NCBI RefSeq assembly: GCF_030684315.1
Contig: NC_081369.1
Location: forward strand, 2,780,689 to 2,844,688
Reading direction: 5' to 3'
DNA: 64,000 nt
DNA from: Stegostoma tigrinum
Lineage: Eukaryota
Shown: positions 1 through 64,000 of the stretch, piece by piece
Position numbering within the stretch: position 1 is the first letter of the stretch
Layout: each line of letters begins with the position of its first letter
Translations under genes and position numbers: made by a program
Notes under the pieces: model-generated
The model's input: the letters and a program-made list of their open reading frames with translations, nothing else
Database searches by the model: none
Told to the model about the DNA's origin: nothing

Positions 1-299
1 ATGCTGTTTAGGTAATGGTAGAACTGGAATAGCATCATTGCGTGATGCATGCATGAAGTATTTTGGAAATACAGAAACAGACAAACGTTTGAATAGAGAA
101 TGGGTTTTGACAGAACAGTTTTCTGTCAGCAGGTGGAATTGGGGATGGGGTGATGAGGGGCGGTTGATAAACTGAGTACATCAGAGATTAGGTTTAACTC
201 CGAAAAGTAAAATACCCGACTTTAAAGGAGGCTATTTACTTTGGAATTGGAAAATGGTTTGATGTGTTAGTTGTGAAAGCACTTGGCAATTAATGCATT

Positions 300-490
300 G
301 ATGGCCAACGGCCCAATGGTATTATCTGGAGACACATGTTCAAATCCCGCTGTGGCGACCGTTTTCCAGATCTGGAAAAGATCTTTCGTGGGAGAAAATC
401 GCCTCCCTTCTCTGGTCTGGCCTGTATGAGACTCCAGACTCATTGTAAAGTGGTTGACTCTTAACTGCTCTCTGGGCAATTGGAGATTTT
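300..490 (+). mobile_element. Deu-domain SINE (SacSINE1-like) fragment
   Basis: ctggtctggcctgtatgagactccagac...tggttgactcttaactgctctctgggcaatt is the same family as the better copy at 45565-45910 (-). Confidence 0.55.
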
Positions 491-670
491 GATTTATTAT
501 TGTCACTTCTACGGAGGTACAGTGACAAATGTTGTTTTACATGCTTTACAAGTACATCGGAACGTACAGGTGCATCAGGGTAACAAGATGCATGTTCGTC
601 CGTCCCTTTGTTTTGCTGTTGGAATGTACTAGTAGTGTTTTAATACATATTTCCATCAATTTATTCGCTA

Positions 671-900
671 TGCCACCAACTCCACATCTGCCCGATCAGT
701 TCCTCACTCTCCTCTGCACAACAGGGGAAATTCATGTAGTTTGGTATACATCTGAGATCAACGCAACAGAAGTGTGGAAAGAGGGGAGTTTGTTTAAAGT
801 TCCCAGTGTTCTCAATCGTGTGGAGAGCGGATCGGCTTTCCGTGCTAGATTTTCCACACAACACTCAAGCCCCCAGCTAGTGTCAGTTACACGATTCAAG
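671..900 (+). pseudogene. Degenerate C1-set exon of receptor pseudogene A (paralogue of gene 1 exon 3)
   Basis: Reads PPTP-HLPDQFLTLLCTT-GEIHVVWY...KEGSLFKVPSVL, then after a frameshift C*IFHTTLKPPASVSYTIQ. This matches gene 1 C1 (PPTP..TLLCAT..EINITWY..KEGLYQISSYL..CEISHVSLYVPANDSY). The acceptor is TA instead of AG, the donor is G|at, the GFFP segment is deleted, and there is an in-frame TAG. Confidence 0.85.
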
Positions 901-2309
901 ATGAGAAATGTGAGCCTTTATTACTGTTTCTCAGACCCTAGTGTTGTGCGACATCCCGTGACCTATTTGATTCATTTTTAAAGTGTGATAGTGAAAAGCG
1001 CCACTGTCTGTAGCTTTTGCTTTCTTTTTGGCGAGGAACCTGACAACATGGCGTGATGTAAATTTGGTGGTACAACTTAGAATGCGGACTATAAATTTCG
1101 TAGCTAATCCATTTCATTCTCATGGCCTGAATTATTGACGATAGACCAGTGACATTGTGCATTTATTAGACATCACTTCATTTCACAGCATCCATGGACT
1201 TTCTACATCAAGATTTTTGCATGGCTTCTAATGACAGATGCAGAAGTGCAGGTCAAAGAATTGTTGAGAATCAAATTAAAAAAGACTTTAGTTCGATTCA
1301 GATGTGATCTAAACTCGATTTACATTTGGGAGGTTGCATAAAGTTTGCTTTGGCAATGTAATCGAAATAAACAGGGCTCATGACAGGTATGTTGGGGTAT
1401 AAAATAAGCGTGAGTAATAGAGCAGAGAAACTGCTGTCATTACGTTCAGAAAACTAAACGCCTGAAATCACTGGTATGACAGTGTAACAAAATCTAAAAT
1501 ACTGGTTGACTAATAGAGCCAAATCAATAAAACAAAATGGCTTTAATTAACCTGTCATTAGTAAGTGTCGTCTTGATTCTGTAACCCAGTCCTGGGCACT
1601 TGGTGAGAAAAATCTGAAGAATGTCCATCGGTTACTATACGTTTAAAAGAAAATTTCCAAAGTTATTGTGATTTCAGCATTTAAAATGGATAAACGTCAG
1701 AAGGTATTAATTACACAATGAAGGGGCCAGACTGTGTACATGTAGGTTTTATTTATCATCCCATTCCTTTTATTAAAGTCAATTGACTTTTTCCTGTATA
1801 GTTGTGGTTAATTTTTGAGCCACAATACAATAGTTGGCCGGTGTGCAAAAGCCTACCTAGATCCTCAAAGGAGGTGGGCTCTACCTGCTGCGTGTGTTGG
1901 TCACTGTTTTCAAAACGATCTAATTCTCAGCTGTTTCTATTATTTTTGTCTAATTACTTTTCTGTAATTTACACAGAGCTATTTAATTAAATTTAATAGA
2001 CACAATGATACTTAGAGATATGACACACAAATAAACAAACTTGCAGCAATATAGTCACATACATACTCTGAACTTGATTAACATTTGAAAATTATTCAGA
2101 ATTGATAGTCACGTTATATGTTATCATCTGTCACATTTTGTCAGGCTCAACTTTATCCCGAATAATGAATCAGGTGGAGCGTGCGTTGTACCCTCCATGA
2201 GAGACGATGTCCAAGTTATCGTCCTGGCTTTTTATGGTAAATTTGCTTTATTATTTATAACAGTCTTCTCTGCTGAATGGAAACATTCAACTTCTCCTGC
2301 ACCTTCCAG

Positions 2310-2429
2310 GCAACGGCAACCGTAACTTTCCAGACGCGTTGGTGCCTGAATGTGCAGTGGACGGGTTAATAGGTTTATTGTCTCTTGTTGCAATTCTTGT
2401 CAAGCGACGGATATCAGGCAAAACTGCAG
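2310..2429 (+). pseudogene. Transmembrane exon of pseudogene A
   Basis: Polypyrimidine acceptor cttctcctgcaccttccag|; 120 nt, phase 1-1. Reads GNGNRNFPDALVPECAVDGLIGLLSLVAILVKRRISGKTA with donor G|gcaagt. Aligns to the gene 1 TM (VAGCAVAGLLLLVLVIVVILCK). Confidence 0.75.
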
Positions 2430-2489
2430 GCAAGTTCTGATAGAACTCTGTTTAGTTGTTTTGTTTGGTCTACTCATTGTTGAAAGTTG

Positions 2490-2670
2490 TAACAGGGACT
2501 GGGTAAAATCCAGACTCAGATCTAGATATTCAGAGCAATGCAGATATCATTCAGAATGCTTGGCTTTCCTGGGTCTCAGTGCTCAAAAGCAGGCAACGCC
2601 TGAAGAGGAACCCTTAAGAATAATATGTCCATATCTCGATATTAATGTGAACCAAGGCTTTGGTCTCTAG
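2490..2670 (+). pseudogene. Possible cytoplasmic-tail exon remnant of pseudogene A
   Basis: Directly follows the TM exon and is conserved with 47523-47700 (-): ATPEEEPLRIICPYLDINVN vs ATSENEPFRTICQHLSIKVN. Splice acceptor not defined. Confidence 0.35.
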
Positions 2671-3129
2671 AATAAATGCCAATGATAATGTAGCTAGTCT
2701 AGATTAAATACCTTTAATGCTGAAACAGGGAAGGGGATCAATCGTGAATGAGAAAGTGTGAAATGTGCATTTGCAAAAGAATATATTGGACTTTAGACTA
2801 AATCGAATCCATAAGTCGAACCTGATGTTATTTTCTATTGATGTCAAATGTGGCCACTTTAATCCAATATTGGGGAGCTCTTCATGCATCAATTTCATGA
2901 TAACTTTTATTGTTGATATGAGTTTCATTCTCCAATAGGAACAGAGATTACTGAGGACGTACCAGACCAGCTGGAGCCACAGGTTAGTTTCATTCTCATC
3001 CAATCAGAACTTAAAATATGGTGCACCTTGGCACCATAATTATAGGAATTGCACTGAAATAGCAGAATTGTTTTCCGTTATGGCAGAACAATCCGTGAGT
3101 CTGGCCGAGTTAGCGTATCTTTTACTTCG

Positions 3130-3250
3130 CTGTGGCGCAGTGGTTTAGCACTGCTGCCTCAAAGCGGTAGGGACCCACGTGTGACTCAAGCGTTGGGTGA
3201 CTGTCTTTGTGGAGTTTGCACATTTTTCCCGGGTGCTCAGAATGTCGCTG
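3130..3250 (+). mobile_element. 5' fragment of HE1-type V-SINE
   Basis: tRNA-derived head gtggcgcagtggtttagcactgctgcctca...gactgtctttgtggagtttgcacattt. Confidence 0.75.
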
Positions 3251-3659
3251 GGATAGCGTTTCTTTTACCTCGTTATCTTTCTACCCATTGCTAGTGGAAT
3301 CAGTACCTTATTACTGCAGCAGCAGAACTTGCTTTCAGTTAATCCACCAAATCTCACAGACTTCGATGCTTGTTCTGCTGTTTTCTCGGATCCAGATGGA
3401 CAACTATTCAAATGTGTGAAGGATCCCATTCCAGACCAGTTCTGTTTCAAGCAACATTCTCATCCACAGTCTTGTACACAGGCTCTCTCTGTGTTGATCT
3501 CTGACCCTGGGACGGGATAACCAGCTGAGCTCTTTTCTCTGCCAAGAGCCACTGAGACCAGGGAAGCCTTACTGTAATTCTACAACTTGCTGGTAAGACG
3601 ACATCTGGGGTACTTTGAGCTGTTTTGATCCCCTAATTAAAGGTAATCTATCTTTTCAC

Positions 3660-6375
3660 TGGAAGCAGGTCCAAACAGTTGTCGTGTCTGAATTAATACT
3701 GGTGACAAGTGCAAGTTACAGTAGGAATAGGAGGACTGAGCAGATAAATTTGTGGTTGAGGAGCTGGTGCAGTGGACAAGGATTTCAGATCATTGGAATC
3801 TCTTCCAGGATAGAAGTGACCAGTATAAGGATGGGTTAAACCTGAATTGGAAGGGGATATTCCAGTATATACTGGCGGGTGATTTTCTAGAGCTACACGG
3901 GAGGATTTAAACCAGTTAGCAGGAGACTAGGTAGGACTTAGAGATATAGTGAGGGAAGAGAACAGTCTGAGGCTGGTGTAGCTGGAAAAATTAACCAGTC
4001 AAACAGCCAAGGCGTGCAGGAACAAAGTAGAGAATGAGGTAGGACTGATTAATTAAATTGCATTTATTTCAGTGCAAAATGCTTCACAGATAAGGCAGAT
4101 GAAATCAGGGCATAGTTGGGCATAAGAGGCTTGGAAATCATAACTGTTACTGAGACGTGGCTCAGGGATGGACAGGAGTGGTAGCTTAATAATCCAGGGT
4201 AGAGATGCTTTGGAAGGATAGGATACTGGGGTGGGAGGGGTGAAGAGAGGAGTGGGAGTAGTGCTTTTAGCTCATGAAGTTATTTGGATGGAATTGAGAA
4301 AAAAGAAAGGGAGAATCACATTGTTGTATTTGTACTGTAGACCTCCTTTCATCTGAGGTAAATTGAGAAGAAAATGGTAAGAAGATCTCAGTTATCTGTA
4401 AGAATAATAGAGTGGCTATGGTAAAGGATTTTAATTTACCAAACATAGACCAGGGCTACCATCATGTAAGGGTTTGGATGAAAAGGAATTTGCTAAGTGT
4501 GTACAAGAAAATTTTCTTATTCAGTATGTGAATATTCCTACTAGAGAAAGAACAAAATACAACTTTCTCTTGGGAAATAAATAAAAGCAAGTGACTGATT
4601 TTTCAGTAGGGGAGCACTTTGGAACCAGTGAGCATCATTCTGTTAGTTTGAAATCAGTGATGGAAAGGGATAGACCTGATCCAAAACTTAAAAGTTCTAG
4701 ATTGAAGGAAAGCCAATTTTGACAGTATTCAGCAAGAACTTTCAAAAGTTGATTGTGTTAGATATTTTCTGGTAAAGGCACAAATGGAAAATGGGAAGCT
4801 TTCACAAATTAGATATTGAGGTCCCAGAGATAGTATGTTTCAGTTTGGGTGAAGGTAAAAGCTGGTAGATATAGGGAAGACTGGAGAAATTGAGTTTCTG
4901 TTCAAGAAAAAGAAGGAAGCATATGTCAAGTATAGACAGCAGGGATTGGATGAATCCCTAAAGGATTTTAAAGGCAGCAGGAGTACACTTGTTAGGGAAA
5001 TCAAGAGGGCTAAAAGAGGACATTTGCTTTTGCAAGTGGAGTCAGTGAAAATCTGAAGGGATTCTACAAACACATTAAACTGCAAAACAGTAACTTGGAA
5101 GAGAATAAGGCCCCTCAAAGATCAGCAAGGCTGCTTCTGAGTGGAATAGCAGGAGATGGGTGAGATACTGAGTGAGTATTTCACATCAGTGCTTACAGCA
5201 CAGCAGGATAGGGAATTTAGAGAATTTAAGGAAATAAATAGCGATATCTTCAAAAGTGTCCATACTGCAGAGCAGCAGATGGAAGATGTCTTAAAATGCA
5301 TAAAGGTGGAGAAATTCCCAGTACCTGATCAGGTGTACCTGAGAACATCTTGGGAGGTGAGGGAAGTAATTGTTAGGTCCCTTGATGAGCTATTTGTATC
5401 ATTGATAGCTACGGGTGGGGTGCTGGAAGACTGGAGTTTGGCTAAATTGGTGCCATTATTTAACAAAAGTGGTAAGGTAAAGCCAGGGAACTATAGACTG
5501 GTGAGCCTGGCATCAGTGTTTATTGTTGTTTATTGTACAAATTGTTGGAAGGGATTCTGAGGGATAGGAATTACATCTATTTGGAAAGGCAAGGAATGAT
5601 CAAAATTGACAACATGGCTTTGTGCATGGGAAATAGTGTCTCACTAAATTGATTGAGATTTTGAAGAAGTGATGAAGAGTATTGATGACTTCAGAGTGCT
5701 GAATGTGGTCAATGTGGACTTCAGTAAGGCGTATGACAAGTTTCCACATAGTAGGCTGGTTAACAAGGTTAGATCACATGGAATACAGGGAGAACTAGCC
5801 ATTGGATACACAAGTGGCTCAATGGTGAGAGACAGAAGGTGGTGGTAGAGGGTTGCTTTTCAGACTGGAGAACTATGACCAGCAGTGTGCCACAAGGATC
5901 TGTGTTGCATCCACTGCTTTTTCTCATTAATATAAGTAAGTTGGATGTGAACATAGGAGAAAAGGTTAGTAATTTTACAGCTGAGACCAAATTTGGTGAT
6001 GTAGTGGACAGTTTAGAAAGTTATTTCAGGGTACAACAGGACCTTGATCAAATGGGCTAATGGGCTGAGGGGCAGGAGATTGGGAATGCTGCTGAACAAG
6101 GAGACTTTGGAGTTCAGGTTCATAACTTTGAGAGGGGAAAGATTTAAAATAGCACTCAGGGGAAAAATGTTCATGCAGAGGGTGGTGTGTGTGTGGAATG
6201 AGCGACCAAAGGAAGTGCTAGAACTGGTACAGTGACCACATTTATAAGGCATCACAATGGATATAGGAAAAGGAAGTGTTCAGACAGATCTTAGATCAGA
6301 TTAATTCAGGATATCTGTTTGACATGGACAAGCTGGGCTGAATGACCTGTTTCCATGCTGTTCATCTCTATGATG
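3660..6375 (+). mobile_element. Degenerate CR1-clade LINE (ORF1 esterase end, endonuclease, RT; internal deletion near 6110)
   Basis: Translated fragments include PGNYRLVSLASV, WRTMTSSVPQGSVL, FTAETKFGDVVDS and FMQRVVCVWN. CR1 3' end ctgtttccatgctgt..ctctatga. Confidence 0.9.
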
Positions 6376-7309
6376 CCACGGCTGTCGGACTACAAACTCA
6401 TGTGCAGAGAATCAACTATTCAGGTTTCCCTTCCATCTCTTGTACAGATTACTATGTTTTTGTAGACAAACCATTTCAGTCCCAAGACATTACTGCAGAA
6501 GATTCTCAACATACTCTGATTGAACCAACCTAATTCCTTTTTTTATTTCATTCTTTCCCATCATAATGTAAGAAGTGGTGATGTTCAATGGCCATTGCAC
6601 AATATTCAAAGCAATTCACAGCTGCTCAGACTTTGAAGCTGTTCATGTTGATATGTGTCCAGCTCTACATTCTGGCTGGAGCTGATAAATGGTAAACAAC
6701 ATCCATGTGAGGTGTGAGGCAATGACCACCTGTAACAACAAAGAACCTTAGCATCTCCTCATAACAGTCAATCACATTGGCAACAGTTACTCTCTGTTTG
6801 GCTAAGCTTCTGTGCTTCTGTGGAAGAAAACCCATCACAACAACTTATAGAATTTAACATCATTCAATGTCAATAATAATGACCATGGTAACTAACCATT
6901 GATGAAAATTTTCATCTGATGCTCTAATGTCCCTCTAGAAGGGAAATAATATATCATTAACATTTCTGACATCTAAGTTAATTCAGGCAAAACAACATGT
7001 GCTGCCTCTTCACTACATTCTTACCTAGTCATTAAGGGAAATTATTAATATGCACCCAAAACTGGAATGGTGCAATCAACCAGCACCCCATAAAGCATTC
7101 AAAAAAGTCAAATGTGAATACACTGTGTAATTTCCCCTCCCAGCCCCACACCATCCTGAATTGGAACTGCAGTAAAAAGCTGCTTCTCCACAGTCACTGC
7201 ATCAGAATGTGGGAACTACCATCCCACATCAGTGTGTATACCTGATATTGATGTCAGATCAAGAATGTGCATCATCAGCATCTTCTCAAGGTCAATCATA
7301 GATGGACAC

Positions 7310-7915
7310 TGTTCTCAGGAGAAATATCAAAAAAGAGTCTTGAGTTCTGTGCTCCATTGCACAAGCAATCTTTAATCAGGGGTCTGTTACCACATATGTG
7401 AGTAAGGTCAGCGTCCACTCTTAATCTGACTTTCATGTGGCGCCCAGTTGCCCTCTTAAACACAGCTCGGATCATAGGTTAATGACACACTGGGTTCCGC
7501 AGCAAAATGCAACATTTTTATACTTTTGCATTGCCATATTTAAATGTAACACTGATGCAATTCTTAGTCACACCCCCTCGTCTGTACATCCAATCCAGTG
7601 AACATGCAATCAAGGATGAACGGCTCTATCGACAACCCTAGATCCTCCCATAATATCATGATGTCTACCAGATCATCCATCATCTGTCTTTGGGATCGTA
7701 TAATGCTTCTGACAATTATATTCCTTCCCAGACATTTGCCAGCTGCACCACACCATTTACCAATAACCTAAATAGCCGCTTATCACTAAGACGACTTTCA
7801 AATTCTGAACTAACTTTAGTATGACACAAGAATAGGGATATTACTTGCTACAAATTGTTACAAAGTCTCTAACATCAAAGCTAAAGTTATGATCACAGCT
7901 GACAAATTGAGAACA
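7310..7915 (-). mobile_element. 3' LTR (606 bp) of an LTR retroelement, preceded by a polypurine tract
   Basis: Bounded by 8-bp terminal inverted repeats TGTTCTCA (7310-7317) and TGAGAACA (7908-7915). On the - strand the PPT gggagaggggg (7916-7926) abuts the TG start, and ATTAAA lies near the 3' end (7371-7376). Confidence 0.7.
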
Positions 7916-7926
7916 CCCCCTCTCCC

Positions 7927-9280
7927 AATTCAGCCTGAGAGATCAAATAAACATTCCTTATGACATGACGGCATTTTACAACTCCTGCTATTTGTGTGCT
8001 GCAAAATAATTAACAGCTGAAGTTTCATTTTCAATAAATCTTTTCCAGTTCAACTCTCAACACTTTCTATTCCTAATTATATTTTGCTTCCTGCAATACA
8101 TCTATTTGAATTCCATTAATGAGAGTGAAATTCAATCACTTTATAACTTTATCAAGCCATTAAATAAAACTTGTTTAGATTAAACAAGCAACACGGGGAC
8201 ACAACCATATCTTCACTTTGTATGTTGTAATCTATCTCTGACATTCATCACATGACCTTTGGATATAAGAATGTATTCAAGTTATCTACATCTGTAGTTA
8301 AGTTTCAATAGTTTATCTCATGTCAGTCATGATCTCTTTTTTTTACACATTCCACTGCCCTCCTCCTGTGCCAATTTATTTTTTGGCGGTCATTCATAAA
8401 AAATCTCCAATAATGCAATAGGCCTCTATAACGCCAACAAAGATTTCTTCAAGGAGTGCAACTAACCTTTTCACACTAATTTGTTGTTTGCCTTTCTCAT
8501 TCCACAATTACTTAAGCAGTTCAGAACACTGTAGGATCAGACTTTTCCTTCTACTTTTTTTCAAAATAACAAACTCGAGACTGTGGCTAAACTAAGCCCT
8601 TTAAAACTACTCTATATTAAAATACTAATATGTTTAGAACTGCCTGTTTACCAAAGCCTAATTAACTTCCATCATGTTTCTTCCAGAAAGAATCTCATCT
8701 TATCCAATGTATCTGTATGGAGACTACAAATCAAGCTATGAACAGCTGCTGTACGTAACTGTCAAGCCTTTTTGGCCATCTTACATTCACAAAAAATATG
8801 CCCCAAGCAGCCATGATATCAAGTTTTGGTCATGTGCTGCTACAACAGACACTAATTTACAATACTTGGAGACAATAATGATCACATAAATAAATGAAAA
8901 ATCTACTTCCTCCACAATAGCATGCGAAAAAGCAACACAACTTTTCACTTATAGGCATGATACACATCTCTATGTCTCTATTACTTCTTGAAGGTCAGTA
9001 ATGCCTGGGGATTGCTTCTCTCAATCTTTTCAGCCACCACCATTAATGTATACACAAATGAATTCAGGTTCCTTACGTCCAGACCGTTTCTTGTTTGATT
9101 ATATTCTGAATTTTCAAAGCATTAGATGATGCAATATGTAAAGCACCTTGCTGTATCAATGATTAAATTTGTATCAATTCTGTATTTTCCAGATTCCCCA
9201 CAATCCATGAACACTTACCTGTCTGTGTACATCCTGGTCATATTCCTATTTCAGATATAACATCTTTGTGTAACATTGAA
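7927..9280 (-). mobile_element. Probable decayed internal region of the same LTR element (may resume ~10960-12080)
   Basis: Position immediately upstream of PPT+LTR; no intact ORF or clear domain motif, so this rests mainly on context. Confidence 0.35.
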
Positions 9281-9389
9281 GGTCATGGAGTCGCAAAGCA
9301 TGGAACCTTTGGATCAACTCATCCATGCTAACCAAGATCCCAAACTAAACTGGTCACACCTGCCTGCATTTGGCCAATATTCCTTGAAG

Positions 9390-10525
9390 TATAAGTGAGC
9401 AGTAGTGATAAGGGACTCTGAAGTCAGTGGCACAGGTGGGCATTTCTGTGGCTACAAAACAGCATTCAGCATGGTGTGTTGCCACCTTGATGCCAGAGTC
9501 AGGGATGTCTTGAGCAGGGAAAGGACATTTGGAAGGGAGACAGTGAGCTGCCAGGAGTTGTAGTCCAGATTGTTCCTGATGACACAGTCAGAAAGAGGGA
9601 TAAGGTCCTGCAAAGGGAGCTCAGGAGTTAGGTAGAAAATTGAAAAGCAGGACCTCTAAATTTCTATTCTTGAGATTTGTTCTTGTGCAAGCGTCAGTAA
9701 GGCTAGGAATTGGGTAATACTACAGTTAAGTGTGTGACTAAAGAGCTGGTGAAGGATGGAGGGCCTTGGGTACATGGATCAGTGGAATGTTTTCCAGGCC
9801 ATGTGGAACCTTGCACCTAAACTGGAGGGGCACAAATATCCTGGTAAGGAGGTTTGTTAGTGCTATTCTGGAGGGTTTAAACTAGTGTGGCAGGGGGTCA
9901 GGAACCAAAGCAGTGGGTTAGCAAGTAAAATAACTGAGGAAGTGACAGAACATGAGGTCAATCAGGCTAAAAGGAACAACAGACAAGGAGAGGTTACTGA
10001 AAACGATAGGGCTGGACGTCTGTGTTGTAATGTTGAACTGTGAGGAGTATGACAGGTAAGGAAAGTAAACTTAGAACATGGTTTAATACACGTAACTATG
10101 ATGTTGTGGCCAATGCTAAGACTTGGTTCAGAGGTGGACAAGACTGGCAGCACAATGTTTTGGGGTTTAGATGTTTCAGGCGAGATAGAGAGAGAAGAAA
10201 AGTGATGGAGGGTATTTTTCCAAGGGTAAAAATGTCAGCTACTCAGAAACACAGATGTAAAGTAAAAGGGAGAAGTTTAAAGGAGATGTGAAAAACAAGT
10301 TTGTTACACAGAGTGTGGTAAGTGCCTGGAATGTGCAGCCAATAGGCATGGTCGAGATGCACACAATAACAATATTTAAGAGGCATCTTGACACATATAT
10401 GGAAAGGCAGGGAACAGAAGTAAATGAACTGCATAGAAGCAAAAGGATTTTAGTTTAGAAAGCCAAAATGTGTTGGCTCAGTCTTGGTAGGCCAAAGGAC
10501 CTGTTCCTGTGCTGTACTATTCATT
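9390..10525 (+). mobile_element. CR1 LINE fragment (ORF1 esterase, endonuclease start, internal deletion, 3' end)
   Basis: YDVVANAKTWFRGGQDWQHNVLGFRCFRRDR joined directly to 3'-terminal RT/UTR sequence ending ggacctgttcctgtgctgtactattc. Confidence 0.8.
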
Positions 10526-12084
10526 GTACTTTGCTCCTGGTAATTTGTGTATTGGGTAAAAAAGGAAGTTGGTTACGTTATTTGGAGGTTAGCCATTCCA
10601 ACTTCGGGATTTCACTGCAAGAGTTCCTCAATCCAAGCATCTTCAATGATTTCATCAATACCTCTCCATCATATGGTCAGAAGTGGGGATGTTCACCAAT
10701 GATTACGTCAATGTTCAAAGCCATTTGCAACTCCTCAGATACTGAAGCAGTCCCTACTGAAAAGTAGCAAGACCTGTCCAAAATCCAGGTTTTGGCTGAC
10801 AATGCAAAGTAACATTTATTCCATAAAAAATTCCTTCATTCCAAATAATGAAGCTAACCAATGACAGAGGATATAGACATTGCCCCGTGATATCAAATGA
10901 CATCACAATCACTGAATCTCCAACCACTTACAGGAAACTGAATGAAACTAATCACATATAACCACTGTCAATCTACTGTAAATGATTGAATATATTTCTC
11001 AAAATCACCAAGCCAAATCTCTCCTCATACTTTCGGTGTTGATCTTAGTTACACTGAGATTTAAATAGATCTTTTTCAACCTTCATCAAATTTACAGATT
11101 CAAGTAGATCTTTTTCAACCTTCATCGAAGTTTCAGCCGTACTATGGACAATAACCTATGCCCTAATGGTTTCTCAACACAATGCTCTATAAAACTGCTC
11201 TGAACACAATCTAAGGTAAATCCTGAAATATTTATTCTCATTACATATCTCCAGTCTAGTTAGACATTCTACTTGCTAGGTGCACACATATTTCCTGATT
11301 TTTGGCATGCGCAATATTACCACTACTATAACAACACCTTTTGATCATTCCTGCATATTTGCTGTCAAATATTGTTCCTAAGGTCTACTCTCATCTGATT
11401 TAAAACCATGCTTTTCACAATGGAGATGTCTTTCCCAAATGCATTGAATCTATCCCCTTTCTAGCATCACCTAACTCCCTTTCCTGATTGCATAAATTCC
11501 AAGAAGTGTACATATCTGACTCCGTGAGTAAAAATACATAGCCATCATCACCATTCTAACTTAGGAAAGTGTAAATCTCAAGTGCTTTTCGTTAAAAAGT
11601 TCAAAAGTGCATAATTGGCTTTAATATATTGTTTTCTGCACTGATTTGTCCTTGATTATGGTATCAAATTGTCTTTGCATAATGTTAAGTGGTTTGATCC
11701 AAAATTACTAGTTATTATTACATCACATATTTCATTCAAACAGAATAATTATATTCATGTATTCCATTGACCACTGCAAAATCTGAGCTTCAGTTGAGGG
11801 ACAGACATGAAACTCAACAGCTGCCTTTGAATAGCTGTGTGTAAAGGCCAAATAATGTCATCCTGCATGGTTAATCCAATTATTATTGTGGTTTCCTTGA
11901 TTTCACTTCTTGCAGTTATTGTGGCAGCAGCCTATTGCTTCCAAACTGTCTGTAGTTAGAAATAATAAAATGACAAATTAGGAACAGTGATAGTCCACTC
12001 TGGAATGCTGGCATCATTCTTTGAAGTAAATCATCTATGACTCAACTTCAATAAAGTGCATTAATCTAAGACTTGATCTCATCA

Positions 12085-13292
12085 TAGAACATAGAACACA
12101 GAAAAATACAGCACAGTACAGGCCCTTCGGGCCACGATGTTGTGCCATGGATTAATCCTAATCCAAAAATAAAATAACCTAATCTACATTCCCCTCAATT
12201 CACTGCTGTCCATGTGCATGTCCAGCAGTTGCTTAAATGTCACTAATGACTCTGCTTCCACGACTACCACTGGCAAAGTATTCCATGCGCTCACAACTCT
12301 CTGGGTGAAGAACCTCCCTCTGATGTCACCTCTATACCTTCCTCCTAACACCTCAAAACTATGACCCCTCGTGGCAGTCAATCCTGCCCTGTGGAAAAGT
12401 CTCTGGCTATCGACTCTATCCATGCCTCTCATTACCTTGTACACCTCGATCAGGCCACCTCTCTTCCTCCTTCTTTCCAGTGAGAAACGTCCGAGCTCAG
12501 TCAACCTCTCCTCGTAAGACAAGCCATCCAGTCCAGGCAGCATCCTGGTAAACCTCCTTTGCACCCTCTCCAAAGCCGCCACAGCTTTTCTATAATAGGG
12601 CGGCCAGAACGGGACACAATATTCCAAGTGTGGTCTCACCAGGGTTTTGTAGAGCTGCAGCATAACCTCGCAGCTCTTAAACTCGATCCCCCTGTTAATG
12701 AAAGCCAAAACACCATATGCTTTCTTAACAACCTTATCCACTTGGGTGGCAACTTTCAGGGAGCTATGCACTTGAACACCAATATCCCACTGTTCCTCCA
12801 CACTGCCGAGAACCCTTCCTATAATCCTACATTCAGCATTTAAGTTCGACCTTCCAAAATGCATCACTTCTCATTATCCAGGTTGAACTCCATCTGCCAT
12901 TTCTCAGAACAGCTCTGCATACTGTCAATGTCTCGCTGAAGCCTGCAATAGCCCTTGATACTATCAACGACACCTCCAACCTTTGTGTCATCAGCAAACA
13001 TACTAACCCACTCCTCAAACTCCTCATCCAAGTCATTTATAAAAACCACAAGAGCAGAGGCCCAAGAACAGACCCCTGCAGGACACCACTCAGCACTGAT
13101 CTCCAGGCAGAATACTTACCATCTACAGCCACTCTCTGCCTCCTGTCAGCCAACCAATTCTGAATCCAGACAGCCAAATCACCCTGTATCCCATACCTCC
13201 TGACTTTATGAATGAGCCTGCTGTGGGGAACCTTACCAAATGCCTTGCTGAAGTCCATGTACACCATATCCACTGCTCAACCCTCGTCAACC
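12085..13292 (-). mobile_element. Young 5'-truncated CR1 LINE (RT C-terminal half)
   Basis: VYMDFSKAFGKVPH, SGVLQGSVLGP, FADDTKVGG, YKTLVRPHLEYC and FFTQRVVSAWN. The tail is (catagaa)n on +, with candidate TSD ctcatca at both ends. Confidence 0.95.
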
Positions 13293-13599
13293 TCATCAAT
13301 TAGCTTAAAATTTGTGGTATATCAATAGAAAAGTTTTTTTTTGATTCCCAGCCTCTGTGTTAATTATGTTTCATTCCTCAATGACATTCTCTGTGAATTC
13401 ACACCAGAAATTTGGCCTACAAGAACCTGTCATGATTTATATATTGTCAAACCACGATCATATAATCAATTTGACTTAAAAGCATACCAGAGCGATACAA
13501 CACATCCTTTTAATGCAACCCTGATGTGTTCATGATTCTGCAGTGTCCATCTATAAGGCCAAGCAACTTCACCAAAAAGTTTGACAGTATTTCACACTT

Positions 13600-13860
13600 G
13601 GACTGGAAACTGCAGTGATTGCTCCCAGGTCAGCTGGGTGTACCTCGTAGAATATAAATTCCCTGTTTGGGGCTGTTAATCTGGTCCAGTCGGAGTGTCC
13701 TGTCTGATAAATAAAAATAGGAATGTCAGAGGCCCTGTTCACTCTGAGAGCTGGCTCTGAGGGAGCTGGGCCAGCGTCAAGGACTCTCCACATGTAACTA
13801 AAGGGTGACTTGCTGAGGGGATACAGGCCTCAGTTGAGTTGTCTCAGTGGTGACAAGAGA
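13600..13860 (+). mobile_element. Partial LTR plus primer-binding-site-like sequence (Gypsy-like)
   Basis: Segment with a TATA-like signal and a degenerate poly(A) signal ends ...gagttgtctca followed by gtggtgacaagag, which resembles a TGGCGACGAG-type PBS. Confidence 0.45.
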
Positions 13861-14939
13861 AAAACATACCCCTGAAGAAATTTGCTTGCAACACACCCCT
13901 ACTGAAGCCAACCTTGAAACATAACATTTTGCAAGGTTATAGTTACAGCAGGAAGAATGTTCTCGCTTATTGAGATTGAAATCATAAATTTAAAATATTC
14001 AAGGTGTCGTTTCATGCCTTAATCTCCTCTGGGCCCACTTTCAATGATTCTGTGTGCAGGTTGTGAAGGATGCTGGTCTCTCTGCTGTCAAAAAATATAA
14101 ATTGATCAAAGTAATTCAACAATTCACAGCTGTGAAGGAAAGTGCATTGCTCCTGACCATCGGACATTTCCTAATATGGCTCTGAAACACATTTCTAACT
14201 AATCTGTCAGTCCTCTTTTGTTTTGCTATGTTGTCCCATAGTATCCGACATTTAGCTTTCAACATTACTGATTTGCTCTTTCGTTATCTACGACCGTGTT
14301 TAGAGTTTGTAAATAGAATTCGCGCTGCTTCCGGGTCAGCAAAGACTCCGTGCTTCATTGCAAACCTTGAACTTTAAAGCCTCTTACTGATCTCATCGCC
14401 TTTTACCAGATAACAGATTTGTCACTTTTACTGTTCTCGTGGTTTCTCAGTGTAGCGAGCTACATCTGCACCTAGAGTGTCAGCTGCTGTTTAAACTTTT
14501 TTCCCCTCAATGCATGACATTGAAATGATCTATGTTATTAACGCTGACGAATAAAACCGAAATTAACTTTCTCGTGTTACCCGAATGTAGGTAATTATTC
14601 ATGATTAGATGTAACAGAATACAAACTGTGTTAATTCAACAACCTATTGTGACAGAATGCTCAGCAGGAATCAACAGGGGAATGAAAATTAAACCGGCAC
14701 AGACCTAACACGCATGTGCCACAGACATGTAGAAATGGAAGAATTAGCTGTTAAATAATCCGAAAGAATGGGGGAGAGATTTGTACAGACAGACACAATT
14801 AAATCAAGCACAAAACTACACACATATAAAAGCATGTTGTGGAGGACGCACATAAAATGTACACAAACAGGTGGCATATTAATCAATGCAAACATGAAAT
14901 ATTAGCTTGGAAATTCACCGAAATAAAGCTTTTGAAAAT

Positions 14940-15645
14940 AGAACAAAAAAGAGCAAAGAAAATTACAGCACAGGAACAGGCCCTTCGGCCCTCCAAGCCT
15001 GCGCCGATCAAGATCCTCTGTCTAACCTGTCATCTATTTTCTACCTGTCTGTATCCATTTGCCCCCTGACCATCCATGTACCCGTCCAAATATATCTTAA
15101 AAGACACTAACGTGTCTGCGTCTACCACCTCCGCTGGCACCGCGTTCCAGGCACCCACCACCCTCTGTGTAAAGAACTTTCCACGCATATCTCCCTTCAA
15201 CTTTCCTCCTCGCACTTTGAACTCATTACCCCTCGTAATTGAGTCCCCCACTCTGGGAAAAAGCTTCTAGCCGTCCACCCTGTCTATACCCGTCATGATT
15301 TTGTATACCTCAATCACCCCCCCCCCCCCACCAATCTCCGTCTTTCTAATGAAAATAATCCTAATCTACTCAACCTCTCTTCATAGCTAGCACCCTCCAT
15401 ACCAGGCAACACCCTGGTGAACCTTCTCTGCACCCTCTCCAAAGCATCCACATCCTTTTGGTAATGTGGCGACCAGAACTGTACACAGTATTCCAAATGT
15501 GTTTGAACCAAAGTCCTATACAACTGTAACATGACCTGCCAACTCTTGTACTCAGTACCCCGTCCAATGAAGGAAAGCATGCCATATGCCTTCTTGACCA
15601 CCCTATTGACGTATATTGTCACCTTCAGGGAACAATGGATGTAAA
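14940..15645 (-). mobile_element. Young 5'-truncated CR1 LINE
   Basis: KKAYGMLSFIGRG, HLEYCVQFWSP and GKFFTQRVVGAWN; frameshifted at a poly-C run (15317-15329). Confidence 0.95.
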
Positions 15646-17468
15646 CTGCTCACAACGACGGAAGGTTCAAAAATTGGTTAACGCCGCTTTTATGGCGATC
15701 AGCATAAAATTGAGCAGTGACACGGTGAGCAGTATGTTTTACACAGGGAGTGTTCAGGCTGGAGAATGAGCTATTCCACGTCTGCTGGGCACACAGAATC
15801 GAGACCTTCCAAACAGGATGGGTTAGTTGTCTGGAGAGAAACCCAAGCGGCACCAGAAATGGAACTCATCACCGCAAAGAGCTGTGGAGGCCAAGTCATT
15901 GAGTGTAACTTAGACAGAGATAGATAAGGTTCATTTTTGGTGAGGAGATTCTGGGATACGCGGAGAAGGCGGGAGAATCAGGTAGAGAAATACATCAGCC
16001 ATGATCGAACAGCAGAGCAGTGTCAATGGACCGATCTGCCTAATTCTACTCCAATGATTTATGGTCTGCCGTGGAAAAGTGACCCACAGAGTCACTCCTG
16101 CGGAGAGTCAGAATGATGACAGCCCTTCCATGTAAGCTGTAATAATTCCATCGTTATTTCATTATTATATATTACAATCAGCAACAACCAGCCCCGATTG
16201 TAACACACAGGCATCAGCACTGGCGTCCAGTCATTAGCATCAGCTTCACCCGGACTTCAGCACTGGCACCGCAAAGTCACAAGTGGTATTAGTAATTCAA
16301 TAGAAGCGAGACAGTCAGTAAAACGCCAGATTTCGATTTACAGCTAAGAGCATCGCGGTTTGAAAAAGCAGACTGCAGTGAACAGGCTTACATATTCTTC
16401 AACACTACAGCCCTAGCTCAGCCTCCCACGCACCCATTGTACATTCGCACCTAAACTTCAATTACGCTCATTATCACTGTCACGATCACAACCTGCTTGC
16501 TCATTGCCACATTAGCTCCATGCCACCGAGAATAATTATGTAATCTCCATCTGCATCATTTAGGCATTGGAGAAAATCCCATTCACCAACTTTGCAAACG
16601 CCAGCAACGGCAAAAGCCAATTAGGAACAATATCAAGCCACTCGCCAACAGCATCGCCCAGTCGCCAACAACTAAATACGTTGATGGGTAAGACCATTTA
16701 TCTGTCAGAAATATCAACAAAGACACTGGCAATCACATCCCTGCTCAAGGGCAGCATTTCCCAGTCACATGCAAAGCTACCTAATGTGCAGTTACACTGT
16801 GCTGACACTAACAATATGAGCCTGTCACCTTCCCTCATCAAATGGACATTGACGATTGTTATTCCATCAAACTGTTTTCTGTTCTTTGAGAAACCTATTG
16901 CCTAATTTGGACTGAGGCTTAATTCTGTATATTTTTTTATCAATCTGACTGGTATTGCAATCGATTGAGTTTGAAAGGTCGTAATTTGTTACATAACAGA
17001 CAAACTATTCCAGACTCGCTTGCAATGACCTTGATGTAACTTTTCAAAGTAATACGGTAAGAACAACATGTTATGTTCTCACACGGTTGTGTTTCCGCTT
17101 TATTGTCACAGTTCTCTCACGCGAAACATTGCGGGCAAACTCGACACCGCTCTGACCACACCTGCACGAAAAGCATCAGCAACAAGATCATCGAGTTTGC
17201 AGTTAATCAATTCGGAAATTATCACGTGATACAAAAATGTTCCATAATCTCTGGAAGAGCAGCAATATGTGAGGTGTATTTAACTCCCACGCTGAGTTCA
17301 TATATTTGGTGGAAATGTAAAAGCACCAGTTCGTCGAAGTTGTGGCTTCATTCACTTTTTCAAACGCTCTGTCACAACTTGCTCATTGCCACATTACCTC
17401 CATGTCGTCCTGTACACTTCTGAATAATTTTTGTCCTAATTTACAGTGAGCTGATCGAGTTTGCTAAA

Positions 17469-17520
17469 ATGGGAGTGCTGAATATCCTGTGCTCTATCTC
17501 AACCCTCGGCATTTACGCAG
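17469..17520 (+). CDS. Gene 1 exon 1: leader peptide MGVLNILCSISTLGIYA
   Basis: ATG in good context (aaaATGG), hydrophobic peptide, phase-1 donor G|gtattt, 183 nt upstream of the V exon and in frame with it. Homologous leader exons occur at 51214-51268 (-) and 61461-61515 (+). Confidence 0.85.
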
Positions 17521-17703
17521 GTATTTCGACTTACAGAGGTCGAATAAATATTAAGGGGCATTGGGATTGTGTACACATTACTTCTGTTCAATGCGCGTGT
17601 TGCTTTTTTTAAACAATCTTTTTTAACCGTTATATTCTTTAACACATTGTTCACTCACTAACAGCCTTACGAATCATTGTCTGTTTGTGCTTATTTCTCA
17701 CAG

Positions 17704-18024
17704 TAGCTGATGGGAGCTCTCTCCGGATGGTTCAGTCCCCCATCCGTTTGACGGCGGTGAAAGGTACAAATGTGTCCATGAATTGCTCTTACACACTTTT
17801 CGATCCTAAAGCAATCCTGGATGTTTCCTGGTCGAGACGAAACCAGAACAGGTCATTCGAAGTGACAGCAGACAACAGGGAAGTAGTGATATATTCGAAG
17901 CCATCAGCGGCCGAGTTACACCTGCTGAATGTGGATTTTCAGGACACCGGAATCTATCAATGCAGCGCGAGAGACTGGAAACATAAAATTTCTTCTGGGA
18001 GTGGGACTGAACTTACTGTGCACG
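17704..18024 (+). CDS. Gene 1 exon 2: Ig V-set domain with germline-joined J-like motif
   Basis: Acceptor tttctcacag|, donor G|gtgagt, 321 nt, phase 1-1. Reads MVQSP..VSMNC..VSWSR..LHLLNVDFQDTGIYQC..SGSGTELTV, with B-strand Cys, C-strand Trp, DxGxYxC and GxGTxLxV. Confidence 0.95.
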
Positions 18025-19469
18025 GTGAGTGATGTAAAGGGTATTCTGCAGGTGTATTTTCAACAAGCATGTTCAACAAGAGGGGCAGCGAAATATTGCT
18101 TCTGGGTTTCGAACTGTGCTTTTCATTTTCACCGCGTTGCTGCAATCGCTGTCTTTTCGCACAGGCGCGTTGTTTAATGCCCGCAGAAATCAGCAAATAA
18201 GGTTTTAGACAATAATTAATGCCATTTCAGTATCAAGAACCGAAAGAACTGCGGATGTTGGAAATCAGACACAAAAGCAGAAAATTCAGCAGGTCTGGCA
18301 GCAAATGGGGAGAGGAATAGAAGTTATATGCTGAGACTCAGCTCCTGTTCCAGATTCTCCGGAATGCGGATTCAATTGCTCGTATTTAACCGGTCAAGCC
18401 CTTTCTGAATATTATATTTTTCAATGAGATCAGCTCTGATCGCTCCAACCTCCAAATAAAAGCGACGGAAAATACTCATCCCCTAAATACAGGACAATTC
18501 CGTAACAGCGGCGACAAACAGTTATTTTTCGTTGCTCATCCTCCCATTCAAATACAAACTCTTTTAAACATGGAGACCAAACTGACAGTTAGCATTGTCA
18601 GAGTGGTTTAACCGAAGCACTGTGAAATTGCCAAAAGGCTTATTTCTGACCTTGTAGTTCCTGTCCCCTTGCACGAAAAAATGTTCAGTTTTCCTTCTTA
18701 ATTGCCTATCTCTCCTGCATTCTGACCTTCCAAGCTTCTTGTAGGATAGTACACAAATGCCACTGAGCATCTAGACAAAGAGTTTTGCATATTTCAAAAA
18801 TATTCTGTTTAACTATTCATTTCCCAAAGTGCACAACATCATACTTTATAATTAATCCGCTAACCTCTTCCCTGTGTACAGCCTTGCTACGCATCTTGCT
18901 CACAGCTTTATTTTGTTAGTTTATTCTTTGGATGTGGACACCTATGGATATGTCAACATTTGTTGCCCACATTTATTTTTAATTTAACTGATTAACTCAT
19001 ACTGCACTTAATGGACCACCTTACTGTTGACAGGTACGATTAGTATTCTGGCTAGATTGGATAAATTAGGCAGAATTCTTCCTGAAGGAAAGCACTTGAG
19101 TCAGAATGGTTTTGACAACAATTGATGATAGTTGGCATTGACACAGTAATTGAGATTTGAATTCATTAAACATTGAAAGAATAATCAATGAAGAATTCAG
19201 TCGAAATTAGTAATAAAATAAATTTCTACCAATGCTAGGATTTGGATACACGTTCACAGGGCATTAATATGTGACTCTGGATTACTGAAAAGGTTAAATG
19301 AAGTACCCAGGGAGAGAGAAGACATGAAACCAAGGGGGAAAAAAACAGACAAAATGGAGATTAAGAAAGTGATAAGCACAGAATTCAAGTATAATAATCA
19401 ATCAGGGCCACGTTGCAAAAATAATATGAACAGATCAAATTCTTAAAGAGTCATGCCTTAAGGACTTAT

Positions 19470-20220
19470 TTCTTAATGGACATAGATTCACAATAAAGTG
19501 GATAAATGAGAAATGCACTAGATATCAAATGCATACTATATAGTTGGGATCACATGACTTGGTACAAATTGATGATGAATGCGAATTGAATATCCAGAGT
19601 GTTCAGTTTTTAGGAAGACAGATAGATAGGAAAATGAGGTTGTGTAACCTTGTTGGTTAAGGAGGGCAGTAACACAATACTGAGGCAGGATATTAGCTCA
19701 CATATTATAGAATCTATATAGATATAACTTCAAAAGACCCAGGGGCATAAAATGAGAGTGGGGTATGTTCAAAGATCACCAATGTGCTAGCATAATATTA
19801 GGGAAAGCATTTGACAGGAAATTAGAAATGCAAAAGTTATAATGGCATTTGTAATTAAGGTGGCATTAATCTGCACATAGGTTGCGTAGTGCAAGTCAAT
19901 AATAATATCATAGAGGCAAAATTCCTGGCGTGCGTATGGCATGGTTTTCTGGATCAATGCATTGTAGAACCATTGCCAATACCATCCTCAACTGGGTAAT
20001 GAAAAGGGATAATAGGTAATTTGGCAGCGCAAGATCCCTTGGGGAAGAGTGACCATGGTATAACAAAATTGCTCATTAAGTTAGACAGTGACATTGTTGA
20101 CTCTGAGACTAGCGTCCTGAAATTAAATAAAGGAAAATGTGCAGCATGCGATGGCAATGATGAATTAGGGAGTGTTAATTAAAGAGATGGTTGTGTAAAA
20201 GTGAAGAGAAGCATGTAAAA
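19470..20220 (+). mobile_element. Old CR1 endonuclease-region fragment in intron 2
   Basis: Degenerate CR1 ORF2 N-terminal sequence, e.g. gatcccttggggaagagtgaccat (PLGKSDH). Confidence 0.6.
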
Positions 20221-22752
20221 AGTGGCTTTAAGAGATGTGTTTTATCTTGGTTTCTTCCAGAGAGGTGGGGTGAACAAGTGACGAGCAGTCTTTGAGAAGA
20301 TAAACAATCTGTGAAGTCTTTGGTGCCTTTAAAAAGAAACTGGAATCGTAGAAGCAGCCTGAAAAGATTTGGTCAAGTTCCAAACCACAAAACCAGGAAT
20401 TTTTAGTTCTTAATTTACAGCAGAAATTGCTGTTCAAGTCTTGAACAAGTGGAGGCTATTTTCCCTTGTCTCGATTTCAGACTAAAGCCCAAAGTTCTGA
20501 AAACTAATAACTAAAAATCCCTGGTTCTGTGGGTGGAAACTTGACCAAACTCATTCTGTCTGCTTCTATTGTTCCATGTTTTTTTTAAAAAACACCCAAT
20601 GTTTCACAAGTTATTTATCTTTTCATAGATTGTGGCACCTGTCTCCCAAAGTCTCTCTTTAAAAGAACCCAGGACAAAGGACACTTCTTAAAGCTTCATT
20701 GTCAAATTGGTAGCAGGAAACTGGCTTATTAGAGGATGGCAACAGAAATTGCTGGAAAAACTCAACAGATCTGGCAGCATTTGGGAGACAAAGCAGAATT
20801 AAAGTTTTAGGTTCAGTGATTCTTCTGAAGAATACTCTGAAGAAGTGCCACTGGATCTGAAACATTAATTCAGCTTTGTCTCCACATATGTGGCCAGACC
20901 TGCTGACATTTTACAGAAATTTATGTTTTTGTTTCTGATTTGTTCCAGGGTCTGCAGTTCTTTGATTCTTGAATACAGGATAGGTCTGGGTCATACTGTT
21001 TTTAGATACCAGCTGTTAAAGAACATTCACAAATGAATAAAACAAGTTACCAGCATTGCACTGCCAGTGCATTGCAACACTGGAGAATTTGGGCATCCCA
21101 GAAAGGCTGAGGACAGAATTATTCAGCCTAGGACTGGGAAGTAAGGCTGATACTATTACTCTGTTTGATGAATTCTATAGACTACTAACCAGGAAACAGA
21201 AAATCAGAGAACAAATTGAAAGCATAAATTATACAGAACTGCAAGAATTATGAGTTAGTTGTAAAGAGGCTGTTTAATTTTCCAAGCACAGACCAATATA
21301 TAAACAATGCTAAATGCAAGCGTTTGTGGAGAGTTTCAATATCAGTATATTTTCAGTCCAATAGGAAAGAGTCACTGTTGGATCCAGTGCTGAGAAATAA
21401 TTTGGCTCAATGGGATACACATCTACAGGGAGATAATTCGGACAAATATCTGTTATATTTGAAGATTTACATTGGCTCTGGGAATGTAAAAAACAAATTA
21501 CAAGTAAAAGTAAAGTTTCTTTTTATTTCATTTGTGTGATGTTGGGTGTTGCTGGCTGGCCAACATTTGTTGCCCATTCCTAGTTGCTGTTGAGAAGGTT
21601 GGAGTTGGAGAACAGCCAAATGCTGTACGAACCTAATGGGTCTGGGCAAGATAATTGGCATTGAACGTGGCCAGGCAAAACTGCAAATGAACAAGAAATG
21701 ACTTTTAAAAATGTAGAATTGTGTTTTATTATCACATGCACTCAAGGGATACAGGAGTGCAGTGAAAAGTTTACAATTCATGGTGCCATCTTGGGTACAA
21801 GGTACCTTGGTACAAAATCTTACATAAAGAGTAGAAAAATAAAGTTAAAAGTTCAACACCACTGTTCTTGTCAGTATAAAGTACTAAATAAGAAACAAAG
21901 TGAAAAGGTTCAAACTGCAGTCCTTCTCGAGCCATGGGCCTGCATAGGTTTTTACCATGAGCGCTCAGTATTTTTCACACACTTGGTTCAATCTTTCTCC
22001 CTGTGCTTGATCTCTCTCTGACACTGGGCTCAATCTGTCGATCCCCGAGCCTCAAGGCTGCCATCTCGTCATCGACCGCCTTTCACTGTCTCCTGCACTG
22101 GATGCAATCTCTTTACTTCTCAATTCCTGTGCTCCATAAACATACTTCAGGTAGAGTGAAGTTGCATTCCACAAATAGGTAAGGAAAAATAAAAGCTGGA
22201 ATTTCTTGCATAAAGGAAACCATAGAGGGTAATTTGAAGCTGAAAGGGTGTGACAATGCAATTGAGAATCCACCTGATTAGAAGAATCTCAGATATCAGA
22301 AATTTAAAAAAATCTGAGAAGCAAATAGAAAGTATCAGCAGAGGATAGCAGGTAACAGAGAAAATAATCCAAACAGGTTGTATGGGTACGTGAATTGGAA
22401 AATTCAGATAAAATGATGTTTGAAATTGCATAGAGGCTGAAAAGGGAAGACAGGCACAAAGACATTTTGAAAGTCAGAGGAGTTAATTGGATACATTGTA
22501 TCAGACTTTAATGACAAAGAAGATTCAGTCCAATTTGCAATTCCAGAGCAGAGAGTTTGGAAAATTGATTTAGAATTGCAGGAAAACAGATACCAGAACT
22601 GTTGGTTGTGTTTAAAATTAATAAATGTCCAAAAACAAATGAGGAGCTGTGTCACAACACCTAATTGTGAAACTTTGTAGATGACATTCTTTACTTTTGT
22701 AGTATAACATGTGAGGAACAATTTTAACAAGTTTCCATTAATTAAATCCCAG

Positions 22753-23028
22753 TGCCACCAACTCCTGTGAAGATTACTCATCAGTCCCATTCCACACTGC
22801 TCTGTGCAACAGCTGGCTTCTTTCCAAAGGAGATTAACATCACGTGGTATGAAAATTATACAGAAATTACAACTGAGTTCAACACAACTATAGAAAGGAA
22901 CAAAGAAGGATTATATCAAATTTCCAGTTACCTCAGCCCTGTGCAGAATGCAGTGATGTACACCTGTGAAATTTCTCATGTTTCTCTCTACGTGCCAGCC
23001 AATGACAGCTACATGTTTCTTGATCAGG
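22753..23028 (+). CDS. Gene 1 exon 3: Ig C1-set domain
   Basis: Acceptor tcccag|, donor G|gtaaga, 276 nt, phase 1-1. TLLCATAGFFPKEINITWY and YTCEISH are C1-set signatures (CxxxxF-F/Y-P..W and YxCxxxH). Confidence 0.95.
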
Positions 23029-23519
23029 GTAAGATTCTCAGCTTGACAATAATCATTTGAATGGGATGTGTGCTTGATATAGAGGACTGTCTTGTTTTAC
23101 TGGCCTGTAGCATATCATTCTTAATGAACTGAGTTTGAAAGACGCCACTGTGTTCATTGCAGTGCAAAGTACAATTCAGGTGGTACAGGACAATGTGGCA
23201 CTTTTGAGCTTCAGTTGAGTGTGGCTATCAAGCATATTGTCTGCTATGAATAGAGAATATTTCACTCTAATGTGAAGAAGGTTGTTCCCAAGTCCTGTGG
23301 TGATTTGTGGAGGTTTGATAGGAATTTTGGTGATTGGAAATTGAGTGCAGATCTCGAGGTTACAAAATACGTGTGTGCATAGAGAATGAGTCATCAGGTA
23401 ATGTACATGAACCCAAAAAACTGAAAGGTATTTTGTCAGAAAATCTAAACTGCAGCTTACTCTGGTGAAGTTTTAGTCAAAGTAGAGCTTAAATAAGCAA
23501 CATAGAGATAAATTAATCA

Positions 23520-23780
23520 AGAAGTGCAGAGAGCCACAGGGATCAGTGCTGGGGCTTCTGCTGTTCGTGACCTATGTAAATGATTTGGAGGAAAACATAG
23601 CTGATGTTATTAGTAGGCTTACAGATAAGACAATGATTGGTGGAGTTATGGATCGTGAGGAGGATTGTCAGAGGATACAGCAGGACACACATCAGTTGTA
23701 GGCATAATCAGAAAAATGGCAGATGGAGTTTAATCTGGTCAAATGTGAAACGATACATTTTGCAAGGTCAAGTTCATATG
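23520..23780 (+). mobile_element. CR1 RT fragment
   Basis: ccacagggatcagtgctgggg (PQGSVLG) and tggcagatggagtttaat (WQMEFN). Confidence 0.8.
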
Positions 23781-23784
23781 ATAA

Positions 23785-25690
23785 GATGTTAGGGCAGAAT
23801 TAACCCATTGAAGTCTCCTCTGCCATTTGATAATGGTTGATATGCTCCTTACTCCTATCTTCCTGTCTCCTTCCCATAGTCCTTCAACCCATCACCAATT
23901 AAGGACCTGTCTCACACCTCATTAAATTTACTCATTGTCCCAACATCCACTGCATTTTGGGGTTAAGAATTCCACGGATTCACAACCCTTTGGGAGAAGT
24001 AGTTCCTGCTCAATTCCATTTTAAATTTGCTACCCCTTATCCTAACACTGTGCCCTCTCATTCTAGAATGCCCCACAACAGGAAGCATCCACTCCATGTC
24101 CATTTTACCTATACCTTTTATCATTTTGAATACCTCAATTTGATCTCGCCACATTCTTCTAAATTCCAGAGAGTATAGGCCTGAACTGTTCAATCTTTCT
24201 TCATACAACAAACTCCTCACTCTGGAATCAATCTAGTGAACTTGCTCTGACCTGCCTCCAATGCTACTTCATCTTTCCTCAACTAAGGGGACCAAAATAG
24301 TGCACAATACTCCAGATGCAGTCTCACCAATACCTTGCACAGTTGCAAAAATACTTCCTTACTTTTATATTCTATTCCTTTAGCTATAAATGCCAAGATT
24401 CCATTCACTTTCCTTATTATCTGTTGTACTTTCATGCTAGTTTTCTGTGACACATAAACGAGGACTCCCAAATCCCTCTGCACCAGTGCATCTCAAAGTC
24501 CCTCCCCATTTAGATAATCATAGAATCAGAGAAACATAGACACACTACAGCGTGGAAACAGGCCATTCAGCCCAACAAGTCCACGCTGCCTCTCTCAACA
24601 GCATCTCACACAAACCCATTCCCCTACCCCTGCATTTCCTATGTCTAGCCTACCTAACCTAAACATCCCTAGGCACTATGGGCAATTTAGCATGGCCAAT
24701 CCACCTAACCTGCACATCTTTGGATTGTGGGAGGAAGCCGGAGCACTTGGAGAAACCCACGCAAGTATGGGGAGAATATGCAAACTTCACACAGGCAGTC
24801 GCCGAGGCTGGAATTGAACTCAGGTCACTGGTGCTGTGAGGCTGTAGTGTTAACCACTGAGCCACCATGCCGCCCAAAACAATAATACATTGCCTTCCCA
24901 TTTTTCTGACCAAAATACATGACCTCACACTTATCCATGTTAAATGCCATTTGCCACATTTTGGCCCACTCTCCGAATGTAAATATTTCAATTTTTAGGG
25001 TTCTTATTTCCTCATTGCTATTTACCGTTCCCCTGTACTTTTGTGCTGTCTGTAAATTTGGCTATAGAGCCTTCTATCCCTGTATCCCAGTTGTGAATGG
25101 AGATTGTAAATAGCTAAAGCCCAAAGGTTAAACCCTGTGGCAGCCCACTAATTACTTTTTGCCATCAAGAATAAAACCCATTTATCCCTACTCTCTGTCT
25201 TCTGTCCATCAGCCAGTCACCTATCCGAGCTAATAAATTTACCCCTAATCCCAAATGATCCAACCTTGTGAATTAACCTTTTGTGCGGCACCTTATCAAA
25301 AGCCTTCCAGAAGTCCAGATATACTAATATACAGGTTCCTCATTGTCCACTTTGCTTGTTCCATCTTTGAAGAACTCTAGCAAATTAGTCAAACATTATT
25401 TGCCCTTCCTAAAACCATGCTAAATCTGATAGATAACACTTTGACTTTCCAAATGTCCTGATATTGCTTCCTTGATATTGATTCTAACTTAGCCAGCAAC
25501 AGATGTTGAACTAACTATTCTGTAATTTCCCACATACTGCCTCCCTCACGCTTTGAATAGGGTGTTACATTAGCATTTTTCCAATCTACTGGAACCTTTC
25601 CTGTGTCCAGCGAATTTTGGAATATTGTAACCAATAGATTCACGATGTCCACTGATTCTTCCTTTAATACTCTACAATGTAGGCCATCAG
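23785..25690 (-). mobile_element. CR1 LINE (RT to 3' end), interrupted by a SINE
   Basis: QRDLGVLV, LVRLHLEYCALFWSP and FSQRVVNPWNS on the - strand. Confidence 0.9.
24520..24875 (-). mobile_element. HE1-type V-SINE nested in CR1
   Basis: rc begins gggcggcatggtggctcagtggttaacact (A box), followed by B-box-like agttcaattcc and V-domain ccacaatccaaagatgtgcaggttaggtggattggccatgctaaattgccc. Confidence 0.9.
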
Positions 25691-25699
25691 GCAGATTAA

Positions 25700-28320
25700 G
25701 TAAAAAACATTAGTTCTGTAACTAGAGAAGGTATTTCTGAAAAATTGTCCAATGAAAAATATGGGTTGAAATTGGAAATAAAAAGGGAATAATCAACTTG
25801 ATGGATTGTACTATAGACCTCCCAATAGTCAGAGGGAAATCACGGAACAAATATGTAGAGATACCTCGGGCATATGGAAAAATAATGAGGTTGTAATAGT
25901 AGGTGATTTTAATTTTCCAAATATTTACTGGGCCTCCCACAGTGCTAAAGGTTTGGATGGTGAAGAATTTATTACGTGTTGTCAAGAACGTTTTTTTTCA
26001 ATATGTAAATATTCTCACCAGAGAGGGAGCAAAACTAAATCTTCTCTTGGGTAATAAGACAGTTCAAGTGACTAAGTGACATTTGGGCAACATTTTGTGT
26101 CTAGTGATCATAGTTCTATTTGTTTAAAATAATCATAGAAAAAGGTAAGTCTTCTATAAAAACTAAAAGTTTTTATTTGGTGTAAGGCAAATTTTAATGG
26201 TATGAGAAAAGAACCCTCAAAATTGCTTGGAGTAGATTTCTTCCAGACAAGGGACAACTGATAAGTGGGAGGTTTTCCAAAATATCATGCGAGTTCAGAG
26301 TCATTGTATTGCTGTTAGAGTGAAAGCTAAAGCTGGTGGGATTAAGGAGCTATGGATGAACAAAGGTGTTGAAGTTCTAGTCAAAAATAAAAAATAATCA
26401 TTTATTAGGTATAAACAACTGGGTTCAAATGAATGTTTTGAACAGTTCAAAGAGTTGTAGGTGCAATTTTAACAAGGAGATCAGGAAGGTGAAGAAAGGA
26501 CATGAGTTAGCCTCAGCAAATAAGGCTAAGGATAATCCAAAGAGATTCTACAAGTACTTTACGAGAAAAAGAACAACTGCAGAGAGTGTAGGGCCTCTTA
26601 AAGATCAAAGAAATTGTCTTTATGTTTAACTTCAGAAGATGGGAGAAATATTAAATGAATATTTTGCATTAGTTTTTACTGCGGAGAAAGAAATGGAGGC
26701 TAGTGAACTCGAGGAAATAAAGACTGATGTTTTTAAAACAGTTCACTGACAGAATAAGAAGTATTAAAAATAAAAACAGGTGGATTAATCTCCGAGACAT
26801 GATCAAGCTTATCCCGGGACTTTGTGGGAAGTTAGGGAGGAAATTGCGGGAGCCTTCTCAGAAATATTTGTGTCATCTATGAATTCGAGTGGGTTCCAAA
26901 AGCCTGGACTATAGTTCACGTTGTATGTTTATCCAAGAAGGGATGTATGAAGAAGTTTGGGAACTATAGACCTGTGAGTCTAACTTCGGTGGAAAGTTGT
27001 TGGAAGTGATTCTGAATTATAGGATTTATACAAATTTTGCAGAGGCAAGGAATGATTAGGGATAGTCAGCATGCTTTTGTGGTGGACAAAGTGTCTCACA
27101 AACATAGTTGAGCTTTTTGAGGAAGTAATTGAGAAAATTGACGAGGGCAGATGGATAGACATTGTTTACTTGGACTTTAGTAAAGTCTTTGACAAGATTC
27201 CATATGTTAGACTAATCAGTAAAGTTAGATCACATGGATTCAAAGTGAACGTGCCAATTAGACAGAAAATTGCCTTAATAGCAGAAGATAGAGGGTGATG
27301 GTGGAGGATTGATTTTTGGACTGCAGGTCTGTTACCAGTAGTGTTCCACTGGGATCAGTGCTTCTGTTTGTTGTTTATATAAATTATTTAGATGAGAATA
27401 TCCAAAGCTTGGTGAGTAAATTGGCAGACGACACCAAGATTGGTAGTATACGGGATAGTGAGGAAGGTTACCTGAGGTTACAAAGAGATTTTGATCAGTT
27501 CAGTGAATGGGCTGATGAGTGGTAAATAGAAATAAATTTGGATAAATTGTAGGTATTACATTTCAGTAAAACAAACAAAGAGAAAACTGACACAATTAAA
27601 AGTAGGGCTCTGCACAGTGTTGTAGAACAGAAAGACCTAAGGATTCTGGCACATAACGCTGAAGTTTGCATCACATATAGAACCGGTGGTTTCGAAGGCA
27701 TTTTGTGCGCTTGCCTTTGTTGCTCAGACCATTGAGTATACGAGCTGGGACATTATATTTACATTGTACAGGATGTCACTGAGGTCTCTTTTGTGTCCAG
27801 TTCTGGTCTCCCTGTTATACGAAGGATATTATTAAACTGGAGAGTGTTCAGAAGGGATTTGCCACGATGTTGCCAAGAATGGAGAGTTTGAGTGATAAGG
27901 AGAGGCCAGATAGGCTGGCACATTTTTCACTGCAGTGTAGGAGGTTGAGAGGTGACTTTACAGAGGTTCATAAAATAATAAGGAGTATAAGTCAGCTGAA
28001 TAGCAAGCGTATTTCCCCTAGGCGGGGGTATTTCATTTCAAGAGAGGGGCTATAGTTTTAAGGTCGCAGGAGGGAGATTTTAAAAAGACATTAGGAACAA
28101 CTTTTTTTACACTGTGAGCAGTGTGTGGATTGAACTTCCTGAGGAAGTGGTGGATATGGGTACAGTTACAACGTTTAGAAGACATTTAGTTAATTACATG
28201 AACAACAAATGTTTGGAGGGGAATCAACCAAGTGCATGCAGGTGGAACTAGTTTGGAATTATGGTTGGCGTGGACTGCATGGACCGAAGGGCCTGTTTCC
28301 ATTTTGCATGAAGCTATAAC
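25700..28320 (+). mobile_element. Degenerate CR1 LINE (endonuclease-RT-3' end)
   Basis: YYRPPNS, VIVGDFNFPNI, YLDFSKVFDKIP and LADDTKIG. Confidence 0.92.
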
Positions 28321-29197
28321 CCTTTCGTAGTTGGTGTTCAATTTCATATATTTCCATCCACCCCAATGCCCTGTGTTAAAATGCTCAATGATTTTCATTT
28401 TGAATTATTCTGGCTGACCTGTAGTTACTGGACAGAAACCTCCGCACGTTGTAACCTCAGATTAATTATTAGGCAGCAACCTGCAGTGACAAGGAACAGA
28501 ATTGAAACCCATGTCATTCACACAATGACACCTGCCAACTTTCAGGGCCTTTGTGATGCATTCAATGCCGCTCACTATAATTTCACAGCCTGTGATTAAA
28601 TTCCATGTAATTTAGTGTCCACAGTAGGCAAACAGTCTTTCTGGTTGATTTAATGTTCTGCACAGAGGTACGAGAACAGGGAGCAGCATCTTACAGATAG
28701 AGAAAACCAGCAGGCATATGTGCACTTTCATGCTTCGAACAAAAAGAAAAAGACAGGGGAGACAATCTCACAGTGGCAATCTGAAAGGGTTCAGGGCCCA
28801 CTTTGACAGCTTTCAGAATTTAATGATCATGGATTTAAGAGGTATCTAATTGAAGTCTACATTCAGTAATGGTTATCACAAATCTCTTATTGATTGCCAT
28901 AAAATGGATATGATTCACAAATGCCCTTAAGAGAAGGAAATCAATCATCCTTCTCTGGTCTGGCCTACCAGGCCAACAGCAAGTGAATGACTCTGATCTG
29001 TTTCCAAGAGATACTGGAAATATGCAGCAATTGCTTAGTGTCCAATGATATCATCAACCCATGAGCAACTGAAATTAGAAGAAATCTGCATGTTTGAAAT
29101 ATGGCAACTAACAGAATTAAATGTTCATATTAACACAAATAGATCATTTTTGTGTTCTTAATTTCTTATTGGACTTTATTCATGCTTCTGCAATAAT

Positions 29198-29515
29198 TAG
29201 ATTAGATTCCCTACAGTGTGGAAACAGGCCCTTTGTCCCAACAAGTCCACACCGTCCCTTGCAGCATCCCACCCAGACCCATCCCCCTATAACCCACAAA
29301 CACCCCTGAACACTATGGGCAATTTAGCATGGCCAATCCACGTAGCCTGTACATCTTTGGACTGTGAGAGTAAACCGCAGCACCCGGAGAAAACCCACGC
29401 AGACACGGGGAGAATGTGCAATCTCTGCACAGGCAGTTACCTGAGGCTGGAATTGAACCCGGGTCCCTGGCGCTGTGAGGCTGCAGTGCTAACCACTGAG
29501 CCACCGTGTCACCCT
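29198..29515 (-). mobile_element. Full-length HE1-type V-SINE just upstream of the TM exon
   Basis: rc gggtgacacggtggctcagtggttagcactgcagcctcacagcgccagggacccgggttcaattcc...; the tail is (tagat)n on +. Confidence 0.92.
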
Positions 29516-29656
29516 AATGTTGCAAATTGGAAGGAAAGATAGAACTGCTGAATAGTCCCTGAGAGATGATTGCTTTAACATGTGTGTTACTTTTTGTCTG
29601 ACATTGGCTTCTTCTCTTTAACTGCTAACATTTGACTTGTTCTCCCCTTTCTTTAG

Positions 29657-29764
29657 CTACCAGTGACAGTATTTTGCAAAAAGTGGCTGGATGTGCTGTA
29701 GCAGGATTACTACTTCTAGTGTTGGTAATTGTTGTGATACTTTGCAAACTTAATACAATTAAAG
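29657..29764 (+). CDS. Gene 1 exon 4: stalk plus uncharged transmembrane helix
   Basis: Strong acceptor tctcccctttctttag|, donor G|gtaaga, 108 nt, phase 1-1. Reads ATSDSILQKVAGCAVAGLLLLVLVIVVILCKLNTIK. Too short for the ORF track. Confidence 0.9.
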
Positions 29765-30222
29765 GTAAGACTTGTCACAAACTATGTTCAGAATTGGTTT
29801 TGATTATTTAGTTACAACTCAATGCTGCGGTGTCAGGAAGATTGATTAGTCATGTCTGGGGCATAGGTTTCCATGCACTCCAGCTTTGGGATCTTCTTCC
29901 CTCTGAAATCCAGTAGTCTAATAATAGAAGGGGCTAAAACCCAACCTACCCCTCATGCTAATTTTTCTATTCTTGAAAATTAAGATGAACCATATTTCAT
30001 GCTTAATGGAAGGCAGTTATCAAAGTTCAGTGAATTGAAATCAGCTAATTCTGAATTATAAAACAAACTTATTCTCATTCTATAATAAAAGGGAATGCCA
30101 CTGTGTTAATTGTGATGTGATTGGCCATGTTACTTGATCACAGCATAACTTTAGACTGACATGATGCCAAATGGTGTTTATAAATGAAATTGATCATTGA
30201 TAAAAATGTTGTTCTCTAATAG

Positions 30223-30275
30223 GCACCAAGGTCACTTCAGTTAATTCCAAAGATAACAGCCAGTTCGAAGAACAG
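30223..30275 (+). CDS. Gene 1 exon 5: juxtamembrane cytoplasmic exon GTKVTSVNSKDNSQFEEQ
   Basis: Acceptor gttctctaatag|, donor CAG|gtttgt, 53 nt. Converts phase 1 to phase 0, as needed to join exons 4 and 6 in frame. Confidence 0.75.
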
Positions 30276-31010
30276 GTTTGTTTCTTGATCATGTTTGTTA
30301 TTTGAGAAATAGAAAGTTGTTACAGCATACAACACACATACATCATTATTTCCTGAACTGCTGTGACATCAGAGCACCTCATGCCAAGCTCATCCATTCC
30401 TAATGATGCATTTGCCCTAAATACATGGTTAATGATCACTCAATTCTGCGATGACACCCATACATAACTAAACCACCAGTTTCTGCAAACTATTTACATT
30501 GTGTCACTGTAGATTGGATAGTTATTCAAGTGTACAAAGTGGCATATCCTCACTCAAAATATAACAGAAAATGTTGGCATATTCAGCAGAACAGGCCAAA
30601 GCTGTGAAGAGAAACATCTAAAGTACCTGGTGTAAGACATTTGATCATTTTCCATTAATTCTGTTATCCGCTTGTATTGCCCACATGAAATTCTATATGA
30701 CATGCACGGATTGAAAGGGTGCTGTCATTATTCAAGTCCAGCCATAGTCTTTCTGTTCCATTGAATTCTAAAAACCGGGCATTTGTTTTGTTGTTCATCA
30801 TTCCATTTCTATGTCTCAGGCAAGTCAATTGTGAATGCATATTCACAGAAATGCTTATTCTCAATTTGTATGTATTGACAAGTGGTTTGAAAATTGCCTG
30901 CAGGACACATATGCCTGGAAGCACACTTTTCACTGTTGGGTGATAAGGTTTTAAGTGCAGGTAAATGGCATCTGGGTGACGAATTGCTCAAGTGAAAGCA
31001 ATTCTGATGC

Positions 31011-31148
31011 AAGATAACAAAGTGTGAAGCTGGATGAACAAAGCAGGCCAAGCAGCATCTCAGGAGCTGCTTGGCCTGCTGTGTTCATCCAGCTTCACAC
31101 TTTGTTATCTTGGATTCTCCAGCATCTGCAGTTCCCATTATCACTGAT
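31011..31148. mobile_element. Short Penelope-derived insertion with a fold-back inverted repeat and 15-bp TSD
   Basis: ~46-bp inverted arms with one mismatch. Direct repeat gcaattctgatgcaa at 30998-31012 and 31149-31163. Confidence 0.75.
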
Positions 31149-31371
31149 GCAATTCTGATGCAATTTTGGTTTACTACACTCAGGCAGGAGCTTGTTCTTA
31201 TCTTCCACGATCATAGAATTTGACTGAATCAAACAATAACAGTATAACCACAAGATCAATGCTGTTATCCTTTAAGCCTGATTTATCTCATGTATACTGT
31301 TAGCAATTTTTGATGCTGCACTGTACTTATAATTAAGACTCAGATGGTATTTCTATAATATTTATCTTCAG

Positions 31372-31482
31372 AGAATACAACAAGGAGAGATGAAGTTTCC
31401 ATCTTATGCTCTTCTAAACTTCAGAGAATACAAGAGAAGTAGAAAGCACAGAAATAAGGAAGACCAAACTTTGTATGCAATG
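31372..31482 (+). CDS. Gene 1 exon 6: cytoplasmic exon with ITIM-like YALLNF and ITSM TLYAM(I/V)
   Basis: Acceptor tttatcttcag|, 111 nt, phase 0-0. Reads RIQQGEMKFPSYALLNFREYKRSRKHRNKEDQTLYAM, donor |gtacga. Confidence 0.8.
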
Positions 31483-31622
31483 GTACGACTGTAAAACCAA
31501 ACAATGTTTTCTAACTAAGGCTGCTCCAACACAAGTGCCTATTCCCATTGATGTACATTGAATACCTACAAAAGTTAATTTGACAAACAGCTGCCCTTGA
31601 TATTTCCTTGTTACTTTTACAG

Positions 31623-31715
31623 ATTAAAGAAGAGACAGAAGTAAATCCGACTTACGAGTCTCTGGATATGACCAATTTGCCAAAACAACAACAAGGAAAT
31701 AGACTGAAAACGTGA
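31623..31715 (+). CDS. Gene 1 exon 7: terminal coding exon IKEETEVNPTYESLDMTNLPKQQQGNRLKT*
   Basis: Strong acceptor ttccttgttacttttacag|, phase 0, third Tyr motif (NPTYESL), TGA at 31713-31715. Total CDS is 1014 nt = 337 aa plus stop. Confidence 0.7.
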   Translation: MKEETEVNPTYESLDMTNLPKQQQGNRLKT

Positions 31716-33039
31716 AGATAAGCAAGTCCAACAGAGAATCCAGAATTGTATAAGAAAAATATCCAGTTTTACTGGGTCTAGCCATCTTCTTGAACAGATA
31801 TGATGTCTGCCTGATTGAATTGGACTTATTATAAACCATATTATTGCCTATCAGAAAGGGTGCAAAGAATCAAAGATGCAAAGACAGAAATACGTTCACT
31901 TCTGGGCCTCTGTACTCCTTGGATAAGCCATATCTGTAAAAGTAAGGATTCTATGTATTAATTAACATCAGTTATTATAGATATTAAAGACAGTAGATGT
32001 CCCTTTTGTGCCCACTAGTTGATCACATTGGAGAGTTAGATCATCCACCTGAATCCACACTAATGCATTGCAGCCTTGCATTGTACCTTCTGCACATAAG
32101 AATCAGACCACACGCTCAACTGTTCTCTCCTAGGCTTTCTACTCCACCGAATCTCCACCCAACCCTGATTAACCTGAACCCACCAATCTATCCTTCTGTA
32201 CATTTGTTCCTGATGTAGCTATCAAACTTCTCCTTCAGTTTCTTTGTGTTTATCACAGCTAAAAACCCTACCAATAGAAAATTGCATACACCAAACATTT
32301 GCTGTGTGAAGAGCTTCTTCACAATGTATCAAGTCATAAAAATATATTTCTGGATTATAGTTCTCATCACACTCTGAAGTCAAAGTACCATTTCCACACT
32401 TTTCTTTAAATAGTTTTCATCATTTAAAAGAAAACTGTCAGTTCACCTGAAGAAGGGTCCCAACCCGAAACTTCAAGCTTTCTTGCTCTTCTGATGCTGC
32501 TTGGCCTGCTGTGTTCATCCAGCTTCACACTGTGTTATGTCAGTTCATCCATTGGCTTTAAAACAAAACATTTACAGGAAGACAACAGTACCACTCAAAC
32601 CAAAATCAGGAATGTCTACCCGATTGACTTTTCCAGAATACATATAACGCAACTCTTTTAATTTCAAAATGTATCCATCATTTCTTTGCCTGTTCTCAAT
32701 GGTGGCATCTTCAAAAAGAGCTGAGGAGAGAAATCCAAATATGGACCAGACTTTGAGAAAGGTACATTCCTTTTCATCTCAGTCAGAATGTATTGGCTGT
32801 TTAGTCTGTGTCATGAATCTAGATACCACAGCTAGTGGCAAACTCCTATTACCATCTACTGATCAAAAAATTTAAACACTTTATGTTTCAATTAGACCAG
32901 CAGATGATTTTTTTTCTTTTCAAACTTGAAGCAAGATGGGCCTATTTCATCATTTTCACCATAACGAGTCAATAAAATGAAGTCCACTGCACTTCCTCCA
33001 GAACAATTATTTCTTCCTTCTGAAAGAAGACCAGATATC

Positions 33040-33975
33040 TGTGTACAAAAATTGAGGGATTGAGTTGATGCAATAAAATGAAGGATACAGACAAAAACAA
33101 AAAAAAACTTAAATATGTAAATAATCAAGAAAGACATACATAGTCTCGAAGAGTGGGCAAAGAAGTGGCAGATGGAATACAATTTTGGAAAATATGAGAC
33201 TATGCAGTCAGTTGGGAATAATACAGCCATTGGCTCTTTTCTAAATGTGGAATGTCATCAAAAATCCGGAGCACAATGGACTTATAAGCCCTAGTTCAGG
33301 ATCTTCTTAAAGTTAATATGCACATTCAGTTTGCAATTAAGAAGGTAAGTGAAATGTTAGCATTCATTTCAAGGAGGTGAGAATATAACAACAGGGATGT
33401 ATTGCTAAGGCTATGTAAGGATCTGGTTAGACTGCATTGGAATATTGTGAGCAGTCTTTGGGCCCATATCTAAAGAAAGATGTCCTAAAATTGGATTGGG
33501 AGGGAAGTACATAAAAAGCTCAAAATACTGATCTCAGGAATGAAGGGCATGTCATACAAGGAGTGGTTGAGGACTCAGGGTCTCAACTAGTTGGAGTTTA
33601 GAAAGATGAAGAGAATCTCATTGAAACTTACAGAATACTGAGATGCCTGGATCACGTGGATGTGGAAAAGGTGTTTCCACACATGGAAGGATGAGGATCC
33701 AAGGTCAAAACATTAGAATGAAGGGCAGACCCTTTAGAACTGAGATGGGGGGAAATTTCTTCAGTCAGAGGGTTGTGAATCTGTGGAATTCACTGCTACA
33801 GAAGGTAGTAGAGGCTAAGTCATTAAGTATATTTAAGACAAAGGTAAGTAGCTTCTTGATTCATGAGGAGATTAAGGCTTATGGCGAGAATGAATGAGAA
33901 ACCATGATCGAATGGTGGAGCAGACTCGCTGGGCTAAATGGCCTAATTCTCTCCAATATAGTATGGTCTTGTGGT
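33040..33975 (+). mobile_element. CR1 LINE 3' fragment
   Basis: WAKKWQMEYN-type sequence, RPFRTEMGGNFFSQRVVNLWNSL, and CR1 3' UTR aaatggcctaattct. Confidence 0.85.
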
Positions 33976-34975
33976 CTAAGATGCAGTGGAGCGTAGATAA
34001 CATAAAAGCATAACTGAAAGCTTTGCATTTCGATGCATGTAACATTTTTAACAAAGCAAAAGCGTTGACAACACACATTGACATGGCTAAATATGATGTG
34101 ATTTATCCTTATGGAAATGTTACTACAGGATGGGAAGTTTTTAGTTCTGAATATTGATCAGTCTATGGCAATGAAGAAACATAGGAAGCTTGGTATAAGT
34201 GAAGAAGTAGCACTACGTCTCAAAGATGGTATGTGTGCAGCAGTTGGAGCTGACCTAAATTTAGCAGAGTAGAGTGGAGAATCGGTTTGTGAGGAGAAGA
34301 GGGATAGTAGGCGATGTACAGAAAGTAGACGAAAAAAAACAAGTTGGATGCTTTGGCTAAAGGGACAATAATCATGCCTGAATTTAACCTGTAAAAAGAA
34401 GTAGAAAGATTAATTTGGTAATAGTTAACTCATTGAAGACTCACAGGATTAATTTGAGATTGTTTCTTAAAACTGTACACTATGGAACTAACCATACACT
34501 CGGCTTGGTATTATGTATTCCCACAGAATTAGTTAATGATTTTCGAGTAATGCCCATCCTGAGCAAGCCATGATCATAACTTGATTGAATTATAAAGCAA
34601 GTTTGATACTGAAAAGACTCCGTTCAAGACTTATATTTTCAACTGTAAGAAGGGCTAAGGCGTGGGCAGAAAAGATGAGCAAGCTGAAGTGAACATGAAT
34701 ATTAGGCTATGAGATTGCTTAGGAGAGAATCAGTTGCCAATATTTCAGTAGATATTTCAGAATATTCAGAGTATTTGTTATCATAAGTAAAAATTTCAAG
34801 TGGATGATCCTAGTATTCTTCACTAAAGAATTCAGGAGAATTTCAAACTGTGGGTAATAACTATTTAATTGTATAAAACTGACTGGCCAGTCAGAAGACC
34901 AGTCAGAATAGTAACAAACAGCATAGAATGTCTCAAAGATCAAATGGACAAAATAAAGCAGAACATGTGATGAGC

Positions 34976-35140
34976 CTGTGTTGCTGGAGCTGCCTGGGCC
35001 CACTGAGGCTGTGTTGCTGGTGCTAACTGGGGGCCCGTGATGCTCTGTTGCTGGATCTGCCTGGGCCCACTGAGGCTGTGCTGCTAGAGCTGCCTGGGCC
35101 TACTGAGGATGTGCTGTTTGTGCTCCCTGGGCCTGCTGCC
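34976..35140. repeat. GC-rich minisatellite, 33-bp unit x ~5
   Basis: Unit ctgtgttgctggagctgcctgggcccactgagg. Confidence 0.85.
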
Positions 35141-35169
35141 TTGTCTGGGGCATTTATAGTTTTCACTCT

Positions 35170-36280
35170 TAAGGTTCTACATGGTAGACTAATTAATAAA
35201 GTTAGGTCACACGAGATTCAGGGTAAGCTTGCCAATCAAACACATAATTGGACTAATGGCAGGAGGCAGAGAGTGATGGTGGGGGGTTGTTTTGCAGACT
35301 GGAGGCCTGTTACTTGCAGTTTTCCACAGGGATCTATTCTGGTCTTCTTTTGTTTGTCATTTATAAAAATGATTTAGATGAAACTGCAGAAGGCATGTTT
35401 AGTAAATTTGTGAATGACACCAGAATTGGTGGCATAGTGGACAGCGAAGAGGGTTTTCTCAAATTACAAATGGATCTTGATCAAATGGGTCAATGAGTTG
35501 AAAACCGGCAGGTGGAGTCCAATCTGGATAAATTGCAATGGAATTGCATTTTGGTACAACAAACATGGGTGGAGTTCATACAATTAAAGATAGGGCCTTG
35601 AGCAGTGCTGTGGAATGGAGGGACCTTGGGGTGCAGGTATATAATTCTTTGAAGTTTGTGTCACATATAGACAGAGTGTTTAAAAGACATTTGGTACACT
35701 TGTCTTCATTGTTCAGTCCCTTGAGTATAGGCATTGGGAAGTCATGTTGTGGTTATACAGGACATTGTAAGGTCTCTTCTGGAATATATTGCCAAGCTCT
35801 GCTTGCCCAGTTTTAGGAAGGATATTATTAAGCTGGGGGCAGAAGTGATTTACCAGGATGCTGCCGGCTACAGAATGTTTGAGTTATACAGAAAGGCTGG
35901 ATAGATCTGGACTTTTCTCATTGGAGCACAGGAAGTAGAAAAGTGACCTTATAGAAGCTAATAAAATAATGAGGAGTTAATGGGGGATTTTAAAACTAAG
36001 GGCACGTTTTTAATGTGAGAGGGGAGAGGTTTAAATAAGACATGAGCAGCAAATCTTTTACACAAAGTTTGCTTCATATTTGGAATGAACTTCCTGAGGA
36101 AATGGTGGATGTCGGTAAAATTGCAACGTTTAAAAAGACATTTAGATAAATACATAGAAAGGAAAGATTTGGATGGTTACGGGCCAGGAGCAGGCAGTTG
36201 GGTCTAGTTAGGTTTGGGATTATGGTCGGCATGGATATGTTGGACTGAAGGGTCTGTTCCCGTGTGGTATGAGTCTATGC
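35170..36280 (+). mobile_element. CR1 LINE 3' half
   Basis: WRPVTCSFPQGS, FVNDTRIGGIVDSEEG and RDLGVQV; CR1 3' end. Confidence 0.9.
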
Positions 36281-37219
36281 ATCTCGGACTCTAAGAGGTG
36301 ACCAGGGCCATCTCTGGCAGAGCCCAACCATTCCTACACTGTGGTAACTGCTGCTGCTGGTTTGGCCCCAGCTCTGACCCCATCACCCCGCAAGCTCTTT
36401 GTTCAGAGCCTGAGGGTAAAATGTTATGCCCACTTGGACATGCCAGCATGAAGGAGATGGCCTGTGTCATTGGTCCATCATCCATTTCACAGCATCTAAA
36501 ATGTATGGCAAAGCTGTCTTTTTCCTTCAATTTGAGCAGGCTGGGAATGTGGCCTTGGAGAAGGGGTTAACGTTGGGCATCGCACATCTTGCAGCTTGCT
36601 GCCAGGGAGGTTCTCCTCCTTCCCCACTTGCAGCAGCTCTGGGAAGTGATGTCAGGGGTAGCCCTCATTCTACTTGGGCTGAAGGACAATGTCGTCTGCG
36701 ACATCGACTCCTTGCCGTGACCGCTCCTCATCAGTTTGTCCTGGGAGGTGATGACTGAAAAAGCATTCACTGTGCTCCATGGTCGGGGGAGGTGCCTATT
36801 GTACCTGCTAGATGGCAGACATCATGTGGTTCCATGTCTGTAAGGAGCTGAGGGGTACATTAAAAAGTGTCACACCATCGCCAAGCCTCCCAGTCACACG
36901 GGCAGCTATGGCTGTCACTGCTGTGATCATCCCTCCTCTGAAAACAAAACCTCAAGCCCAGGCCAGAGCACGCCACTGTCCCAGCCTATGGTGAGGGGAG
37001 ATGGGGGTGAGAAACCTCACAGAAGGGAGGTATGATACAATGTGAAGCATATAGAGGCAGCCCACCCTCCTCACCGCTCCACCAGAATGTGTCTCCCGCC
37101 ACCTTGAAACTTCTTGCGCAACTCCTCGGGTCCAAATCCCAATCTGGGTTTCCCAGCACAGAAATGGCCTTGTGGCATGCACCAGAAGGGCCACAACACA
37201 ATGGTGTCGAGCTCGTCCT

Positions 37220-38080
37220 TACCACCTCACCATGATAATACCAAACCCAGTCCCCAGTTATTAACATCACAGCACAGTAAACCTGAACTCAGTCATTAAC
37301 ACCTCGGCACGACAATCCTAAACCCAGTCAGTAACACCTCAGCATTGTAATCCTAAACCCAGCCTTTAACACCTCAGCATGATAATCCTAAACCCAGTCA
37401 TTAACACCTCAGAGTGGCAATCCTAAACCCAGTCTTTAACACCACAGCACGACGATCCTAAACCCAGTCTTTAACACCACAGCACGACAATCCTAAAGCC
37501 AGTCTTTAATACCTCAGTCCAGTAATCCTAAACCCATCATTAACACCTCGGCACGATAATCCTTAACCCAGTCTTTAACACCTCAGCACGGTAATCATAA
37601 ACCCAGTCTTTAACACCTCAGCACGATAATCCTAAACCCAGTCTTTAACACATCAGCACGGTAATCCTAAACCCAGTCTTTAACACCTCAGCACGGTAAT
37701 CCTAAACCCATTCTTTAACACCTCAGCACAGTAATCCCAAACCAAGTCTTTAATACCTCGGCACAGTAACCCTAAACCCAGTCTTTAAAACCTCAGCACG
37801 GTAATCCTAAACCCAGTCTTTAACACCTCAGCACAATAATCCTAAAACCTGTCTTTAACACCTCAGCATGGTAATCCTAAACCCAGTCTTTAACACCTCA
37901 GCACAGTAATCCCTAACCCAGTCATTAACACCTCAGCACGGTAATCCTAAATCCAATCATTAACACCTCAGCACGGTAATCCTAAACCCAGTCTTAACAC
38001 CTCAGGACTGTAATCCTAAATCCAATCATTAACACCTCATTGCAGTGATCCTGATCCCAGCCTTTAACACCTCAGCACAG
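37220..38080. repeat. Minisatellite, 35-bp unit x ~24
   Basis: Consensus taacacctcagcacggtaatcctaaacccagtctt. The period was checked at 37621, 37656, 37691 and 37726; the edges are more degenerate. Confidence 0.95.
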
Positions 38081-38619
38081 TGAACATACTTCCCTCTGCC
38101 ATTCATTACCTTGGCACATGTGTCCCAAGTTCAGCCAGAGATTGTGGTGATGGTCTTCCCTGGACTCATCTCTCTCCCGGCCTTTTATGTTTGTTGAGTG
38201 GCTCAAGAGGGTGCAAAACAGACTGAGGTTAATGGGAGGCTGGAAAGCTTTAGAGGAATACAGGCCAAATGCAGGCAAATGGGATGAGTTTAGTTTGGGA
38301 AATATGATCAACATGGCTAGGTTGGCCCAAAAGGTCTATTTCTGTGCTGTGTGACTCTCTAACTCTTGATATTCTGAATTCTCCAGAAGAGGCTGACTGC
38401 TTTCTGCTGAAATATCCCACATCTCTGTTGATCTGTTGTTGAGTCAACAACCTGGTGCCTGGGGTTTGTACTTCAGCTGTTTTGATCAATTTTGTGCAGA
38501 TGCTGCTGTTCCTCAAGTTGCTCTAGTAAATTCATGATAGAATTTTCAACATTAGCTCAAAGTAGATTGCACTCATCATTATTTTCTCCAGGAAAAGCTG
38601 GAATTAATCTGTAAATTAA

Positions 38620-40020
38620 AAGCCAAAAGAACTGCGGATGCTGTAAATCAGGAACAGAAACAAAGTTGCTGGAGAAGCTCAGCAGGTCTGGCAGCATCTG
38701 TGAAGTTAAAAATAGAGTTATTGTTTCAGATCCATTGGCCGTTCCTCAGAACTGATGTTGGCTGGGAAATCATCAGTTTATATGCAGAAAATAGGGATGT
38801 GTGTGGGGTAGGGTTTAAAGGATAGAATAGAACCCAAAGAGAGGGAGAGAGAGAGAGACAGTTGGACAGACAAAGGAGTTGATAATGATCAGTCTGGGAG
38901 GGTGAACACTTAATGGGGATTGTTAGTGACTATCAACAGGGCATGTGTGATAGCAGGCTGGGTAGGGGGCAGGGATATGGGAGAGCTTAGGTCCTAACAT
39001 TATTGCACTCAATATTGAGTCCGGAGGGTGATAGGATCCCCAAGTGGACAAAGAGATGTTGTTCCTCCAACTTGCATTGGGCTTTACAGGAACACGGTAG
39101 TAGAGATGTTGGCCAGGGAGCAGGGTGATGCATTGAAGTGGCTGGCAACAGGTAGTTCAGGGTCTTTTTGTGACCAGAACATAAATGTTCTGTGAAGCGG
39201 CCGCCAAGTTTACTCTTCATTTCCCCAAAGTAGAGGAGGCCACACTGTGAGCAGCAAATGCAGTAGATTAAATTCTGGGAAGTGCAGGTGAAGTGTTGCA
39301 TCACCTGAAAGGTATGTTGGGCCCTTGTATACTCGGGAGGGAGGAGGTAAATGAGCAGGTGTTGCACCTTCTCTATTGACAGGGGAAGGTGCCATAGGGC
39401 TGTGGGGAGGTGTTGTGGGTGAAGAAAGTGTGGACCAGGGTGTCCCAGAGGGAATGACCCCTGCATAAGGCGGACAAGGGAGGGGAGGGGAAGATGTTTC
39501 TGGTGGAGGTGTTTCACTGGAGGTGGCTGAAATGGTGTCAGATGATCTTCTGGATGTGGATTCTGGTGGGATGGTAGATGAGGATAAGGGATAAGAGTCC
39601 TGAGGAAGGGTCACTGGACCCGAAGCATTAACTCTGTTTTCTCCTTCACAGATGCTTCCAGACCTGCTGAGCTTTTCCAGGAACTTTGTTTTCGTCCTTG
39701 ATTTACAACATCCACGGCTCTTCTGTTTTTTTTTATTTAGATGATAAGGGAAACCCTATTGCTGCTGTGGGAGAGAAAAGAAGGAGTGAGGGCAGAAGTG
39801 TAGGAGATGGGTTGGGCCTGGTTGAGGGCCCTGTCAACAACAGAGCTAGGGGATCTTCGATTGAGGAAGAAGGTGGACACTTCAGAGGCTCTCTTGTTGA
39901 CGTTGGTTTCTTCTGAACACATGCAACGGAGACGGAAGAACTGAGAGAATGGGATGGAGTCTTTACAGGAAGTGGGGTGTGAGGATGTATAGTCCAGGTA
40001 GCTATGGAAGCCGAAGGAGT
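38620..40020 (-). mobile_element. Penelope-like element (RT C-terminus + GIY-YIG endonuclease + terminal repeat), with a short nested related repeat at ~39597-39735
   Basis: FTCTSQNLIYCICCSQCGLLYFGEMKSKLGGRFTEHL is a PLE-type GIY-YIG domain with its Cys motif; upstream FFLNRRSPSSVVDRAL. Confidence 0.88.
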
Positions 40021-40569
40021 GGGTAAAGGTCAGTTTGAGGAAATGAATGGCTGCTCATGGGGACCATTTGTGGCTGATAACTGGTAGTGTTCGATAGCAG
40101 CCAATGGGATAAAAAGGCCTGATGTGTGGGGTTAGGGGAATGCATGGGTTAAGGTGCTCAAGCTCTAAAAATGTTGAACCCATCTTGAAGAAATTCTGCT
40201 CCTCTCGCCAACCTTCAAGAATGGACTACTTCCACTTATAATTAGTATGAACATATGCTCATAGTTACAGATTTGTTCGTGGAATGCAATACTTAGAACC
40301 TTCTTTGGCAGGATTTGAAAGCATAGGAGAGCTTGAGAAATACTGGGCAAAGGCAGTGCTGAAGAATGTGAAGTCTAGGTGGACATGAGGGGTCTCAATT
40401 GTTAGAAATGGTTATTGCCTTTGTGTAGCATGTTTGTTATTCGCAAATTATCAACCCAAGTCTGAATGTTGTCCAGTTCTTCCTGCCAATGGATCTGGTC
40501 TGCGTCAATATCAGAGGAGCTCTGATGGTGATGAACATTGTGCAATTATCAGCAAACATGGCCAATTTC

Positions 40570-40900
40570 AGCAGCACAGTGGCTTAGTGGTTAGCACAGC
40601 TGCCTCACAGCACCAGTGGCTTGGGTTTAGTTCCAGCCTTGGGCATCTGTCTATATGGAGGTTGCACATTATCCCACTGTCTCTTTGGGATTCTTCTGGG
40701 TGCTCTTCTTTCCTCTCTCAGTCCAAAGATGTACTGGTTCGGTGGATAGGGCACGTAAATTTGCCTGTCATATCTAGAGGTACATGGACTTGCTGAATTA
40801 GCCATAGGAAATACAGGTAGAGGGTAGGGGGTGGGTTTGGGAGGGACAGTATGCACCTGATGGGCTAAATAGCAGGTTTCCACACTGTAAGGATTATCTT
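40570..40900 (+). mobile_element. HE1-type V-SINE (diverged)
   Basis: gcagcacagtggcttagtggttagcacagctgcctcacagcaccag...cagtccaaagatgt. Confidence 0.85.
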
Positions 40901-42669
40901 CTATGATTGAATTTTGTCTTATAATGGAGCAGTCGAAAGTAATTGAAGTAGAAGTCTACCAAAATAAAACAAAACCAGTCTGACACCAAATGAAAACACA
41001 AACACATTCTAAGCAAGGTCTCACATATAGCATGCATTGCCTGACCTAAAATGTCATCTCTTATTTACACTGATAAAACCTTTAGTTTTGATACTGTGGT
41101 GGCAGCAAGCTTGGTGACATGGATACAAACACTGAGTTGATGTTTAGACTGGTACAATTTGGAAGGCACACGACATGGAATGACTTTGCCAAGTAAGGGG
41201 GTTTATGCATGGGCTGTAACACAAAGGCAGATAAGTCAATTGTTTTTGACTCGATGAAATTGAGCGAAATTTTTATTTTTATTTTTGAATTGCTCACTTC
41301 TTATCCTGCAAGCATTCTCTTTTGGTTTACATTGTTTTTGCTTTGTCATTTTACTCTGCTTCTTTCTTATCCTGTAACTAATAATTCTTGGTTGCTGTTT
41401 GTTGGTAAGTATTAAAATGCTTCTTTGTGCCACCCACCAAGGTTGTGTTCAATATCATTGCAAGAACCTTAGCTCTTTCCTGGCTTTCAGTCATTTTGCA
41501 ACGGGACTGCCTCTTACAATATGTGGAGATTATTAGCTTTTTATTTATGTTTTGCATTGTGATTTTTGAACAACTGCAGATTTCTTTTTTTGTGTGGCAA
41601 TTATCATTTAACAATTCCAGAATGGTACACAGACATTCAGAAAAAGTTATATGTTCTGTCTCTCAGGCATCAAACTTGGAATAACAGAAGAAACTGAAAA
41701 TGCTAACATGCTTATAGTGTTAGTGATTGGCACAGTTGTTTGGAGCCTATACAATCTGAGATTTGTATATAAATAATGCCTGAGGTTAATGGAAAATAAA
41801 TTTGCCATTGGGCAGTCTTAACTGCGTGCATGTTCTGTCAGATTCCCTATGAAAAGGCACAGTGATATGTGATTCCAAGTTCACAAATCACACAAACATT
41901 ACAAAGCTTAAGTATCAAATACTTATATTCCAATGACGTGGGTAGGTGAAAGTGAACAAATAATGCGTTTTATGTGAGTGCCTTTTGAGTGACCGTCTAG
42001 AGTACTGTGCTTCAAAGGAGTTATATATCGCCCTTTGAGATCTACAGGATGGGTTGTACAGTTTGCATTACAAGGGCATGTTCCGTCAACATGGTGTGAA
42101 TTTCATCAATTTTGTGGCTTAATTGGTGAGACCAATAAATATGTTCATAATAAAGAAAGGAACTTGAGGACCAGATGCAGGTAAACTGTTTAGCTGGTTG
42201 GGAAATTCTCCAGAATGGACCTAAGTCAGAGTGAAATCCCAATTTACTTTGTGGCTCGGACACGATAAATTTGATTAATTGAATAGGTCATAATAATAGC
42301 AATTTACTTTAATTCAGGTGTGGAATCTGCAGATCTGGATCAAAGGTGACTAATTTAACTTGTTGCACTAATCAGCCTTGAATTTTTGAGTGATTGCAAC
42401 ATAAAGGACTGACAGTGTGGGTTTGAAATGCTGAATGGCCTGCTTTGTTTCTAATGTCTCATGAACTTTTAAAAAGGATGAGATAGGTTCGGTCTTTAAC
42501 CATCAGAAGAAAAGGAAAGTAAATTTTGATGGGGATATATCCGCGAGACTTCTCAGGCTCTGACTAGTTTAGTCAGACATGGGTTACTTACTTCAATTAC
42601 TGTTTGATGTCTAGCTTCATTGCAGACATTTGAAATTACTTTTGCCATTGTAATTTTCTAACAAGCTCA

Positions 42670-44040
42670 CAAGAGATAAGAACAGGAGTAGGCTGTTCGG
42701 ATCCCACAGCCAGCTTTGCCATTCAATAGTTGCATGGCTGAACCAACCTTCCTCCCCTTTCCCCTAGACACTTCATTGCCATCCTAATGAAGAATCTTTC
42801 TATCTCAACCTTAAATATCCACAAGGACTCTGCCCCAACGTCTCTCCATGGGAAGGGGTTCCAAAGATTCACAACCTGCTGACAGAAGAAATTCCTCCTC
42901 AATTCAATTTAAATTGGAACTCTTTATTCTGAGACTGTGTCTGGTCGGAGACTTTCATATGAAGAGAAACACCCTCTTAGCCTTTACTTTGCCAAACCCT
43001 TTAAGAATCTTCCCTGTTTCAATGTCATTCCCCTCTCATTCTTCTAAGCTCCAGTCTGTGGAATCTCAACAAGTTTTGCCTTTCCTCTCCATCCTTCCAT
43101 CCTGTGGATCATCCTTGTGAACATTCTCTGAGATACCTTTCATAAAATGATAGATTACCTTAAATAACAGGACCAAAACAGCGCATAGTGGTCCAGATGT
43201 GGCCTCACCATTTTGTACATTTGCAGTAACACTTCCCTACTCTTATACTGCAACACCCTTGAAATAAAGGCCAACATTCCATTACCTGTTGTAAATGCAT
43301 GTCAGTTTTCTGTATTTCATGCAGAATTCTCCCCAAGTACCTTTGAGTTGCAGCTTTCTGCATCTTTTCTCATTTAAATAATAGTGTTCTTTGTTCTCCT
43401 TTCCAAAATGAACAACTTCACACATTTTCCCACATGATATTCTATTTACCAACTTTTTGCCTCCTTGCATGATCTGTCAATATCTCTCTGCAGATTGTTT
43501 CTATCCTTGTCACAAAATGTCTTTCCATTTATTTTTGTTCTATCTGCATATTGAGCTACAGGACTTTTGAGCCATGAATGAATATTGCAATCAGTTGTGA
43601 TGCCAGTACAGATCCCTTTGGAACCCCACTCATCACAGGTCACCAAACTGAAAAAAAATTCCCATACCAACTCTATGATTCCTGCTCATAAACCAATACT
43701 TCATACCATTATACTACCACCAATAACATGGGCTCTTATCTTATAGCTGAAACTTTTTTTGATGTAAATCGTTGAAAGTCTTCTGGAAGCCCAAATACAA
43801 CGCATCCACTGGTTCCCCTCAATCCACTCTGGTTGAAACTGCCTCAAAAAACTCAAATAAATTAGTCAGCTGTGATTTGCTTTTCATGAAGCCATGTTGA
43901 CTCTTCATAATAGATGATGACTTTCCAAATATTCTGCTGGTACTTACTTCCTCTACAATTTATTCCAATATATTTCCACCAACAGCTGTTAAATTTTTTG
44001 GCCTATAGTTGCCACTTTTGCCTCCCTTCTTTTTTTAAAT
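42670..44040 (-). mobile_element. Old CR1 LINE 3' half
   Basis: YADRTKING and NLQRDIDRS; 3' tail cacaagagataagaacaggagtaggc on +. Confidence 0.8.
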
Positions 44041-45139
44041 AATGCTGAATTGCAGTCTCCTTTTAGCCTTTCCACATTCTTCCTGCCTGTCCTCACTTGC
44101 CTGGAAAAGATCATGTCTGGAGGTTTGCTTTATTCTTTTATGACCTGCAGGTAAGGCTGCTTGGGCAAGAATTTATTAACCATCTCAAGATTCTGTTAAA
44201 TTGAATGGTTTATGAGGCTTGATTTTTAAGTGGCAGTTGGTAGCCAAATACATTGCCATGCGTCTGGAGTCACCTGTAGGCCAGGTCTGGTACAGATGGC
44301 AAATTTACTTTCCGAAGGGACATTGGTAAAGCAGATTTGTTGTGTGGTCACAATTAGGTTAACATTTTAATTCCTGATTTTTGTAACTGAATTCAAATTT
44401 CACCGGGTCCCATGGTGGGATACAAAACAATATCCTCAGATTATAAACTGGAATTTTTGATTACTAATCAATCCAGGTTTGTACTTTGGACAATTCTGTA
44501 TACTCACTTAAAGTGGGTGAAAATTGGATTCTGCATTGTTCATGTGAGGTCCCTGCATTGAAGGAGCTGTTTAATCAGGAAGGCTTATGCAGATTGGACC
44601 ATTGTCATTGGAGTTATCAACAATGGGAGCAGATTATTTTGAAATAGCTGAGCAGATTTGATAGGGTATAGACCAGAAAGATATTTTCGCATGTGCTTAA
44701 GTCTAGAACAGTGGGTTGGAAGATTTACAGAAAAGGACTCACCTATGTAACACTGAATTTTAAAAAAAGTTATTCTTTCAGCAGGTCATTTGACTGTAAC
44801 ATTCTTTTCCCCAGCAGCCAATTGTATTTAGACCATAGAATAAATATAATCAGCAGATGTTTGATGGACAGTAGAGTCAAAGGCTACAAGATGTGGGTAC
44901 AGGGTGAAGTGCAGTGTGTTGTAGGTCAGAAATTTTGGTTAATGCCACGATAATCTGAATGCATGTTGGAGAATGTTCAAGGGGCTCGGTTGTCTACCAC
45001 TTCTCCTTGTCGTGATTTTCTCATAGTTACTCAGGAAATACTTAATAGTTTCAGTTTGCTCCCAAGCAAAGTAGTTCAGATGATGACAATTAGTCTATTT
45101 CAGAAGGAGCTATATAAGTCCACGTGTTGCCAAACAAAG

Positions 45140-46245
45140 AGACATTAGGATGCAGGTTTGTGGTTCCTTCAAAGTGGATTCATGAGTAGACAGAATAGTG
45201 ATGAAGCCATTTGGTATGCATGCCTTTACTAGCTAGTGCACTGAGTACAGGAGTTAGCAGATCATGCTGCGGCTCGACAGAGCATTGATCATGCCACTTT
45301 TAGAATACTGCATTCAATTTGAGTTTCCCTGCTCATGGAAAGATGCTGCAAACATTAAAGTGTTCAGAAAAGATTTATAGAAATGTCACCAGGGTTGCCT
45401 GGATTGAGCTGTAGGGAATGGCTGAATAGGCTGGATCTAGAAGTGCATTCCATGGACCATCAGAGGATAGGGGGGTGGGGTAATCTTACAGATGTTTATA
45501 AAATTATGAGGGTCTTGGCTAGAGTGAATACCCAAGGTCTTCTCCCAGGGTAGGGGAGTCAAATTTCTTTATCCTTTAATCGTTGAGAGGACGAGGGTGT
45601 CACTGGCTAGGCCACAATTTATTGCCAATCCCTAATTACCCAGAGGGCAGTTCAGAGTTAACCACATTGCTGTGGGTCTGGAGTCACATGTAGGCCAGAC
45701 CAAGTAAGGATGGCTGTTTCATTCCTCGAAGGGTATTAGTGAACCAGATGGGTTTATTCCAACAATTGGCAATGGATTCATGGTCACCATTAGTTTCTTA
45801 ATTCCAGATATTTATTGAATTAAATTCCACCATCTGCCACGACGGGAAACAAACCCGGGTCCCCAGAACATTACCCAGGTCTCTTGATTAACAGTCCAGT
45901 GATAAGACCACAAGGGTATTGACACCCAGCCCCTCACCTCTGCTACTACCACCATTCAAGGCAGAAGTTTAAGGTGAGAGAGGAAGGTTTAAAAGGGAAC
46001 TTACAGTCATTTTTTTTCTTGCAGAAGGTGGTGCATATCTATAGTAAGCTATCAGAGGAGGTGCTGAAGTCTGGTTCAACAACAGCATTTCAAACACCAT
46101 CTAGATGGATACATCAATATGAAAGGTTAAGAGGACATGCTCCGAATGCTGGCAAAGGAACCACATCAGTTGAGGATATTCTGGTCAGCATGAACAAGTT
46201 GGACTGAAGAGTGTGTTTCTATGTTGTACACCTCTATGACTATTA
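45140..46245 (+). mobile_element. CR1 3' fragment split by a Deu-domain SINE (45565-45910, -)
   Basis: CR1 RT-end sequence lies either side. The insert contains ccagagggcagttcagagttaaccacattgctgtgggtctggagtcacatgtaggccagacca. Confidence 0.75.
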
Positions 46246-47770
46246 GGGAATGCTGATAGGATCATTTGAAGAATGTTGAGAGCATTTTCTTAAAGAACAT
46301 AATGCTGTCAGGGATGACTCAAGTTGATTGAACTGCCATGCACTGCTCTTACTGTATAAATATGCTATATTTTATAATGCTGCAGAACTGACCCAATTAA
46401 CCAGCCTCATCTACTCTTAACTGAACAAACAAACGCACCTCACATTTCAGTGGACCAACTTTAAAACTTTGATGAATACTGTATTGCGTTGTGTCTTTTG
46501 AATAAATGTTGATTTCAAAGTGCTTATGACTAACCAACAATGTACAGATAGTTTCCATAAGTCATGAGCCATTTGTGACCAGTTCATTGCTGGACATTAG
46601 ACTTTGGATTCTTCATTTGGTTTGTTTAGCTTGATCTTTGCATATTCCATTCCCATTTTCTTACTGTTGCTTTTCTCACTTTTCACGCTCAAGTGTCAGT
46701 TTAATGTCACCACTTTGTTTAGTCTGAGGGAGTAACAATAAAAGATCAGTTGCACCTTACCTTCAAATGATTTGTTCCATTTTGTCAATATACATCTTTG
46801 AGATTAGACACTTGTACCTGGGCCCTCCTGGATGACAGACTCATACCAAGGCATAGATGGAGGGCTCTTCTACATGCCTGGATTTTGGAGTTTTCCTGTG
46901 CTTACCAAAACTGAGAGCTGCATTGGAAGGACTATTCACTTCTCTTCCATTCCTTGCCCGATGACAGATTTTTGAGAATTTTTTTTTGTGCACCACATGG
47001 AAAAAACACCATGCAGTACACAAGAGCCAATTCAGTCAGTCCTCACAAAGACAGATGAATAGAGCAGGGTAGATAGTAACTTTAACTCAGAAATACTCAT
47101 GGTCTGTTCTGTCATGAGCAAAAATAGTACTGCTAACTCAGAGAGTCATTGTAATTATGGTACCAATATACAGCATATTTCAATTTCTGTTTGGTGGGAA
47201 TGGAACTAACTTGCCCCTTCAACTGACCTGGTATGTCTTCGAAAATCTCTGTTCCTGTTGGAGAATGAAACTAATGCGAACAATAAAAGCAATCATGGTC
47301 ATGAGACATGACAAGCTCACCAAAAGTTACATAATATTGGAACAAAGTGACCAGATTCAAAATCAGTTGAAAATAACATTGAGTTTTACTTATGGATTCG
47401 ATATGGTCTTAGGTTCAATATATTCTTTTGCAATGCACATTTCACACTTTCTCACCCGGATTTGCCTGCTGCCTTGTTGCAGGATTAAAGATATTTAATT
47501 TACAGCATTCACACCATCCCCTTCAGTTTTTGCAGAGAGCAAAGGCATGGTTCACCTTAATACTGAGATGTTGACAAATTGTTCTGAAGGGCTCATTTTC
47601 GGACGTTGCCCATTTTGAATACTGAGACCCAGGAGGCCAACTGTTTTTACAAGTATCTGCATTGCTCTGAATATCTAGATCTAAGGCTGGACTGTACGCG
47701 TTCTCTGCTACAACATGCAACAATGAGTGGACCAAACAAAACAATTGAACACGATTGTATCAGTATTTAC

Positions 47771-47883
47771 CGACAGTTTTGCCTGAAGTGCATTGCTTGA
47801 TGAGAATTACAGCAATTAGAGTTATTAAACTGTCCACAACACATCTAGACACCAAGATGAGAAAAAGTTGTTTTCACTGCTGC
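47771..47883 (-). pseudogene. Frameshifted TM exon of pseudogene B
   Basis: Acceptor ctgctag|, donor G|gtaaat, 113 nt (not a multiple of 3). Reads GSSENNF/fs/ILVSRCVVDSLITLIAVILIKQCTSGKTV. Confidence 0.75.
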
Positions 47884-49295
47884 CTAGCAGATCCGGTAAA
47901 AGTAGTATGTTTGCGTCTTGCATAAGTGATTAAGCAAAATCACAATAAAAAGTCAGGACAAAAACTAGGACATGCTTTCTTATGGAGGGTGCAATGCGCA
48001 CTTCATGATATCTTTCAACGTGATGCATAATCGGGTAAATTTTCTACTGAAAAACTGTGACTGATAATAAGTCACACATGCATTATCAGTTCTGAATAAG
48101 TTTAAACTGTTAATCAATTTCATAGTACATATCTGATTATATTGCGACTGGGCTTGATGTGTATTTGTGTGCAATATCCCCAAGTATCATCATGCAGTGC
48201 AACTTCTATGAAATGTAATTGAATGGCTTTGCGCAAATTACAGAAAAGTAATTAAACAGAAATACAATAAAGAGTGGAGAAATTAGATCATTTTGAAAAC
48301 AGTGACCATCAGGCAGAGCAGGCAGGTCTCCGCTTCCTTTTAGGATCTAGGTAGTCTTTTGCACAGAGGCCGACAACCCTAAAGTGGTACAAAAATTCAT
48401 AAATAAAACTATGCAGGAGAAAATCGATTGACTTTAATGAATGGAATTGGATAGTTAAAAAAATAAGCTACACGTACACAGTCTGGCACCTTCATTGTGT
48501 AATTCACATCTCCTGGAGTTCATCCATTTCAAATGTTGAAATCACAACAATTATGGAGTTTCTTACCTGTGAATGTTCTTACGACGTTTTCTCACCAAGA
48601 TACCAATCTGGGTTACAGTGCCGAGAAGGGCACTTACCAATAATGGAGGAGTAGGGCCTTTTTTTTAATAGATTTGACCATGCAATCACCAGTATTCAAA
48701 CTGCTGTCACAGTCCCACGATTGTAGATGTTTAATTTTCTGCATGCAATCACATCAGTTTTTCTTACTGTTAGTTAGCTCATTCAGTTTATACCCCAACA
48801 CACCAGTCGATCCCTATCATTAGCCCTGTTTACTTCAATCACACTGCCAAAGTAAACCTTATGCAACCTCTCAACTGTGAATCGCATCAAAATCGAACTA
48901 AAACCTTGATCACTTTGTTCCGCAACAATTCTTAGACCTGCACAGATTCATGCTTCATAAGGATTCATGCAAAAATCTCAATGTAGAAAGTCCATAGAAG
49001 CTGTGAAATGAAGTGAGATTGATGGCGGCAATAGATCCAAATTATCGCTGTTCTTCACGGTAACTCATGACATGAGAATGAAATCGTTTTGCTACGAAAT
49101 TTATAGTCTGCGTTCTACGTCACATCATTAAATTTGCAGAGTGATATTATGTCACGTCCTGAGCCAAAAAATCAAAAGTTATGAAAGACAAGTCGCGCTT
49201 TTCAGTATCATTATTTAAAATTGCCCTTATAGGCCACAGGACACCACACCAAAATAGGAACCGGGAAACAGTTTTAAAAGTTCACATTTTTTTAC

Positions 49296-49567
49296 CCTGA
49301 ATCGTGTAACTGACACGAGCCGGGAGCTTGAATGCTGTGTGGAAAATCTGACAGGCGTAAACCGATCCTGCTCTCCACATGATCGAGAAAGCTGGAAACT
49401 ATAACATTCGCCCCTCTTTCCATGCTTGCGTCAATTTCAGATGTAAACAGGATAACATTAATATACCAAATTAGATGAATTTCCCCTGAGAAAAAATGGA
49501 GCCGTTGTGCTGAGGAAAGTGACGGGCCGAACGGACAGATGACTAATCTTCACTGAAGTTGGTGGCA
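49296..49567 (-). pseudogene. Degenerate C1-set exon of pseudogene B
   Basis: ag|VPPTSVKISHLSVRPVTFLSTTAPFF/fs/SGEIHLIWYIN..IVSSFLDHVES/fs/GSVYACQIFHTAFKLPARVSYTIQG|gtaaaa. The first Cys is changed to Ser and there are two frameshifts. The N-terminus is near-identical to gene 1 VPPTPVKITH. Confidence 0.88.
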
Positions 49568-49739
49568 CTTTGAACACATTGATTGAAATATGTGTTAAAA
49601 CGCTATTAGTACATTACAAAAGCAAAATAAATAGCGAGTATCTTCGAGGAATAGAGATGAGATAACAATAAGAGTATTTCTTTCGTTTGGAAACACCAGT
49701 AAGCAAAATAAATTCACCAAGACGCCTGAGACAGCAGCT

Positions 49740-50045
49740 TGCAATCATAAGACAGCTTATCCACCCAGAAAGACAAAGGTAGCACATACATAGGAGCACC
49801 ATCATCTTCACATTCTCCTCCAAGCCACTCGCCATCCTGATTTTGAAAATATACCACAGTTCACTCAGTGTCACTGAGTCAAAATCCTGCAATTCCCTCT
49901 CCAATGGCATTGTGGATCTGAATGTACTGAATGGACTGCGCAGCTCAAGAAGTCGGTTTCTCATCACTTTCTCTAGGGCAGTTACGGGGCAGGAGTAATA
50001 AACGCTGGCTCAGTTAGCGACCAGCACTTTCCATGAATGAATAAT
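49740..50045 (+). mobile_element. LINE 3'-end fragment (CR1/L2-like) inserted in pseudogene B
   Basis: gtcaaaatcctgcaattccctc...ggactgcgcagctcaagaag...aataaacgctggc...atgaatgaataataaaaa tail. Related fragments occur at ~7130-7305. Confidence 0.55.
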
Positions 50046-51213
50046 AAAAAATTAAAACATCAGTTGAGCATGGGGATTATACTTTCGATTGTCTTCAACA
50101 AACACTTGTTGATGGAAGCCACCATTAATGGGCTGCAACCGATGAAAGGCTCGGTTAAGCAAAATGTGCCTGTTCGATGTTTTAAAACTCCATGTGAGTC
50201 TTTCATTGTGATGGAAATATTCGGTTCTGTTTGTTCAATCATTAGAAATGTGTCGCTAGCACTTATTGCCCCTCCAATTCTACATTCATATAAACACTAA
50301 CTTAGACCAAGTGATGGCACTGCAATGCGTAATTAATTTGGACAAACACTACGATCATGACAGCAGAATAAAATCAAACATATTCCGTCCGGCTGGGGGG
50401 AATCTGTAGAAAACAATGCCTCCCAGGACAAACTGAATCAATATATTTCTGAGTTAAATACGCATTGTGATAGTAGTGCACGCTGTGTGTAAATAAAACA
50501 TTTGTTAAAATTAAACCAGCATAAGTAAAACAGCTAGTCGGTCAATGACCAGAACAACAATTGATCCAGTAATCTGTATTTTCGAAGATCAGTGGTCAAC
50601 ATTCCTGGTGTACGTAGTGAATTTCTGAAGCTCTATCCCAATTTTAGGCTGTGTTGAAAGAAAATGAGAAATTATTTTGGCTCTTCTCTCAGCCTCTGAC
50701 ATCGCTGAGGATTGATTTCTGAGTGCTTTATGTGTTGTTTCATTTCCTTTCCAGTTGCATTTCCGTCAGTTAAGAGTGAAAGGCACATTTTCAGTTCAAT
50801 TTCAAGGCCTTTTGGTCCAATCTCACATCATTTTCTGAGTTACTTAATCGTTTCTCTCGAGGCTTCTTCTGACTTGGTCTTGACTTTCATGTTTGACCTT
50901 AAAATGCTTGGCGAATCTGTGGCACAGCATTTTAACACAAAGAATTAAACGCACATTTTGCCAGCAGGTCTTTGAAAGAGCTCACACTGATTCTAACAAA
51001 CAGAATTTCGTGTTCTTTAATCGAAACTCTAACAAAGAGGCGAGTTGACAGCTTGCATTTTTTTTGTTCATTCACGGGATGTGGGTGTCGCTGACCAGGC
51101 CCAGCTGCACACCGTGTTATCTCAGATGCTCCAGCATCGGCAGTTCCCACTATCTCTGCAACAGTTGTTACTCACTTTGTGTCTTTTTATCCGACAGGTT
51201 TTGGTTTGTGTAC

Positions 51214-51268
51214 CTGTGTAAATAATGCCCAAGACTGAAACGTATGAGGCACTTTCAAGTACAGACAT
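51214..51268 (-). pseudogene. Leader exon of pseudogene B: MSVLESASYVSVLGIIYT
   Basis: 55 nt, phase-1 donor G|gtacac. Upstream context atcgactttggtcaaaATG matches gene 1 atcgagtttgctaaaATG, and it has the same LGI-Y-x-G ending. Confidence 0.75.
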
Positions 51269-53433
51269 TTTGACCAAAGTCGATAAAATCAAACTCTCTC
51301 TGCAAGTCGCTGGAAAATATCATAAACGTGCGGTACGGATAGAAGTACTTGAAGATAATATGGTATTGAGGGTGTCGCAATAAATCTTAGCAAATGTAAC
51401 TGTTTCTCCAACATGTGGGCTCTGGTTTCTGTTTGACGTCAGAGTTGACCGCGCATTGTAGAACTTGAAACATTTACTCTCTCATCGACCTTTAACACAA
51501 TAAGCATTTTTGCATGCTTCAAACAATTCCGATTTGCGGCAGCTCTGAACGAATTGTCAAGTTGACCAGCTTGTGTTCACATATCCATGGCAGTGTAATG
51601 AAACAGTCATCTCCATTCACCGTTTTCACTGCACCTCCAAGCATTTGGATGGATGTGTGCTGTGGAAACTCAACTGTACGTCTCAGTAGCACTGTGACTT
51701 TTCTGAATAGGAACGGTGTTTTGGTTTTGAGTCCTTCAGTTGACAAGGCACTCTGCAATTAATTGGCACGCGTGATTCTAACCACATTCATTGAAATTAT
51801 GGAATGGAAAATCATCCCAAATCTCACAAAACGTTGATCAAATGTCTTTCACACGCAATAACTTTTAGGGAAAACAGTTTTTCTAATTGCCCAGCACATG
51901 TTCAGTGTACAGTGCTGCTGGTGATTGTGCAATAATTGTGCACTTATTGTTAGTTTTTTTTTCTGCTGCCGACCTGTTTCCTGTGGTTTACTGGGTCAGA
52001 GTACTGCTGCTAGCAAGGTGCAGTTACTGAGATGGACCTGATGTATATTCTTGTGTCTGGCTGAGACAAGTGCTCGCGATGGAACATTTGCTATCGATCC
52101 TTTCTGTCTTCCATTGGTTTTGTTGGTTCTTCCGAGGAGATTTTGTTTCCTGCTGACTTATCACTTCTGCTGCTGTAACTTCATAATGTTTAACTTTGTG
52201 ACGGTGATCCCAACGAGTGTTTAGTGTTGTTGACCCTGTGTGTGCGTTCTTTTCGTGGAAACTCGATGTTGCTGGTCATGCTTCAGAGTTTCTGCTGGGA
52301 TTACACTCGTGCTGCAGGTGATAGTGCTACTCAATCCTACTCATTAGTGTGGTCTGGTCATCATGTTTATTTTTTAATGAATCCCACTGCTCGTTACCGT
52401 GTAGATCATTTTTCGCGATTGGGTGTTTCGACCATTGTTGGCTCAGTCGTAGTATTGCGAGAATATATGTTGACATGATTGCGGAAAATCTACATGTTTA
52501 AAAACATTCCCTGGTGAATTCTAACAGTTTTACTGAGCAAACATTTCCCAAAGGTGGCGTGAGTATATGTTTGTGACAAAAATGAGTAAGTTTTCTCGGA
52601 ATAACATATATACCTTTTGAATGGGTGCTTCTTGTGATTTGGTTTAATGTTTCTGTGCGTATACCTTACGCGAGTGCCTTGTGTTATTTGTATTTGAAAG
52701 CCAATATGTGTGTTAGTATTATTTTTTGATTACAGGTTTATGGGTGGTATTTTCGTGTGAGTTTATCTTGCTCTGGTGGAATGATTGCCACGTAAATGCT
52801 TCACTTTGTATAGTTGTGTGTATATCAGTGCTTTAGCTGTGTTTTCTGTCAGGTATTGCACCCGTTCATAATCATTACCCAAATAATTGGTTCCAAACCA
52901 ACTACAAGTATTCCCTTATGCATCTGCTCAACATTTGTTTATCCTTTCAATCTGATTGTTCCACTTATTACCTGGTACTTAATGCACTGATCAAGTCCTA
53001 TTTTGAGGTCGGACTTTCAGCTGGGTCTCTGGTACCTGAAATACTGAAGACAGTGCCTTGTCTAGCGAGTTTTGAGAAGATTTGTAGCTCAGGTTGAGGT
53101 TCTGGATGTGATATTGCGCTGAGCTGGAAGGTTAGTTTTCAGACGTTTCATCACTTTTTTTATTTGAAAAAATATACTTTATTCATAAGATGTACAAAAA
53201 AAACATATTTATACACCTACCCAGTCATGCAAGCCGCTCCGGGTTACCCAGGGGGTACATACATCAACTAAAGGGAAAAATAAAACAAAGAAGAAGAAAA
53301 AAACAAAGCAAAAAAAATACCCCAGCAGGTGTCACCCCACACAGTCCCAGTTGGCCCCCTGACCAGTTGAGGAAGGCGCCAGCTGGGCCCAGGTACCAGA
53401 TAAGGCCCTTTTTTCTATTCTGGACGAGGGGTT

Positions 53434-56400
53434 TCATACCATGGTCTTTTCCCACCGCGCCTTGGCGGCGGCTGCCCCAAGCTTTAGCGCGTCCTTCAGC
53501 ACGTAGTCCTGGACCTTGGAATGCGCCAGTCTGCAACATTCGGTCGGGGCCAGTTCTTTCAGCTGGCAGACCAGCAAGTTGCGGGCAGACCAAAGAGCGT
53601 CTTTCACCGCATTGTTGGTCCTCCAGGCGCAGTTGATGTTGGTCTCAGTGTGCGTCCCGGGAAACAACCCGTAGAGCACGGAGTCCCGCGTCACGGAGCT
53701 GCTCGGGACGAACCTAGACAAATACCACTGCAACCCCTCCAGACCTCCTGCGCATAGGCACACTCCAGAAGGAGGTGATCGACAGTCTCGTTCCCCCCGC
53801 AGCCACCTCGAGGGCAGCGTGCGGTGGCGCAGAGATTCCGGGCATGCATAAAGGATCTCACTGGCAGAGCCCCTCTCACCACCAGCCAAGCAATGTCCTT
53901 GTGCTTGTTTGAAAGTTCTGGCGATGAGGCATTCTGCCAAACGACATTGGCAATCTGCGTGGGGAACCACACGACGGGATCCACCCACTCCTTTTCCTGA
54001 AGGGTCTCGAGGATACTACGTGCTGACCACTGCCTGACGGCCTTGTGGTCAACGGTGTTTCCTTTCAAAAATTTCTCCACGAAGGATAGGTGGTACGGAA
54101 TGGTCCAACTACTTGGAGCATTCCGCAGCAACCAGGCCAGGCCCATCCTTCGCAACACTGGAGACAGGTAGAACCTCAGTAAGTAGTGACACTTGGTGTT
54201 TGCATACTGAGGATCTACGCACAGCTTGATGCAGCCGCATGCAAAGGTAGCCGTCAGGGCGAGGGTGCCATTCAGTACACCCTTTCCCCCATTTTCCAGG
54301 TCTTTGTACATGGTGTCCCTGCAGACCCGGTCCATTTTCGACCCCCAAATGAAGTGGAAGATGGCCCGGGTGACCACAGCGGCGCAGGTCCAGGGAATAG
54401 GCCAGGCCTGGGCCACATACAACAGTACCGAAAGCCCCTCGCACCTGACAACCAGGTTCTTACCCGCGATGGAGAGGGACCGGAGCGTCCACCTGCCCAG
54501 CTTCTGCTTCAATTTGGTGATACACTCCTCCCAAGTCTTAGTGCACGCCCCAGCTCCACCGAACCAAACACCCAGCACCTTCAGGTAGTCTGTCCTGACG
54601 GTGAAGGGGATGAAGGAGCGGTCGTCCCAGTTCCCAAAGAACATGACCTCGCTCTTACCCCTATTGACTTTGGCACCCGAGGCCAGTTCAACCTGGCCGC
54701 AGATGTCCAATAGTCTATTCACCGACCGACGATCGGTGCAGAAGACAGCGACATCGTCCATGTACAGGGAGGTCTTGACCTGACGGCCTCTGCTACCTGG
54801 GATAGTCACGCCCTTCAGGCTCACGTCCTTCCTGATGGATGCGGCAAAGGGCGCCACACAGCACACGAACAAGGCAGGAGAGGGCAGCCCTGCCTGACTC
54901 CCGATCTAACAGGGAAACTGTCTGATTCCCACCCGTTGATCGAGACTGCACTAATGATGTTGGCGTAGAGCAGCCGGATCCAATTGTGGATGCCCTCCCC
55001 AAACCCCAATTTGGAGAGGACGTCCCTCATGTAAGCATGAGAGACCCTGTCGAATGCCTTCTCCTGGTCCAGGCTGACGAGGCAGGTGTCCACCCACCTG
55101 TCCTGTACGTAGGCGATCGTATCCCTGATGAGCACGAGGCTCTCAGGGATCTTTCTGCCCGGCACAGCACAGGTTTGGTTAGGGTGAATGACCGACTCCA
55201 GGACAGACCTGACCCGGTTGGCTATGACCTTGGCCAGGATGTTGTAGTCCACGTTCAATAGTGAAATGGGATGCCAATTCTTAATTTCTTCCCTCTCCCC
55301 CTTCCTCTTCTAAATGAGGGTGATGATGCCCTTCCTCATGGACTTGCAAATTTCCCCTGCCCAAAGCGCACTATCGTACACTTCCAGCAGGTCCTGGCCG
55401 ACCAGGTCCCACAGAGCAGAATACAGCTCGACCGGTAAGCCGTCGCTCCCGGGAGTCCTATTCCTATCCAAGGACTTGAGGGCTCTGTCAGGTCGTCCAG
55501 GGATATCGGCCGGTCCAGCCACTCCCTCGTGCCATCTAAGACCTCCATGATAGACGACAGGAACTACTCAGAGGCCGTGCTGTCTGTAGGCTTCATGTCA
55601 TACAGTCCGGCATAGAAGGATCTGCTGATCCTTAAAATGTCGGGCCAAGACGACGTCACCGAGCCGTCATCCTCCTTCAGCCGGCTAAGCACAGAGCTCT
55701 CTTTGTGCACCTTCTGAAAGAAGAAATGCGAGCACATCTCGTCCTGCTCCACGGAGTGGGCCCTGGACCAGAAGATTATCCTGGAGGCCTCTGTGGTGAA
55801 GAGCGAGGCTTGCTGGCCCCTCACCTCGTGGAAGTCCTCCGTGACATCGACCCCCAATCAACTGCAGAATGAACAGGTTCTGCACCCTTTTCTGGAGTCA
55901 CGACTGCTTTCCCCGCCTCTCTCTCGCCTTCCGAACACCCTTGAGGACAAAGAACCTCTTGATGTTCTCCTTCACCGTCTCCCACCAGTCGCCCGGAGAC
56001 TCAAAAAGGGGTTTCATGGTTCTCCAACGGGCATACTCTTAAGTTCCTCAATGTTCTCTGGGGTCAACAGAGTCGTGTTGAGCTTCCACGTCCCTTTGCC
56101 GGCTGGCTGGTCATCCTGTAAGTGACAGTCGGCCAGCAGGAGGCAGTGGTCAGAGAAGAACACCGGCTCGACGCCAGTGGACCTGACCGAGAACGCCCAT
56201 GACACAAACAGGAAGTCTATCCTTGAGCGAATAGACCCGCCTGGCCTTGACCAGGTGTACCTCCGCTGCGCTCCATCTGCAGGGGTGCTGAAGACATCGA
56301 GCAGCTTGGCGTCCTTCACCGTGCCCATCAGGAATCTGGACGTGACGTCTAGTTGACTCCCCCCACCCGCTGTCCCCACGCCGGATCTTCCATCTGCGTC

Positions 56401-56840
56401 GATGATGCAGTTGAAGTCTCCGCCTAGGATGACCGGCCTGGACGTAGCCAGCAGGGATGGAAGCCACTGCAGGACAGCCAAGCACTCATTCCATACCACT
56501 GGGGCGTACACATTGATCAGCCTCAGGGGAGGGTTCCTGTAGGTGACGTCAGCCACTAGGAGGCGTCCCCCACCACCTCCTGAACTTGAGAGATGGTGAA
56601 GTCGTGCCCCCGCAGCAGAATAGCCAGGCCCGAGGACCGACAGTCGTTATCCCCCGACCAGATCAAAGGCCCACAGGTCCAGGCGCTGGACCATTTCCCG
56701 TACCTGCCGAGGTGCGGTATCCCGCACTCCTGCAGAAACAGGAAGTCCGCCTTGACGGTGGTCAGGTAGGCCAATGTGGATACACATCTTGCGGTGGACT
56801 TGACACTGCGCACATTAATGCTCGCAACTCGTACCCCCAT
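53434..56840 (-). pseudogene. Tx1 ORF2p (APE endonuclease, RT, C-terminal Zn motif), broken into at least 6 pieces
   Basis: MGVRVASINVR, FLQEC, LGGDFNC, RIDFLF, FFSDH, LDQEKAFDRVSH, GVRQGCP, YMDD and CPRGGCGGNETVDHLLLEC. Confidence 0.93.
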
Positions 56841-57282
56841 TGTGGGCAGTGACCGCAGTACCCTCCAGAAGTCCAAGGTCCAGCCCCTCCATCTGTCCCT
56901 TCATGACCATTGCCCGGGTTAACTGCTGGACGCTCTCCGGGCTCAGGAAGCCATCCGTGCTGCCTTCCGGGTGGCATCCCCCTGTCGGGGGTGCGGAGGC
57001 AGGAGGGTCCGGCTCTGGGTCAGGCTGGGGACGCGCTGTTTCCACCTTCCCGCCTGGAAGTTCCAGGGTGCCCTCCAGTGCCCCAGCGGCACTTGACCGG
57101 GTGTCGGAGGGAGCCTCAGGACACCTCCCGTCACCTGGAAGTGTGGTGCTGCTTTCCTTCTCCCTCGAGATCTTTAACTTCTGCTTCAGGCAGGACCTCT
57201 CCGAATTCCCCTCGTCAGAGGAGCTCTTATAGCCCCCCTGTAGCTGCCTCTTCCCACCTGATGGTTGCGGTTCCTGGGCCCA

Positions 57283-58260
57283 TCAACGCACCTTCCTCCT
57301 CGCTTTCCGGACTGTTGTCCACTCCCCTGGGTCGCCTGTCACCGCCTCCATCGACTCCAGGTTGTCGGGGGGGAGCGGAGACTGCAGGGGCGCTTTGCTG
57401 GCCTCAGGCCCATCCTGCAGGGCTGGGCCCTCCTGCACATTACTGCGGTCCTTGCTGGGCCCTGGTGCCTTCCTCTCCTCTGGGGGGGCTGGCCCCACAT
57501 TGCCCCTGCTGGCAACCTGGGCATAGGTGGTCCCCCGCTGCGGGCATGCCCTATAGAGGTGTCCCGCTTCCCCGCAAAGGTTGCAGCTTTTCTTTTGTGG
57601 GAAATCCTTTGCAAGGTGTCCCTCCTCCCTGCAGTTTCTGCAGATGGTGGCTTTGCAGTCGGCCGCCACGTGACCTGACCGACCACAGGCATGGCAGACT
57701 TTGGGTTGCCCTGCATAGGTCAGGTAGCCCTTGCTCCTGCCGATTACGAAGCTGGACGATGGGTGTACGATGTTCCTGTCCGCGCCCATCCTCAGCGTCA
57801 CCCTGACCTGCCTCTTACTGGTCCAGATGCCAAAGGGGTCCATGATGTCAGTTAGGTCTCCTTCCACCTTCATGTACCTTCCAAGTAAGGTCAGGACATC
57901 AACTGCTGGCACATGCGGGTTGTACATGTGTACAGTCACCATACGGCTCCTCTGCACTGGCATCACAAACAGCGGGACAGCGGTCAATACAGAGAGGGGA
58001 CCCTCACCTCCTTTCTCCTTGAAAACCTCCAGGAAGCGCTTGCAAAGCTTGGCACTCCTGAAGGTCACATCGTAAAAACCTCCTCCGGGGAAATCCTGCA
58101 GGCAGTAAATGTCCGCAGCAGCGAACCCACAACAGTCCAACAGGACCCTCTTCATGAAGAAGGTGCGGCCCACAGGTACACATTCATCTACCTTCTTCAC
58201 GGCAACGTGGATGGTGTTCCGGACCCCCTGACCTGGGGCACGAGCACTTGCCACAGCCAT
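57283..58260 (-). pseudogene. Tx1 ORF1p (ZCCHC3-like, three CCHC zinc knuckles); original frame probably ran to ~56840
   Basis: MAVASARAPGQGVRNT... with CHACGRSGHVAADC, CRNCREEGHLAKDF (degenerate) and CNLCGEAGHLYRAC. Confidence 0.9.
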
Positions 58261-58459
58261 CGTTGCAGGTTGGCTGCTCCCCTGAACCAGAGTTAGGACG
58301 AAGCCAGCATTAAGATCCACTGGTCGCAAGGGTGCACAGCCAACCTGACGTCTTCCTTTCACCTCCAACACAGCACTCTCCTCCTCTCGGTCCACAAGAA
58401 GAGTGGGTCTTTATTTTATTCCAGATGTAAGCTGGTTCACTGTGCTTGAAGGTTTGTTC

Positions 58460-58500
58460 CCAGATGTTTCATCACCATTCTAGGTAACATCATCAGTGAG
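58460..58500 (-). ncRNA. Minimal hammerhead-ribozyme-like motif (Penelope type), degenerate
   Basis: rc: ctca-CTGATGA-t-gttacc-tagaat-ggtgat-GAAA-catc-tg. It has both conserved boxes, stem II, and short stem I pairing. Two CpG-type changes relative to the expected ggtgac-GAAA-cgtc. Confidence 0.6.
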
Positions 58501-58791
58501 CCTCCGATGAAGCGCTGGTGTTATGTCCCACTTTTTATTTATCTGTTTAGGTTTCGTTTGGTTTGGTGATGTCATTTCCTGCGTTGGTGATGTCATTTCC
58601 TGTTCTTTTTCTCAGAGGGTGGTAGATTGGCTCCAAATCAATGTGATTGTTGATGGAGTTCCAGTTGGAATGCCATGCTTCTAGGAATTCTCGTGCATGT
58701 CTCTCTTTGGCTTGTCCCAGGATGGATGAGTTGCCCCAATCAAAGTGGTGTCCTTCCTCATCTGTATGTAAGGATACTAGTGATATTGGGT

Positions 58792-58997
58792 CAAGATAAT
58801 ACAATGTGAGGCTGGATGAACACAGCAGGCCAAGCAGCATCTCAGGAGCACAAAAGCTGACGTTTCGGGCCTGGACCCTTCATCCAGGCCCGAAATGTCA
58901 GCTTTTGTGCTCCTGAGATGCTGCTTGGCCTGCTGTGTTCATCCAGCCTCACATTGTATTATCTTGGAATTCTCCAGCATCTGCAGTTCCCATTATC
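58792..58997. mobile_element. Penelope-derived fold-back insertion (84-bp inverted arms, 7-nt loop, 15-bp TSD)
   Basis: Arms at 58792-58875 and 58883-58966 with one mismatch. TSD agtgata(t/g)tgggtca at 58779-58793 and 58998-59012. Confidence 0.85.
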
Positions 58998-59769
58998 AGT
59001 GATAGTGGGTCATGTCGTTTTGTGGCTAGTTGGCGTTCATGTATCCTGGTGGCTAGCTTTCTGCCAGTTTGTCCAATGTAGTGTTTACATTAACATTTAC
59101 AGTAAACACCGTTTTCTCTGCACTGACTTTCTCCAGCAATCTGTGTTTTTGTTTCAGGTCCTCAGTAACCCCAGCTCGTTGTTTGATATCCTGCCCCAAA
59201 ATTAGAGCACTAGCTCATTCCAGCCAAATAACTTTAGAGCTCCTACTCTCGTGCATGACCACAACGATGGAAGTCTTCAATAACTAATAATAGGCAAGTC
59301 AGTGCATTAAAAATAAACACAATTTTTTGTTTCGTTTATGTTTTGCAGCATCTGTGGAGAGAAGCTAGAGTTAACATTTCGGGTCGAGTGACCCTTTCTC
59401 AGGAGGAGTTTTCCAGTCATTTCTGTTTGTGTTGCTGTTTACAGCATCCGCCGTTCTTTTCGTTTTTATTCAGCATTTATTGTTATGCTTTCTTGGAACA
59501 TGGACGTTGTTGGCTTGGCCAGTACTTATTGGAAACGTCTAAATGTCCCTGAGAAAGCCGCCTGGGGCTGCCTTCTTAATCTGCTGTCGCCAATGTGGTG
59601 CAGATAAACCTAGTGAGCAGTTAGGGAGGAAATACAGGAGGGTTTCAGAAACGGGGATGGGCTGGCTCTTTGTTGATCCATATCTTTACTTGAAAGTGAA
59701 TTACTTCTCTGTAAACAGTAGAGTTTAGGAGTTTGCTGAAATCTGGCTTCTTGCCCGAATGGCTACATC

Positions 59770-59898
59770 TCTGATGAAGGGTCTAGGCCCAAAACGTCAG
59801 CTTTTGTGCTCTTGAGATGCTGCTTGGCCTGCTGTGTTTATCCAGCTCCACACTTTGTTATCTTGGATTCTCCAGCATCTGAAGTTCCCATCATCACC
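59770..59898 (+). mobile_element. Short Penelope-derived terminal repeat with TSD
   Basis: ctgatgaagggtctaggcccaaaacgtcag...; flanking direct repeat ggctacatctc at 59761-59771 and 59899-59909. Confidence 0.75.
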
Positions 59899-60524
59899 GG
59901 CTACATCTCCCACAGAACTGGAAAGAACGGCATCAGAATAAAACAGTGAAGTTGAAGGCAAGACACTCATTGTCTTAAAGCTTCAAGAAAGAAGCACTGT
60001 CTCTGAGGCTAATTGTCAGAAATCCCCCAAAACCGTGAATAAACAAAATGTTATTCACTATTATTTAATTGCAATTAACAATTTAATTGAGTACATCTCA
60101 ACTTACGTCTAAATTCGCTTCTTAACTGAAGAGCAGGAGCAGACTGAAGAAATCACTGTTCGACAACTTTACATGAGTTCCATTACCATGGTCACGATTT
60201 GGATTTGATGGATGTCTGAGCGAAATAGTCTAGGTGAATGTCAGTGGGTGTCACCGCCAGGGAAGGTGGAAACTTTGTAACAGGGCTGCCCGAAAAAATC
60301 AGCAAAATTAAGCAAATCCCCATCATTCACCAGCCGACTTGACATTTACTTCATTTCATGGAAACCGACTGCGATTTGCACAAAACCTTCTACGTTTTTA
60401 CACAATTAAGTCATTGAGCCAATGACCAGGGAATATACATATGAAATTGAATGCATGATTTGGAGCATTACGGAATACATCCTGGTACTTTTGAAATTCT
60501 AATTAGATTACGAATGCCTTTGAA

Positions 60525-60815
60525 TCATGGAATCCCTTCAGTGTTGTGAAAGGCAATTTCGCTCATCGAAACTGCACCGACTCACCAAACAGCATCCCAC
60601 CCAGAACAGGACCTCCACCCTTACCCCATTACCCCACACTCCGCAACTCCGCATTTCCACCGGTATCTTTACTGCTAATTACCAAACACTACGGCCAAAT
60701 TAACATGGCCAATCCGCCAAGCCTGCACATCTTCGGACTGTGGTAGGAAACCAGGGTACAAGGCAGAAATCCAGGCTGACAAGGCGAGAATGTCCAAACT
60801 CTACACGACCCAAGG
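60525..60815 (-). mobile_element. Diverged HE1-type V-SINE fragment
   Basis: catggccaatccgccaagcctgcacatcttcggactgtggtaggaaacc on + is the rc of the V-domain. Confidence 0.75.
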
Positions 60816-61460
60816 CTGGACTTAAAGGGGGATCGCTGTCTCCGTGTTCGAAACACGCTTTTTCTTTGATGCGGACTTTGTTGTATCCTGTTACTGCAAT
60901 TAAATTCTAAGAGAAAAGTTCTCAAAGAAAAAATATGATTGTTATGTGGAAACAGATTTTAAAAAGTAAGGGGCGGCGTTTTGCACAAGTCTGGCTGATA
61001 TTGTAAATAAGCCTGGAGGGCCAGGAGTGTGACAAAAACAGAAGGTGCTGGAAAAGCTGAGCAGGTCTGGCAGCACCTGTGAAGAGAAATCAGAAATAAC
61101 GTTTCGGGTCCGGTGACTCTTCCTCTGAGCTGGAGGGGGCCATGTCTTTGAATTGGGTAAAATTAACATCTCGTTTTTCTGGTAGAAATATGAGCTGTGA
61201 CAGTAGTTTCACCATCTAGGTCAAGATTTTGCTATAACTGTAGTTGGCTGTCGGTGTTATCATTTCCGCTCACTGTGACCACAGCAAGATCTTATATGAA
61301 AATACATGCATGTTGTCCACTCGGCAAGGAATTAGTCACGTGCTTGTTGACTTCATCTCGACGCAAGTGATTAAAATCGATGCATAACTGATGTTCCAAC
61401 AAATTTTCACAGTTCTCTTTTTATATTCAATGTATGATCTGCCAGAGTTTCGTTGTCGCT

Positions 61461-61515
61461 ATGTTTGTGAGTGGATCGCTGTGGAATTTATGTTTTTTGT
61501 GCATTTCGTATCCAG
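61461..61515 (+). CDS. Gene 2 exon 1: putative leader MFVSGSLWNLCFLCISYP with GC donor
   Basis: Same length (55 nt), phase and MxV...LxIxYx-G pattern as the pseudogene B leader. The donor is G|gcacat where the paralogue has G|gtacac. Confidence 0.6.
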
Positions 61516-61820
61516 GCACATGCTCCTTCTTACAGTGTTTGAAATATTCTTGATCGAGGTGTAAGAATAATTGAACTAATTTGTGACGGATAATCGGATA
61601 CTTCATGTTTTTCACATCAGTGTTCCTTTTCCTAGAAAACCTCTGGATACGTGAAAAAATATTTGCGACAGTTCAGTTAGGGCAGGATTTCAGATAGTGG
61701 AGCAGGATTCAAAGAGCAAGGCATGCTAAAATTCTACTGTGTGAGTGTATTGGATTAATTATGTTATATCATGTGGTCCATCTTCCCTGTTTCATCAGAA
61801 CATGTATCTTTTGTTAACAG

Positions 61821-62132
61821 TTGCTGTGTGCACTTCGAACAATGTTACTCCGAATGTTATGCTAATAAGGACCCTGATACAGTCAACAGTTACCATGCGA
61901 TGCCCTTTCTCCTTCGAACTCAACCACTCAAACATAAATGTTTACTGGTTCAGAGAAGGTAAAAAGATGCTTCTCCAGGACGACAGCAGAGCACTCTTTC
62001 ATGTAAAGAGAGGGGGAGCCTACCTTCATCTCTTCAATGTGACTGTCCGGGACGCTGGAACATATTTCTGTGCAGTCAAAAATCAGCATCAAACGGTTGA
62101 TAACAAACCCTCTGCGCAACTTGATGTCTACG
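61821..62132 (+). CDS. Gene 2 exon 2: Ig V-set domain
   Basis: Acceptor ttttgttaacag|, donor G|gttagt, 312 nt, phase 1-1. Reads VTMRCPF..VYWFR..YLHLFNVTVRDAGTYFCAV..AQLDVY. Confidence 0.93.
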
Positions 62133-62439
62133 GTTAGTGCAAACAGAGTTAAACGTTAACGTTTGGCTCCAATGAACGATGAATGTGTTAGCAAAAAATT
62201 TTTTCGTAAACATATACAGTGCATATAAAAGCGTTCACTTCTTTGGAACCTTGTGTTCAACAATGTACACAACAAAAACACATCATAGTAACATTACACA
62301 GTTCAGCAACTGCACTATGTCAGCAACTGGTTTTTAGTTATGGAGTGGAGAAAGCTAATGCAAAACTTTCATGTGAGGCACTTCTTACAATGTGAGCTTG
62401 GAGTAACGGAGTGAATTTGTCTGGAGCTTATTGGCAATA

Positions 62440-62690
62440 TTAAGCATCTCTAAGGCTTTTGAGTAGGTTTGTAGCTCGGGTTGTGGATGTTGTGGTTTGT
62501 TGGCTCTTCCAATTGGCTCGTTGTTCCGCAGACGTTTCATTACCCTGCTGGGGAACATCATCACTGTCTTTCCGGGAAAGGACAACAGTGCTTCATCGGA
62601 GGCTACACCATCGATGTTCCCCAGCAGGGCAATAAAAAGTCTGCGGAACAACGAACCAGCTCGGCGAGCCAGCCAACCACAATGTTAAGC
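62440..62690. mobile_element. Penelope terminal-repeat fragment with partial inversion, in gene 2 intron 2
   Basis: Related to 53060-53154 and 58420-58520. rc contains gtgatga-t-gttccc..gggtaat-gaaa-cgtc-tg; 62640-62682 is inverted relative to 62490-62532. Confidence 0.65.
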
Positions 62691-63255
62691 ATTTTAAATG
62701 TCCTTTTATTTTTAACTTTGAAAAGCCAAATTCCTATTCCCCTCGTTTAGATTGTGGCCGTCTCATTTTCTATGATCCAATTGCCAAACCGCTGATTGCG
62801 AGGAGGGAGACAACGCAAATGTATTTGTATTGATTAAGAGATAACACAGGGTGGAACTGGAGGAACACAGCAGGCCAGGCAGCATCACTGGAGCAGGAAA
62901 GTTGACGTTTCGGTCGGGGTTTACCCTTCCGAAAAAGGGGTCTCCTTCTTTGTGCTCCTCCAGCTCCACGCCGCGTTTATTTCTGATTCCAGAATCTGTA
63001 GTTCTTACTATCTCGTTGTATTAATTAATATGGACACAAGGTAGTATCCAATTTTGCTGAACGTGCAGGTAATGTACCAATTGCATTAGGACGTCGCGGC
63101 ATGAAAAATGTAATAACAACTCCCGCCACTATAAGTAATGACGATCATTGCAGCTGCCATATCCAGAAGTAACAGCTGGTTAGTTCATTAAATCATTTAA
63201 GTTTTGGTATAGAAGCCCAGTGTTCACATTTATGTGAATTTTATTTACAATACAG

Positions 63256-63561
63256 CTTCACCAGCTCCCCTAAACATTGTATTGATACGTTCCGAAGATC
63301 CTTCATCTGCTTCTTTCAAGCTGCAATGCAGAACATCTGGCTTTTATCCGGAATACTTTAACCTGACTTGGCACAGAAACGGGGCACAAATCTTCACTGG
63401 ATTTAGAAATGAAAAACAGGCAAAAGGCGAGGGACTTTATGAAGTGGTCAGCTCTTTGGACATACCAAATATACCGGAAAGTGACACAGTCTACATGTGT
63501 CATGTGTATCACGTTTCAAGCGCATTTCCAGCAAATGCCAGCTGCACTGTGACGAAAGACG
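63256..63561 (+). CDS. Gene 2 exon 3: Ig C1-set domain (gene continues beyond window)
   Basis: Acceptor aatacag|, 306 nt, phase 1-1. Reads LQCRTSGFYPEYFNLTWHRNG..EGLYEVVSSL..YMCHVYH..PANAS. The donor G|gtaagattct is identical to that of gene 1 exon 3. Confidence 0.95.
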
Positions 63562-64000
63562 GTAAGATTCTATGACACGATGTACGTTAATCTTTCAGAC
63601 ATTGTTTAAAAACGTTGACCGAGTAGAAAGTGGTTGCTAAATTCAGTTGCCTCCCTTATGTCAATCCCGAAATTTGACACGATTGTACAGTTAAGGGTTT
63701 CCTTACTGCAACTTATTCCGAAGGTGTGTGGTATATTGTTAGGTCAGATACTCCAATACAGGACATTCGTCATCGAGGGGTCCCGTAGTTTAAGTACATT
63801 ATGTTGCAATTTACTGTGAATAACTGGAAATCTTAAAGAGGGACAAAGAACTAGAGAGGAATATCAACACGTTATCCAGCACAGATGAGGCCGTTTGATC
63901 CATTGACTGCACTGTACCTATTTACATTCATCACACTTTCCAGCAATTAGCCCATAACCTTGAATTTTATGACAATTTAAATGCTCATCCACGTTCATTT

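What the first reader, a model, noticed from the sequence alone, without database searches (positions are those of the whole stretch)
671..63561. Four-member birth-and-death receptor cluster: pseudogene A(+), gene 1(+), pseudogene B(-), gene 2(+)
Seen: four homologous C1 exons (671, 22753, 49567 on -, 63256), three homologous leader exons and three homologous TM exons, in mixed orientation. Two units are clearly decayed, and the V domains of genes 1 and 2 share little beyond framework residues. Inference: a rapidly diversifying multigene immune-receptor locus of the kind seen for paired receptor families, extending beyond both window ends.
Basis: partly seen in the sequence, partly recalled or inferred. 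Interest (0 to 1): 0.78.

Follow-up and report, generated by a model that had tools for sequence, protein, structure and literature searches.

The report
Shark SIRP-like paired receptor cluster
This stretch of shark DNA holds two open-frame genes and two broken copies from a family of more than 50 antibody-like but non-rearranging cell-surface receptor genes that likely act as immune brakes and accelerators, and are likely distant kin of the mammalian SIRP 'don't-eat-me' receptors.

Summary
Observation confirmed. The four C1 exons lie at the stated bases. A and B are decayed: B lost its V exon by a 3.7-kb deletion, and A lacks leader and V. Gene 1 is intact. Gene 2 is open but has a weak GC leader donor, and its TM lies outside the window. 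The family continues on both sides: at least 58 C1 exons on contig C19, in two clusters and a singleton. Of 31 loci with open V and C1, 18 have tyrosine-motif tails and 6 have an arginine TM with no tail found; one brake/accelerator pair has 99% identical V domains. One correction: genes 1 and 2 differ because their lineages are old (both span distant sharks, and gene 1's includes rays). V does evolve faster than C1 in the gene-2 clade (dN/dS 1.24 vs 0.34), but positive selection is marginal. It works like SIRP/LILR paired receptors. SIRP membership is not shown (two domains, Arg not Lys, SIRP-neighbour markers on another contig), though a coelacanth protein bridges the two. NCBI already models these genes. 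I found no paper on them; this scan noted the family at least 8 times in other genomes.

The parts
671..905 (+). Pseudogene A, C1 remnant: acceptor AG and donor GT lost, three internal deletions, frameshifted; no leader or V upstream
   Evidence: similarity to the paralogue at C19:2.70 Mb stops about 320 bases left of the window
2310..2429 (+). Pseudogene A, TM exon (open, GC donor)
   Evidence: 63% to the TM of P0001
2939..2982 (+). Pseudogene A, first tail exon; no later tail exons found in 1-17000
17469..17520 (+). Gene 1 leader exon
   Evidence: GT donor
17704..18024 (+). Gene 1 germline-joined VJ-type V exon with G-x-G-T strand-G motif; no recombination signal
22753..23028 (+). Gene 1 C1 exon
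29657..29764 (+). Gene 1 TM exon, uncharged core
30223..30275 (+). Gene 1 tail exon 1
31372..31482 (+). Gene 1 tail exon 2 (two tyrosine motifs, the second ITSM-like)
31623..31715 (+). Gene 1 last coding exon (third tyrosine motif, stop)
   Evidence: the seven exons give one frame of 337 aa
46601..47255 (-). Pseudogene B, three decayed tail exons (about 47255-47212, 46949-46851, 46727-46601)
47771..47890 (-). Pseudogene B, TM remnant (approximate ends)
49294..49567 (-). Pseudogene B, C1 remnant, frameshifted
51104..51161 (-). Junction of the about 3.7-kb deletion that removed B's V exon; a short SINE-like piece sits at the joint
   Evidence: B aligns to the 2.70-Mb paralogue on both sides at 87% and 82%
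51214..51268 (-). Pseudogene B, leader exon (open, GT donor)
61461..61515 (+). Gene 2 leader exon with a GC donor (GT in most paralogues)
61821..62132 (+). Gene 2 V exon; strand-G glycines lost
63256..63561 (+). Gene 2 C1 exon; TM and three tail exons with four tyrosine motifs lie 9-13 kb right of this exon, outside the window
   Evidence: NCBI model P0002

Best explanation
The window is a 64-kb slice of a large shark cluster of non-rearranging V-C1 membrane-receptor genes that gains and loses copies by duplication and decay, and whose products likely work as a paired brake/accelerator system on leukocytes. Shown: leader, one VJ-type V exon, one C1 exon, TM and tail; about 30 open loci among at least 58 C1 copies; two back-end types; tandem and inverted duplications; exchange of front ends between copies. 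Inferred: genes 1 and 2 are brakes whose V domain binds a cell-surface ligand, so that tail tyrosines are phosphorylated and recruit SHP-1/SHP-2-type phosphatases. Arginine-TM, tail-less sisters would bind the same or mimicking ligands and signal through an FcR-gamma/CD3-zeta adaptor. Ligand, cell type and expression are untested.
For: Gene 1 is one open frame with canonical splice sites and has a clear orthologue in Hemiscyllium (V 68/106, C1 69/91). Of 31 loci with open V and C1, 18 have tyrosine-motif tail exons and 6 have an Arg in the N-terminal part of the TM with no tail exon found in about 16 kb. The copies at C19:9.610 Mb (neutral TM, tail) and 9.376 Mb (Arg TM) are 96% identical over 2.9 kb of leader-V-C1, with 99% V identity, then fall to 65-72% at the TM. 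Brake and accelerator types also group within species in Heptranchias, Mobula and Chiloscyllium. Two zeta-family adaptor genes exist in the genome. V dN/dS 1.24 vs C1 0.34 in the gene-2 clade. These traits match the definition of paired receptors in PMC3533184 and PMC3716694 (passages).
Against: No expression data were obtained. Only one of gene 1's three tyrosine motifs and one of gene 2's four fit the strict ITSM/ITIM consensus (consensus recalled). Gene 2's leader donor is a weak GC and NCBI models another 5' end, so gene 2 may be decaying. Selection test: P=0.03 with 5 sequences, P=0.21 with 7; in the 9.18 and 9.87 Mb clades V dN/dS is mostly 0.3-0.7. Seven of the 31 loci fit neither type: one has no TM, four have a neutral TM with no tail found, two have short back ends without Arg. 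Near-identical tracts could in part be assembly artefacts.
Confidence: 0.75

Rival explanations
1. The family is the true chondrichthyan branch of SIRP (shared descent), in a two-domain form that binds a CD47-like self marker.
For: SIRP-alpha and -gamma are hits 2 and 3 for gene 1's C1. A coelacanth V-C1-TM-tyrosine protein (P0176) has the C19 family as its top 28 of 46 hits in this genome and SIRP-gamma/alpha as its best PDB hits, 12 bits above the next. Its C1, and those of lungfish P0174/P0170, group with the family (support 0.83-0.90); their tails beat 200 of 200 shuffles on the family tail profile.
Against: The family profile scores UrIg2 82, B7-H3 81, SIRP-alpha 75 and B7-H6 68 bits, so there is no clear winner. 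The V model ranks SIRP-alpha 45th. One C1 rather than two; Arg rather than Lys. SEP-domain and opioid-precursor genes, recalled as SIRP neighbours, map to C23 and C5, not C19. No true tetrapod SIRP was in my tree. The CD47 search was uninformative.
Confidence: 0.4
2. These are B7-H6/B7-like ligands or adhesion molecules rather than signalling receptors.
For: V-C1 architecture; B7-H3 and B7-H6 score 81 and 68 bits; several homologues carry automatic 'NCR3 ligand 1-like' or 'CD276' names.
Against: Repeated tyrosine tails conserved from chimaera to sharks and rays, Arg-TM sisters, and a J-like G strand with a fold nearest CD79b, NKp30 and VNAR.
Confidence: 0.1
3. Gene 1 itself is activating: its second and third tyrosine motifs, nine residues apart, form an ITAM-like pair that binds Syk/ZAP-70.
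For: The spacing fits an extended ITAM (recalled); the third motif has lost the ITIM-type residue at -2 and the fourth motif is absent.
Against: The same spacing is family-wide, and the Hemiscyllium orthologue keeps an ITIM-type third motif.
Confidence: 0.12
4. A non-rearranging antigen-receptor-chain relative (UrIg-like or TCR-like two-chain receptor) close to the ancestor of Ig/TCR.
For: Joined VJ plus C1; UrIg2 is the top PDB hit for gene 1's C1 and for the family profile.
Against: Family C1 domains form their own clade (0.89) apart from the genome's Ig-, TCR-, MHC- and UrIg-like C1 domains (outgroup labels are my reading). Long tyrosine tails; not on the contigs with Ig/TCR/MHC-like C1 exons.
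Confidence: 0.07

Closest known systems
SIRP family (SIRP-alpha, -beta1, -gamma)
   Same: Clustered paired receptors; joined-VJ V domain plus C1; inhibitory member with several tail tyrosines; short-tailed member with a basic TM residue (PMC3716694, PMC3533184, PMC11599192 passages).
   Different: One C1 instead of two; dozens of genes instead of three; Arg near the outer end of the TM (SIRP-beta uses DAP12; Lys recalled); compact V domain; SIRP-neighbour markers on another contig; CD47 binding untested.
RefSeq/UniRef-modelled chondrichthyan V-C1 proteins (P0002-P0039; automatic names SIRP-alpha-like, NCR3LG1-like, tapasin-related, CD276 homolog)
   Same: This is that set: P0002 matches gene 2 from V to stop; P0019 is gene 1's orthologue.
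   Different: The names are automatic and inconsistent; no paper found that defines the family or its paired design.
LILR/PIR, KIR, CD300 and other paired receptors
   Same: Birth-and-death clusters, homogenised ectodomains on opposite back ends, Arg-TM activating forms (adaptor use recalled).
   Different: Those use C2- or V-only ectodomains (recalled), not VJ-C1.
UrIg/UrIg2, NKp30 (NCR3), PRARP and tetrapod VJ-C1 genes
   Same: Non-rearranging joined-VJ domains, with C1 in UrIg (PMC10751288, PMC12227049 passages).
   Different: UrIg is antibody-like with several C domains and MHC- or antigen-receptor-linked; NKp30 is V only. PRARP (recalled as V-C1 with ITIM/ITSM) could not be compared: no sequence or paper was held.

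Membership tests
Paired immune receptor family | Separate genes in a cluster | tested here: met
Paired immune receptor family | Similar ectodomains on opposite back ends | tested here: met
   9.610 vs 9.376 Mb V 99%; 10.255 vs 10.224 Mb V 98%; 9.865 vs 9.913 Mb V 90%
Paired immune receptor family | Members with ITIM/ITSM-type tails | tested here: met
   18 of 31 loci with tyrosine-motif tail exons; strict consensus met by some motifs only
Paired immune receptor family | Members with basic TM residue and short tail | tested here: met
   6 of 31; tail absence judged on about 16 kb downstream; short tails complete in P0006, P0007, P0013, P0031
Paired immune receptor family | Leukocyte expression and opposite signalling | not testable with these tools
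   no RNA data obtained; needs assay
Birth-and-death multigene family | Old lineages, recent duplicates and many pseudogenes together | tested here: met
   21 of 55 V and 23 of 55 C1 seeds without an open exon (three false C1 calls removed); 14.3-kb duplicate at 97.8%; cross-order clades
SIRP | Three Ig domains (V-C1-C1) | tested here: not met
   one V and one C1 per gene; one skate model has a duplicated C1 (P0045)
SIRP | J-like motif in an unsplit V exon | tested here: met
   gene 1 and most members; lost in the gene-2 clade; no RSS
SIRP | Activating member with TM lysine for DAP12 | tested here: not met
   Arg near the N-terminal end of the TM; DAP12 not searched
SIRP | Synteny with NSFL1C and PDYN (recalled) | tested here: not met
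   markers on C23/C5 (opioid hits weak, E 0.003-0.005); no family exon in 200 kb of the 2-Mb C23 interval
SIRP | Sequence clade with tetrapod SIRP | tested here: inconclusive
   direct scores tie with UrIg2 and B7; coelacanth bridge favours SIRP; no real SIRP in the tree
SIRP | Binds CD47 | not testable with these tools
   PF04549 found nothing and rang in no control
Rearranging antigen receptor (Ig/TCR) | Split V, (D), J with recombination signals | tested here: not met
   V and J in one exon, no RSS around either V
B7-H6 / B7 ligands | V-C1 ligand without a paired inhibitory/activating back end (recalled) | tested here: not met
   paired back ends present; B7-H6 synteny not tested

The most novel reading that the evidence does not exclude
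This is the surviving, expanded form of the ancestral jawed-vertebrate VJ-C1 paired receptor from which tetrapod SIRPs arose by C1 duplication, with coelacanth (V-C1) and lungfish (multi-C1, four-tyrosine tail) as intermediates. It sits on a chromosome partly paralogous to the SIRP one (OSGIN triplet on C19, C23, C5) and is the main germline self/non-self receptor repertoire of cartilaginous fish, the role KIR/LILR/Ly49 play in mammals.
Probability: 0.3. Interest if true: 0.72.

Novelty: new variant of a known kind. Interest (0 to 1): 0.42.

Why it matters
Sharks have Ig, TCR and MHC, but I found no description of a large paired innate-receptor family in them. About 30 open genes in brake and accelerator forms, kept across sharks, rays and chimaeras, are concrete candidates for self/non-self sensing by their myeloid or NK-like cells. 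The coelacanth and lungfish relatives make the origin of SIRP, and its proposed link to primitive antigen receptors, testable. The principle (paired receptors, birth-and-death, gene conversion) is textbook, the genes are already modelled in RefSeq, and this window is an ordinary slice of the cluster.

Tried and rejected
A read as the second C1 of a V-C1-C1 gene with the pseudogene just left of the window: rejected, because A's paralogues at C19:2.70 and 2.48 Mb belong to a lineage with its own V and leader, and open members have one C1. The frame 2350-2667 as A's TM: wrong frame; the TM is 2310-2429. A TCR-like two-chain pair of genes 1 and 2: both TMs are uncharged and both have long tails. 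Homologue search with gene 1's V alone found none among 219 candidates. P0173, named SIRP-alpha by its source, proved to be a multi-C1 protein of another family whose best hits are on C20, so one search is no test of SIRP orthology. A SIRP-hallmark motif scan (recalled motifs) of all stored proteins found none. WNT search: no hit on C19, no use as a marker. A GPCR frame at C19:2.059 Mb could not be named. No family exon in about 230 kb of flanks (for C23). Only 145 of 886 unmasked flank frames were sent to Pfam. PMC7269912 passages did not give chromosome ancestry for this case. The elephant shark paper's supplement held no 'SIRP', 'CD47' or 'B7H6'. Four relevant papers (a DOI guess, PMC6761025, PMC3709836, PMC10530332) were not held and may describe related genes. 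No complex was predicted, as no ligand candidate was in hand.
Full report
Observation. The window is G000:C19:2780689-2844688 of a 3.2-Gb genome. The four C1 exons are at the stated bases. Against 300 shuffles, A and B align to gene 1 (z 15.5, 31.1) and to each other (z 64.4), and genes 1 and 2 align (z 11.6); A and B do not align directly to gene 2. TM exons of A, gene 1 and B and leaders of gene 1 and B are significantly alike. Gene 2's leader is homologous only by position and through its own paralogues.

Anatomy. Gene 1 has seven exons with canonical splice sites and one frame of 337 aa: leader, VJ-type V, C1, uncharged TM and three tail exons with three tyrosine motifs. There is no recombination signal near either V exon. 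Gene 2 has open V and C1; its TM and tail lie 9-13 kb beyond its C1 exon, outside the window, and carry four tyrosine motifs. NCBI model P0002, labelled Stegostoma tigrinum 'uncharacterized', matches it from V to stop but starts differently. Gene 2's leader donor is GC. Of the 9 paralogous leaders aligned, 6 show GT, one shares GC, one has the site deleted and one alignment stops short of it, so gene 2 may splice poorly. B keeps leader, C1, TM and tail remnants; comparison with its paralogue at 2.70 Mb shows a deletion of about 3.7 kb that took the V exon. A keeps C1, TM and one tail exon, and its similarity to that paralogue ends about 320 bases left of the window. A, B and their paralogues at 2.70 and 2.48 Mb are one sub-lineage, broken in all four copies here; their closest protein match is the second half of a fused Hemiscyllium model (P0001).

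Extent. Gene 1's C1 gives 69 genome hits, 45 on C19 (24 at 2.13-3.00 Mb, 20 at 9.18-10.26 Mb, 1 at 13.68 Mb), including the top 42. V searches gave 30 of 30 and 36 of 36 hits on C19. In the fetched DNA, which covers 2.59-3.12 Mb fully and the rest only around known hits, 34 of 55 V seeds and 35 of 55 C1 seeds had an open splice-bounded exon; I dropped 3 of the 35 as false. Three further C1 hits were not fetched, giving at least 58. No family exon was found in the flanks read. Mixed orientation traces to inverted duplications (2.42/2.75 Mb at 94-98%, 2.47/2.71 Mb at 88%, 2.52/2.68 Mb at 87%), and there is a 14.3-kb tandem copy at 97.8%. The V exon and following intron of the 2.515 and 2.675 Mb genes are identical over at least 880 bases but one, while their C1 exons differ at dS 0.26. 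This points to gene conversion or an assembly artefact.

Paired design. Of 31 loci with open V and C1, 18 have tyrosine-motif tail exons, 6 have an Arg in the outer part of the TM and no tail exon within about 16 kb, and 7 fit neither class. The 9.610 Mb (tail) and 9.376 Mb (Arg) copies share 96% over leader-V-C1, then 65-72%. Two zeta-family adaptor genes are present. All four units in the window are of the neutral-TM type.

Age and rate. Full-length profile search gave 34 hits, all chondrichthyan, from sharks, rays and Callorhinchus. In a V+C1 tree of 55 sequences (FastTree, midpoint root, deep nodes weak), gene 1's clade (1.0) includes Mobula, Heptranchias, Heterodontus and Scyliorhinus, and gene 2's clade (1.0) includes Heptranchias, Heterodontus and Scyliorhinus. 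The two genes therefore split before sharks and rays did, if the root is right, and their low V identity (22/87) is mainly age. Within the gene-2 clade, dN/dS is 1.24 for V and 0.34 for C1; M2a beats M1a at P=0.03 with 5 sequences and P=0.21 with 7 (my own implementation, conversion not modelled). In the 9.18 and 9.87 Mb clades V and C1 rates are closer, mostly 0.3-0.7 and 0.2-0.6. Faster V evolution is shown for one clade; positive selection is not established.

Mechanism. Most likely (0.75) these are paired leukocyte receptors: ligand binding by V, tail phosphorylation and phosphatase recruitment for genes 1 and 2, adaptor signalling for the Arg-TM sisters. Gene structure, motifs and pairing are shown; signalling, ligand and expression are inferred. 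No RNA evidence was obtained.

Relation to known families. The family's C1 domains form one clade apart from the genome's Ig-, TCR-, MHC- and UrIg-like domains (0.89). PDB scores do not separate UrIg2, B7-H3, SIRP-alpha and B7-H6. The V model (pLDDT 81) is nearest CD79b, NKp30 and VNAR, with SIRP-alpha at rank 45. SIRP's three-domain form, DAP12 pairing and recalled neighbours are not met. An exhaustive profile search and look-up of 30 of its 150 listed hits gave 19 chondrichthyan and 11 other vertebrate proteins. Among the latter, coelacanth P0176 has the same V-C1-TM-tyrosine plan, hits the C19 family first (28 top hits of 46), groups with it and has SIRP-gamma/alpha as best PDB matches. Lungfish P0174 (C1-C1-TM, four tyrosines) groups next to it; its PDB hits are UrIg2 68 and SIRP 65 bits. 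Other 'SIRP-like' names (turtle, lizard, wrasse, frog, a second lungfish protein) fell outside the family clade. Shared descent with SIRP is thus plausible (0.4) but not shown. An OSGIN-family gene flanks the cluster at 3.078 Mb with paralogues on C23 and C5, a weak hint that C19 is partly paralogous to the contig with the SIRP-neighbour markers.

Literature. Nine searches (listings only) returned no paper on this family. I read passages of PMC12227049, PMC10751288, PMC11599192, PMC3533184, PMC3716694 and PMC7269912 and searched the supplement of PMC3964593. Several subscription papers on VJ-C1 genes were not held and may bear on novelty. This scan has already noted the same family at least 8 times in other genomes; my reading was stated before seeing those notes.

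Verdict. A real, well-supported slice of a little-described chondrichthyan paired-receptor family. It is a new variant of a known kind, interest 0.42.

Noticed in passing
window 53160-58480 (-): About 5.3-kb non-LTR retrotransposon (zinc-knuckle ORF1, endonuclease, reverse transcriptase, poly-A; L1/Tx1-like by recall), frameshifted, GC 56-60%, between B's leader and gene 2.
   Followed up: no
window 37253-38078 and 34971-35133: 35-bp minisatellite (23.7 copies) and 33-bp repeat (4.9 copies).
   Followed up: no
window 31623-31770 (+): Gene 1's last exon changes frame relative to its Hemiscyllium orthologue after the third tyrosine motif; another frame still resembles the orthologue's C-terminus (by eye).
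   Followed up: partly
G000:C19:9.22-9.61 Mb: Six near-identical V-C1 units spaced about 78 kb apart; of three fetched, two have the Arg TM and one a neutral TM with tail.
   Followed up: partly
G000:C19:2619729-2648310: 14.3-kb tandem duplicate at 97.8% that copies leader-V-C1 without a TM; could splice to the next gene or be a dead fragment.
   Followed up: partly
G000:C20:34.18-34.48 Mb (L141-L144): A separate cluster of multi-C1 genes that is the best match of turtle, lizard and wrasse proteins automatically named SIRP-alpha-like.
   Followed up: partly
P0176 (coelacanth), P0174 and P0170 (lungfish): Lobe-finned fish relatives of the family; P0174 has a four-tyrosine tail.
   Followed up: partly
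L106:2937-3968 (G000:C19:3077625-3078656): OSGIN-family exon 70 kb right of the cluster, with paralogues on C23 and C5.
   Followed up: partly
G000:C14:31.99 and 32.14 Mb (L154, L155): Two similar C1 exons that score highest among outgroups on the family C1 profile (64 bits) but do not group with it; identity not determined.
   Followed up: no
window 61461-61560 vs G000:C19:2651497-2651395: Gene 2's leader region is 95% identical to that of a pseudogene that shares the GC donor, while flanks are far less alike: a possible conversion tract.
   Followed up: partly

What the first reader, a model, noticed from the sequence alone, without database searches (positions are those of the whole stretch)
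17469..31715. Complete shark V(J)-C1 inhibitory-type receptor gene with a SIRP-alpha-like architecture
Seen: seven exons with canonical GT-AG sites and compatible phases (1,1,1,1,0,0) give an uninterrupted 337-aa type I membrane protein: leader, V, C1, uncharged TM and a tail with three Tyr motifs. Five of the seven exons are invisible in the ORF track. Established: C1-set domains are largely restricted to Ig/TCR/MHC/beta2m, tapasin, SIRP and B7/butyrophilin-type proteins, and SIRPs combine a J-motif V domain with C1 domains and ITIMs. Inference: this is a SIRP-like, or independent non-rearranging antigen-receptor-like, inhibitory receptor in a cartilaginous fish, with one C1 rather than the two of mammalian SIRP-alpha. 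I cannot tell whether it is already described beyond automated annotation.
Basis: partly seen in the sequence, partly recalled or inferred. Interest (0 to 1): 0.88.

Follow-up and report, generated by a model that had tools for sequence, protein, structure and literature searches.

The report
Shark SIRP-like VJ-C1 receptor gene
This is a real, intact shark gene for a membrane receptor with one antibody-like variable domain, one constant domain and a tyrosine-motif signalling tail; it belongs to a large, uncharacterised receptor family found across sharks, rays and chimaeras that most resembles mammalian SIRP-alpha without clearly being a SIRP.

Summary
The seven-exon model is correct. All splice sites are AG/GT, the phases are 1,1,1,1,0,0, and the exons sum to 337 codons plus a stop. 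Each exon matches, in order and at the exon borders, a Hemiscyllium ocellatum RefSeq protein named [quoted passage not shown] (62-78% identity).

No RNA run was available, so splicing rests on homology alone.

The gene is one member of a family found across cartilaginous fishes (65 protein clusters, at least 14 species). NCBI names the members inconsistently, most often SIRP-alpha-like. The window holds four copies, and only this one is complete and intact. The scan's first-stage notes list at least six similar genes elsewhere in this genome.

Support for a SIRP relationship:
- The family tail aligns over all four tyrosine motifs with a lungfish SIRP-alpha-like tail (33 bits; best of 2,000 shuffles 13.9).
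- A C1 tree joins the family to coelacanth and lungfish SIRP C1 domains (91/78).

Evidence against SIRP membership:
- There is one C1 domain, not two.
- The ectodomain scores about equally against SIRP-alpha, Ig light chains and UrIg2.
- Synteny and CD47 binding were not tested.

In this copy two of the three tyrosine motifs have Pro at -2, which does not fit the ITIM consensus. Some relatives have an Arg-bearing membrane segment and a short tail, which points to a paired-receptor family.

The parts
17469..17520 (+). Exon 1: start codon and split leader (17 codons plus 1 base, phase 1)
   Evidence: Read. The donor GT follows 17520. There is a weak match of 17484-17519 to the leader of P0166. 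It resembles the family leader consensus in alignment A1.
17704..18024 (+). Exon 2: V-set domain with a J-like GSGTELTV motif in the same exon (germline-joined VJ)
   Evidence: Translation. Pfam V-set 7e-13. 64% identity to P0166 residues 18-124. AG/GT borders.
22753..23028 (+). Exon 3: the single C1-set domain
   Evidence: Translation. Pfam C1-set 2.6e-14. 77% identity to P0002 and 76% to P0166. It lies in the family clade with P0166 and P0002 at 100/99*.
29657..29764 (+). Exon 4: stalk and uncharged transmembrane segment
   Evidence: Translation. 78-85% identity to the TM segments of P0166 and P0002. Genomic contigs are identical here.
30223..30275 (+). Exon 5: first cytoplasmic exon (ends ...QFEEQ, phase 0)
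   Evidence: Translation. 76% identity to P0166 residues 255-271 and P0002 residues 180-196. The P0002 model then reads on into the equivalent of this intron.
31372..31482 (+). Exon 6: cytoplasmic exon with motifs PSYALL and TLYAM(I), whose tyrosines lie 23 residues apart
   Evidence: Translation. 72% identity to P0166 residues 272-307. Aligned to family tail motifs 1 and 2.
31623..31715 (+). Exon 7: last coding exon with motif (N)PTYESL and the stop codon TGA at 31713-31715
   Evidence: Translation. 62% identity to P0166 residues 309-329. Relative to the orthologue the frame changes near 31682. The ancestral C-terminus is still readable in another frame at 31716-31747, after the stop.

Best explanation
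This is an intact member of a multigene family of non-rearranging type I receptors found across cartilaginous fishes. Members have a split leader, one germline-joined VJ-type V domain, one C1 domain, a TM segment and a tyrosine-motif tail.

Shown:
- The gene structure, and homology of every exon to annotated family members.
- The family's spread across sharks, rays and chimaera.
- Its clustering in this window with decayed copies.
- The colinearity of the family tail (four Tyr motifs with conserved spacing) with a sarcopterygian SIRP-alpha-like tail.

Inferred mechanism:
- The V domain binds an unknown cell-surface or pathogen ligand.
- Src-family kinases phosphorylate the tail tyrosines.
- The first two motifs are 23 residues apart, against 24 in the SIRP-alpha peptide that engages the tandem SH2 domains of SHP-2. 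They would recruit SHP-1/SHP-2-type phosphatases and damp activation.
- Relatives with an Arg-bearing TM and a short tail would be the activating partners of a paired-receptor system.

In this copy the motifs are degenerate. Pro sits at -2 of motifs 1 and 3, the fourth motif is lost, and the C-terminus is frame-shifted relative to the orthologue. Its signalling may therefore be weakened, or may run through the ITSM-like TLYAMI motif. The family is related to SIRPs but is not shown to be orthologous to them.
For: - Gene model.
- Domains.
- Exon-by-exon colinear matches to Hemiscyllium protein P0166.
- Family breadth: 40 and 65 hits, all from cartilaginous fishes, with names and species.
- Four copies in the window.
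- Tail: an HMM of 21 family tails scores the lungfish SIRP-alpha-like tail P0101 at 33.0 bits over HMM positions 4-97, with all four tyrosines in register. Two thousand shuffles gave a mean of 0.45 and a maximum of 13.9.
- Human SIRP-alpha motifs ITYADL, TEYASI and LTYADL, and the peptide with 24-residue Tyr-Tyr spacing that engages SHP-2: PMC5413580 and PMC5589908.
- C1 tree: family clade 97/99*; family plus coelacanth and lungfish SIRP C1 domains 91/78, with the MHC-like, multi-C1 and teleost Ig-like domains outside.
- Family C1 HMM per-domain scores: SIRP-like 50-56 bits, MHC-like 39-45, shark multi-C1 29-44.
- The coelacanth reference is a true SIRP: 182.5 bits end to end against human SIRP-alpha.
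- Charged-TM, short-tailed relatives. One of them (P0171) has a C1 almost identical to that of the ITIM-bearing P0162 (100/100*).
Against: - No transcript evidence. No RNA run was found and the runs laid are genomic DNA.
- The ectodomain is not specifically SIRP-like. The family profile gives human SIRP-alpha V-d2 59.2 bits and d3 42.6, Ig lambda V-C 61.3 and UrIg2 V-C1 56.2.
- The V exon alone does not list SIRP among its best 60 PDB hits.
- The family V HMM gives only 24-29 bits to the best non-family V domains in the set, which include the SIRP V domains and multi-C1 proteins.
- The 91/78 node in the C1 tree is not strongly supported, and only 107 columns were used.
- Two of the three tail motifs of this gene fail the ITIM consensus.
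- Short tyrosine motifs can converge.
Confidence: 0.65

Rival explanations
1. The family is an independent antigen-receptor-like lineage. It could be a counterpart, in cartilaginous fishes, of the bony-vertebrate PRARP genes (VJ + one C1 + TM, with ITIM-bearing and charged-TM partners), or a separate relic of the antigen-receptor precursor. On this reading the SIRP-like tail arose by convergence or exon shuffling.
For: - The architecture has one C1 domain, as I recall for PRARPs (own knowledge of Fu et al. 2019, cited in PMC10751288), and not the two of SIRPs (PMC12975943).
- The ectodomain profile scores Ig lambda, UrIg2 and SIRP-alpha about equally.
- The family has a split leader and a single VJ exon, like antigen-receptor genes and UrIg2 (PMC12227049).
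- Some members have a charged TM.
Against: - All four tail motifs and their spacing line up with a lungfish SIRP-alpha-like tail, well above shuffles.
- The C1 tree and the HMM scores favour SIRP C1 domains over the other C1 domains available.
- No PRARP sequence could be obtained, so this rival was not tested directly.
Confidence: 0.22
2. The gene is a direct orthologue of tetrapod SIRP-alpha that lost, or never gained, the second C1 domain, and it binds a CD47 homologue.
For: - Tail colinearity.
- The C1 tree node at 91/78.
- NCBI's commonest name for family members.
- One relative (P0031) has V-C1-C1 through a recent duplication of its C1.
Against: - Coelacanth SIRP matches human SIRP-alpha at 182.5 bits end to end. 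The shark family profile reaches only 101 bits, below UrIg2 and an Ig chain.
- The family is large and diverse, not a single conserved gene.
- Synteny could not be examined.
Confidence: 0.1
3. This particular copy is silent or on its way to becoming a pseudogene. It is intact by reading frame but has decaying signalling motifs.
For: - Pro sits at -2 of motif 3, where 20 of 20 relatives have L, V, M or I.
- The fourth motif is absent.
- The frame changes near 31682 relative to the orthologue, and the old C-terminus is left untranslated.
- Two of the other three copies in the window are decayed.
- No RNA evidence exists.
Against: - All 337 codons are open and all twelve splice signals are canonical, despite 22-38% protein divergence from the orthologue.
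- The V and C1 hallmarks are intact.
- The orthologue also lacks the fourth tyrosine, so that loss is old and has been tolerated.
Confidence: 0.12

Closest known systems
SIRP-alpha / SIRP family (PTPNS1, SHPS-1, CD172a)
   Same: - Type I receptor with an N-terminal V domain that carries a J-like GxGTxLxV motif, followed by C1-set domain(s), an uncharged TM and a tail of alternating xxYAxL and xEYAxI-type motifs.
- The Tyr1-Tyr2 spacing is 23 residues, against 24 in human SIRP-alpha.
- The family tail is colinear with a lungfish SIRP-alpha-like tail.
- The C1 domain groups with sarcopterygian SIRP C1 domains.
- The family also contains charged-TM, short-tailed members, like SIRP-beta.
   Different: - One C1 domain instead of two.
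- The ectodomain is not closer to SIRP-alpha than to Ig light chains or UrIg2.
- The family is large and fast-diverging, not a small conserved set.
- Two motifs of this copy do not fit the ITIM consensus.
- The ligand and synteny are unknown.
[quoted passage not shown] 2019, cited in PMC10751288)
   Same: From my own knowledge of that paper: non-rearranging VJ + one C1 + TM genes, occurring as an ITIM-bearing form and a charged-TM form. That is the same domain count as here.
   Different: They are described in bony vertebrates. PRARPs are a linked pair of genes, not a large family.
UrIg / UrIg2 (non-rearranging shark antigen-receptor-like genes; PMC12227049)
   Same: - Split leader, single-exon VJ domain and C1-type constant domains in cartilaginous fishes.
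- UrIg2 is the top summed PDB hit of the C1 exon and of the family profile.
   Different: - UrIg2 has 9-11 C domains and no tyrosine-motif tail is described for it.
- Its per-domain scores are low, at 17-31 bits for single C domains.
- Shark multi-C1 proteins fall outside the family clade in the C1 tree.
Hemiscyllium ocellatum LOC product P0166 (RefSeq, 'tyrosine-protein phosphatase non-receptor type substrate 1-like isoform X1') and Chiloscyllium plagiosum P0002
   Same: They are probable orthologues. All exons are colinear at 62-78% identity (P0002: C1 77%, TM 85%), and they form a 100/99* clade with this gene in the C1 tree.
   Different: - P0166 has canonical ITIMs (LSYAAL, LIYVSL) and a longer C-terminus.
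- This gene has PSYALL and PTYESL and an earlier stop after a frame change.
- A second Hemiscyllium isoform (P0170) lacks the TM exon.

Membership tests
SIRP family | N-terminal V-set domain with a J-like motif encoded in the V exon | tested here: met
   Pfam V-set 7e-13. GSGTELTV lies at the end of the V exon and is followed directly by the donor site.
SIRP family | [quoted passage not shown] | tested here: not met
   There is one C1 exon (22753-23028). A tblastn of the C1 exon against the window finds no further C1 exon between the V and TM exons. The orthologue P0166 is colinear with no extra residues.
SIRP family | Sequence closer to SIRPs than to other V-C1 proteins | tested here: inconclusive
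   - Family profile against the PDB: SIRP-alpha V-d2 59.2 bits and d3 42.6; Ig lambda V-C 61.3; UrIg2 V-C1 56.2.
- Family C1 HMM: SIRP-like 50-56 bits against MHC-like 39-45.
- C1 tree: family plus sarcopterygian SIRPs at 91/78.
- The V domain is uninformative.
SIRP family | SIRP-alpha-type cytoplasmic tail (alternating ITIM-type motifs that recruit SHP-1/2) | tested here: inconclusive
   - The family tail HMM aligns all four motifs of the lungfish SIRP-alpha-like tail (33.0 bits; shuffle maximum 13.9).
- Tyr1-Tyr2 spacing is 23 residues against 24 in the human peptide.
- This gene has three motifs, two of them off-consensus.
- Phosphatase binding was not tested.
SIRP family | Binding of CD47 by the V domain | not testable with these tools
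   No ligand data are available. No complex prediction was attempted because no shark CD47 sequence was in hand.
SIRP family | Conserved synteny with the SIRP locus | not testable with these tools
ITIM-bearing inhibitory receptors | At least one (S/I/V/L)xYxx(I/V/L) motif in the tail | tested here: not met
   PSYALL and PTYESL have Pro at -2. TLYAMI has Thr at -2, which fits the ITSM consensus TxYxx(V/I). The orthologue and most relatives do have canonical ITIMs.
Ig C1-set domain | Match to the C1-set profile above the curated cut-off | tested here: met
   PF07654 scores 53.8 bits against a cut-off of 21, E 2.6e-14.
Rearranging antigen receptors (Ig/TCR) | V segment separated from the J segment, with recombination signals | tested here: not met
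   The J-like motif is contiguous with the V sequence in one exon, which ends at a GT donor. There is a single C1 domain, then a TM and a long tail.
UrIg / UrIg2 | VJ domain followed by several C domains (UrIg2: 9-11; PMC12227049) | tested here: not met
   There is one C1 exon only. Shark multi-C1 proteins fall outside the family clade.
PRARP | VJ + one C1 + TM, in ITIM-bearing and charged-TM forms; sequence similarity to PRARP-A/B | not tested
   The architecture agrees with my recollection of the paper.
Tapasin / TAPBPL and B7H6 (names NCBI gives some members) | Tapasin: a large N-terminal domain before V-C1. B7H6: V-C ligand without a J-like VJ | tested here: not met
   Only a 17-residue leader precedes the V domain. 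Neither tapasin, TAPBPR nor B7H6 appears among the best 60 PDB matches of the C1 exon or of the family profile.

The most novel reading that the evidence does not exclude
Cartilaginous fishes carry a large family of non-rearranging VJ-C1 receptors that turns over by birth and death. It is a paired family, with tyrosine-motif tails in some members and an Arg-bearing TM in others. It shares ancestry with SIRPs and keeps the minimal V-C1 antigen-receptor-like ectodomain. On this reading it is an innate, possibly polymorphic, recognition system comparable to teleost NITRs or mammalian KIR/LILR, and an extra data point on what the antigen-receptor precursor looked like.
Probability: 0.3. Interest if true: 0.7.

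Novelty: new variant of a known kind. Interest (0 to 1): 0.5.

Why it matters
Non-rearranging VJ-C1 genes are central to arguments about how immunoglobulins and T-cell receptors arose (PMC12227049, PMC10751288). SIRP-type paired receptors control phagocyte activity in mammals.

A family of single-C1, SIRP-tailed VJ receptors found across cartilaginous fishes, with putative activating partners, would push this receptor logic back to the oldest jawed vertebrates. It would also give a concrete set of genes to test for ligands, phosphatase recruitment and adaptor pairing.

Expectations should be tempered. The family is already in automated annotation, and this copy is one ordinary member with somewhat degenerate motifs.

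Tried and rejected
- **RNA evidence.** The look-up of sequencing runs with the V exon found no RNA run. The four runs of unknown kind turned out to be genomic DNA, with contigs colinear through the introns. The joints reported there are all in high-copy repeats, not at splice sites.
- **Bony-vertebrate relatives by word-indexed search.** The Heterodontus homologue, the 16-member family alignment, and the tail of the lungfish SIRP-like protein returned only cartilaginous-fish hits or the query itself. Tetrapod SIRP-alpha and PRARP full-length sequences could therefore not be added to the trees.
- **V-domain assignment.** The V exon against the PDB gives I-set adhesion molecules, scFv, TCR-alpha and NAR V at similar weak scores. 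The family V HMM gives 24-29 bits to the best non-family V domains in the set. This is uninformative.
- **UrIg2 as closest relative.** Its top PDB rank comes from summing three 17-bit domains, so I rejected it.
- **Alternative charged TM exon.** I looked for one inside this gene, using the C-termini of four charged-TM relatives as queries. Only chance-level hits appeared.
- **Literature.** I found no paper on shark SIRP-like genes in the held library. The UrIg (J Immunol 2023), Ohta 2019 and Fu 2019 papers are not held.
- **MHC linkage.** The scan's notes place all MHC findings on other pieces of the genome, which is uninformative.
- **Joined spliced protein.** All searches were exon by exon, so no full-length search, fold or complex prediction was made.
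Full report
**Observation**

I read the region directly and checked the borders by script. The exons are:
- Leader: 17469-17520
- V: 17704-18024
- C1: 22753-23028
- TM: 29657-29764
- Three cytoplasmic exons: 30223-30275, 31372-31482 and 31623-31715

All have AG acceptors and GT donors. The phases are 1,1,1,1,0,0. The exons sum to 1014 nt, that is 337 codons and a TGA stop.

The exon translations show:
- a V domain that ends in the J-like motif GSGTELTV
- a C1 domain with the usual Cys, Trp, and Y-x-C-x-V/I-x-H pattern
- an uncharged TM
- three tyrosine motifs

Pfam calls the V exon V-set (7e-13) and the C1 exon C1-set (2.6e-14, 53.8 bits against a cut-off of 21).

Everything below was done exon by exon, and the joined protein was not searched, folded or modelled.

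**Is the model more than a plausible reading?**

An exhaustive HMMER search with the C1 exon gave 723 hits at E up to 0.001. Among them were many 200-450-residue proteins with a single C1.

Fetching them showed full V-C1-TM-tail proteins from cartilaginous fishes. Each exon of the window gene, searched alone against all proteins fetched, hits consecutive segments of Hemiscyllium ocellatum RefSeq protein P0166:
- V: residues 18-124, 64% identity
- C1: residues 126-216, 76%
- TM: residues 227-253, 78%
- Tail exons: residues 255-271 (76%), 272-307 (72%) and 309-329 (62%)

The one-residue gaps fall where the split codons lie, and no unmatched residues sit between segments. Chiloscyllium protein P0002 is colinear through exons 3-5 and then reads into the intron.

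So the exon set is complete and homologous to annotated models.

**What is missing is RNA**

The run search with the V exon found no RNA run. The four runs it did find are genomic DNA. Their contigs run straight through the introns with zero differences over 29500-31033 and 31128-32476. The only joints are in high-copy repeats. Expression and splicing of this copy remain untested.

**What it belongs to**

Word-indexed searches with a Heterodontus homologue and with a 16-member alignment returned 40 and 65 protein clusters. All come from sharks, rays and chimaera: Callorhinchus, Heptranchias, Heterodontus, Hemiscyllium, Chiloscyllium, Scyliorhinus, Mustelus, Carcharodon, Cetorhinus, Mobula, Hemitrygon and Leucoraja.

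The names given by NCBI are inconsistent. Most are [quoted passage not shown] (SIRP-alpha-like). Others are tapasin-related, NCR3LG1-like, CD276, Ig lambda-like and MHC-like.

The window itself holds four copies:
- **Remnant at the window start (+).** A degenerate C1 lies at 673-905, a TM-like exon at 2309-2407 and a tail exon at 2938-2985.
- **The intact gene.**
- **Decayed copy on the minus strand.** Its C1 at 49565-49306 is broken into three frames. Its TM lies at 47867-47793 and its tail exons at 47255-46600. Its first motif has lost the tyrosine.
- **A fourth copy (+).** The V exon is at 61821-62132 and the C1 exon at 63256-63561. It runs off the window end.

The scan's own first-stage notes list at least six further leader/VJ/C1/TM/tail genes on other pieces of this genome. 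None has been followed up.

In a C1 tree the family is one clade (97/99*). The window gene is sister to the Hemiscyllium and Chiloscyllium proteins (100/99*). These are probably its orthologues in a related carpet-shark lineage.

**Is it a SIRP?**

Three lines of evidence point towards SIRP.

1. *The tail.* An HMM of 21 family tails aligns the tail of a lungfish SIRP-alpha-like protein (P0101) from position 4 to 97 of 105, with all four tyrosines in register. It scores 33.0 bits. Two thousand shuffles of that tail gave a mean of 0.45 and a maximum of 13.9.
   - The motifs alternate between xxYAxL and xEYAxI types, as in mammalian SIRP-alpha (ITYADL, TEYASI, LTYADL; PMC5413580).
   - The first two tyrosines are 23 residues apart here. 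They are 24 apart in the human SIRP-alpha peptide used to engage the tandem SH2 domains of SHP-2 (PMC5589908).
2. *C1 scores.* The family C1 HMM scores coelacanth and lungfish SIRP C1 domains at 50-56 bits. MHC-like C1 domains score 39-45 and shark multi-C1 proteins 29-44.
3. *The C1 tree.* It joins the family to the sarcopterygian SIRP C1 domains at 91/78, with the other C1 domains outside. The coelacanth reference is a true SIRP, at 182.5 bits end to end against human SIRP-alpha.

Several points count against membership.
- There is only one C1 domain, where SIRPs are defined by V plus two C1 (PMC12975943).
- The family profile scores human SIRP-alpha (V-d2 59.2 bits, d3 42.6) no better than Ig lambda V-C (61.3) or UrIg2 V-C1 (56.2).
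- The V domain is uninformative.
- The 91/78 node rests on 107 columns.
- Synteny and CD47 binding could not be examined.

I therefore file it as SIRP-related and SIRP-like in its working, but not as a demonstrated SIRP.

PRARPs (VJ + one C1, ITIM or charged TM; cited in PMC10751288) are an untested alternative. I could not obtain a PRARP sequence.

UrIg2 ranks first in the PDB only by summing three weak domains, and it has 9-11 C domains.

**How it probably works**

The family looks like a paired-receptor system.
- Most members have long tails with canonical ITIM-type motifs.
- Some members have short tails and a TM with an Arg near its start and ...IVDH at its end. These are P0038, P0171/P0172, P0190 and P0185.
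- One of these, P0171, has a C1 nearly identical to that of an ITIM-bearing protein of the same species, P0162 (100/100*).

By analogy with SIRP-alpha and SIRP-beta, the long-tailed forms would recruit SHP-type phosphatases after tyrosine phosphorylation. The Arg-TM forms would pair with ITAM adaptors. This is inference; nothing was tested biochemically.

- Motif 1 is PSYALL. Pro at -2 occurs in 3 of 20 relatives.
- Motif 3 is PTYESL. All 20 relatives have L, V, M or I at -2.
- Motif 2, TLYAM followed by I from the next exon, fits the ITSM consensus.
- The fourth motif is absent.

Relative to the Hemiscyllium orthologue the reading frame changes near 31682. The old C-terminus is still recognisable in another frame at 31716-31747, after the stop.

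The gene is open and well spliced on paper, so I think it is functional. Its signalling strength or polarity is uncertain, and a silent or decaying copy cannot be excluded.

**Novelty and verdict**

I found no paper on this family in the held library. Several key immunogenetics papers are not held, so this is not proof of absence.

The family is already in automated annotation, and the scan has met it repeatedly in this genome. The gene is a new member of an uncharacterised, single-C1 variant of the SIRP-type or VJ-C1 receptor kind. It is of moderate interest to comparative immunologists, mainly as part of the family and not as a single gene.

Noticed in passing
window 61821-62132 (V) and 63256-63561 (C1), + strand: A second apparently intact family member. 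Both exons have AG/GT borders and phase 1. The V domain lacks the G-x-G J-like motif and ends ...KPSAQLDVY. The C1 falls in the other family subclade (97/94*). The gene runs off the window end, and I found no convincing leader exon.
   Followed up: partly
window 49565-46600, - strand: A decayed family copy. The C1 is split over three frames (49565-49306). A TM-like exon with charged residues lies at 47867-47793. Tail exons lie at 47255-47142, 46993-46844 (the first motif tyrosine is replaced, ...SNAALSF) and 46728-46600 (which keeps MEYAKIKLNKP). No V exon was found. The LINE at about 53-58.5 kb lies where one would be expected.
   Followed up: partly
window 673-905, 2309-2407 and 2938-2985, + strand: Remnant of another family copy whose 5' part lies before the window. 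It has a shortened, degenerate C1, a TM-like exon and a first tail exon (GTEITEDVPDQLEPQV).
   Followed up: partly
window 30974-31241, 32448-32581 and about 33118-33251: Very high-copy repeats, with summed contig word depth in the millions or tens of thousands, inside intron 5 and the 3' flank. The one at about 31010-31125 is a near-perfect hairpin. Similar sequence occurs at about 62850-62960 and about 51045-51130. All joints seen in the laid contigs come from these repeats.
   Followed up: no
proteins P0038, P0171/P0172, P0190, P0185 (Chiloscyllium, Heptranchias, Scyliorhinus, Heterodontus): Family members with a short C-terminus and a TM carrying an Arg near its start and ...IVDH at its end. 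These are putative activating partners. P0171 has a C1 almost identical to that of the ITIM-bearing P0162.
   Followed up: partly
proteins P0166 / P0170 (Hemiscyllium ocellatum): RefSeq isoform X2 of the orthologue skips the TM exon in frame. Both neighbouring introns are phase 1, as they are here. This predicts a membrane-less form that keeps the tail, and the same skip would stay in frame in the window gene.
   Followed up: no
proteins P0001, P0003, P0005-P0007, P0009, P0013 (white shark, bichir, frogs, sevengill shark): Long uncharacterised proteins with 7-16 C1-type domains were the highest summed hits of the C1 exon. They fall outside the family in the C1 tree. Some may be UrIg2-like.
   Followed up: partly
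window about 53100-58500, GC 0.56-0.60: A GC-rich LINE on the minus strand, with reverse-transcriptase, endonuclease and zinc-knuckle ORFs. Another first-stage note calls it a Tx1 LINE.
   Followed up: no

Follow-up and report, generated by a model that had tools for sequence, protein, structure and literature searches.

The V-type exon with a J-like G strand at 17704-18024 belongs to a predicted gene, here called gene A. Gene A quite probably encodes a germline, non-rearranging type I receptor of a chondrichthyan tandem cluster and would work like the inhibitory paired receptors of the SIRP and NITR type. It is a non-rearranging receptor gene of the joined-VJ type and neither a TCR nor an Ig chain, and its TCR likeness is one of layout only. 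A direct relic of the antigen-receptor ancestor is a less likely reading of gene A than a member of an inhibitory paired-receptor family, which is most likely what it is.

Gene A and its surroundings

The window, that is, the whole stretch of DNA analyzed, comprises 64,000 nucleotides of Stegostoma tigrinum contig NC_081369.1. Gene A was predicted as seven exons at 17469-31715, with GT-AG at all sites and an open frame of 337 amino acids that encodes, in order, a split leader, a V domain, a C1 domain, a transmembrane segment, and a tail of about 91 residues with three tyrosine motifs. Its Hemiscyllium ocellatum ortholog, P0163, was 68% identical to it over 325 amino acids with only two gap positions, and the two grouped together in a quick V tree (SH-aLRT 99). 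A search for sequencing runs containing the stretch listed none labeled as RNA and four of unstated type, all from one study. The features of gene A and of the other family sequences in the window are as follows.

17469..17520, plus strand: gene A exon 1, ATG and most of the hydrophobic leader, the final leader residues being in the V exon (GT donor, phase 1; aligns with the P0163 N terminus)
17704..18024, plus strand: gene A exon 2, V-type Ig domain, short, its G strand J-like and germline-encoded (Pfam V-set, E 7e-13; AG/GT, phase 1-1; model pLDDT 88)
17964..17993, plus strand: gene A FG (CDR3-equivalent) loop, 10 residues, of nearly fixed length across the family
17994..18020, plus strand: gene A J-like motif S-G-S-G-T-E-L-T-V, with Ser at the site of Phe/Trp in a real J (family counts; DSSP strand break at G-S-G)
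22753..23028, plus strand: gene A exon 3, single C1-set domain (Pfam C1-set, E 1.2e-14; AG/GT, phase 1-1)
29657..29764, plus strand: gene A exon 4, short stalk without cysteine and uncharged transmembrane segment with an outer-leaflet Cys
30223..30275, plus strand: gene A exon 5, cytoplasmic (matched by P0163)
31372..31482, plus strand: gene A exon 6, cytoplasmic, first Tyr motif (noncanonical ITIM) and most of an ITSM-type TxYxxI (67% match to P0163)
31623..31715, plus strand: gene A exon 7, stop codon and third Tyr motif, which is degenerate but is a canonical ITIM in P0163
61821..62132, plus strand: V exon of paralog gene B, diglycine motif lost (V-set, E 2e-8; 49% identity to the first V of P0162)
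63256..63561, plus strand: C1 exon of paralog gene B, the remainder of which lies beyond the window (C1-set, E 1.8e-9; 64% identity to P0162)
670..2991, plus strand: family pseudogene remnant 1, with a degenerate C1 (about 670-909), a transmembrane-like piece (2303-2431), and a tail piece (2932-2991) (tblastn with P0153)
46600..49577, minus strand: family pseudogene remnant 2, with a frameshifted C1 (49577-49277) and tail pieces (46960-46850 and 46683-46600)

Remnant 2 is an inverted, 71% identical copy of window positions 607-3112. With two family genes and two remnants, the window has the appearance of a birth-and-death cluster, and the examined remainder consisted of repeats and LINE fragments. 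An ORF at 526-981 was considered as a V exon and rejected, as it had no Pfam hit and corresponds to a degenerate C1.

The repeats included a broken non-LTR retrotransposon on the minus strand at 53691-58410, which we take to be L1/Tx1-like. Its ORF1 has two ZCCHC3-type RNA-binding domains and CCHC knuckles, its ORF2 (endonuclease, RT, and zf-RVT) is split, and its GC content is about 56 to 61%, versus about 40% in the surroundings. Just upstream of its ORF1, at 58444 on the minus strand, a perfect RSS heptamer occurs with a 23-base spacer and a 2-mismatch nonamer; the window has 13 such loose RSS-like matches, this one included, and it probably arose by chance. A minisatellite with a 35-base unit (23.7 copies, 84% matches) was found at 37253-38078, and a 33-base array of 4.9 copies was found at 34971-35133.

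The V exon and its J-like motif

The first-pass annotation had read the V exon as a germline-joined VJ unit without recombination signals, and its observations on the exon itself were reproduced. YQC-SARDWKHKIS-SGSGTELTV is present in one frame of a single exon (17704-18024) ending in a phase-1 donor, with the F-strand Tyr (17955-17957) and Cys (17961-17963) in a frame that is open throughout. The loop between the second Cys and S-G-S-G has 10 residues and is CDR3-equivalent, in line with the CDR3 length claimed. The absence of a valid RSS was borne out as well: in 17640-18100, on both strands, none of 20 heptamer candidates starting with CAC was paired, at a spacer of 12±1 or 23±1, with a nonamer having fewer than 4 mismatches. 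A 1-mismatch heptamer at 18021-18027 overlaps the splice donor and is located after the J-like stretch, not before it. The F-strand-plus-GxG pattern occurred once in the window and three times in total across 200 base-shuffled windows.

The description of the exon end as being like a J segment needs two qualifications. The GxG-T-E-L-T-V and the phase-1 donor are there, but the residue before GxG is Ser instead of the Phe or Trp of a real J, and phase 1 is not specific to J segments because the leader, C1, and transmembrane exons of gene A end in phase 1 too. The J consensus is given as FGxGTx(L/V)xV (PMC11599192).

The predicted structure of the gene A V domain (pLDDT 88) has both A and A' strands. 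Structure prediction had been proposed earlier as a check of a G-strand β-bulge. DSSP assigned strands at residues 95-97 and 101-105 with a break exactly at G-S-G (block pLDDT 89-98), which fits a bulge at the level of DSSP assignment, hydrogen bonds being outside the check. No strand of at least 3 residues was assigned between C and D, and the C'/C'' strands are thus reduced in the model. They are likewise reduced in VNAR.

A chondrichthyan family with a fixed, non-rearranging motif

An exhaustive search with the gene A V exon gave 186 matches. Among the 150 listed, the best single-domain matches were shark and ray proteins automatically named tapasin-related, SIRPα-like, NCR3LG1-like, or uncharacterized; B7-H6-like is a further automatic name within the family. 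A word-index search for longer relatives with the V exon alone found none among 220 candidates and was too insensitive, since the exhaustive search did find them. With a full-length relative as the query, all 32 matches came from sharks, rays, or Callorhinchus. A 26-sequence profile gave 64 matches, the top 54 at 138 bits or more and the next at 91, and a chondrichthyan name was visible on 53 of those 54. Judging from contigs of equal length, the members within a species apparently lie on one long contig (9 records in Heterodontus and 8 in Heptranchias), a few small scaffolds excepted. Our literature search, which covered mostly openly accessible papers, found no description of this family.

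For residue counts, a profile built from 36 members was applied with a cutoff of 80 bits, giving 92 V domains (next score, 70), which collapsed at 90% identity to 67 nonredundant domains with a mean pairwise identity of 38%. Two partial members scored under the cutoff, and the coherence of the set is partly circular because the profile was built from the family's own members. IMGT positions on these domains are our own assignments, mapped from remembered hallmarks. GxG was kept in 60 of the 67 domains, and Phe or Trp preceded it in none. Instead, Asn stood before GxG in 53, forming an N-x-S/T glycan sequon in 40; gene A has Ser, without a sequon, at this position (118), which speaks against the paired-receptor explanation proposed below. 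The FG loop had 10 residues in 53 domains, 8 in 11, and 9 in 3, its length being nearly fixed from chimaera to sharks. The V domain is short, with a Cys-Cys spacing of 59 in 50 of the 67. Gln44 was found in only 6. Tyr at position 103 is part of the Ig/TCR dimer face, and its presence in 45 of the 67 domains counts against the paired-receptor explanation. Taken together, these counts indicate that the J-like stretch is long established and fixed in the domain and does not represent a junction that was captured.

Gene A was also compared with the known classes of VJ-bearing genes. Rearranging Ig and TCR genes have V and J apart, flanked by 12/23 RSSs, while gene A has a single exon and no RSS pair. 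Germline-joined shark IgL and TCR genes carry (F/W)-G-x-G-T-x-(L/V)-x-V, from which gene A departs by its Ser and all 67 family domains by lacking F/W. What gene A does share with the joined-VJ members of the Ig superfamily is a V domain that does not rearrange and has GxG in its G strand.

A quick V tree was made from 66 family and 26 other V domains, with no Ig or TCR sequences among them and with family domains shorter than 90 amino acids and P0214 excluded. All 66 family domains fell on one side of a branch with SH-aLRT 94, opposite the 26 others.

Three further groups of sequences were noted. P0191, P0192, P0200, P0180, P0186, P0190, and P0196 form a subfamily that is conserved from chimaera to rays and has a loop of 8 residues, a transmembrane segment starting WWIY-C, and basic, mostly Tyr-free, Cys-bearing tails; judging from these tails, this subfamily may be ligand-like rather than signaling. 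In the models P0006, P0015, P0017, and P0053, the V domain runs straight into the transmembrane segment with the C1 exon skipped, suggesting splice forms that lack C1. Proteins of turtles and lizards in which tandem V domains end in GxG-T (P0002, P0013, P0050, P0128, and similar ones), some with a transmembrane Arg and some with Tyr tails, had the V domains next closest to the family (up to 70 bits) and are possibly another paired family.

Similarity scores favor no named family

Fold matches of the gene A V model were tied among an NCAM I-set domain, CD79b, VNAR, TCR V, IgL V, and NKp30 (Z 13-15, TM score 0.7-0.8, identity 14 to 28%). NKp30 ranked 10th in the Foldseek list, no SIRP chain was among the fold matches listed, and identity to any Ig, TCR, or VNAR V in these matches was 16 to 28%. 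A search of the ESM Atlas gave generic V-set clusters only, and multidomain I-set chains dominated the PDB matches of a V-only profile. By bit score, the V exon of gene A reached about 25 against VNAR and about 25 against TCR alpha; its C1 reached 38 against MHC II beta, 30 against SIRPα domain 3, and 17 to 19 against each UrIg2 C domain. For the V-C1 stretch of P0163, the scores were 47 bits with TAPBPR, 45 with an Ig light chain, and 32 with the V-C1 stretch of SIRPα; the best 60 matches listed included no TCR. With the family profile, a lambda light-chain V-C stretch scored 68 bits and UrIg2 scored 56. Domain by domain, gene A scored no better against TCR than against VNAR, CD79b, NCAM, MHC II, or TAPBPR. 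No named family stands out by score.

Membrane anchor and cytoplasmic tails

The earlier description of gene A as VJ, a single C1, and a transmembrane segment was confirmed but incomplete, since three further exons encode a tail with tyrosine motifs. No second C1 was found between V and transmembrane segment, either in the exon model or by tblastn. TCR chains are marked by a stalk cysteine, a basic transmembrane residue, and a very short tail. Gene A has none of the three, and its only cysteines are at residues 8, 45, 104, 142, 196, 229, and 246.

Of the tyrosine motifs of gene A, the middle one has the ITSM form TxYxxI and the outer two are noncanonical, whereas their equivalents in P0163 are two canonical ITIMs. 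Past the third Tyr motif, at 31623-31780, the frame of gene A differs from that of the Hemiscyllium ortholog, and the ortholog-like frame there carries a stop as well; the difference is either a lineage-specific truncation or a homopolymer error.

Among 71 family proteins screened, a transmembrane segment was predicted in 44. The other 27 had none, many of the RefSeq-type models being isoforms, partial, or fused. Long tails with at least two Tyr motifs were found in 21 of the 44, and 20 of these 21 had a canonical ITIM. Four combined a short tail with a transmembrane Arg, and the remaining 19 belonged to neither class; in one subgroup among them, the tails are basic and mostly devoid of Tyr. 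The two tail classes occur on similar ectodomains: a Heptranchias pair, one member with ITIM and the other with Arg, was 86% identical over 228 ectodomain residues, and in Chiloscyllium an Arg member was 80% identical to a partial sibling of the uncharged transmembrane type. The family thus shows what defines paired receptors, namely, clustered genes with similar ectodomains that end either in ITIM tails or in short tails with a charged transmembrane residue. By a rough pattern, a cysteine was also present near the outer end of the transmembrane segment in 28 of the 44 (in gene A, the segment of 29657-29764); this Cys could form disulfide-linked dimers without V-V pairing.

DISCUSSION

A probable germline paired receptor that would bind without V-V pairing

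We propose that the cluster of cartilaginous fishes evolves by gene birth and death and that its members would bind a cell-surface or pathogen ligand with the single V domain alone, in which GxG would be an ordinary V-fold bulge. In most members, an N-glycan would occupy the site where the J phenylalanine packs on the partner V. Ligand binding would lead to phosphorylation of the tail and to recruitment of SHP-1/SHP-2, or of a SAP-type adaptor at TxYxxI, which would damp the leukocyte, while the short-tailed siblings with a transmembrane arginine would activate through an adaptor of the FcRγ/CD3ζ type. The phosphatase and adaptor steps are taken by analogy from established receptor biology. 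Gene A would be an inhibitory-type member with worn ITIMs; inhibition by gene A itself is less certain because it is the sole one of the 21 long-tailed members without a canonical ITIM.

This wear raises another reading, in which gene A is a decaying or noninhibitory paralog within the family, for example, a decoy or an ITSM-only co-receptor. Both flanking ITIMs are noncanonical in gene A while P0163 has two canonical ones, the end of the tail is in another frame than in the ortholog, and two pseudogene remnants lie nearby. However, gene A retains seven exons, intact splice sites, an open frame, and all three tyrosines, and we consider decay unlikely.

Relation to SIRP, NITR, and other joined-VJ receptors

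Gene A and SIRP both have a germline V in which S-G-x-G-T-E-L-x-V stands without F/W (Ser precedes GxG in human SIRPα, too), and the family shares with SIRP a C1-set membrane-proximal domain and clustered inhibitory (SIRPα) and activating (SIRPβ) genes (PMC9652883). The family might be the fish counterpart, by orthology, of the SIRP cluster of tetrapods; its members would then be self-recognition receptors that have a single C1 in place of two and possibly bind CD47. SIRPα ranked second and SIRPγ seventh among the PDB matches of P0163, with the G-strand S-G-x-G-T-E-L-x-V aligned; they ranked second and third with the C1 exon of gene A. Many RefSeq names in the family read SIRPα-like. The origin of SIRP is stated to be unknown in one source (PMC9652883) and is placed in tetrapods in another (PMC13262535). 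However, the SIRP ranks arise from summing two C1 matches. Stretch by stretch, SIRPα (32 bits with P0163) falls behind TAPBPR and the Ig light chain, and with C1 alone it falls behind MHC II beta, so that per-domain SIRP scores are no higher than those of TAPBPR, IgL, or MHC II. The family also differs in its shorter V and its Arg-type activating members, and its CD47 ligand is putative. SIRPβ has a transmembrane Lys. The SIRP ectodomain is V-C1-C1 (PMC2785349), while gene A has one C1 exon, and SIRPβ uses DAP12 (PMC12975943), while the activating members of the family use Arg. The supplement text searched for the elephant shark (PMC3964593) makes no mention of SIRP. Membership of the family in SIRP is unproven, and orthology seems doubtful. 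SIRP-like cDNAs were reportedly once found in skate.

The paired-receptor organization that we favor has its other parallel in the NITRs of ray-finned fish, which are likewise a clustered multigene family of activating and inhibitory receptors with a V-J-like unit in a single exon (bioRxiv 2021.06.11.448072; PMC7916673). NITRs differ in that their V is combined with an I domain and that FGxGTxLxV is often nearly perfect in them, whereas the family has V plus C1 and never F/W; the second domain of gene A is C1-set. A lack of NITR homologs in cartilaginous fish is cited in one of these two sources.

The elasmobranch UrIg and UrIg2 genes resemble gene A in their single-exon VJ, split leader, C1 domains, and lack of rearrangement, but they are single loci encoding 3 to 11 C1 domains and disulfide-linked dimers, are expressed in liver and gill, and are linked to the MHC or the Ig/TCR complex (PMC12227049). 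The family, by comparison, has many paralogs and a signaling tail, and where UrIg/UrIg2 have VJ followed by at least three C1 domains, gene A has a single one.

PRARP and the tetrapod VJ-C1 genes, as well as NKp30 (NCR3), are also non-rearranging joined-VJ genes (PMC10751288; PMC11599192). A turtle V-C1 protein with F-G-S-G, P0207, scored 102 with the family profile, against 198 for the coelacanth protein P0106, and turtle proteins of this type and frog NCR3 fell outside the family in the V tree. We presume P0207 to be a PRARP, a label given by guess. NKp30 has a transmembrane arginine and is not known to have a C1.

Antigen-receptor origin

With its non-rearranging V exon and G-strand diglycine, followed by one C1 and a transmembrane segment, gene A does belong among the joined-VJ relatives, as the first-pass annotation had stated; the set is given as CD79, NITR, SIRP, CD8, NKp30, PRARP, and CTLA4 (PMC11599192). 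The annotation went on to argue that the TCR-like ectodomain layout gives the family a special bearing on the origin of antigen receptors, and this we could not sustain. Gene A does share with TCR and Ig light chains the V-C1(-TM) order, the diglycine G strand, and the split leader. It differs from them in having no RSS, F/W118 (absent in 67 of 67 domains), Gln44, stalk Cys, or basic transmembrane residue and in having a short V and a long tyrosine tail of 91 residues; the domain scores do not favor TCR. Moreover, UrIg2, a shark gene linked to the Ig/TCR locus, has already been published as the lead candidate on the basis of synteny and structure (PMC12227049). Relatives of the RAG-split gene are being actively looked for among single-exon VJ genes (PMC12227049), and arguments from V-C1 layout to antigen-receptor origin have been made for SIRPα, where the direction of descent is said not to be tellable (PMC2785349), and for NITRs too (bioRxiv 2021.06.11.448072).

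The family could still be a surviving close relative of the VJ-C1 gene split by the RAG transposon, comparable to UrIg/UrIg2, NKp30, and PRARP. It has a single-exon V with GxG-T-x-L-x-V, a split leader, one C1, and a transmembrane segment, it is present in chimaera, sharks, and rays, and its profile gives the lambda V-C stretch and UrIg2 the scores listed above. VJ-C1 genes are treated as possible remnants of this kind (PMC10751288). A similar protein exists in the coelacanth: P0106 (Latimeria chalumnae XP_064425669) is a V-C1-TM protein with an N-G-T-G G strand, the 10-residue family loop, and a transmembrane lysine. It matched the family profile by hhalign with a score of 198 and a probability of 99.8, and its best PDB matches are Ig light chains. 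P0106 is a possible bony-vertebrate relative of the family, although its V is full length (Cys-Cys 71) and lies outside the family in the V tree. Against such a relation, F/W118 is present in none of the 67 family domains and Gln44 in only 6, the V is short (Cys-Cys 59 in 50), GxG is lost in paralog B, and GxG is widespread in nonreceptor V domains such as that of CTLA4 (PMC11599192). The domain scores do not single out Ig/TCR, and the window shows no linked MHC or Ig/TCR genes, its ORF and similarity scans having given only family genes and repeats. We regard this relic reading as quite improbable.

That the family descends instead from a shark IgL or TCR cluster joined secondarily by germ-cell RAG, with the transmembrane segment and tail gained later, is very improbable: germline-joined clusters do exist in cartilaginous fish, where all lambda genes are joined (PMC4279169), and the family profile has Ig light chains among its best V-C matches, but identity to Ig, TCR, or VNAR V in the fold matches is only 16 to 28%, F/W-GxG is absent from all 67 domains, the loop keeps almost the same length from chimaera to sharks, and none of the 150 matches listed of the 186 from the profile-free search has both WYxQ and FGxG. 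Recent germline joining is unlikely because of this last result and the low identities to Ig/TCR; a very old origin from an IgL-like unit is less so, in view of the lambda V-C score of the family profile and of P0106.

Implications

The broadest picture that can be drawn is of an undescribed chondrichthyan cluster, with a coelacanth remnant, that comprises tens of paired VJ-C1 receptors that do not rearrange. They would descend from the same VJ-C1 unit as Ig light and TCR chains but with V-V pairing blocked by an N-glycan replacing the J phenylalanine. Such a cluster would be the missing NK/myeloid self-recognition system of sharks and possibly the source of tetrapod SIRPs. We give this extended scenario a low probability. 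By itself, the J-like motif is ordinary and no surprise, being shared by several known families; the notable part is the family, with its one C1, short V, activating partners of the Arg type, and putative glycan replacing the J phenylalanine. The family, whose members go by at least six automatic names that do not agree, adds an extra branch to the VJ-C1 phylogeny, and this chondrichthyan-wide V-C1 paired-receptor cluster is a testable candidate for the innate self/non-self receptors of sharks.

What the first reader, a model, noticed from the sequence alone, without database searches (positions are those of the whole stretch)
31372..31715. Cytoplasmic tail mirrors the first three tyrosine motifs of SIRP-alpha
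Seen: the tail reads ..PSYALLNF..EDQTLYAMI..NPTYESLDMTNL, with Tyr1-Tyr2 23 residues apart and Tyr2-Tyr3 13 apart. TLYAMI fits the ITSM consensus TxYxxV/I. The other two are YxxL with a non-canonical Pro at -2, and the third is also an NPxY. From memory (not computed), human SIRP-alpha has ITYADLNL..TEYASI..LTYADLDMVHL..SEYASV; the order and flanking residues (YxxLN, TxYAxI, TYxxLDMxxL) match for three of the four. Inference: tail homology supports real SIRP ancestry and SHP-1/SHP-2 recruitment, and the fourth motif is missing.
Basis: partly seen in the sequence, partly recalled or inferred. Interest (0 to 1): 0.75.

Follow-up and report, generated by a model that had tools for sequence, protein, structure and literature searches.

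The report
Shark SIRP-like receptor tail, truncated
This is the signalling tail of a shark immune receptor whose gene family carries four tyrosine motifs lined up like those of the 'don't-eat-me' receptor SIRP-alpha; this gene has lost the fourth, likely still works as a brake by recruiting SHP phosphatases, and is likely a cousin of SIRP-alpha rather than its direct counterpart.

Summary
The three motifs and their spacings (23, 13) are real. They end an intact seven-exon, 337-aa V-C1-TM gene; an epaulette-shark orthologue matches exon for exon. The gene belongs to a clustered shark/ray/chimaera family whose usual tail has four tyrosines: two ITIM+ITSM modules, one per exon. The fourth motif was lost secondarily: a six-codon deletion shared with the orthologue, then a one-base frameshift in this gene only. 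NPxY and 'LDMxxL' are recent, not inherited. A TM+tail profile searched against 1.84 billion proteins gave 13 non-family hits of 52; the only amniote ones were four SIRP-alpha tails, but six teleost receptors scored alike. A tail-only profile ranked SIRP-alpha first (43-47 bits against 23-37). Against orthology: one C1 instead of two, an intron inside motif 2 (mouse SIRP-alpha has its motifs in exon 8), and a different chromosome. That chromosome is, however, a genome-duplication sister of the one carrying SIRP's neighbours. Best reading: a SIRP-related sister family; SHP binding is untested. The scan noted this family before, here and in other genomes, and databases already model it.

The parts
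17469..17520 (+). Exon 1, leader peptide (phase 1 end)
   Evidence: ATG and GT donor
17704..18024 (+). Exon 2, V-set domain with germline J-like GxG end
   Evidence: Pfam V-set E 1.5e-12; 63% to P0036
22753..23028 (+). Exon 3, the single C1-set domain
   Evidence: Pfam C1-set E 1.2e-14; 76% to P0036; no second C1 in the gene
29657..29764 (+). Exon 4, uncharged transmembrane segment
30223..30275 (+). Exon 5, 53-nt cytoplasmic linker exon (phase 1 to 0)
   Evidence: needed for frame; 76% to P0036
31372..31482 (+). Exon 6, module A: ITIM-like PSYALL (Tyr 31405), basic spacer, ITSM TLYAM| (Tyr 31474)
   Evidence: 72% to P0036
31483..31622 (+). 140-nt phase-0 intron after pY+2 of motif 2; the donor GT reads as Val if unspliced
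   Evidence: GT directly after Y-x-x in 11 of 19 automatically picked paralogous exons
31623..31715 (+). Exon 7, module B: supplies Ile of motif 2, motif 3 PTYESL (Tyr 31653), then a frameshifted end and stop
31682..31753 (+). Relic of the ancestral C-terminus in a shifted frame: 1-nt gap near the A-run at 31680 and an 18-nt gap at the site of motif 4
   Evidence: above 2000 of 2000 shuffles and 2000 of 2000 random window peptides against P0021 and P0020; 64% to the in-frame end of P0036

Best explanation
The stretch encodes the last two exons of an intact shark V-C1 membrane receptor that likely acts as an inhibitory receptor and likely shares ancestry with SIRP-alpha as a sister family, not as its orthologue. 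Shown: the family tail is two tandem copies of one exon, each with an ITIM and, 23 residues on, an ITSM-like Tyr; this gene keeps module A whole and only the ITIM of module B. Inferred from known ITIM biology: ligand binding leads to Src-family phosphorylation of Tyr1 and Tyr2, which together engage the two SH2 domains of SHP-2 or SHP-1, as the 24-residue SIRP-alpha pair does; Tyr3 is likely accessory and drifting. Inferred history: a six-codon deletion removed motif 4 before the split from the epaulette-shark lineage, and a later one-base loss changed the last 12 residues. Inferred origin: the cluster lies on a genome-duplication sister of the chromosome that carries SIRP's neighbours, so shark family and amniote SIRPs may be duplicates with reciprocal loss.
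For: Tail: 52 hits at E<=0.001 among 1.84 billion proteins; 39 family, 13 other, of which 4 SIRP-alpha (2 bird, 2 bat) are the only amniote ones. A TM-free profile of 22 hand-picked two-module family tails (window gene left out) gives best single stretches of 43.1-47.3 bits for 5 of 5 SIRP-alpha tails, over nearly the whole profile, against 22.8-36.7 for 5 teleost controls. Slot-specific flanks agree: N at +4 of slot 1 (11 of 22), D at +4 of slot 3 (10 of 22), LTYA in slot 3, xEYA in slot 4. Ectodomain: family V profile scores SIRP V 18-22 bits, TCR V 5-15; SIRP-alpha clusters are the top two Atlas feature hits for P0021 (0.96, CD33 0.94); SIRP-alpha is third of 41 PDB hits for P0021 and the first non-immunoglobulin. 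Loss of motif 4. Sister chromosomes: MTG and NDRG families sit on C5, C19 and C23, SEP and syntaphilin families on C5 and C23. SIRP-alpha's two-Tyr peptide activates Shp2 in vitro (PMC5589908, passages).
Against: Six teleost receptors of other families, one amphioxus protein and two low-complexity proteins scored 37.4-44.0 bits in the library search, around or above SIRP-alpha's 35.6-39.1; whole-sequence scores of three teleost controls (46-54) equal or beat SIRP-alpha (46-49). Teleost spacings (23-14, 23-15-25) fit the family's 23-13/14-23 better than SIRP-alpha's 24-17-26. Against bat SIRP-alpha the signal beyond the motifs is weak (10 and 15 of 400 shuffles reach it; for P0021 and P0009, 67-184 of 400). 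C1 scores do not separate SIRP (33-45) from a shark MHC-II-like C1 exon (46) or frog Ig-like domains (36-39). No SIRP chain among 42 PDB hits for the window V or among the listed fold matches. Bat SIRP-alpha as query found none of its 14 hits on C19; bird SIRP-alpha 2 of 3, all near 29 bits. No B7H6, NKp30, tapasin, PD-1, Siglec or CD300 sequence was in hand as a control. Both ITIMs here have Pro at -2, whereas the orthologue has Leu.
Confidence: 0.55

Rival explanations
1. The family is an independent V-C1 radiation (nearer B7H6, tapasin-like or PRARP genes) and its tail resembles SIRP-alpha only because tandem-SH2 phosphatases impose the same ITIM-23-ITSM pattern, doubled by exon duplication in several lineages.
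For: Module number varies from one to three inside the family (P0008, P0030, P0052). Unrelated teleost tails carry the same repeats and score close. ITIM/ITSM pairs occur in PD-1 and CD28HL3 (PMC11599192, passages). Intron, domain count and location differ from SIRP-alpha. Database names for members are split among SIRP-like, NCR3LG1-like, tapasin-like and others.
Against: SIRP-alpha leads on tail, on V and in the Atlas; no other amniote ITIM receptor reached E<=0.001, though their presence in the library was assumed, not checked; the cluster is on a sister chromosome of the SIRP region.
Confidence: 0.3
2. The family is the direct shark orthologue of the SIRP cluster, moved to another chromosome, and members are CD47 receptors; SIRP later doubled its C1 and lost the tail intron.
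For: No better SIRP candidate in this genome (best 33.8 bits); no Ig exon in 200 kb around the SEP gene on C23; short-tailed members with charged residues near the membrane exist, as in paired SIRPs.
Against: Needs three further events; residence on a sister chromosome is explained more simply by duplication; the CD47 profile found nothing (which itself warns that this shows no absence).
Confidence: 0.07
3. This particular gene has a decaying tail and acts as a weak inhibitor or decoy.
For: Frameshifted end, loss of motif 4, Pro at -2 of both ITIMs and Glu at +1 of motif 3 where 20 of 22 family tails have Ala; several neighbours are broken.
Against: All seven exons are open with canonical splice sites; exon A is 72% identical to the orthologue and motif 2 is a canonical ITSM; Pro at -2 of slot 1 occurs in 5 of 22 family tails.
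Confidence: 0.08

Closest known systems
SIRP-alpha (SHPS-1/CD172a; bird P0091, bat P0094)
   Same: Germline VJ-type V domain, C1-set domain, uncharged TM, short linker exon(s), four-Tyr tail of two ITIM+ITSM-like pairs with matching flanks in the family consensus.
   Different: One C1 instead of two; spacing 23-13/14-23 against 24-17-26; motifs on two exons against one (mouse exon 8, PMC9071265 passage); this gene has only three motifs; different chromosome; ligand unknown.
Database-modelled cartilaginous-fish V-C1 cluster (RefSeq names 'tyrosine-protein phosphatase non-receptor type substrate 1-like', 'NCR3LG1-like', 'tapasin-related-like'); orthologue P0036 = XP_060693842.1
   Same: Same exon plan and tail; P0036 groups with the window gene at 100/100 support.
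   Different: P0036 has Leu at -2 of both ITIMs, no NPxY and no frameshift; most other members keep motif 4 and have a non-canonical TVYAQT in slot 2.
B7H6 / NCR3LG1
   Same: V-C1-TM layout (recalled); many members are named after it by databases.
   Different: B7H6 is a ligand for NKp30 without this four-Tyr tail (recalled); no B7H6 sequence was available to compare.
Teleost inhibitory Ig receptors (P0083, P0085, P0087, P0092, P0093) and NITRs
   Same: Repeated ITIM+ITSM-like modules with basic spacers and similar spacing; NITRs also have VJ exons (bioRxiv 2021.06.11.448072, passages).
   Different: No C1-set domain in the controls; NITR second domain is I-type.

Membership tests
SIRP family | N-terminal V domain with germline J-like GxG strand | tested here: met
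   SIRP is listed among joined-VJ genes in PMC11599192 (passage)
SIRP family | V-C1-C1 ectodomain | tested here: not met
   One C1 exon in the gene; SIRP-alpha P0091 and P0094 have two. Some mammalian SIRPs also deviate (recalled).
SIRP family | V and C1 closer to SIRP than to other Ig families | tested here: inconclusive
   V favours SIRP over TCR V, C1 ties with MHC-II-like and Ig C1; Atlas favours SIRP-alpha; PDB sequence and fold searches of the window V do not; no B7H6/NKp30/tapasin control
SIRP family (SIRP-alpha type) | Four cytoplasmic Tyr motifs in two pairs | tested here: inconclusive
   Met by the family (Tyr in 20, 18, 22, 22 of 22 hand-picked two-module tails); not met by this gene, which has three
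SIRP family (SIRP-alpha type) | All motifs in the single last exon | tested here: not met
   Mouse: exon 8 (PMC9071265); bat isoform junction lies before motif 1; shark intron splits motif 2
SIRP family | Location beside NSFL1C/SNPH (human 20p13; gene map recalled) | tested here: not met
   All 38 C1 and 16 V hits on C19; SEP and syntaphilin families on C5 and C23; no Ig exon in 200 kb on C23; C19 is a sister chromosome
SIRP family | Paired activating members with a charged TM residue | tested here: inconclusive
   Short-tailed members with Arg/Asp at the TM edges; adaptor coupling untested
SIRP family (SIRP-alpha type) | CD47 binding | not testable with these tools
   CD47 TM profile gave no hit in this genome, uninformative by the tool's own control
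ITIM/ITSM inhibitory receptors | ITIM plus TxYxxV/I at tandem-SH2 spacing | tested here: met
   23 residues against 24 in SIRP-alpha; ITIM here has non-canonical Pro at -2, orthologue canonical
ITIM/ITSM inhibitory receptors | Phosphorylation-dependent SHP-1/SHP-2 binding | not testable with these tools
   needs phosphopeptide binding
B7H6/NCR3LG1 | Orthology by sequence and NKp30 binding | not tested
   no B7H6 sequence retrieved; three papers on it were not held
NITR | V plus I-type second domain | tested here: not met
   second domain is C1-set

The most novel reading that the evidence does not exclude
SIRP-type inhibitory receptors are as old as jawed vertebrates or older: one VJ-C1 receptor with a doubled ITIM+ITSM tail was duplicated with the genome, sharks, rays and chimaeras expanded the copy on the human-16q-type chromosome, amniotes the copy on the chromosome-20-type one. 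The shark tail would show the ancestral two-exon build, in which the Val codon ending the first module became the splice donor, and motifs are gained and lost lineage by lineage.
Probability: 0.3. Interest if true: 0.7.

Novelty: new variant of a known kind. Interest (0 to 1): 0.48.

Why it matters
A recent survey files the SIRP family under Tetrapoda (PMC13262535, table passage). A SIRP-related family in sharks, rays and chimaeras would move the lineage back to the base of jawed vertebrates and give a testable origin for the SIRP-alpha tail and for the CD47 checkpoint. The orthologue series also offers natural variants with two, three, four or six tyrosines for testing which pair recruits SHP-1 or SHP-2. 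The single gene in this window is an ordinary, partly eroded member.

Tried and rejected
RNA check: no RNA holder listed, so splicing rests on splice signals and the orthologue's model. V-domain word search for longer relatives: 0 of 219 candidates. Exon A search in the own genome found only itself; paralogous tails were found with profiles instead. TM+tail profile against PDB: 2 TM-only hits, nothing on motifs. V profile against PDB was swamped by multi-domain chains; the V fold search gave generic Ig matches (model pLDDT 76.9). Opioid-peptide profile as a synteny marker gave one hit on C11, uninformative. CD47 profile: no hit, uninformative. A paper search for PD-1, BTLA and Siglec motifs returned nothing, so those controls were not scored directly. 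PMC6194019 mentions NSFL1C but does not state adjacency to SIRP genes; that map is recalled. In one search the third comparison used the wrong frame of the minus-strand relic and was dropped. In one search the first script's second V query was corrected for a frame slip, so one search's negative rests on three good queries plus a motif scan. NPxY as a conserved endocytosis or PTB site was rejected: absent from the orthologue and present in 1 of 31 family ITIM slots, at another slot. Assembly error as cause of the early stop was rejected. No complex prediction was run, as phosphotyrosine cannot be modelled with it.

Full report
Observation. The stretch holds two phase-0 exons, 31372-31482 and 31623-31715, with canonical splice signals. 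Upstream lie a leader, a V-set exon, one C1-set exon, an uncharged TM exon and a 53-nt linker exon; together 337 aa without internal stop. The ordered triple arose in 2 of 200,000 shuffles. Contigs from 4 of 4 DNA runs (one study) match 31128-32200 exactly. No RNA holder was listed.

The family. V and C1 searches in the own genome gave 16 and 38 matches, all on contig C19, in two clusters (2.1-3.0 and 9.2-10.3 Mb; lower bounds). Relatives come from sharks, rays and a chimaera and bear mixed database names. P0036 from the epaulette shark is the orthologue: 63% identical overall, every exon tested matching, sister to the window gene at 100/100 in a V+C1 tree of 38 rows.

How the tail is built. 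Paralogues carry one exon type repeated: an ITIM, a basic spacer and a second Tyr 23 residues on. In 11 of 19 automatically picked exons a GT donor follows Y-x-x directly; the rest were mis-picked tyrosines, terminal exons or altered donors (one more is visible). The donor reads as Val if unspliced, so I infer that the Val codon of a terminal YxxV became the donor when the exon was duplicated. Module number runs from one to three. In 22 hand-picked two-module tails the four Tyr slots are filled in 20, 18, 22 and 22 rows, with consensus LxYAxLNL, TVYAQT, LTYAxLDL and xEYAxI/V.

The missing fourth motif is a loss. Against four paralogous last exons the window gene shows a 1-nt and an 18-nt gap. 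Past the first gap a shifted frame matches the C-termini of P0021 and P0020 better than 2000 of 2000 shuffles and 2000 of 2000 random window peptides, and matches the in-frame end of P0036 at 64%. P0036 lacks motif 4 but has no frameshift, so the deletion came first and the frameshift later, in this lineage (parsimony). Whether the Tyr codon itself was deleted or substituted is ambiguous in the alignment. P0036 reads LSYAAL, TLYAQI and LIYVSL: NPxY and the Pro before Tyr3 are recent. Of the flank 'LDMxxL' only LD is a family trait (M at +5 in 0 of 22; L at +8 in at most 1 of 22).

Is the tail SIRP-like beyond the generic pattern? A profile of seven TM+tail stretches was run over 1.84 billion proteins: 52 hits, 39 family members (by name or by V/C1/tail score) and 13 others: four SIRP-alpha (birds 39.1 and 37.7 bits, bats 37.0 and 35.6), six teleost proteins (37.4-42.5), one amphioxus protein and two low-complexity ones (P0088 was not looked up by name). 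No PD-1, Siglec or CD300 appeared, but I did not check that they are in the library. Pairwise, the window tail scores 65 and 64 with bird SIRP-alpha, 55 and 50 with bat, 44-59 with five teleost tails; with motifs held fixed, 0 of 400 shuffles reach the bird scores, 10 and 15 the bat scores, 1 the best teleost score. A TM-free profile of the 22 tails gives SIRP-alpha best stretches of 43-47 bits and teleost controls 23-37, though summed repeats lift three controls to 46-54. So SIRP-alpha is the best colinear match, by a modest margin, and the teleost controls are the best of a very large library. The tail raises the odds of kinship but does not prove it.

Independent lines. For: SIRP V domains score above TCR V with the family V profile; SIRP-alpha clusters top the Atlas feature search for P0021; SIRP-alpha is the first non-immunoglobulin PDB hit for P0021 and for the window C1. 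Against or neutral: C1 scores tie with MHC-II-like and Ig domains; window V finds no SIRP in PDB by sequence or among listed folds; reciprocal searches are weak, with 2 of 3 bird-query hits and 0 of 14 bat-query hits on C19. Mouse SIRP-alpha has its ITIMs within exon 8 (PMC9071265, one passage), unlike the split shark tail. SEP (NSFL1C-type) and syntaphilin families lie on C5 and C23, not C19, and 200 kb around the C23 SEP gene hold no Ig exon. C19 carries MLYCD, an amino-acid transporter exon 120 kb past the cluster and an exon I recognise as OSGIN-like from memory (no Pfam hit), which points to the human 16q linkage group (recalled map). MTG and NDRG families each occur on C5, C19 and C23, one NDRG gene about 200 kb from the second cluster, so C19 and C23 behave as genome-duplication sisters; that two families suffice rests on the recalled 8q/16q/20 paralogy.

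Mechanism. Shown: motifs, exon build, losses. Inferred: Src-family phosphorylation of Tyr1 and Tyr2 and two-point binding of SHP-2 or SHP-1, by analogy with the SIRP-alpha peptide that activates Shp2 (PMC5589908, passages). Slot 2 is non-canonical (Thr at +3 in 13 of 22) in most four-Tyr members but canonical here and in P0036, which may offset loss of motif 4; the cases may be a single clade. Ligand and expressing cells are unknown.

Literature. Ten searches found no paper describing this shark family or its tail; subscription papers are not covered and four wanted papers were not held. Seen as passages only: PMC13262535 (SIRP under Tetrapoda), PMC5413580 (SIRP-alpha motifs across mammals), PMC10751288 and PMC11599192 (joined-VJ genes), bioRxiv 2021.06.11.448072 (NITR/DICP), PMC6194019; PMC12227049 as part 1 of 8 plus passages (no mention of SIRP). 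No supplements were read; those of PMC13262535 and PMC11599192 may bear on SIRP's range. Earlier scan notes describe the same family here and in other genomes.

Verdict. Real feature; inhibitory tail of a SIRP-related shark family with a secondarily lost fourth motif. Works like SIRP-alpha: likely. Member of the SIRP family in the strict sense: not filed, since domain count, intron position and location were tested and not met. Shared ancestry as a sister family 0.55, convergence 0.3. Interest 0.48.

Noticed in passing
window 46596-47000, minus strand: Decayed paralogous tail (about 60% DNA identity, intron included): slot 1 Tyr changed, last exon frameshifted but motif 4 still readable; no TM exon found between 46.9 and 61 kb.
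   Followed up: partly
window 61745-63572 and G000:C19:2857095-2857480: Next V-C1 gene (database model P0009) has a complete four-Tyr, two-exon tail.
   Followed up: yes
G000:C19:2961307-2982860 (L032-L034): Intact close paralogue whose motif 4 Tyr is Cys while slot 2 ends in Ile, like the window gene's canonical slot 2.
   Followed up: partly
P0020, P0039, P0042, P0044: Great white shark and devil-ray members have lost slot 2 instead of slot 4; each lineage keeps at least one ITIM plus ITSM-like pair.
   Followed up: partly
G000:C19:9222621-9611648: Six near-identical C1 exons at about 77-78 kb intervals: a recent tandem amplification inside the second cluster.
   Followed up: no
window 53400-58400, minus strand: Decayed non-LTR retroelement with zinc-knuckle, endonuclease and reverse-transcriptase-like frames, recognised by eye.
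   Followed up: no
window 526-978: 151-aa open frame with a faint C1-like look but no Pfam hit; possibly a dead exon.
   Followed up: partly
P0089 (thorny skate) and P0001: Models with two near-identical C1 domains (V-C1-C1), showing that C1 doubling can arise inside the family; could be real duplications or modelling errors.
   Followed up: no

Follow-up and report, generated by a model that had tools for sequence, protein, structure and literature searches.

The window analyzed here, a 64,000-nucleotide stretch of the genome of the shark Stegostoma tigrinum, contains a LINE inserted into the hammerhead motif of a Penelope-like element, both on the minus strand. Read in that direction, the locus opens with a Penelope-like remnant (58476..59090, outer boundary approximate), identified from its sequence as the GIY-YIG end plus terminal repeat and interrupted by a fold-back SINE-like repeat (~58792-59003, with inverted arms at 58792-58875 and 58883-58966). 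At its inner edge lies the 5' half of a minimal hammerhead ribozyme (58477..58500), assigned from sequence, fold, and the description in the available part of PMC4209133, and made up of the stem I 5' strand (58500-58497), the core CTGATGA (58496-58490), and then the 5' strand and loop of stem II. Core residue A6 is 58493, position -17 when counted from the predicted target nick, and the window copy has the target allele A there. Next comes what we call the head (58420..58476), which is a diverged copy of the 57 nt immediately following the nick. It supplies the stem II 3' strand, GAAA, a stem III that is not palindromic (58465), and the predicted cut (58463/58462), and a stop within it ends the Penelope reading frame at codon 18. 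The LINE 5' UTR proper follows (58261..58419, common to 40/40 scored copies at 96-100%), then ORF1 (56815..58260; two ZCCHC3-type RNA-binding domains plus CCHC knuckles), ORF2 (53434..56840; APE endonuclease, reverse transcriptase, and zf-RVT), and a 3' UTR (53155..53433) with a polyadenylation signal and a short A tail (53161-53155). The 3' flank (53063..53154) is the remaining Penelope target, starting at +2 of the nick and running out to where the Penelope tail ends.

The original prediction, made from the letters of the window, had described an A tail followed by target sequence from 53154 downward and a 5' junction at which a diverged target copy rebuilds the hammerhead motif. Both are confirmed in the sequence, which is Penelope from 53154 on and has, at the 5' junction, the hammerhead 5' half (58500-58477) and the head (58476-58420); our recount of head against 3' flank gives the same identity, 30/36 in the core of the repeat. 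It had also taken the element to be largely intact and the junction to rebuild a full minimal hammerhead, and neither holds: ORF1 has a premature stop (57283-57285), ORF2 lies in several frames with several frameshifts and stops, and the stem III tetramer at the junction is ACAT (58467-58464), where empty sites have the self-complementary ACGT. Compared with the description of minimal hammerheads in PMC4209133 (available part), the window junction departs at positions 15.2-16.2, which are not palindromic for a dimer stem III; an Rfam search of the window returned no match at the gathering score. The window LINE is ~92-93% identical to other copies of its family.

The architecture of the LINE is that of the Tx1 clade, with RNA-binding domains and CCHC knuckles in ORF1, APE, RT, and a C-terminal zinc motif in ORF2, and an A tail. 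Its best protein hits come from amphibians, turtles, and fish (up to 53%) and are unnamed, and among solved structures only human L1 ORF2 was matched, weakly. BAD04856 and BAC82621, reportedly elements of Kojima and Fujiwara, match the LINE protein at 38-39%; look-ups returned no Tx1 label for them. We refer to the LINE provisionally as Tx1-like.

The target can be characterized from its many unoccupied copies. Longer copies of the window remnant's family give Pfam hits to RT and weak hits to GIY-YIG, the latter below the Pfam cut-off, and have inverted arms, identifying the family as Penelope-like. Empty sites display the minimal-hammerhead features (core CUGANGA, GAAA, stems I and II, and palindromic stem III), with 10,505 intact, and an exact-pattern search yielded 14,329 empty sites vs 0 reversed-pattern controls, so the motif is not a chance occurrence. 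As in the minimal type I hammerheads of metazoan Penelope-like elements, the core has an extra base after A9, stem II is 6 bp, stem I is short, and stem III is palindromic; unlike those, ~90% of the LINE junctions here lack an intact core. Self-cleavage by the motif would take place after C17. In the predicted fold of the empty site, stem II pairs with probability ~1.0 and stem I competes with other folds. Penelope hammerhead dimers are reportedly the subject of a paper by Lunse et al. The motif lies where the Penelope ORF appears to begin, with two tandem ATGs, and the head closes this frame at codon 18 in 107/118 junctions, vs an open frame in 28/36 empty sites.

The LINE family comprises at least 2,744 copies in the genome, and it inserts at one site in this terminal-repeat hammerhead, as had been predicted. 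The 3' ends of 30/30 best-matching copies fall there, as do 67/67 unbiased 3' ends, drawn from the first 68 exact-pattern tails of a single contig, of which 67 were examined (one starts at +8, without an A tail); for comparison, the available part of PMC4494074 calls an element target-specific when >20% of its flanks lie in one sequence. Junction linkers vary and there are two adjacent start positions, indicating separate insertion events, and tandem copies were found inserted into the head of an earlier copy. The 5' head is kept in 43/60 unbiased copies. From a separate set of 106 copies, the 3 with <3.5 kb cover were left out. On contigs of other organisms, Penelope sequence and ~80%-alike LINE pieces are present, and no junction is bridged among the matches listed.

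The head travels with the element regardless of the local target, again as predicted: once 3 tandem pairs out of 59 are removed, 52-53/56 copies have a head that disagrees with the local flank at +17/+18, a mismatch that rejects an ordinary long TSD. Nor are we looking at a pre-existing tandem Penelope repeat, as heads continue into the LINE 5' UTR in 30/30. In the available part of PMC4494074, Tx1-clade elements residing in other transposons (Xenopus Tx1 in Tx1D, and the crocodilian Tx1-Mar, Tx1-8_Crp, Tx1-4_AMi, and Tx1-9_AMi) are likewise two-ORF, APE-type LINEs with one-site preference and tandem insertions. Their targets there, however, are DNA transposons, LTR elements, snRNA genes, and microsatellites rather than a Penelope-like ribozyme, and the shark LINE differs from them in having a diverged target copy in place of an ordinary TSD.

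Element alleles also overwrite the target upstream of the nick. Transfer extends from +18 to -17, with an efficiency that falls from ~95% at +17/+18 to ~70% at +12 and ~47% at -17. The change at -17, A6U, is present in 815/1,742 junctions vs 134/14,463 other sites (odds ratio 94), and 3/10 sampled "empty" A6U sites turn out to be junctions. An intact core survives in only ~10% of junctions (185) vs ~73% of empty sites. Between -20 and +14, the alleles enriched at p<0.02 are those at -17, +7, +10, and +12, all in the core or stem III and none in stem II; the wobble-keeping CpG changes at +6 (p=0.1) and +11 (p=0.81) are not significantly enriched, whereas the core-breaking changes at +7 and +12 are. 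Two of the four core alleles lie at CpG sites, which mutate easily. The change at -17 is templated and not random, since C or G is scarce there (35/1,777 junctions) and T is associated with the element's own +12 allele (44/51 vs 32/54, p=0.002). A preference for an A6U-bearing Penelope subfamily is rejected by a sister-arm control: in Penelope copies with two arms, the LINE arm has T and the empty arm A at -17 in 19/30, the empty arm never has T, and the two arms match at a -70 marker in 26/30. The -17 and +12 alleles pair in the predicted fold; selection for a stabler 5' hairpin is nevertheless rejected, as the combined shift in ensemble energy is no more than +0.1 to +1.0 kcal/mol and the rank of -17 is 61-71 among 126. 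In a tally restricted to sites with Penelope upstream and cleared of query-biased central sites, 92/113 junctions vs 4/41 empty sites carry element alleles on the upstream side of the predicted cut, which argues that the template RNA was uncut at that position.

A6U has persisted through the history of the family: from the oldest to the youngest age quartile, T occupies -17 in 14/25, 11/23, 9/23, and 10/26 copies. Shared variants are depleted in amino-acid changes both in ORF2 (18:22 vs 1194:394 for private variants) and in ORF1 (27:22 vs 648:199), and the family thus passed through many source generations under purifying selection on both ORFs, which speaks decisively against one long-lived locus as the source. 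For A6U the tree signal is weak (25 changes vs 31.2 shuffled, p=0.018), and it is absent in a shorter alignment (p=0.71). Signal is also seen at -32 (p=0.007) and at the 3' flank marker +22 (p=0.022), which may reflect age covariation, and upstream markers from -70 to -142 show none. That A6U recurs in all age classes even though half of new copies lack it points to selection on source copies, which may act against self-cleavage.

The account that we consider reasonably probable is that a Tx1-like LINE inserts at one site in Penelope hammerhead DNA, carrying its own 57-nt head and overwriting the upstream target, by way of a likely uncut, co-transcribed RNA and homology-primed joining, with a disabled ribozyme likely favored by selection. 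The endonuclease would nick between loop II and stem II. The RNA would start 17 nt or more upstream of the nick, probably from a promoter in the Penelope terminal repeat, given that the target lies just beyond the apparent Penelope start codon, and would likely move uncut, as most rebuilt motifs have core-breaking letters. Annealing of the cDNA end over ~74 nt of homology could then yield uniform junctions and many 5'-complete copies, with the second strand likely primed by annealing to the target; the head may descend from a flank captured long ago and passed on with the RNA, and core-breaking alleles would be retained because cleavage would take away the cap and the homology arm. Co-transcription with homology-primed 5' joining is likely by analogy with R2 of earwigs and R2 with upstream 28S on its RNA, for which the available part of PMC3774820 describes similarly uniform 5' junctions explained by a cDNA-target heteroduplex, junction variants propagated with the RNA, and, in the earwig element, a 22-bp downstream-target copy with three substitutions that resembles the head. 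In that same source, R2 differs in relying on an active HDV-like ribozyme of its own and on a restriction-like endonuclease. In the shark element the ribozyme is instead part of the target, most junctions have it broken, and transmission of upstream alleles is incomplete.

More tentatively, the LINE may be a hyperparasite that settles just downstream of the Penelope start codon, co-opts the promoter of its host, shuts the host's reading frame, and has evolved time and again to disarm the ribozyme through which its own transcription must pass. If so, selection on source copies would be genetic evidence for RNA cleavage by minimal Penelope hammerheads in the germ cells of animals; more generally, core changes selected against cleavage would bear on whether these motifs work in vivo. 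A ribozyme inside another retroelement is a new target class for Tx1-like elements, and in the literature covered (with Repbase and subscription journals outside it) we found no earlier case of a Tx1-like element targeting such a ribozyme. The ~1,800 junctions with marked alleles provide a natural map of LINE 5' end joining, and an APE-type endonuclease with such specificity is of interest for targeted insertion.

Among the alternatives, one would keep the targeting and the homology-primed joining and make the ribozyme irrelevant, with T at -17 retained for loss of an upstream ATG, for a promoter or start-site role, or through long overwrite tracts that refresh promoter-proximal target. We consider this unlikely, even though several observations suit it. 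A6U removes the first of the tandem ATGs, the head closes the Penelope frame as noted above, and A6U persists even where +12 has already changed; ribozyme death alone falls short of explaining that persistence, A6U being partly redundant with the better-transmitted stem III change at +12. In the available parts of the respective papers, minimal hammerheads cleave poorly in vitro (PMC4209133), and that of the anole depends on its protein and gave RNA-seq data in which cleavage ends were missing (PMC11167929); LINE RNA may therefore never be cut by the motif. Yet two other upstream ATGs are untouched, the changes at +7, +10, and +12 hit the core and spare the ATGs, and the core-breaking CpG changes are enriched where the wobble-keeping ones are not. 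The available part of PMC3088659 counts A6 and G12 as core and reports low activity upon changes at A6; no paper naming A6U was found in the literature searched.

The R2-like mechanism put forward in the original prediction, which as a whole is partly supported, would have host and element halves form an active hammerhead that frees the LINE RNA from the Penelope transcript. The head does lengthen stem I to 4 bp, and intact GAAACGTC in 20% of junctions with A at -17 vs 9.7% of those with T leaves room for a minor cut class of ~7%; correcting the 185 intact cores for decay, junctions from cut RNA would make up at most ~14% and more probably ~7%. As the main route it is refuted and very improbable, however: the upstream-of-cut alleles in 92/113 junctions are not those of an RNA whose 5' end is set by a ribozyme as in R2, none of the 16/134 heads lacking upstream stem II begins at the cut, and stem III at the window junction is broken.

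We give similarly little credence to T at -17 arising anew at each insertion without selection, for example as a non-templated A on the cDNA of an RNA starting at -16. This would suit the near-constant ~47% frequency across age classes, the weak tree signal, and the presence of a few small deletions at -19 to -17 (4/113 junctions), but it requires that the RNA always start at one U and that the second nick always fall at one place, and is at odds with background levels of C or G and with the linkage to +12. Finally, we find it hardly credible that endonuclease specificity is absent and that the Penelope machinery multiplied one or a few old insertions as a composite: the tree signal at +22 and the rare variants shared by paired arms that both contain the LINE (1-25 per pair in 7 pairs) would fit, but 3' junctions are varied, tandem arrays exist, both ORFs are under purifying selection, markers from -70 to -142 lack tree signal, and 6/7 of the paired arms differ at subfamily sites.

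The LINE copy in the window (58476-53155, minus strand; 5.3 kb, two ORFs) lies within a Penelope remnant. ORF1 carries ZCCHC3-type RNA-binding domains and CCHC knuckles, and ORF2 an APE endonuclease, a reverse transcriptase (RT) and a zf-RVT domain, both frames being broken in this copy; assignment to the Tx1 clade would rest on this architecture together with site specificity. Longer copies of the host Penelope repeat give RT matches and weak GIY-YIG matches. Within the remnant, a SINE-like repeat at 58792-59003 is present as a near-perfect 84-bp inverted pair and has related copies near 31010-31150 and 59770-59900.

The family is real and strongly site-specific, as the original prediction of a LINE aimed at Penelope hammerheads had proposed. 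In the 3.2-Gb vertebrate genome searched, the exact 3' tail pattern of the LINE occurs 2,744 times, alongside about 14,500 empty target sites; the same site follows all 30 best-matching 3' ends and all 67 tails examined from the first 68 listed. Numbering from the nick (-1 = 58477, +1 = 58476), the flank after LINE 3' ends begins at +1 or +2, with a single exception at +8, and the linkers between tail and target differ among copies. Tandem copies are also present, the later one inserted in the head of the earlier one (the 57-nt diverged copy of the downstream target at the LINE 5' end), even where that head has a broken hammerhead core. In many copies both ends survive around internal deletions (loci L136, L138, L142, L143, L149 and L154) or inversions (L139, L145). 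Of the LINE at L243 no more is left than the final 23 nt of its tail, bordered by the target flank on one side and, immediately upstream, by Penelope sequence.

The head is borne by the element. The match of 30/36 positions between head and 3' flank given with the original prediction held on recounting. Among 56 non-tandem copies with both ends, head and local flank carry different bases at +17 in 52 copies and at +18 in 53 copies, and 32 have A in the head where the flank has G at +12. Variation within the head at +22, +29 and +30 tracks the LINE-body tree (p=0.001), and the head is kept in 43 of 60 unbiased copies; several truncated copies are halves of inverted pairs. The 3' flanks at L097 and L166 are chimeric, an element-type head patch running into a Penelope tail; either excision between head and flank or an aborted insertion may have left them.

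Judged by its sequence, the hammerhead rebuilt at LINE junctions (A6 = -17, G12 = +7, stem III = +10 to +13, predicted cut after +14) is mostly broken. An intact core is found at 185 junctions (about 10%) versus 10,505 empty sites (about 73%), percentages whose denominators come from slightly different patterns, and in the fetched set at 8/113 versus 25/41. Junction alleles enriched upstream of the predicted cut in that set (p<0.02) fall at -17, +7, +10 and +12. Genome-wide, A6U is found at 815 of 1,742 junctions and at 134 of 14,463 sites with empty-type downstream sequence, and 3 of 10 sampled sites of the latter kind were junctions too. The accessible text of PMC3088659 lists A6 and G12 as core positions and associates A6 changes with low activity, and that of PMC4209133 gives the palindromic 15.2-16.2 pair as constant in minimal Penelope hammerheads; the literature searched contained no test of A6U itself.

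A6U comes with the LINE. In 30 two-armed Penelope copies with one arm occupied, 19 have T at -17 in the occupied arm and A in the empty arm, and T is never in the empty arm; at a -70 marker the arms agree in 26 of 30. LINE overwriting of the upstream target thus extends to -17 and rarely to -70. C or G at -17 stands at background level (35 junctions). T at -17 is associated with the element's +12 allele (p=0.002), and transfer of element alleles declines from about 95% at +17/+18 through about 70% at +12 to 47% at -17, some junctions being patchy, with T at -17 but target bases at +17/+18. Both arms of fold-back Penelope copies often hold the LINE (e.g. loci L225/L226, L237/L238, L240/L241, L265/L266); such paired arms have rare variants in common, which suggests conversion between inverted copies, and several pairs lack the centre. 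By eye, 12 outward-facing pairs occur in the first 100 tails listed, some twofold a rough expectation.

R2-like self-cleavage of the LINE RNA, also predicted, did not hold up: in 92 of 113 junctions an element allele lies upstream of the predicted cut, so the template RNA of these junctions was uncut at that point. A cut-RNA route could account for at most about 14% of junctions, and the excess compatible with such a route is about 7%. None of the 16 heads (of 134) without stem II upstream starts at the predicted cut.

Shared variants in ORF1 and ORF2 show purifying selection, and 86 of 4,456 non-CpG sites distinguish the oldest group from the youngest. T at -17 stands at 56, 48, 39 and 38% across age quartiles, with no significant difference. 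Since an allele that about half of new copies lack would be expected to disappear within few source generations, we infer that source copies are selected for A6U or something linked. The tree signal of A6U is weak (p=0.018, and none in a separate tree test), as expected from partial transfer; signal also at -32 and at the 3' flank marker +22 counts against a clean picture. Lost self-cleavage would be a single cause for all four alleles, but A6U is then partly redundant with the +12 change. Alternatively, A6U may be kept for removing the first of two tandem ATGs, whose frame is open through the tail in 28/36 empty sites, whereas in 107/118 junctions a stop closes it at codon 18. Hairpin stability failed as an explanation on testing. 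In the accessible text of PMC11167929, an anole Penelope element likewise has an ORF starting at stem II and a promoter presumed to be within the terminal repeat; with the frame data, the LINE seems to insert immediately behind the Penelope start, a position from which it would inherit the Penelope promoter.

Tx1 elements targeting other transposons are already known (PMC4494074), as is a carried target copy: like the Stegostoma LINE, earwig R2, in the accessible part of PMC3774820, propagates a diverged copy of its downstream target, with uniform junctions primed by a heteroduplex. The literature searched contained no case that combines a Penelope ribozyme as target with disruption of its core at the junctions; this combination would be what is new, although further Tx1 targets in the PMC4494074 supplements could bear on this. 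Elsewhere in the window are a tandem array of about 26 35-bp units (37183-38111), two diverged, oppositely oriented copies of a long repeat (378-3003 and 45627-49631; 71-85% alike in pieces) and an open frame at 61745-62137 (plus strand) that by eye looks like an immunoglobulin V-type domain exon.
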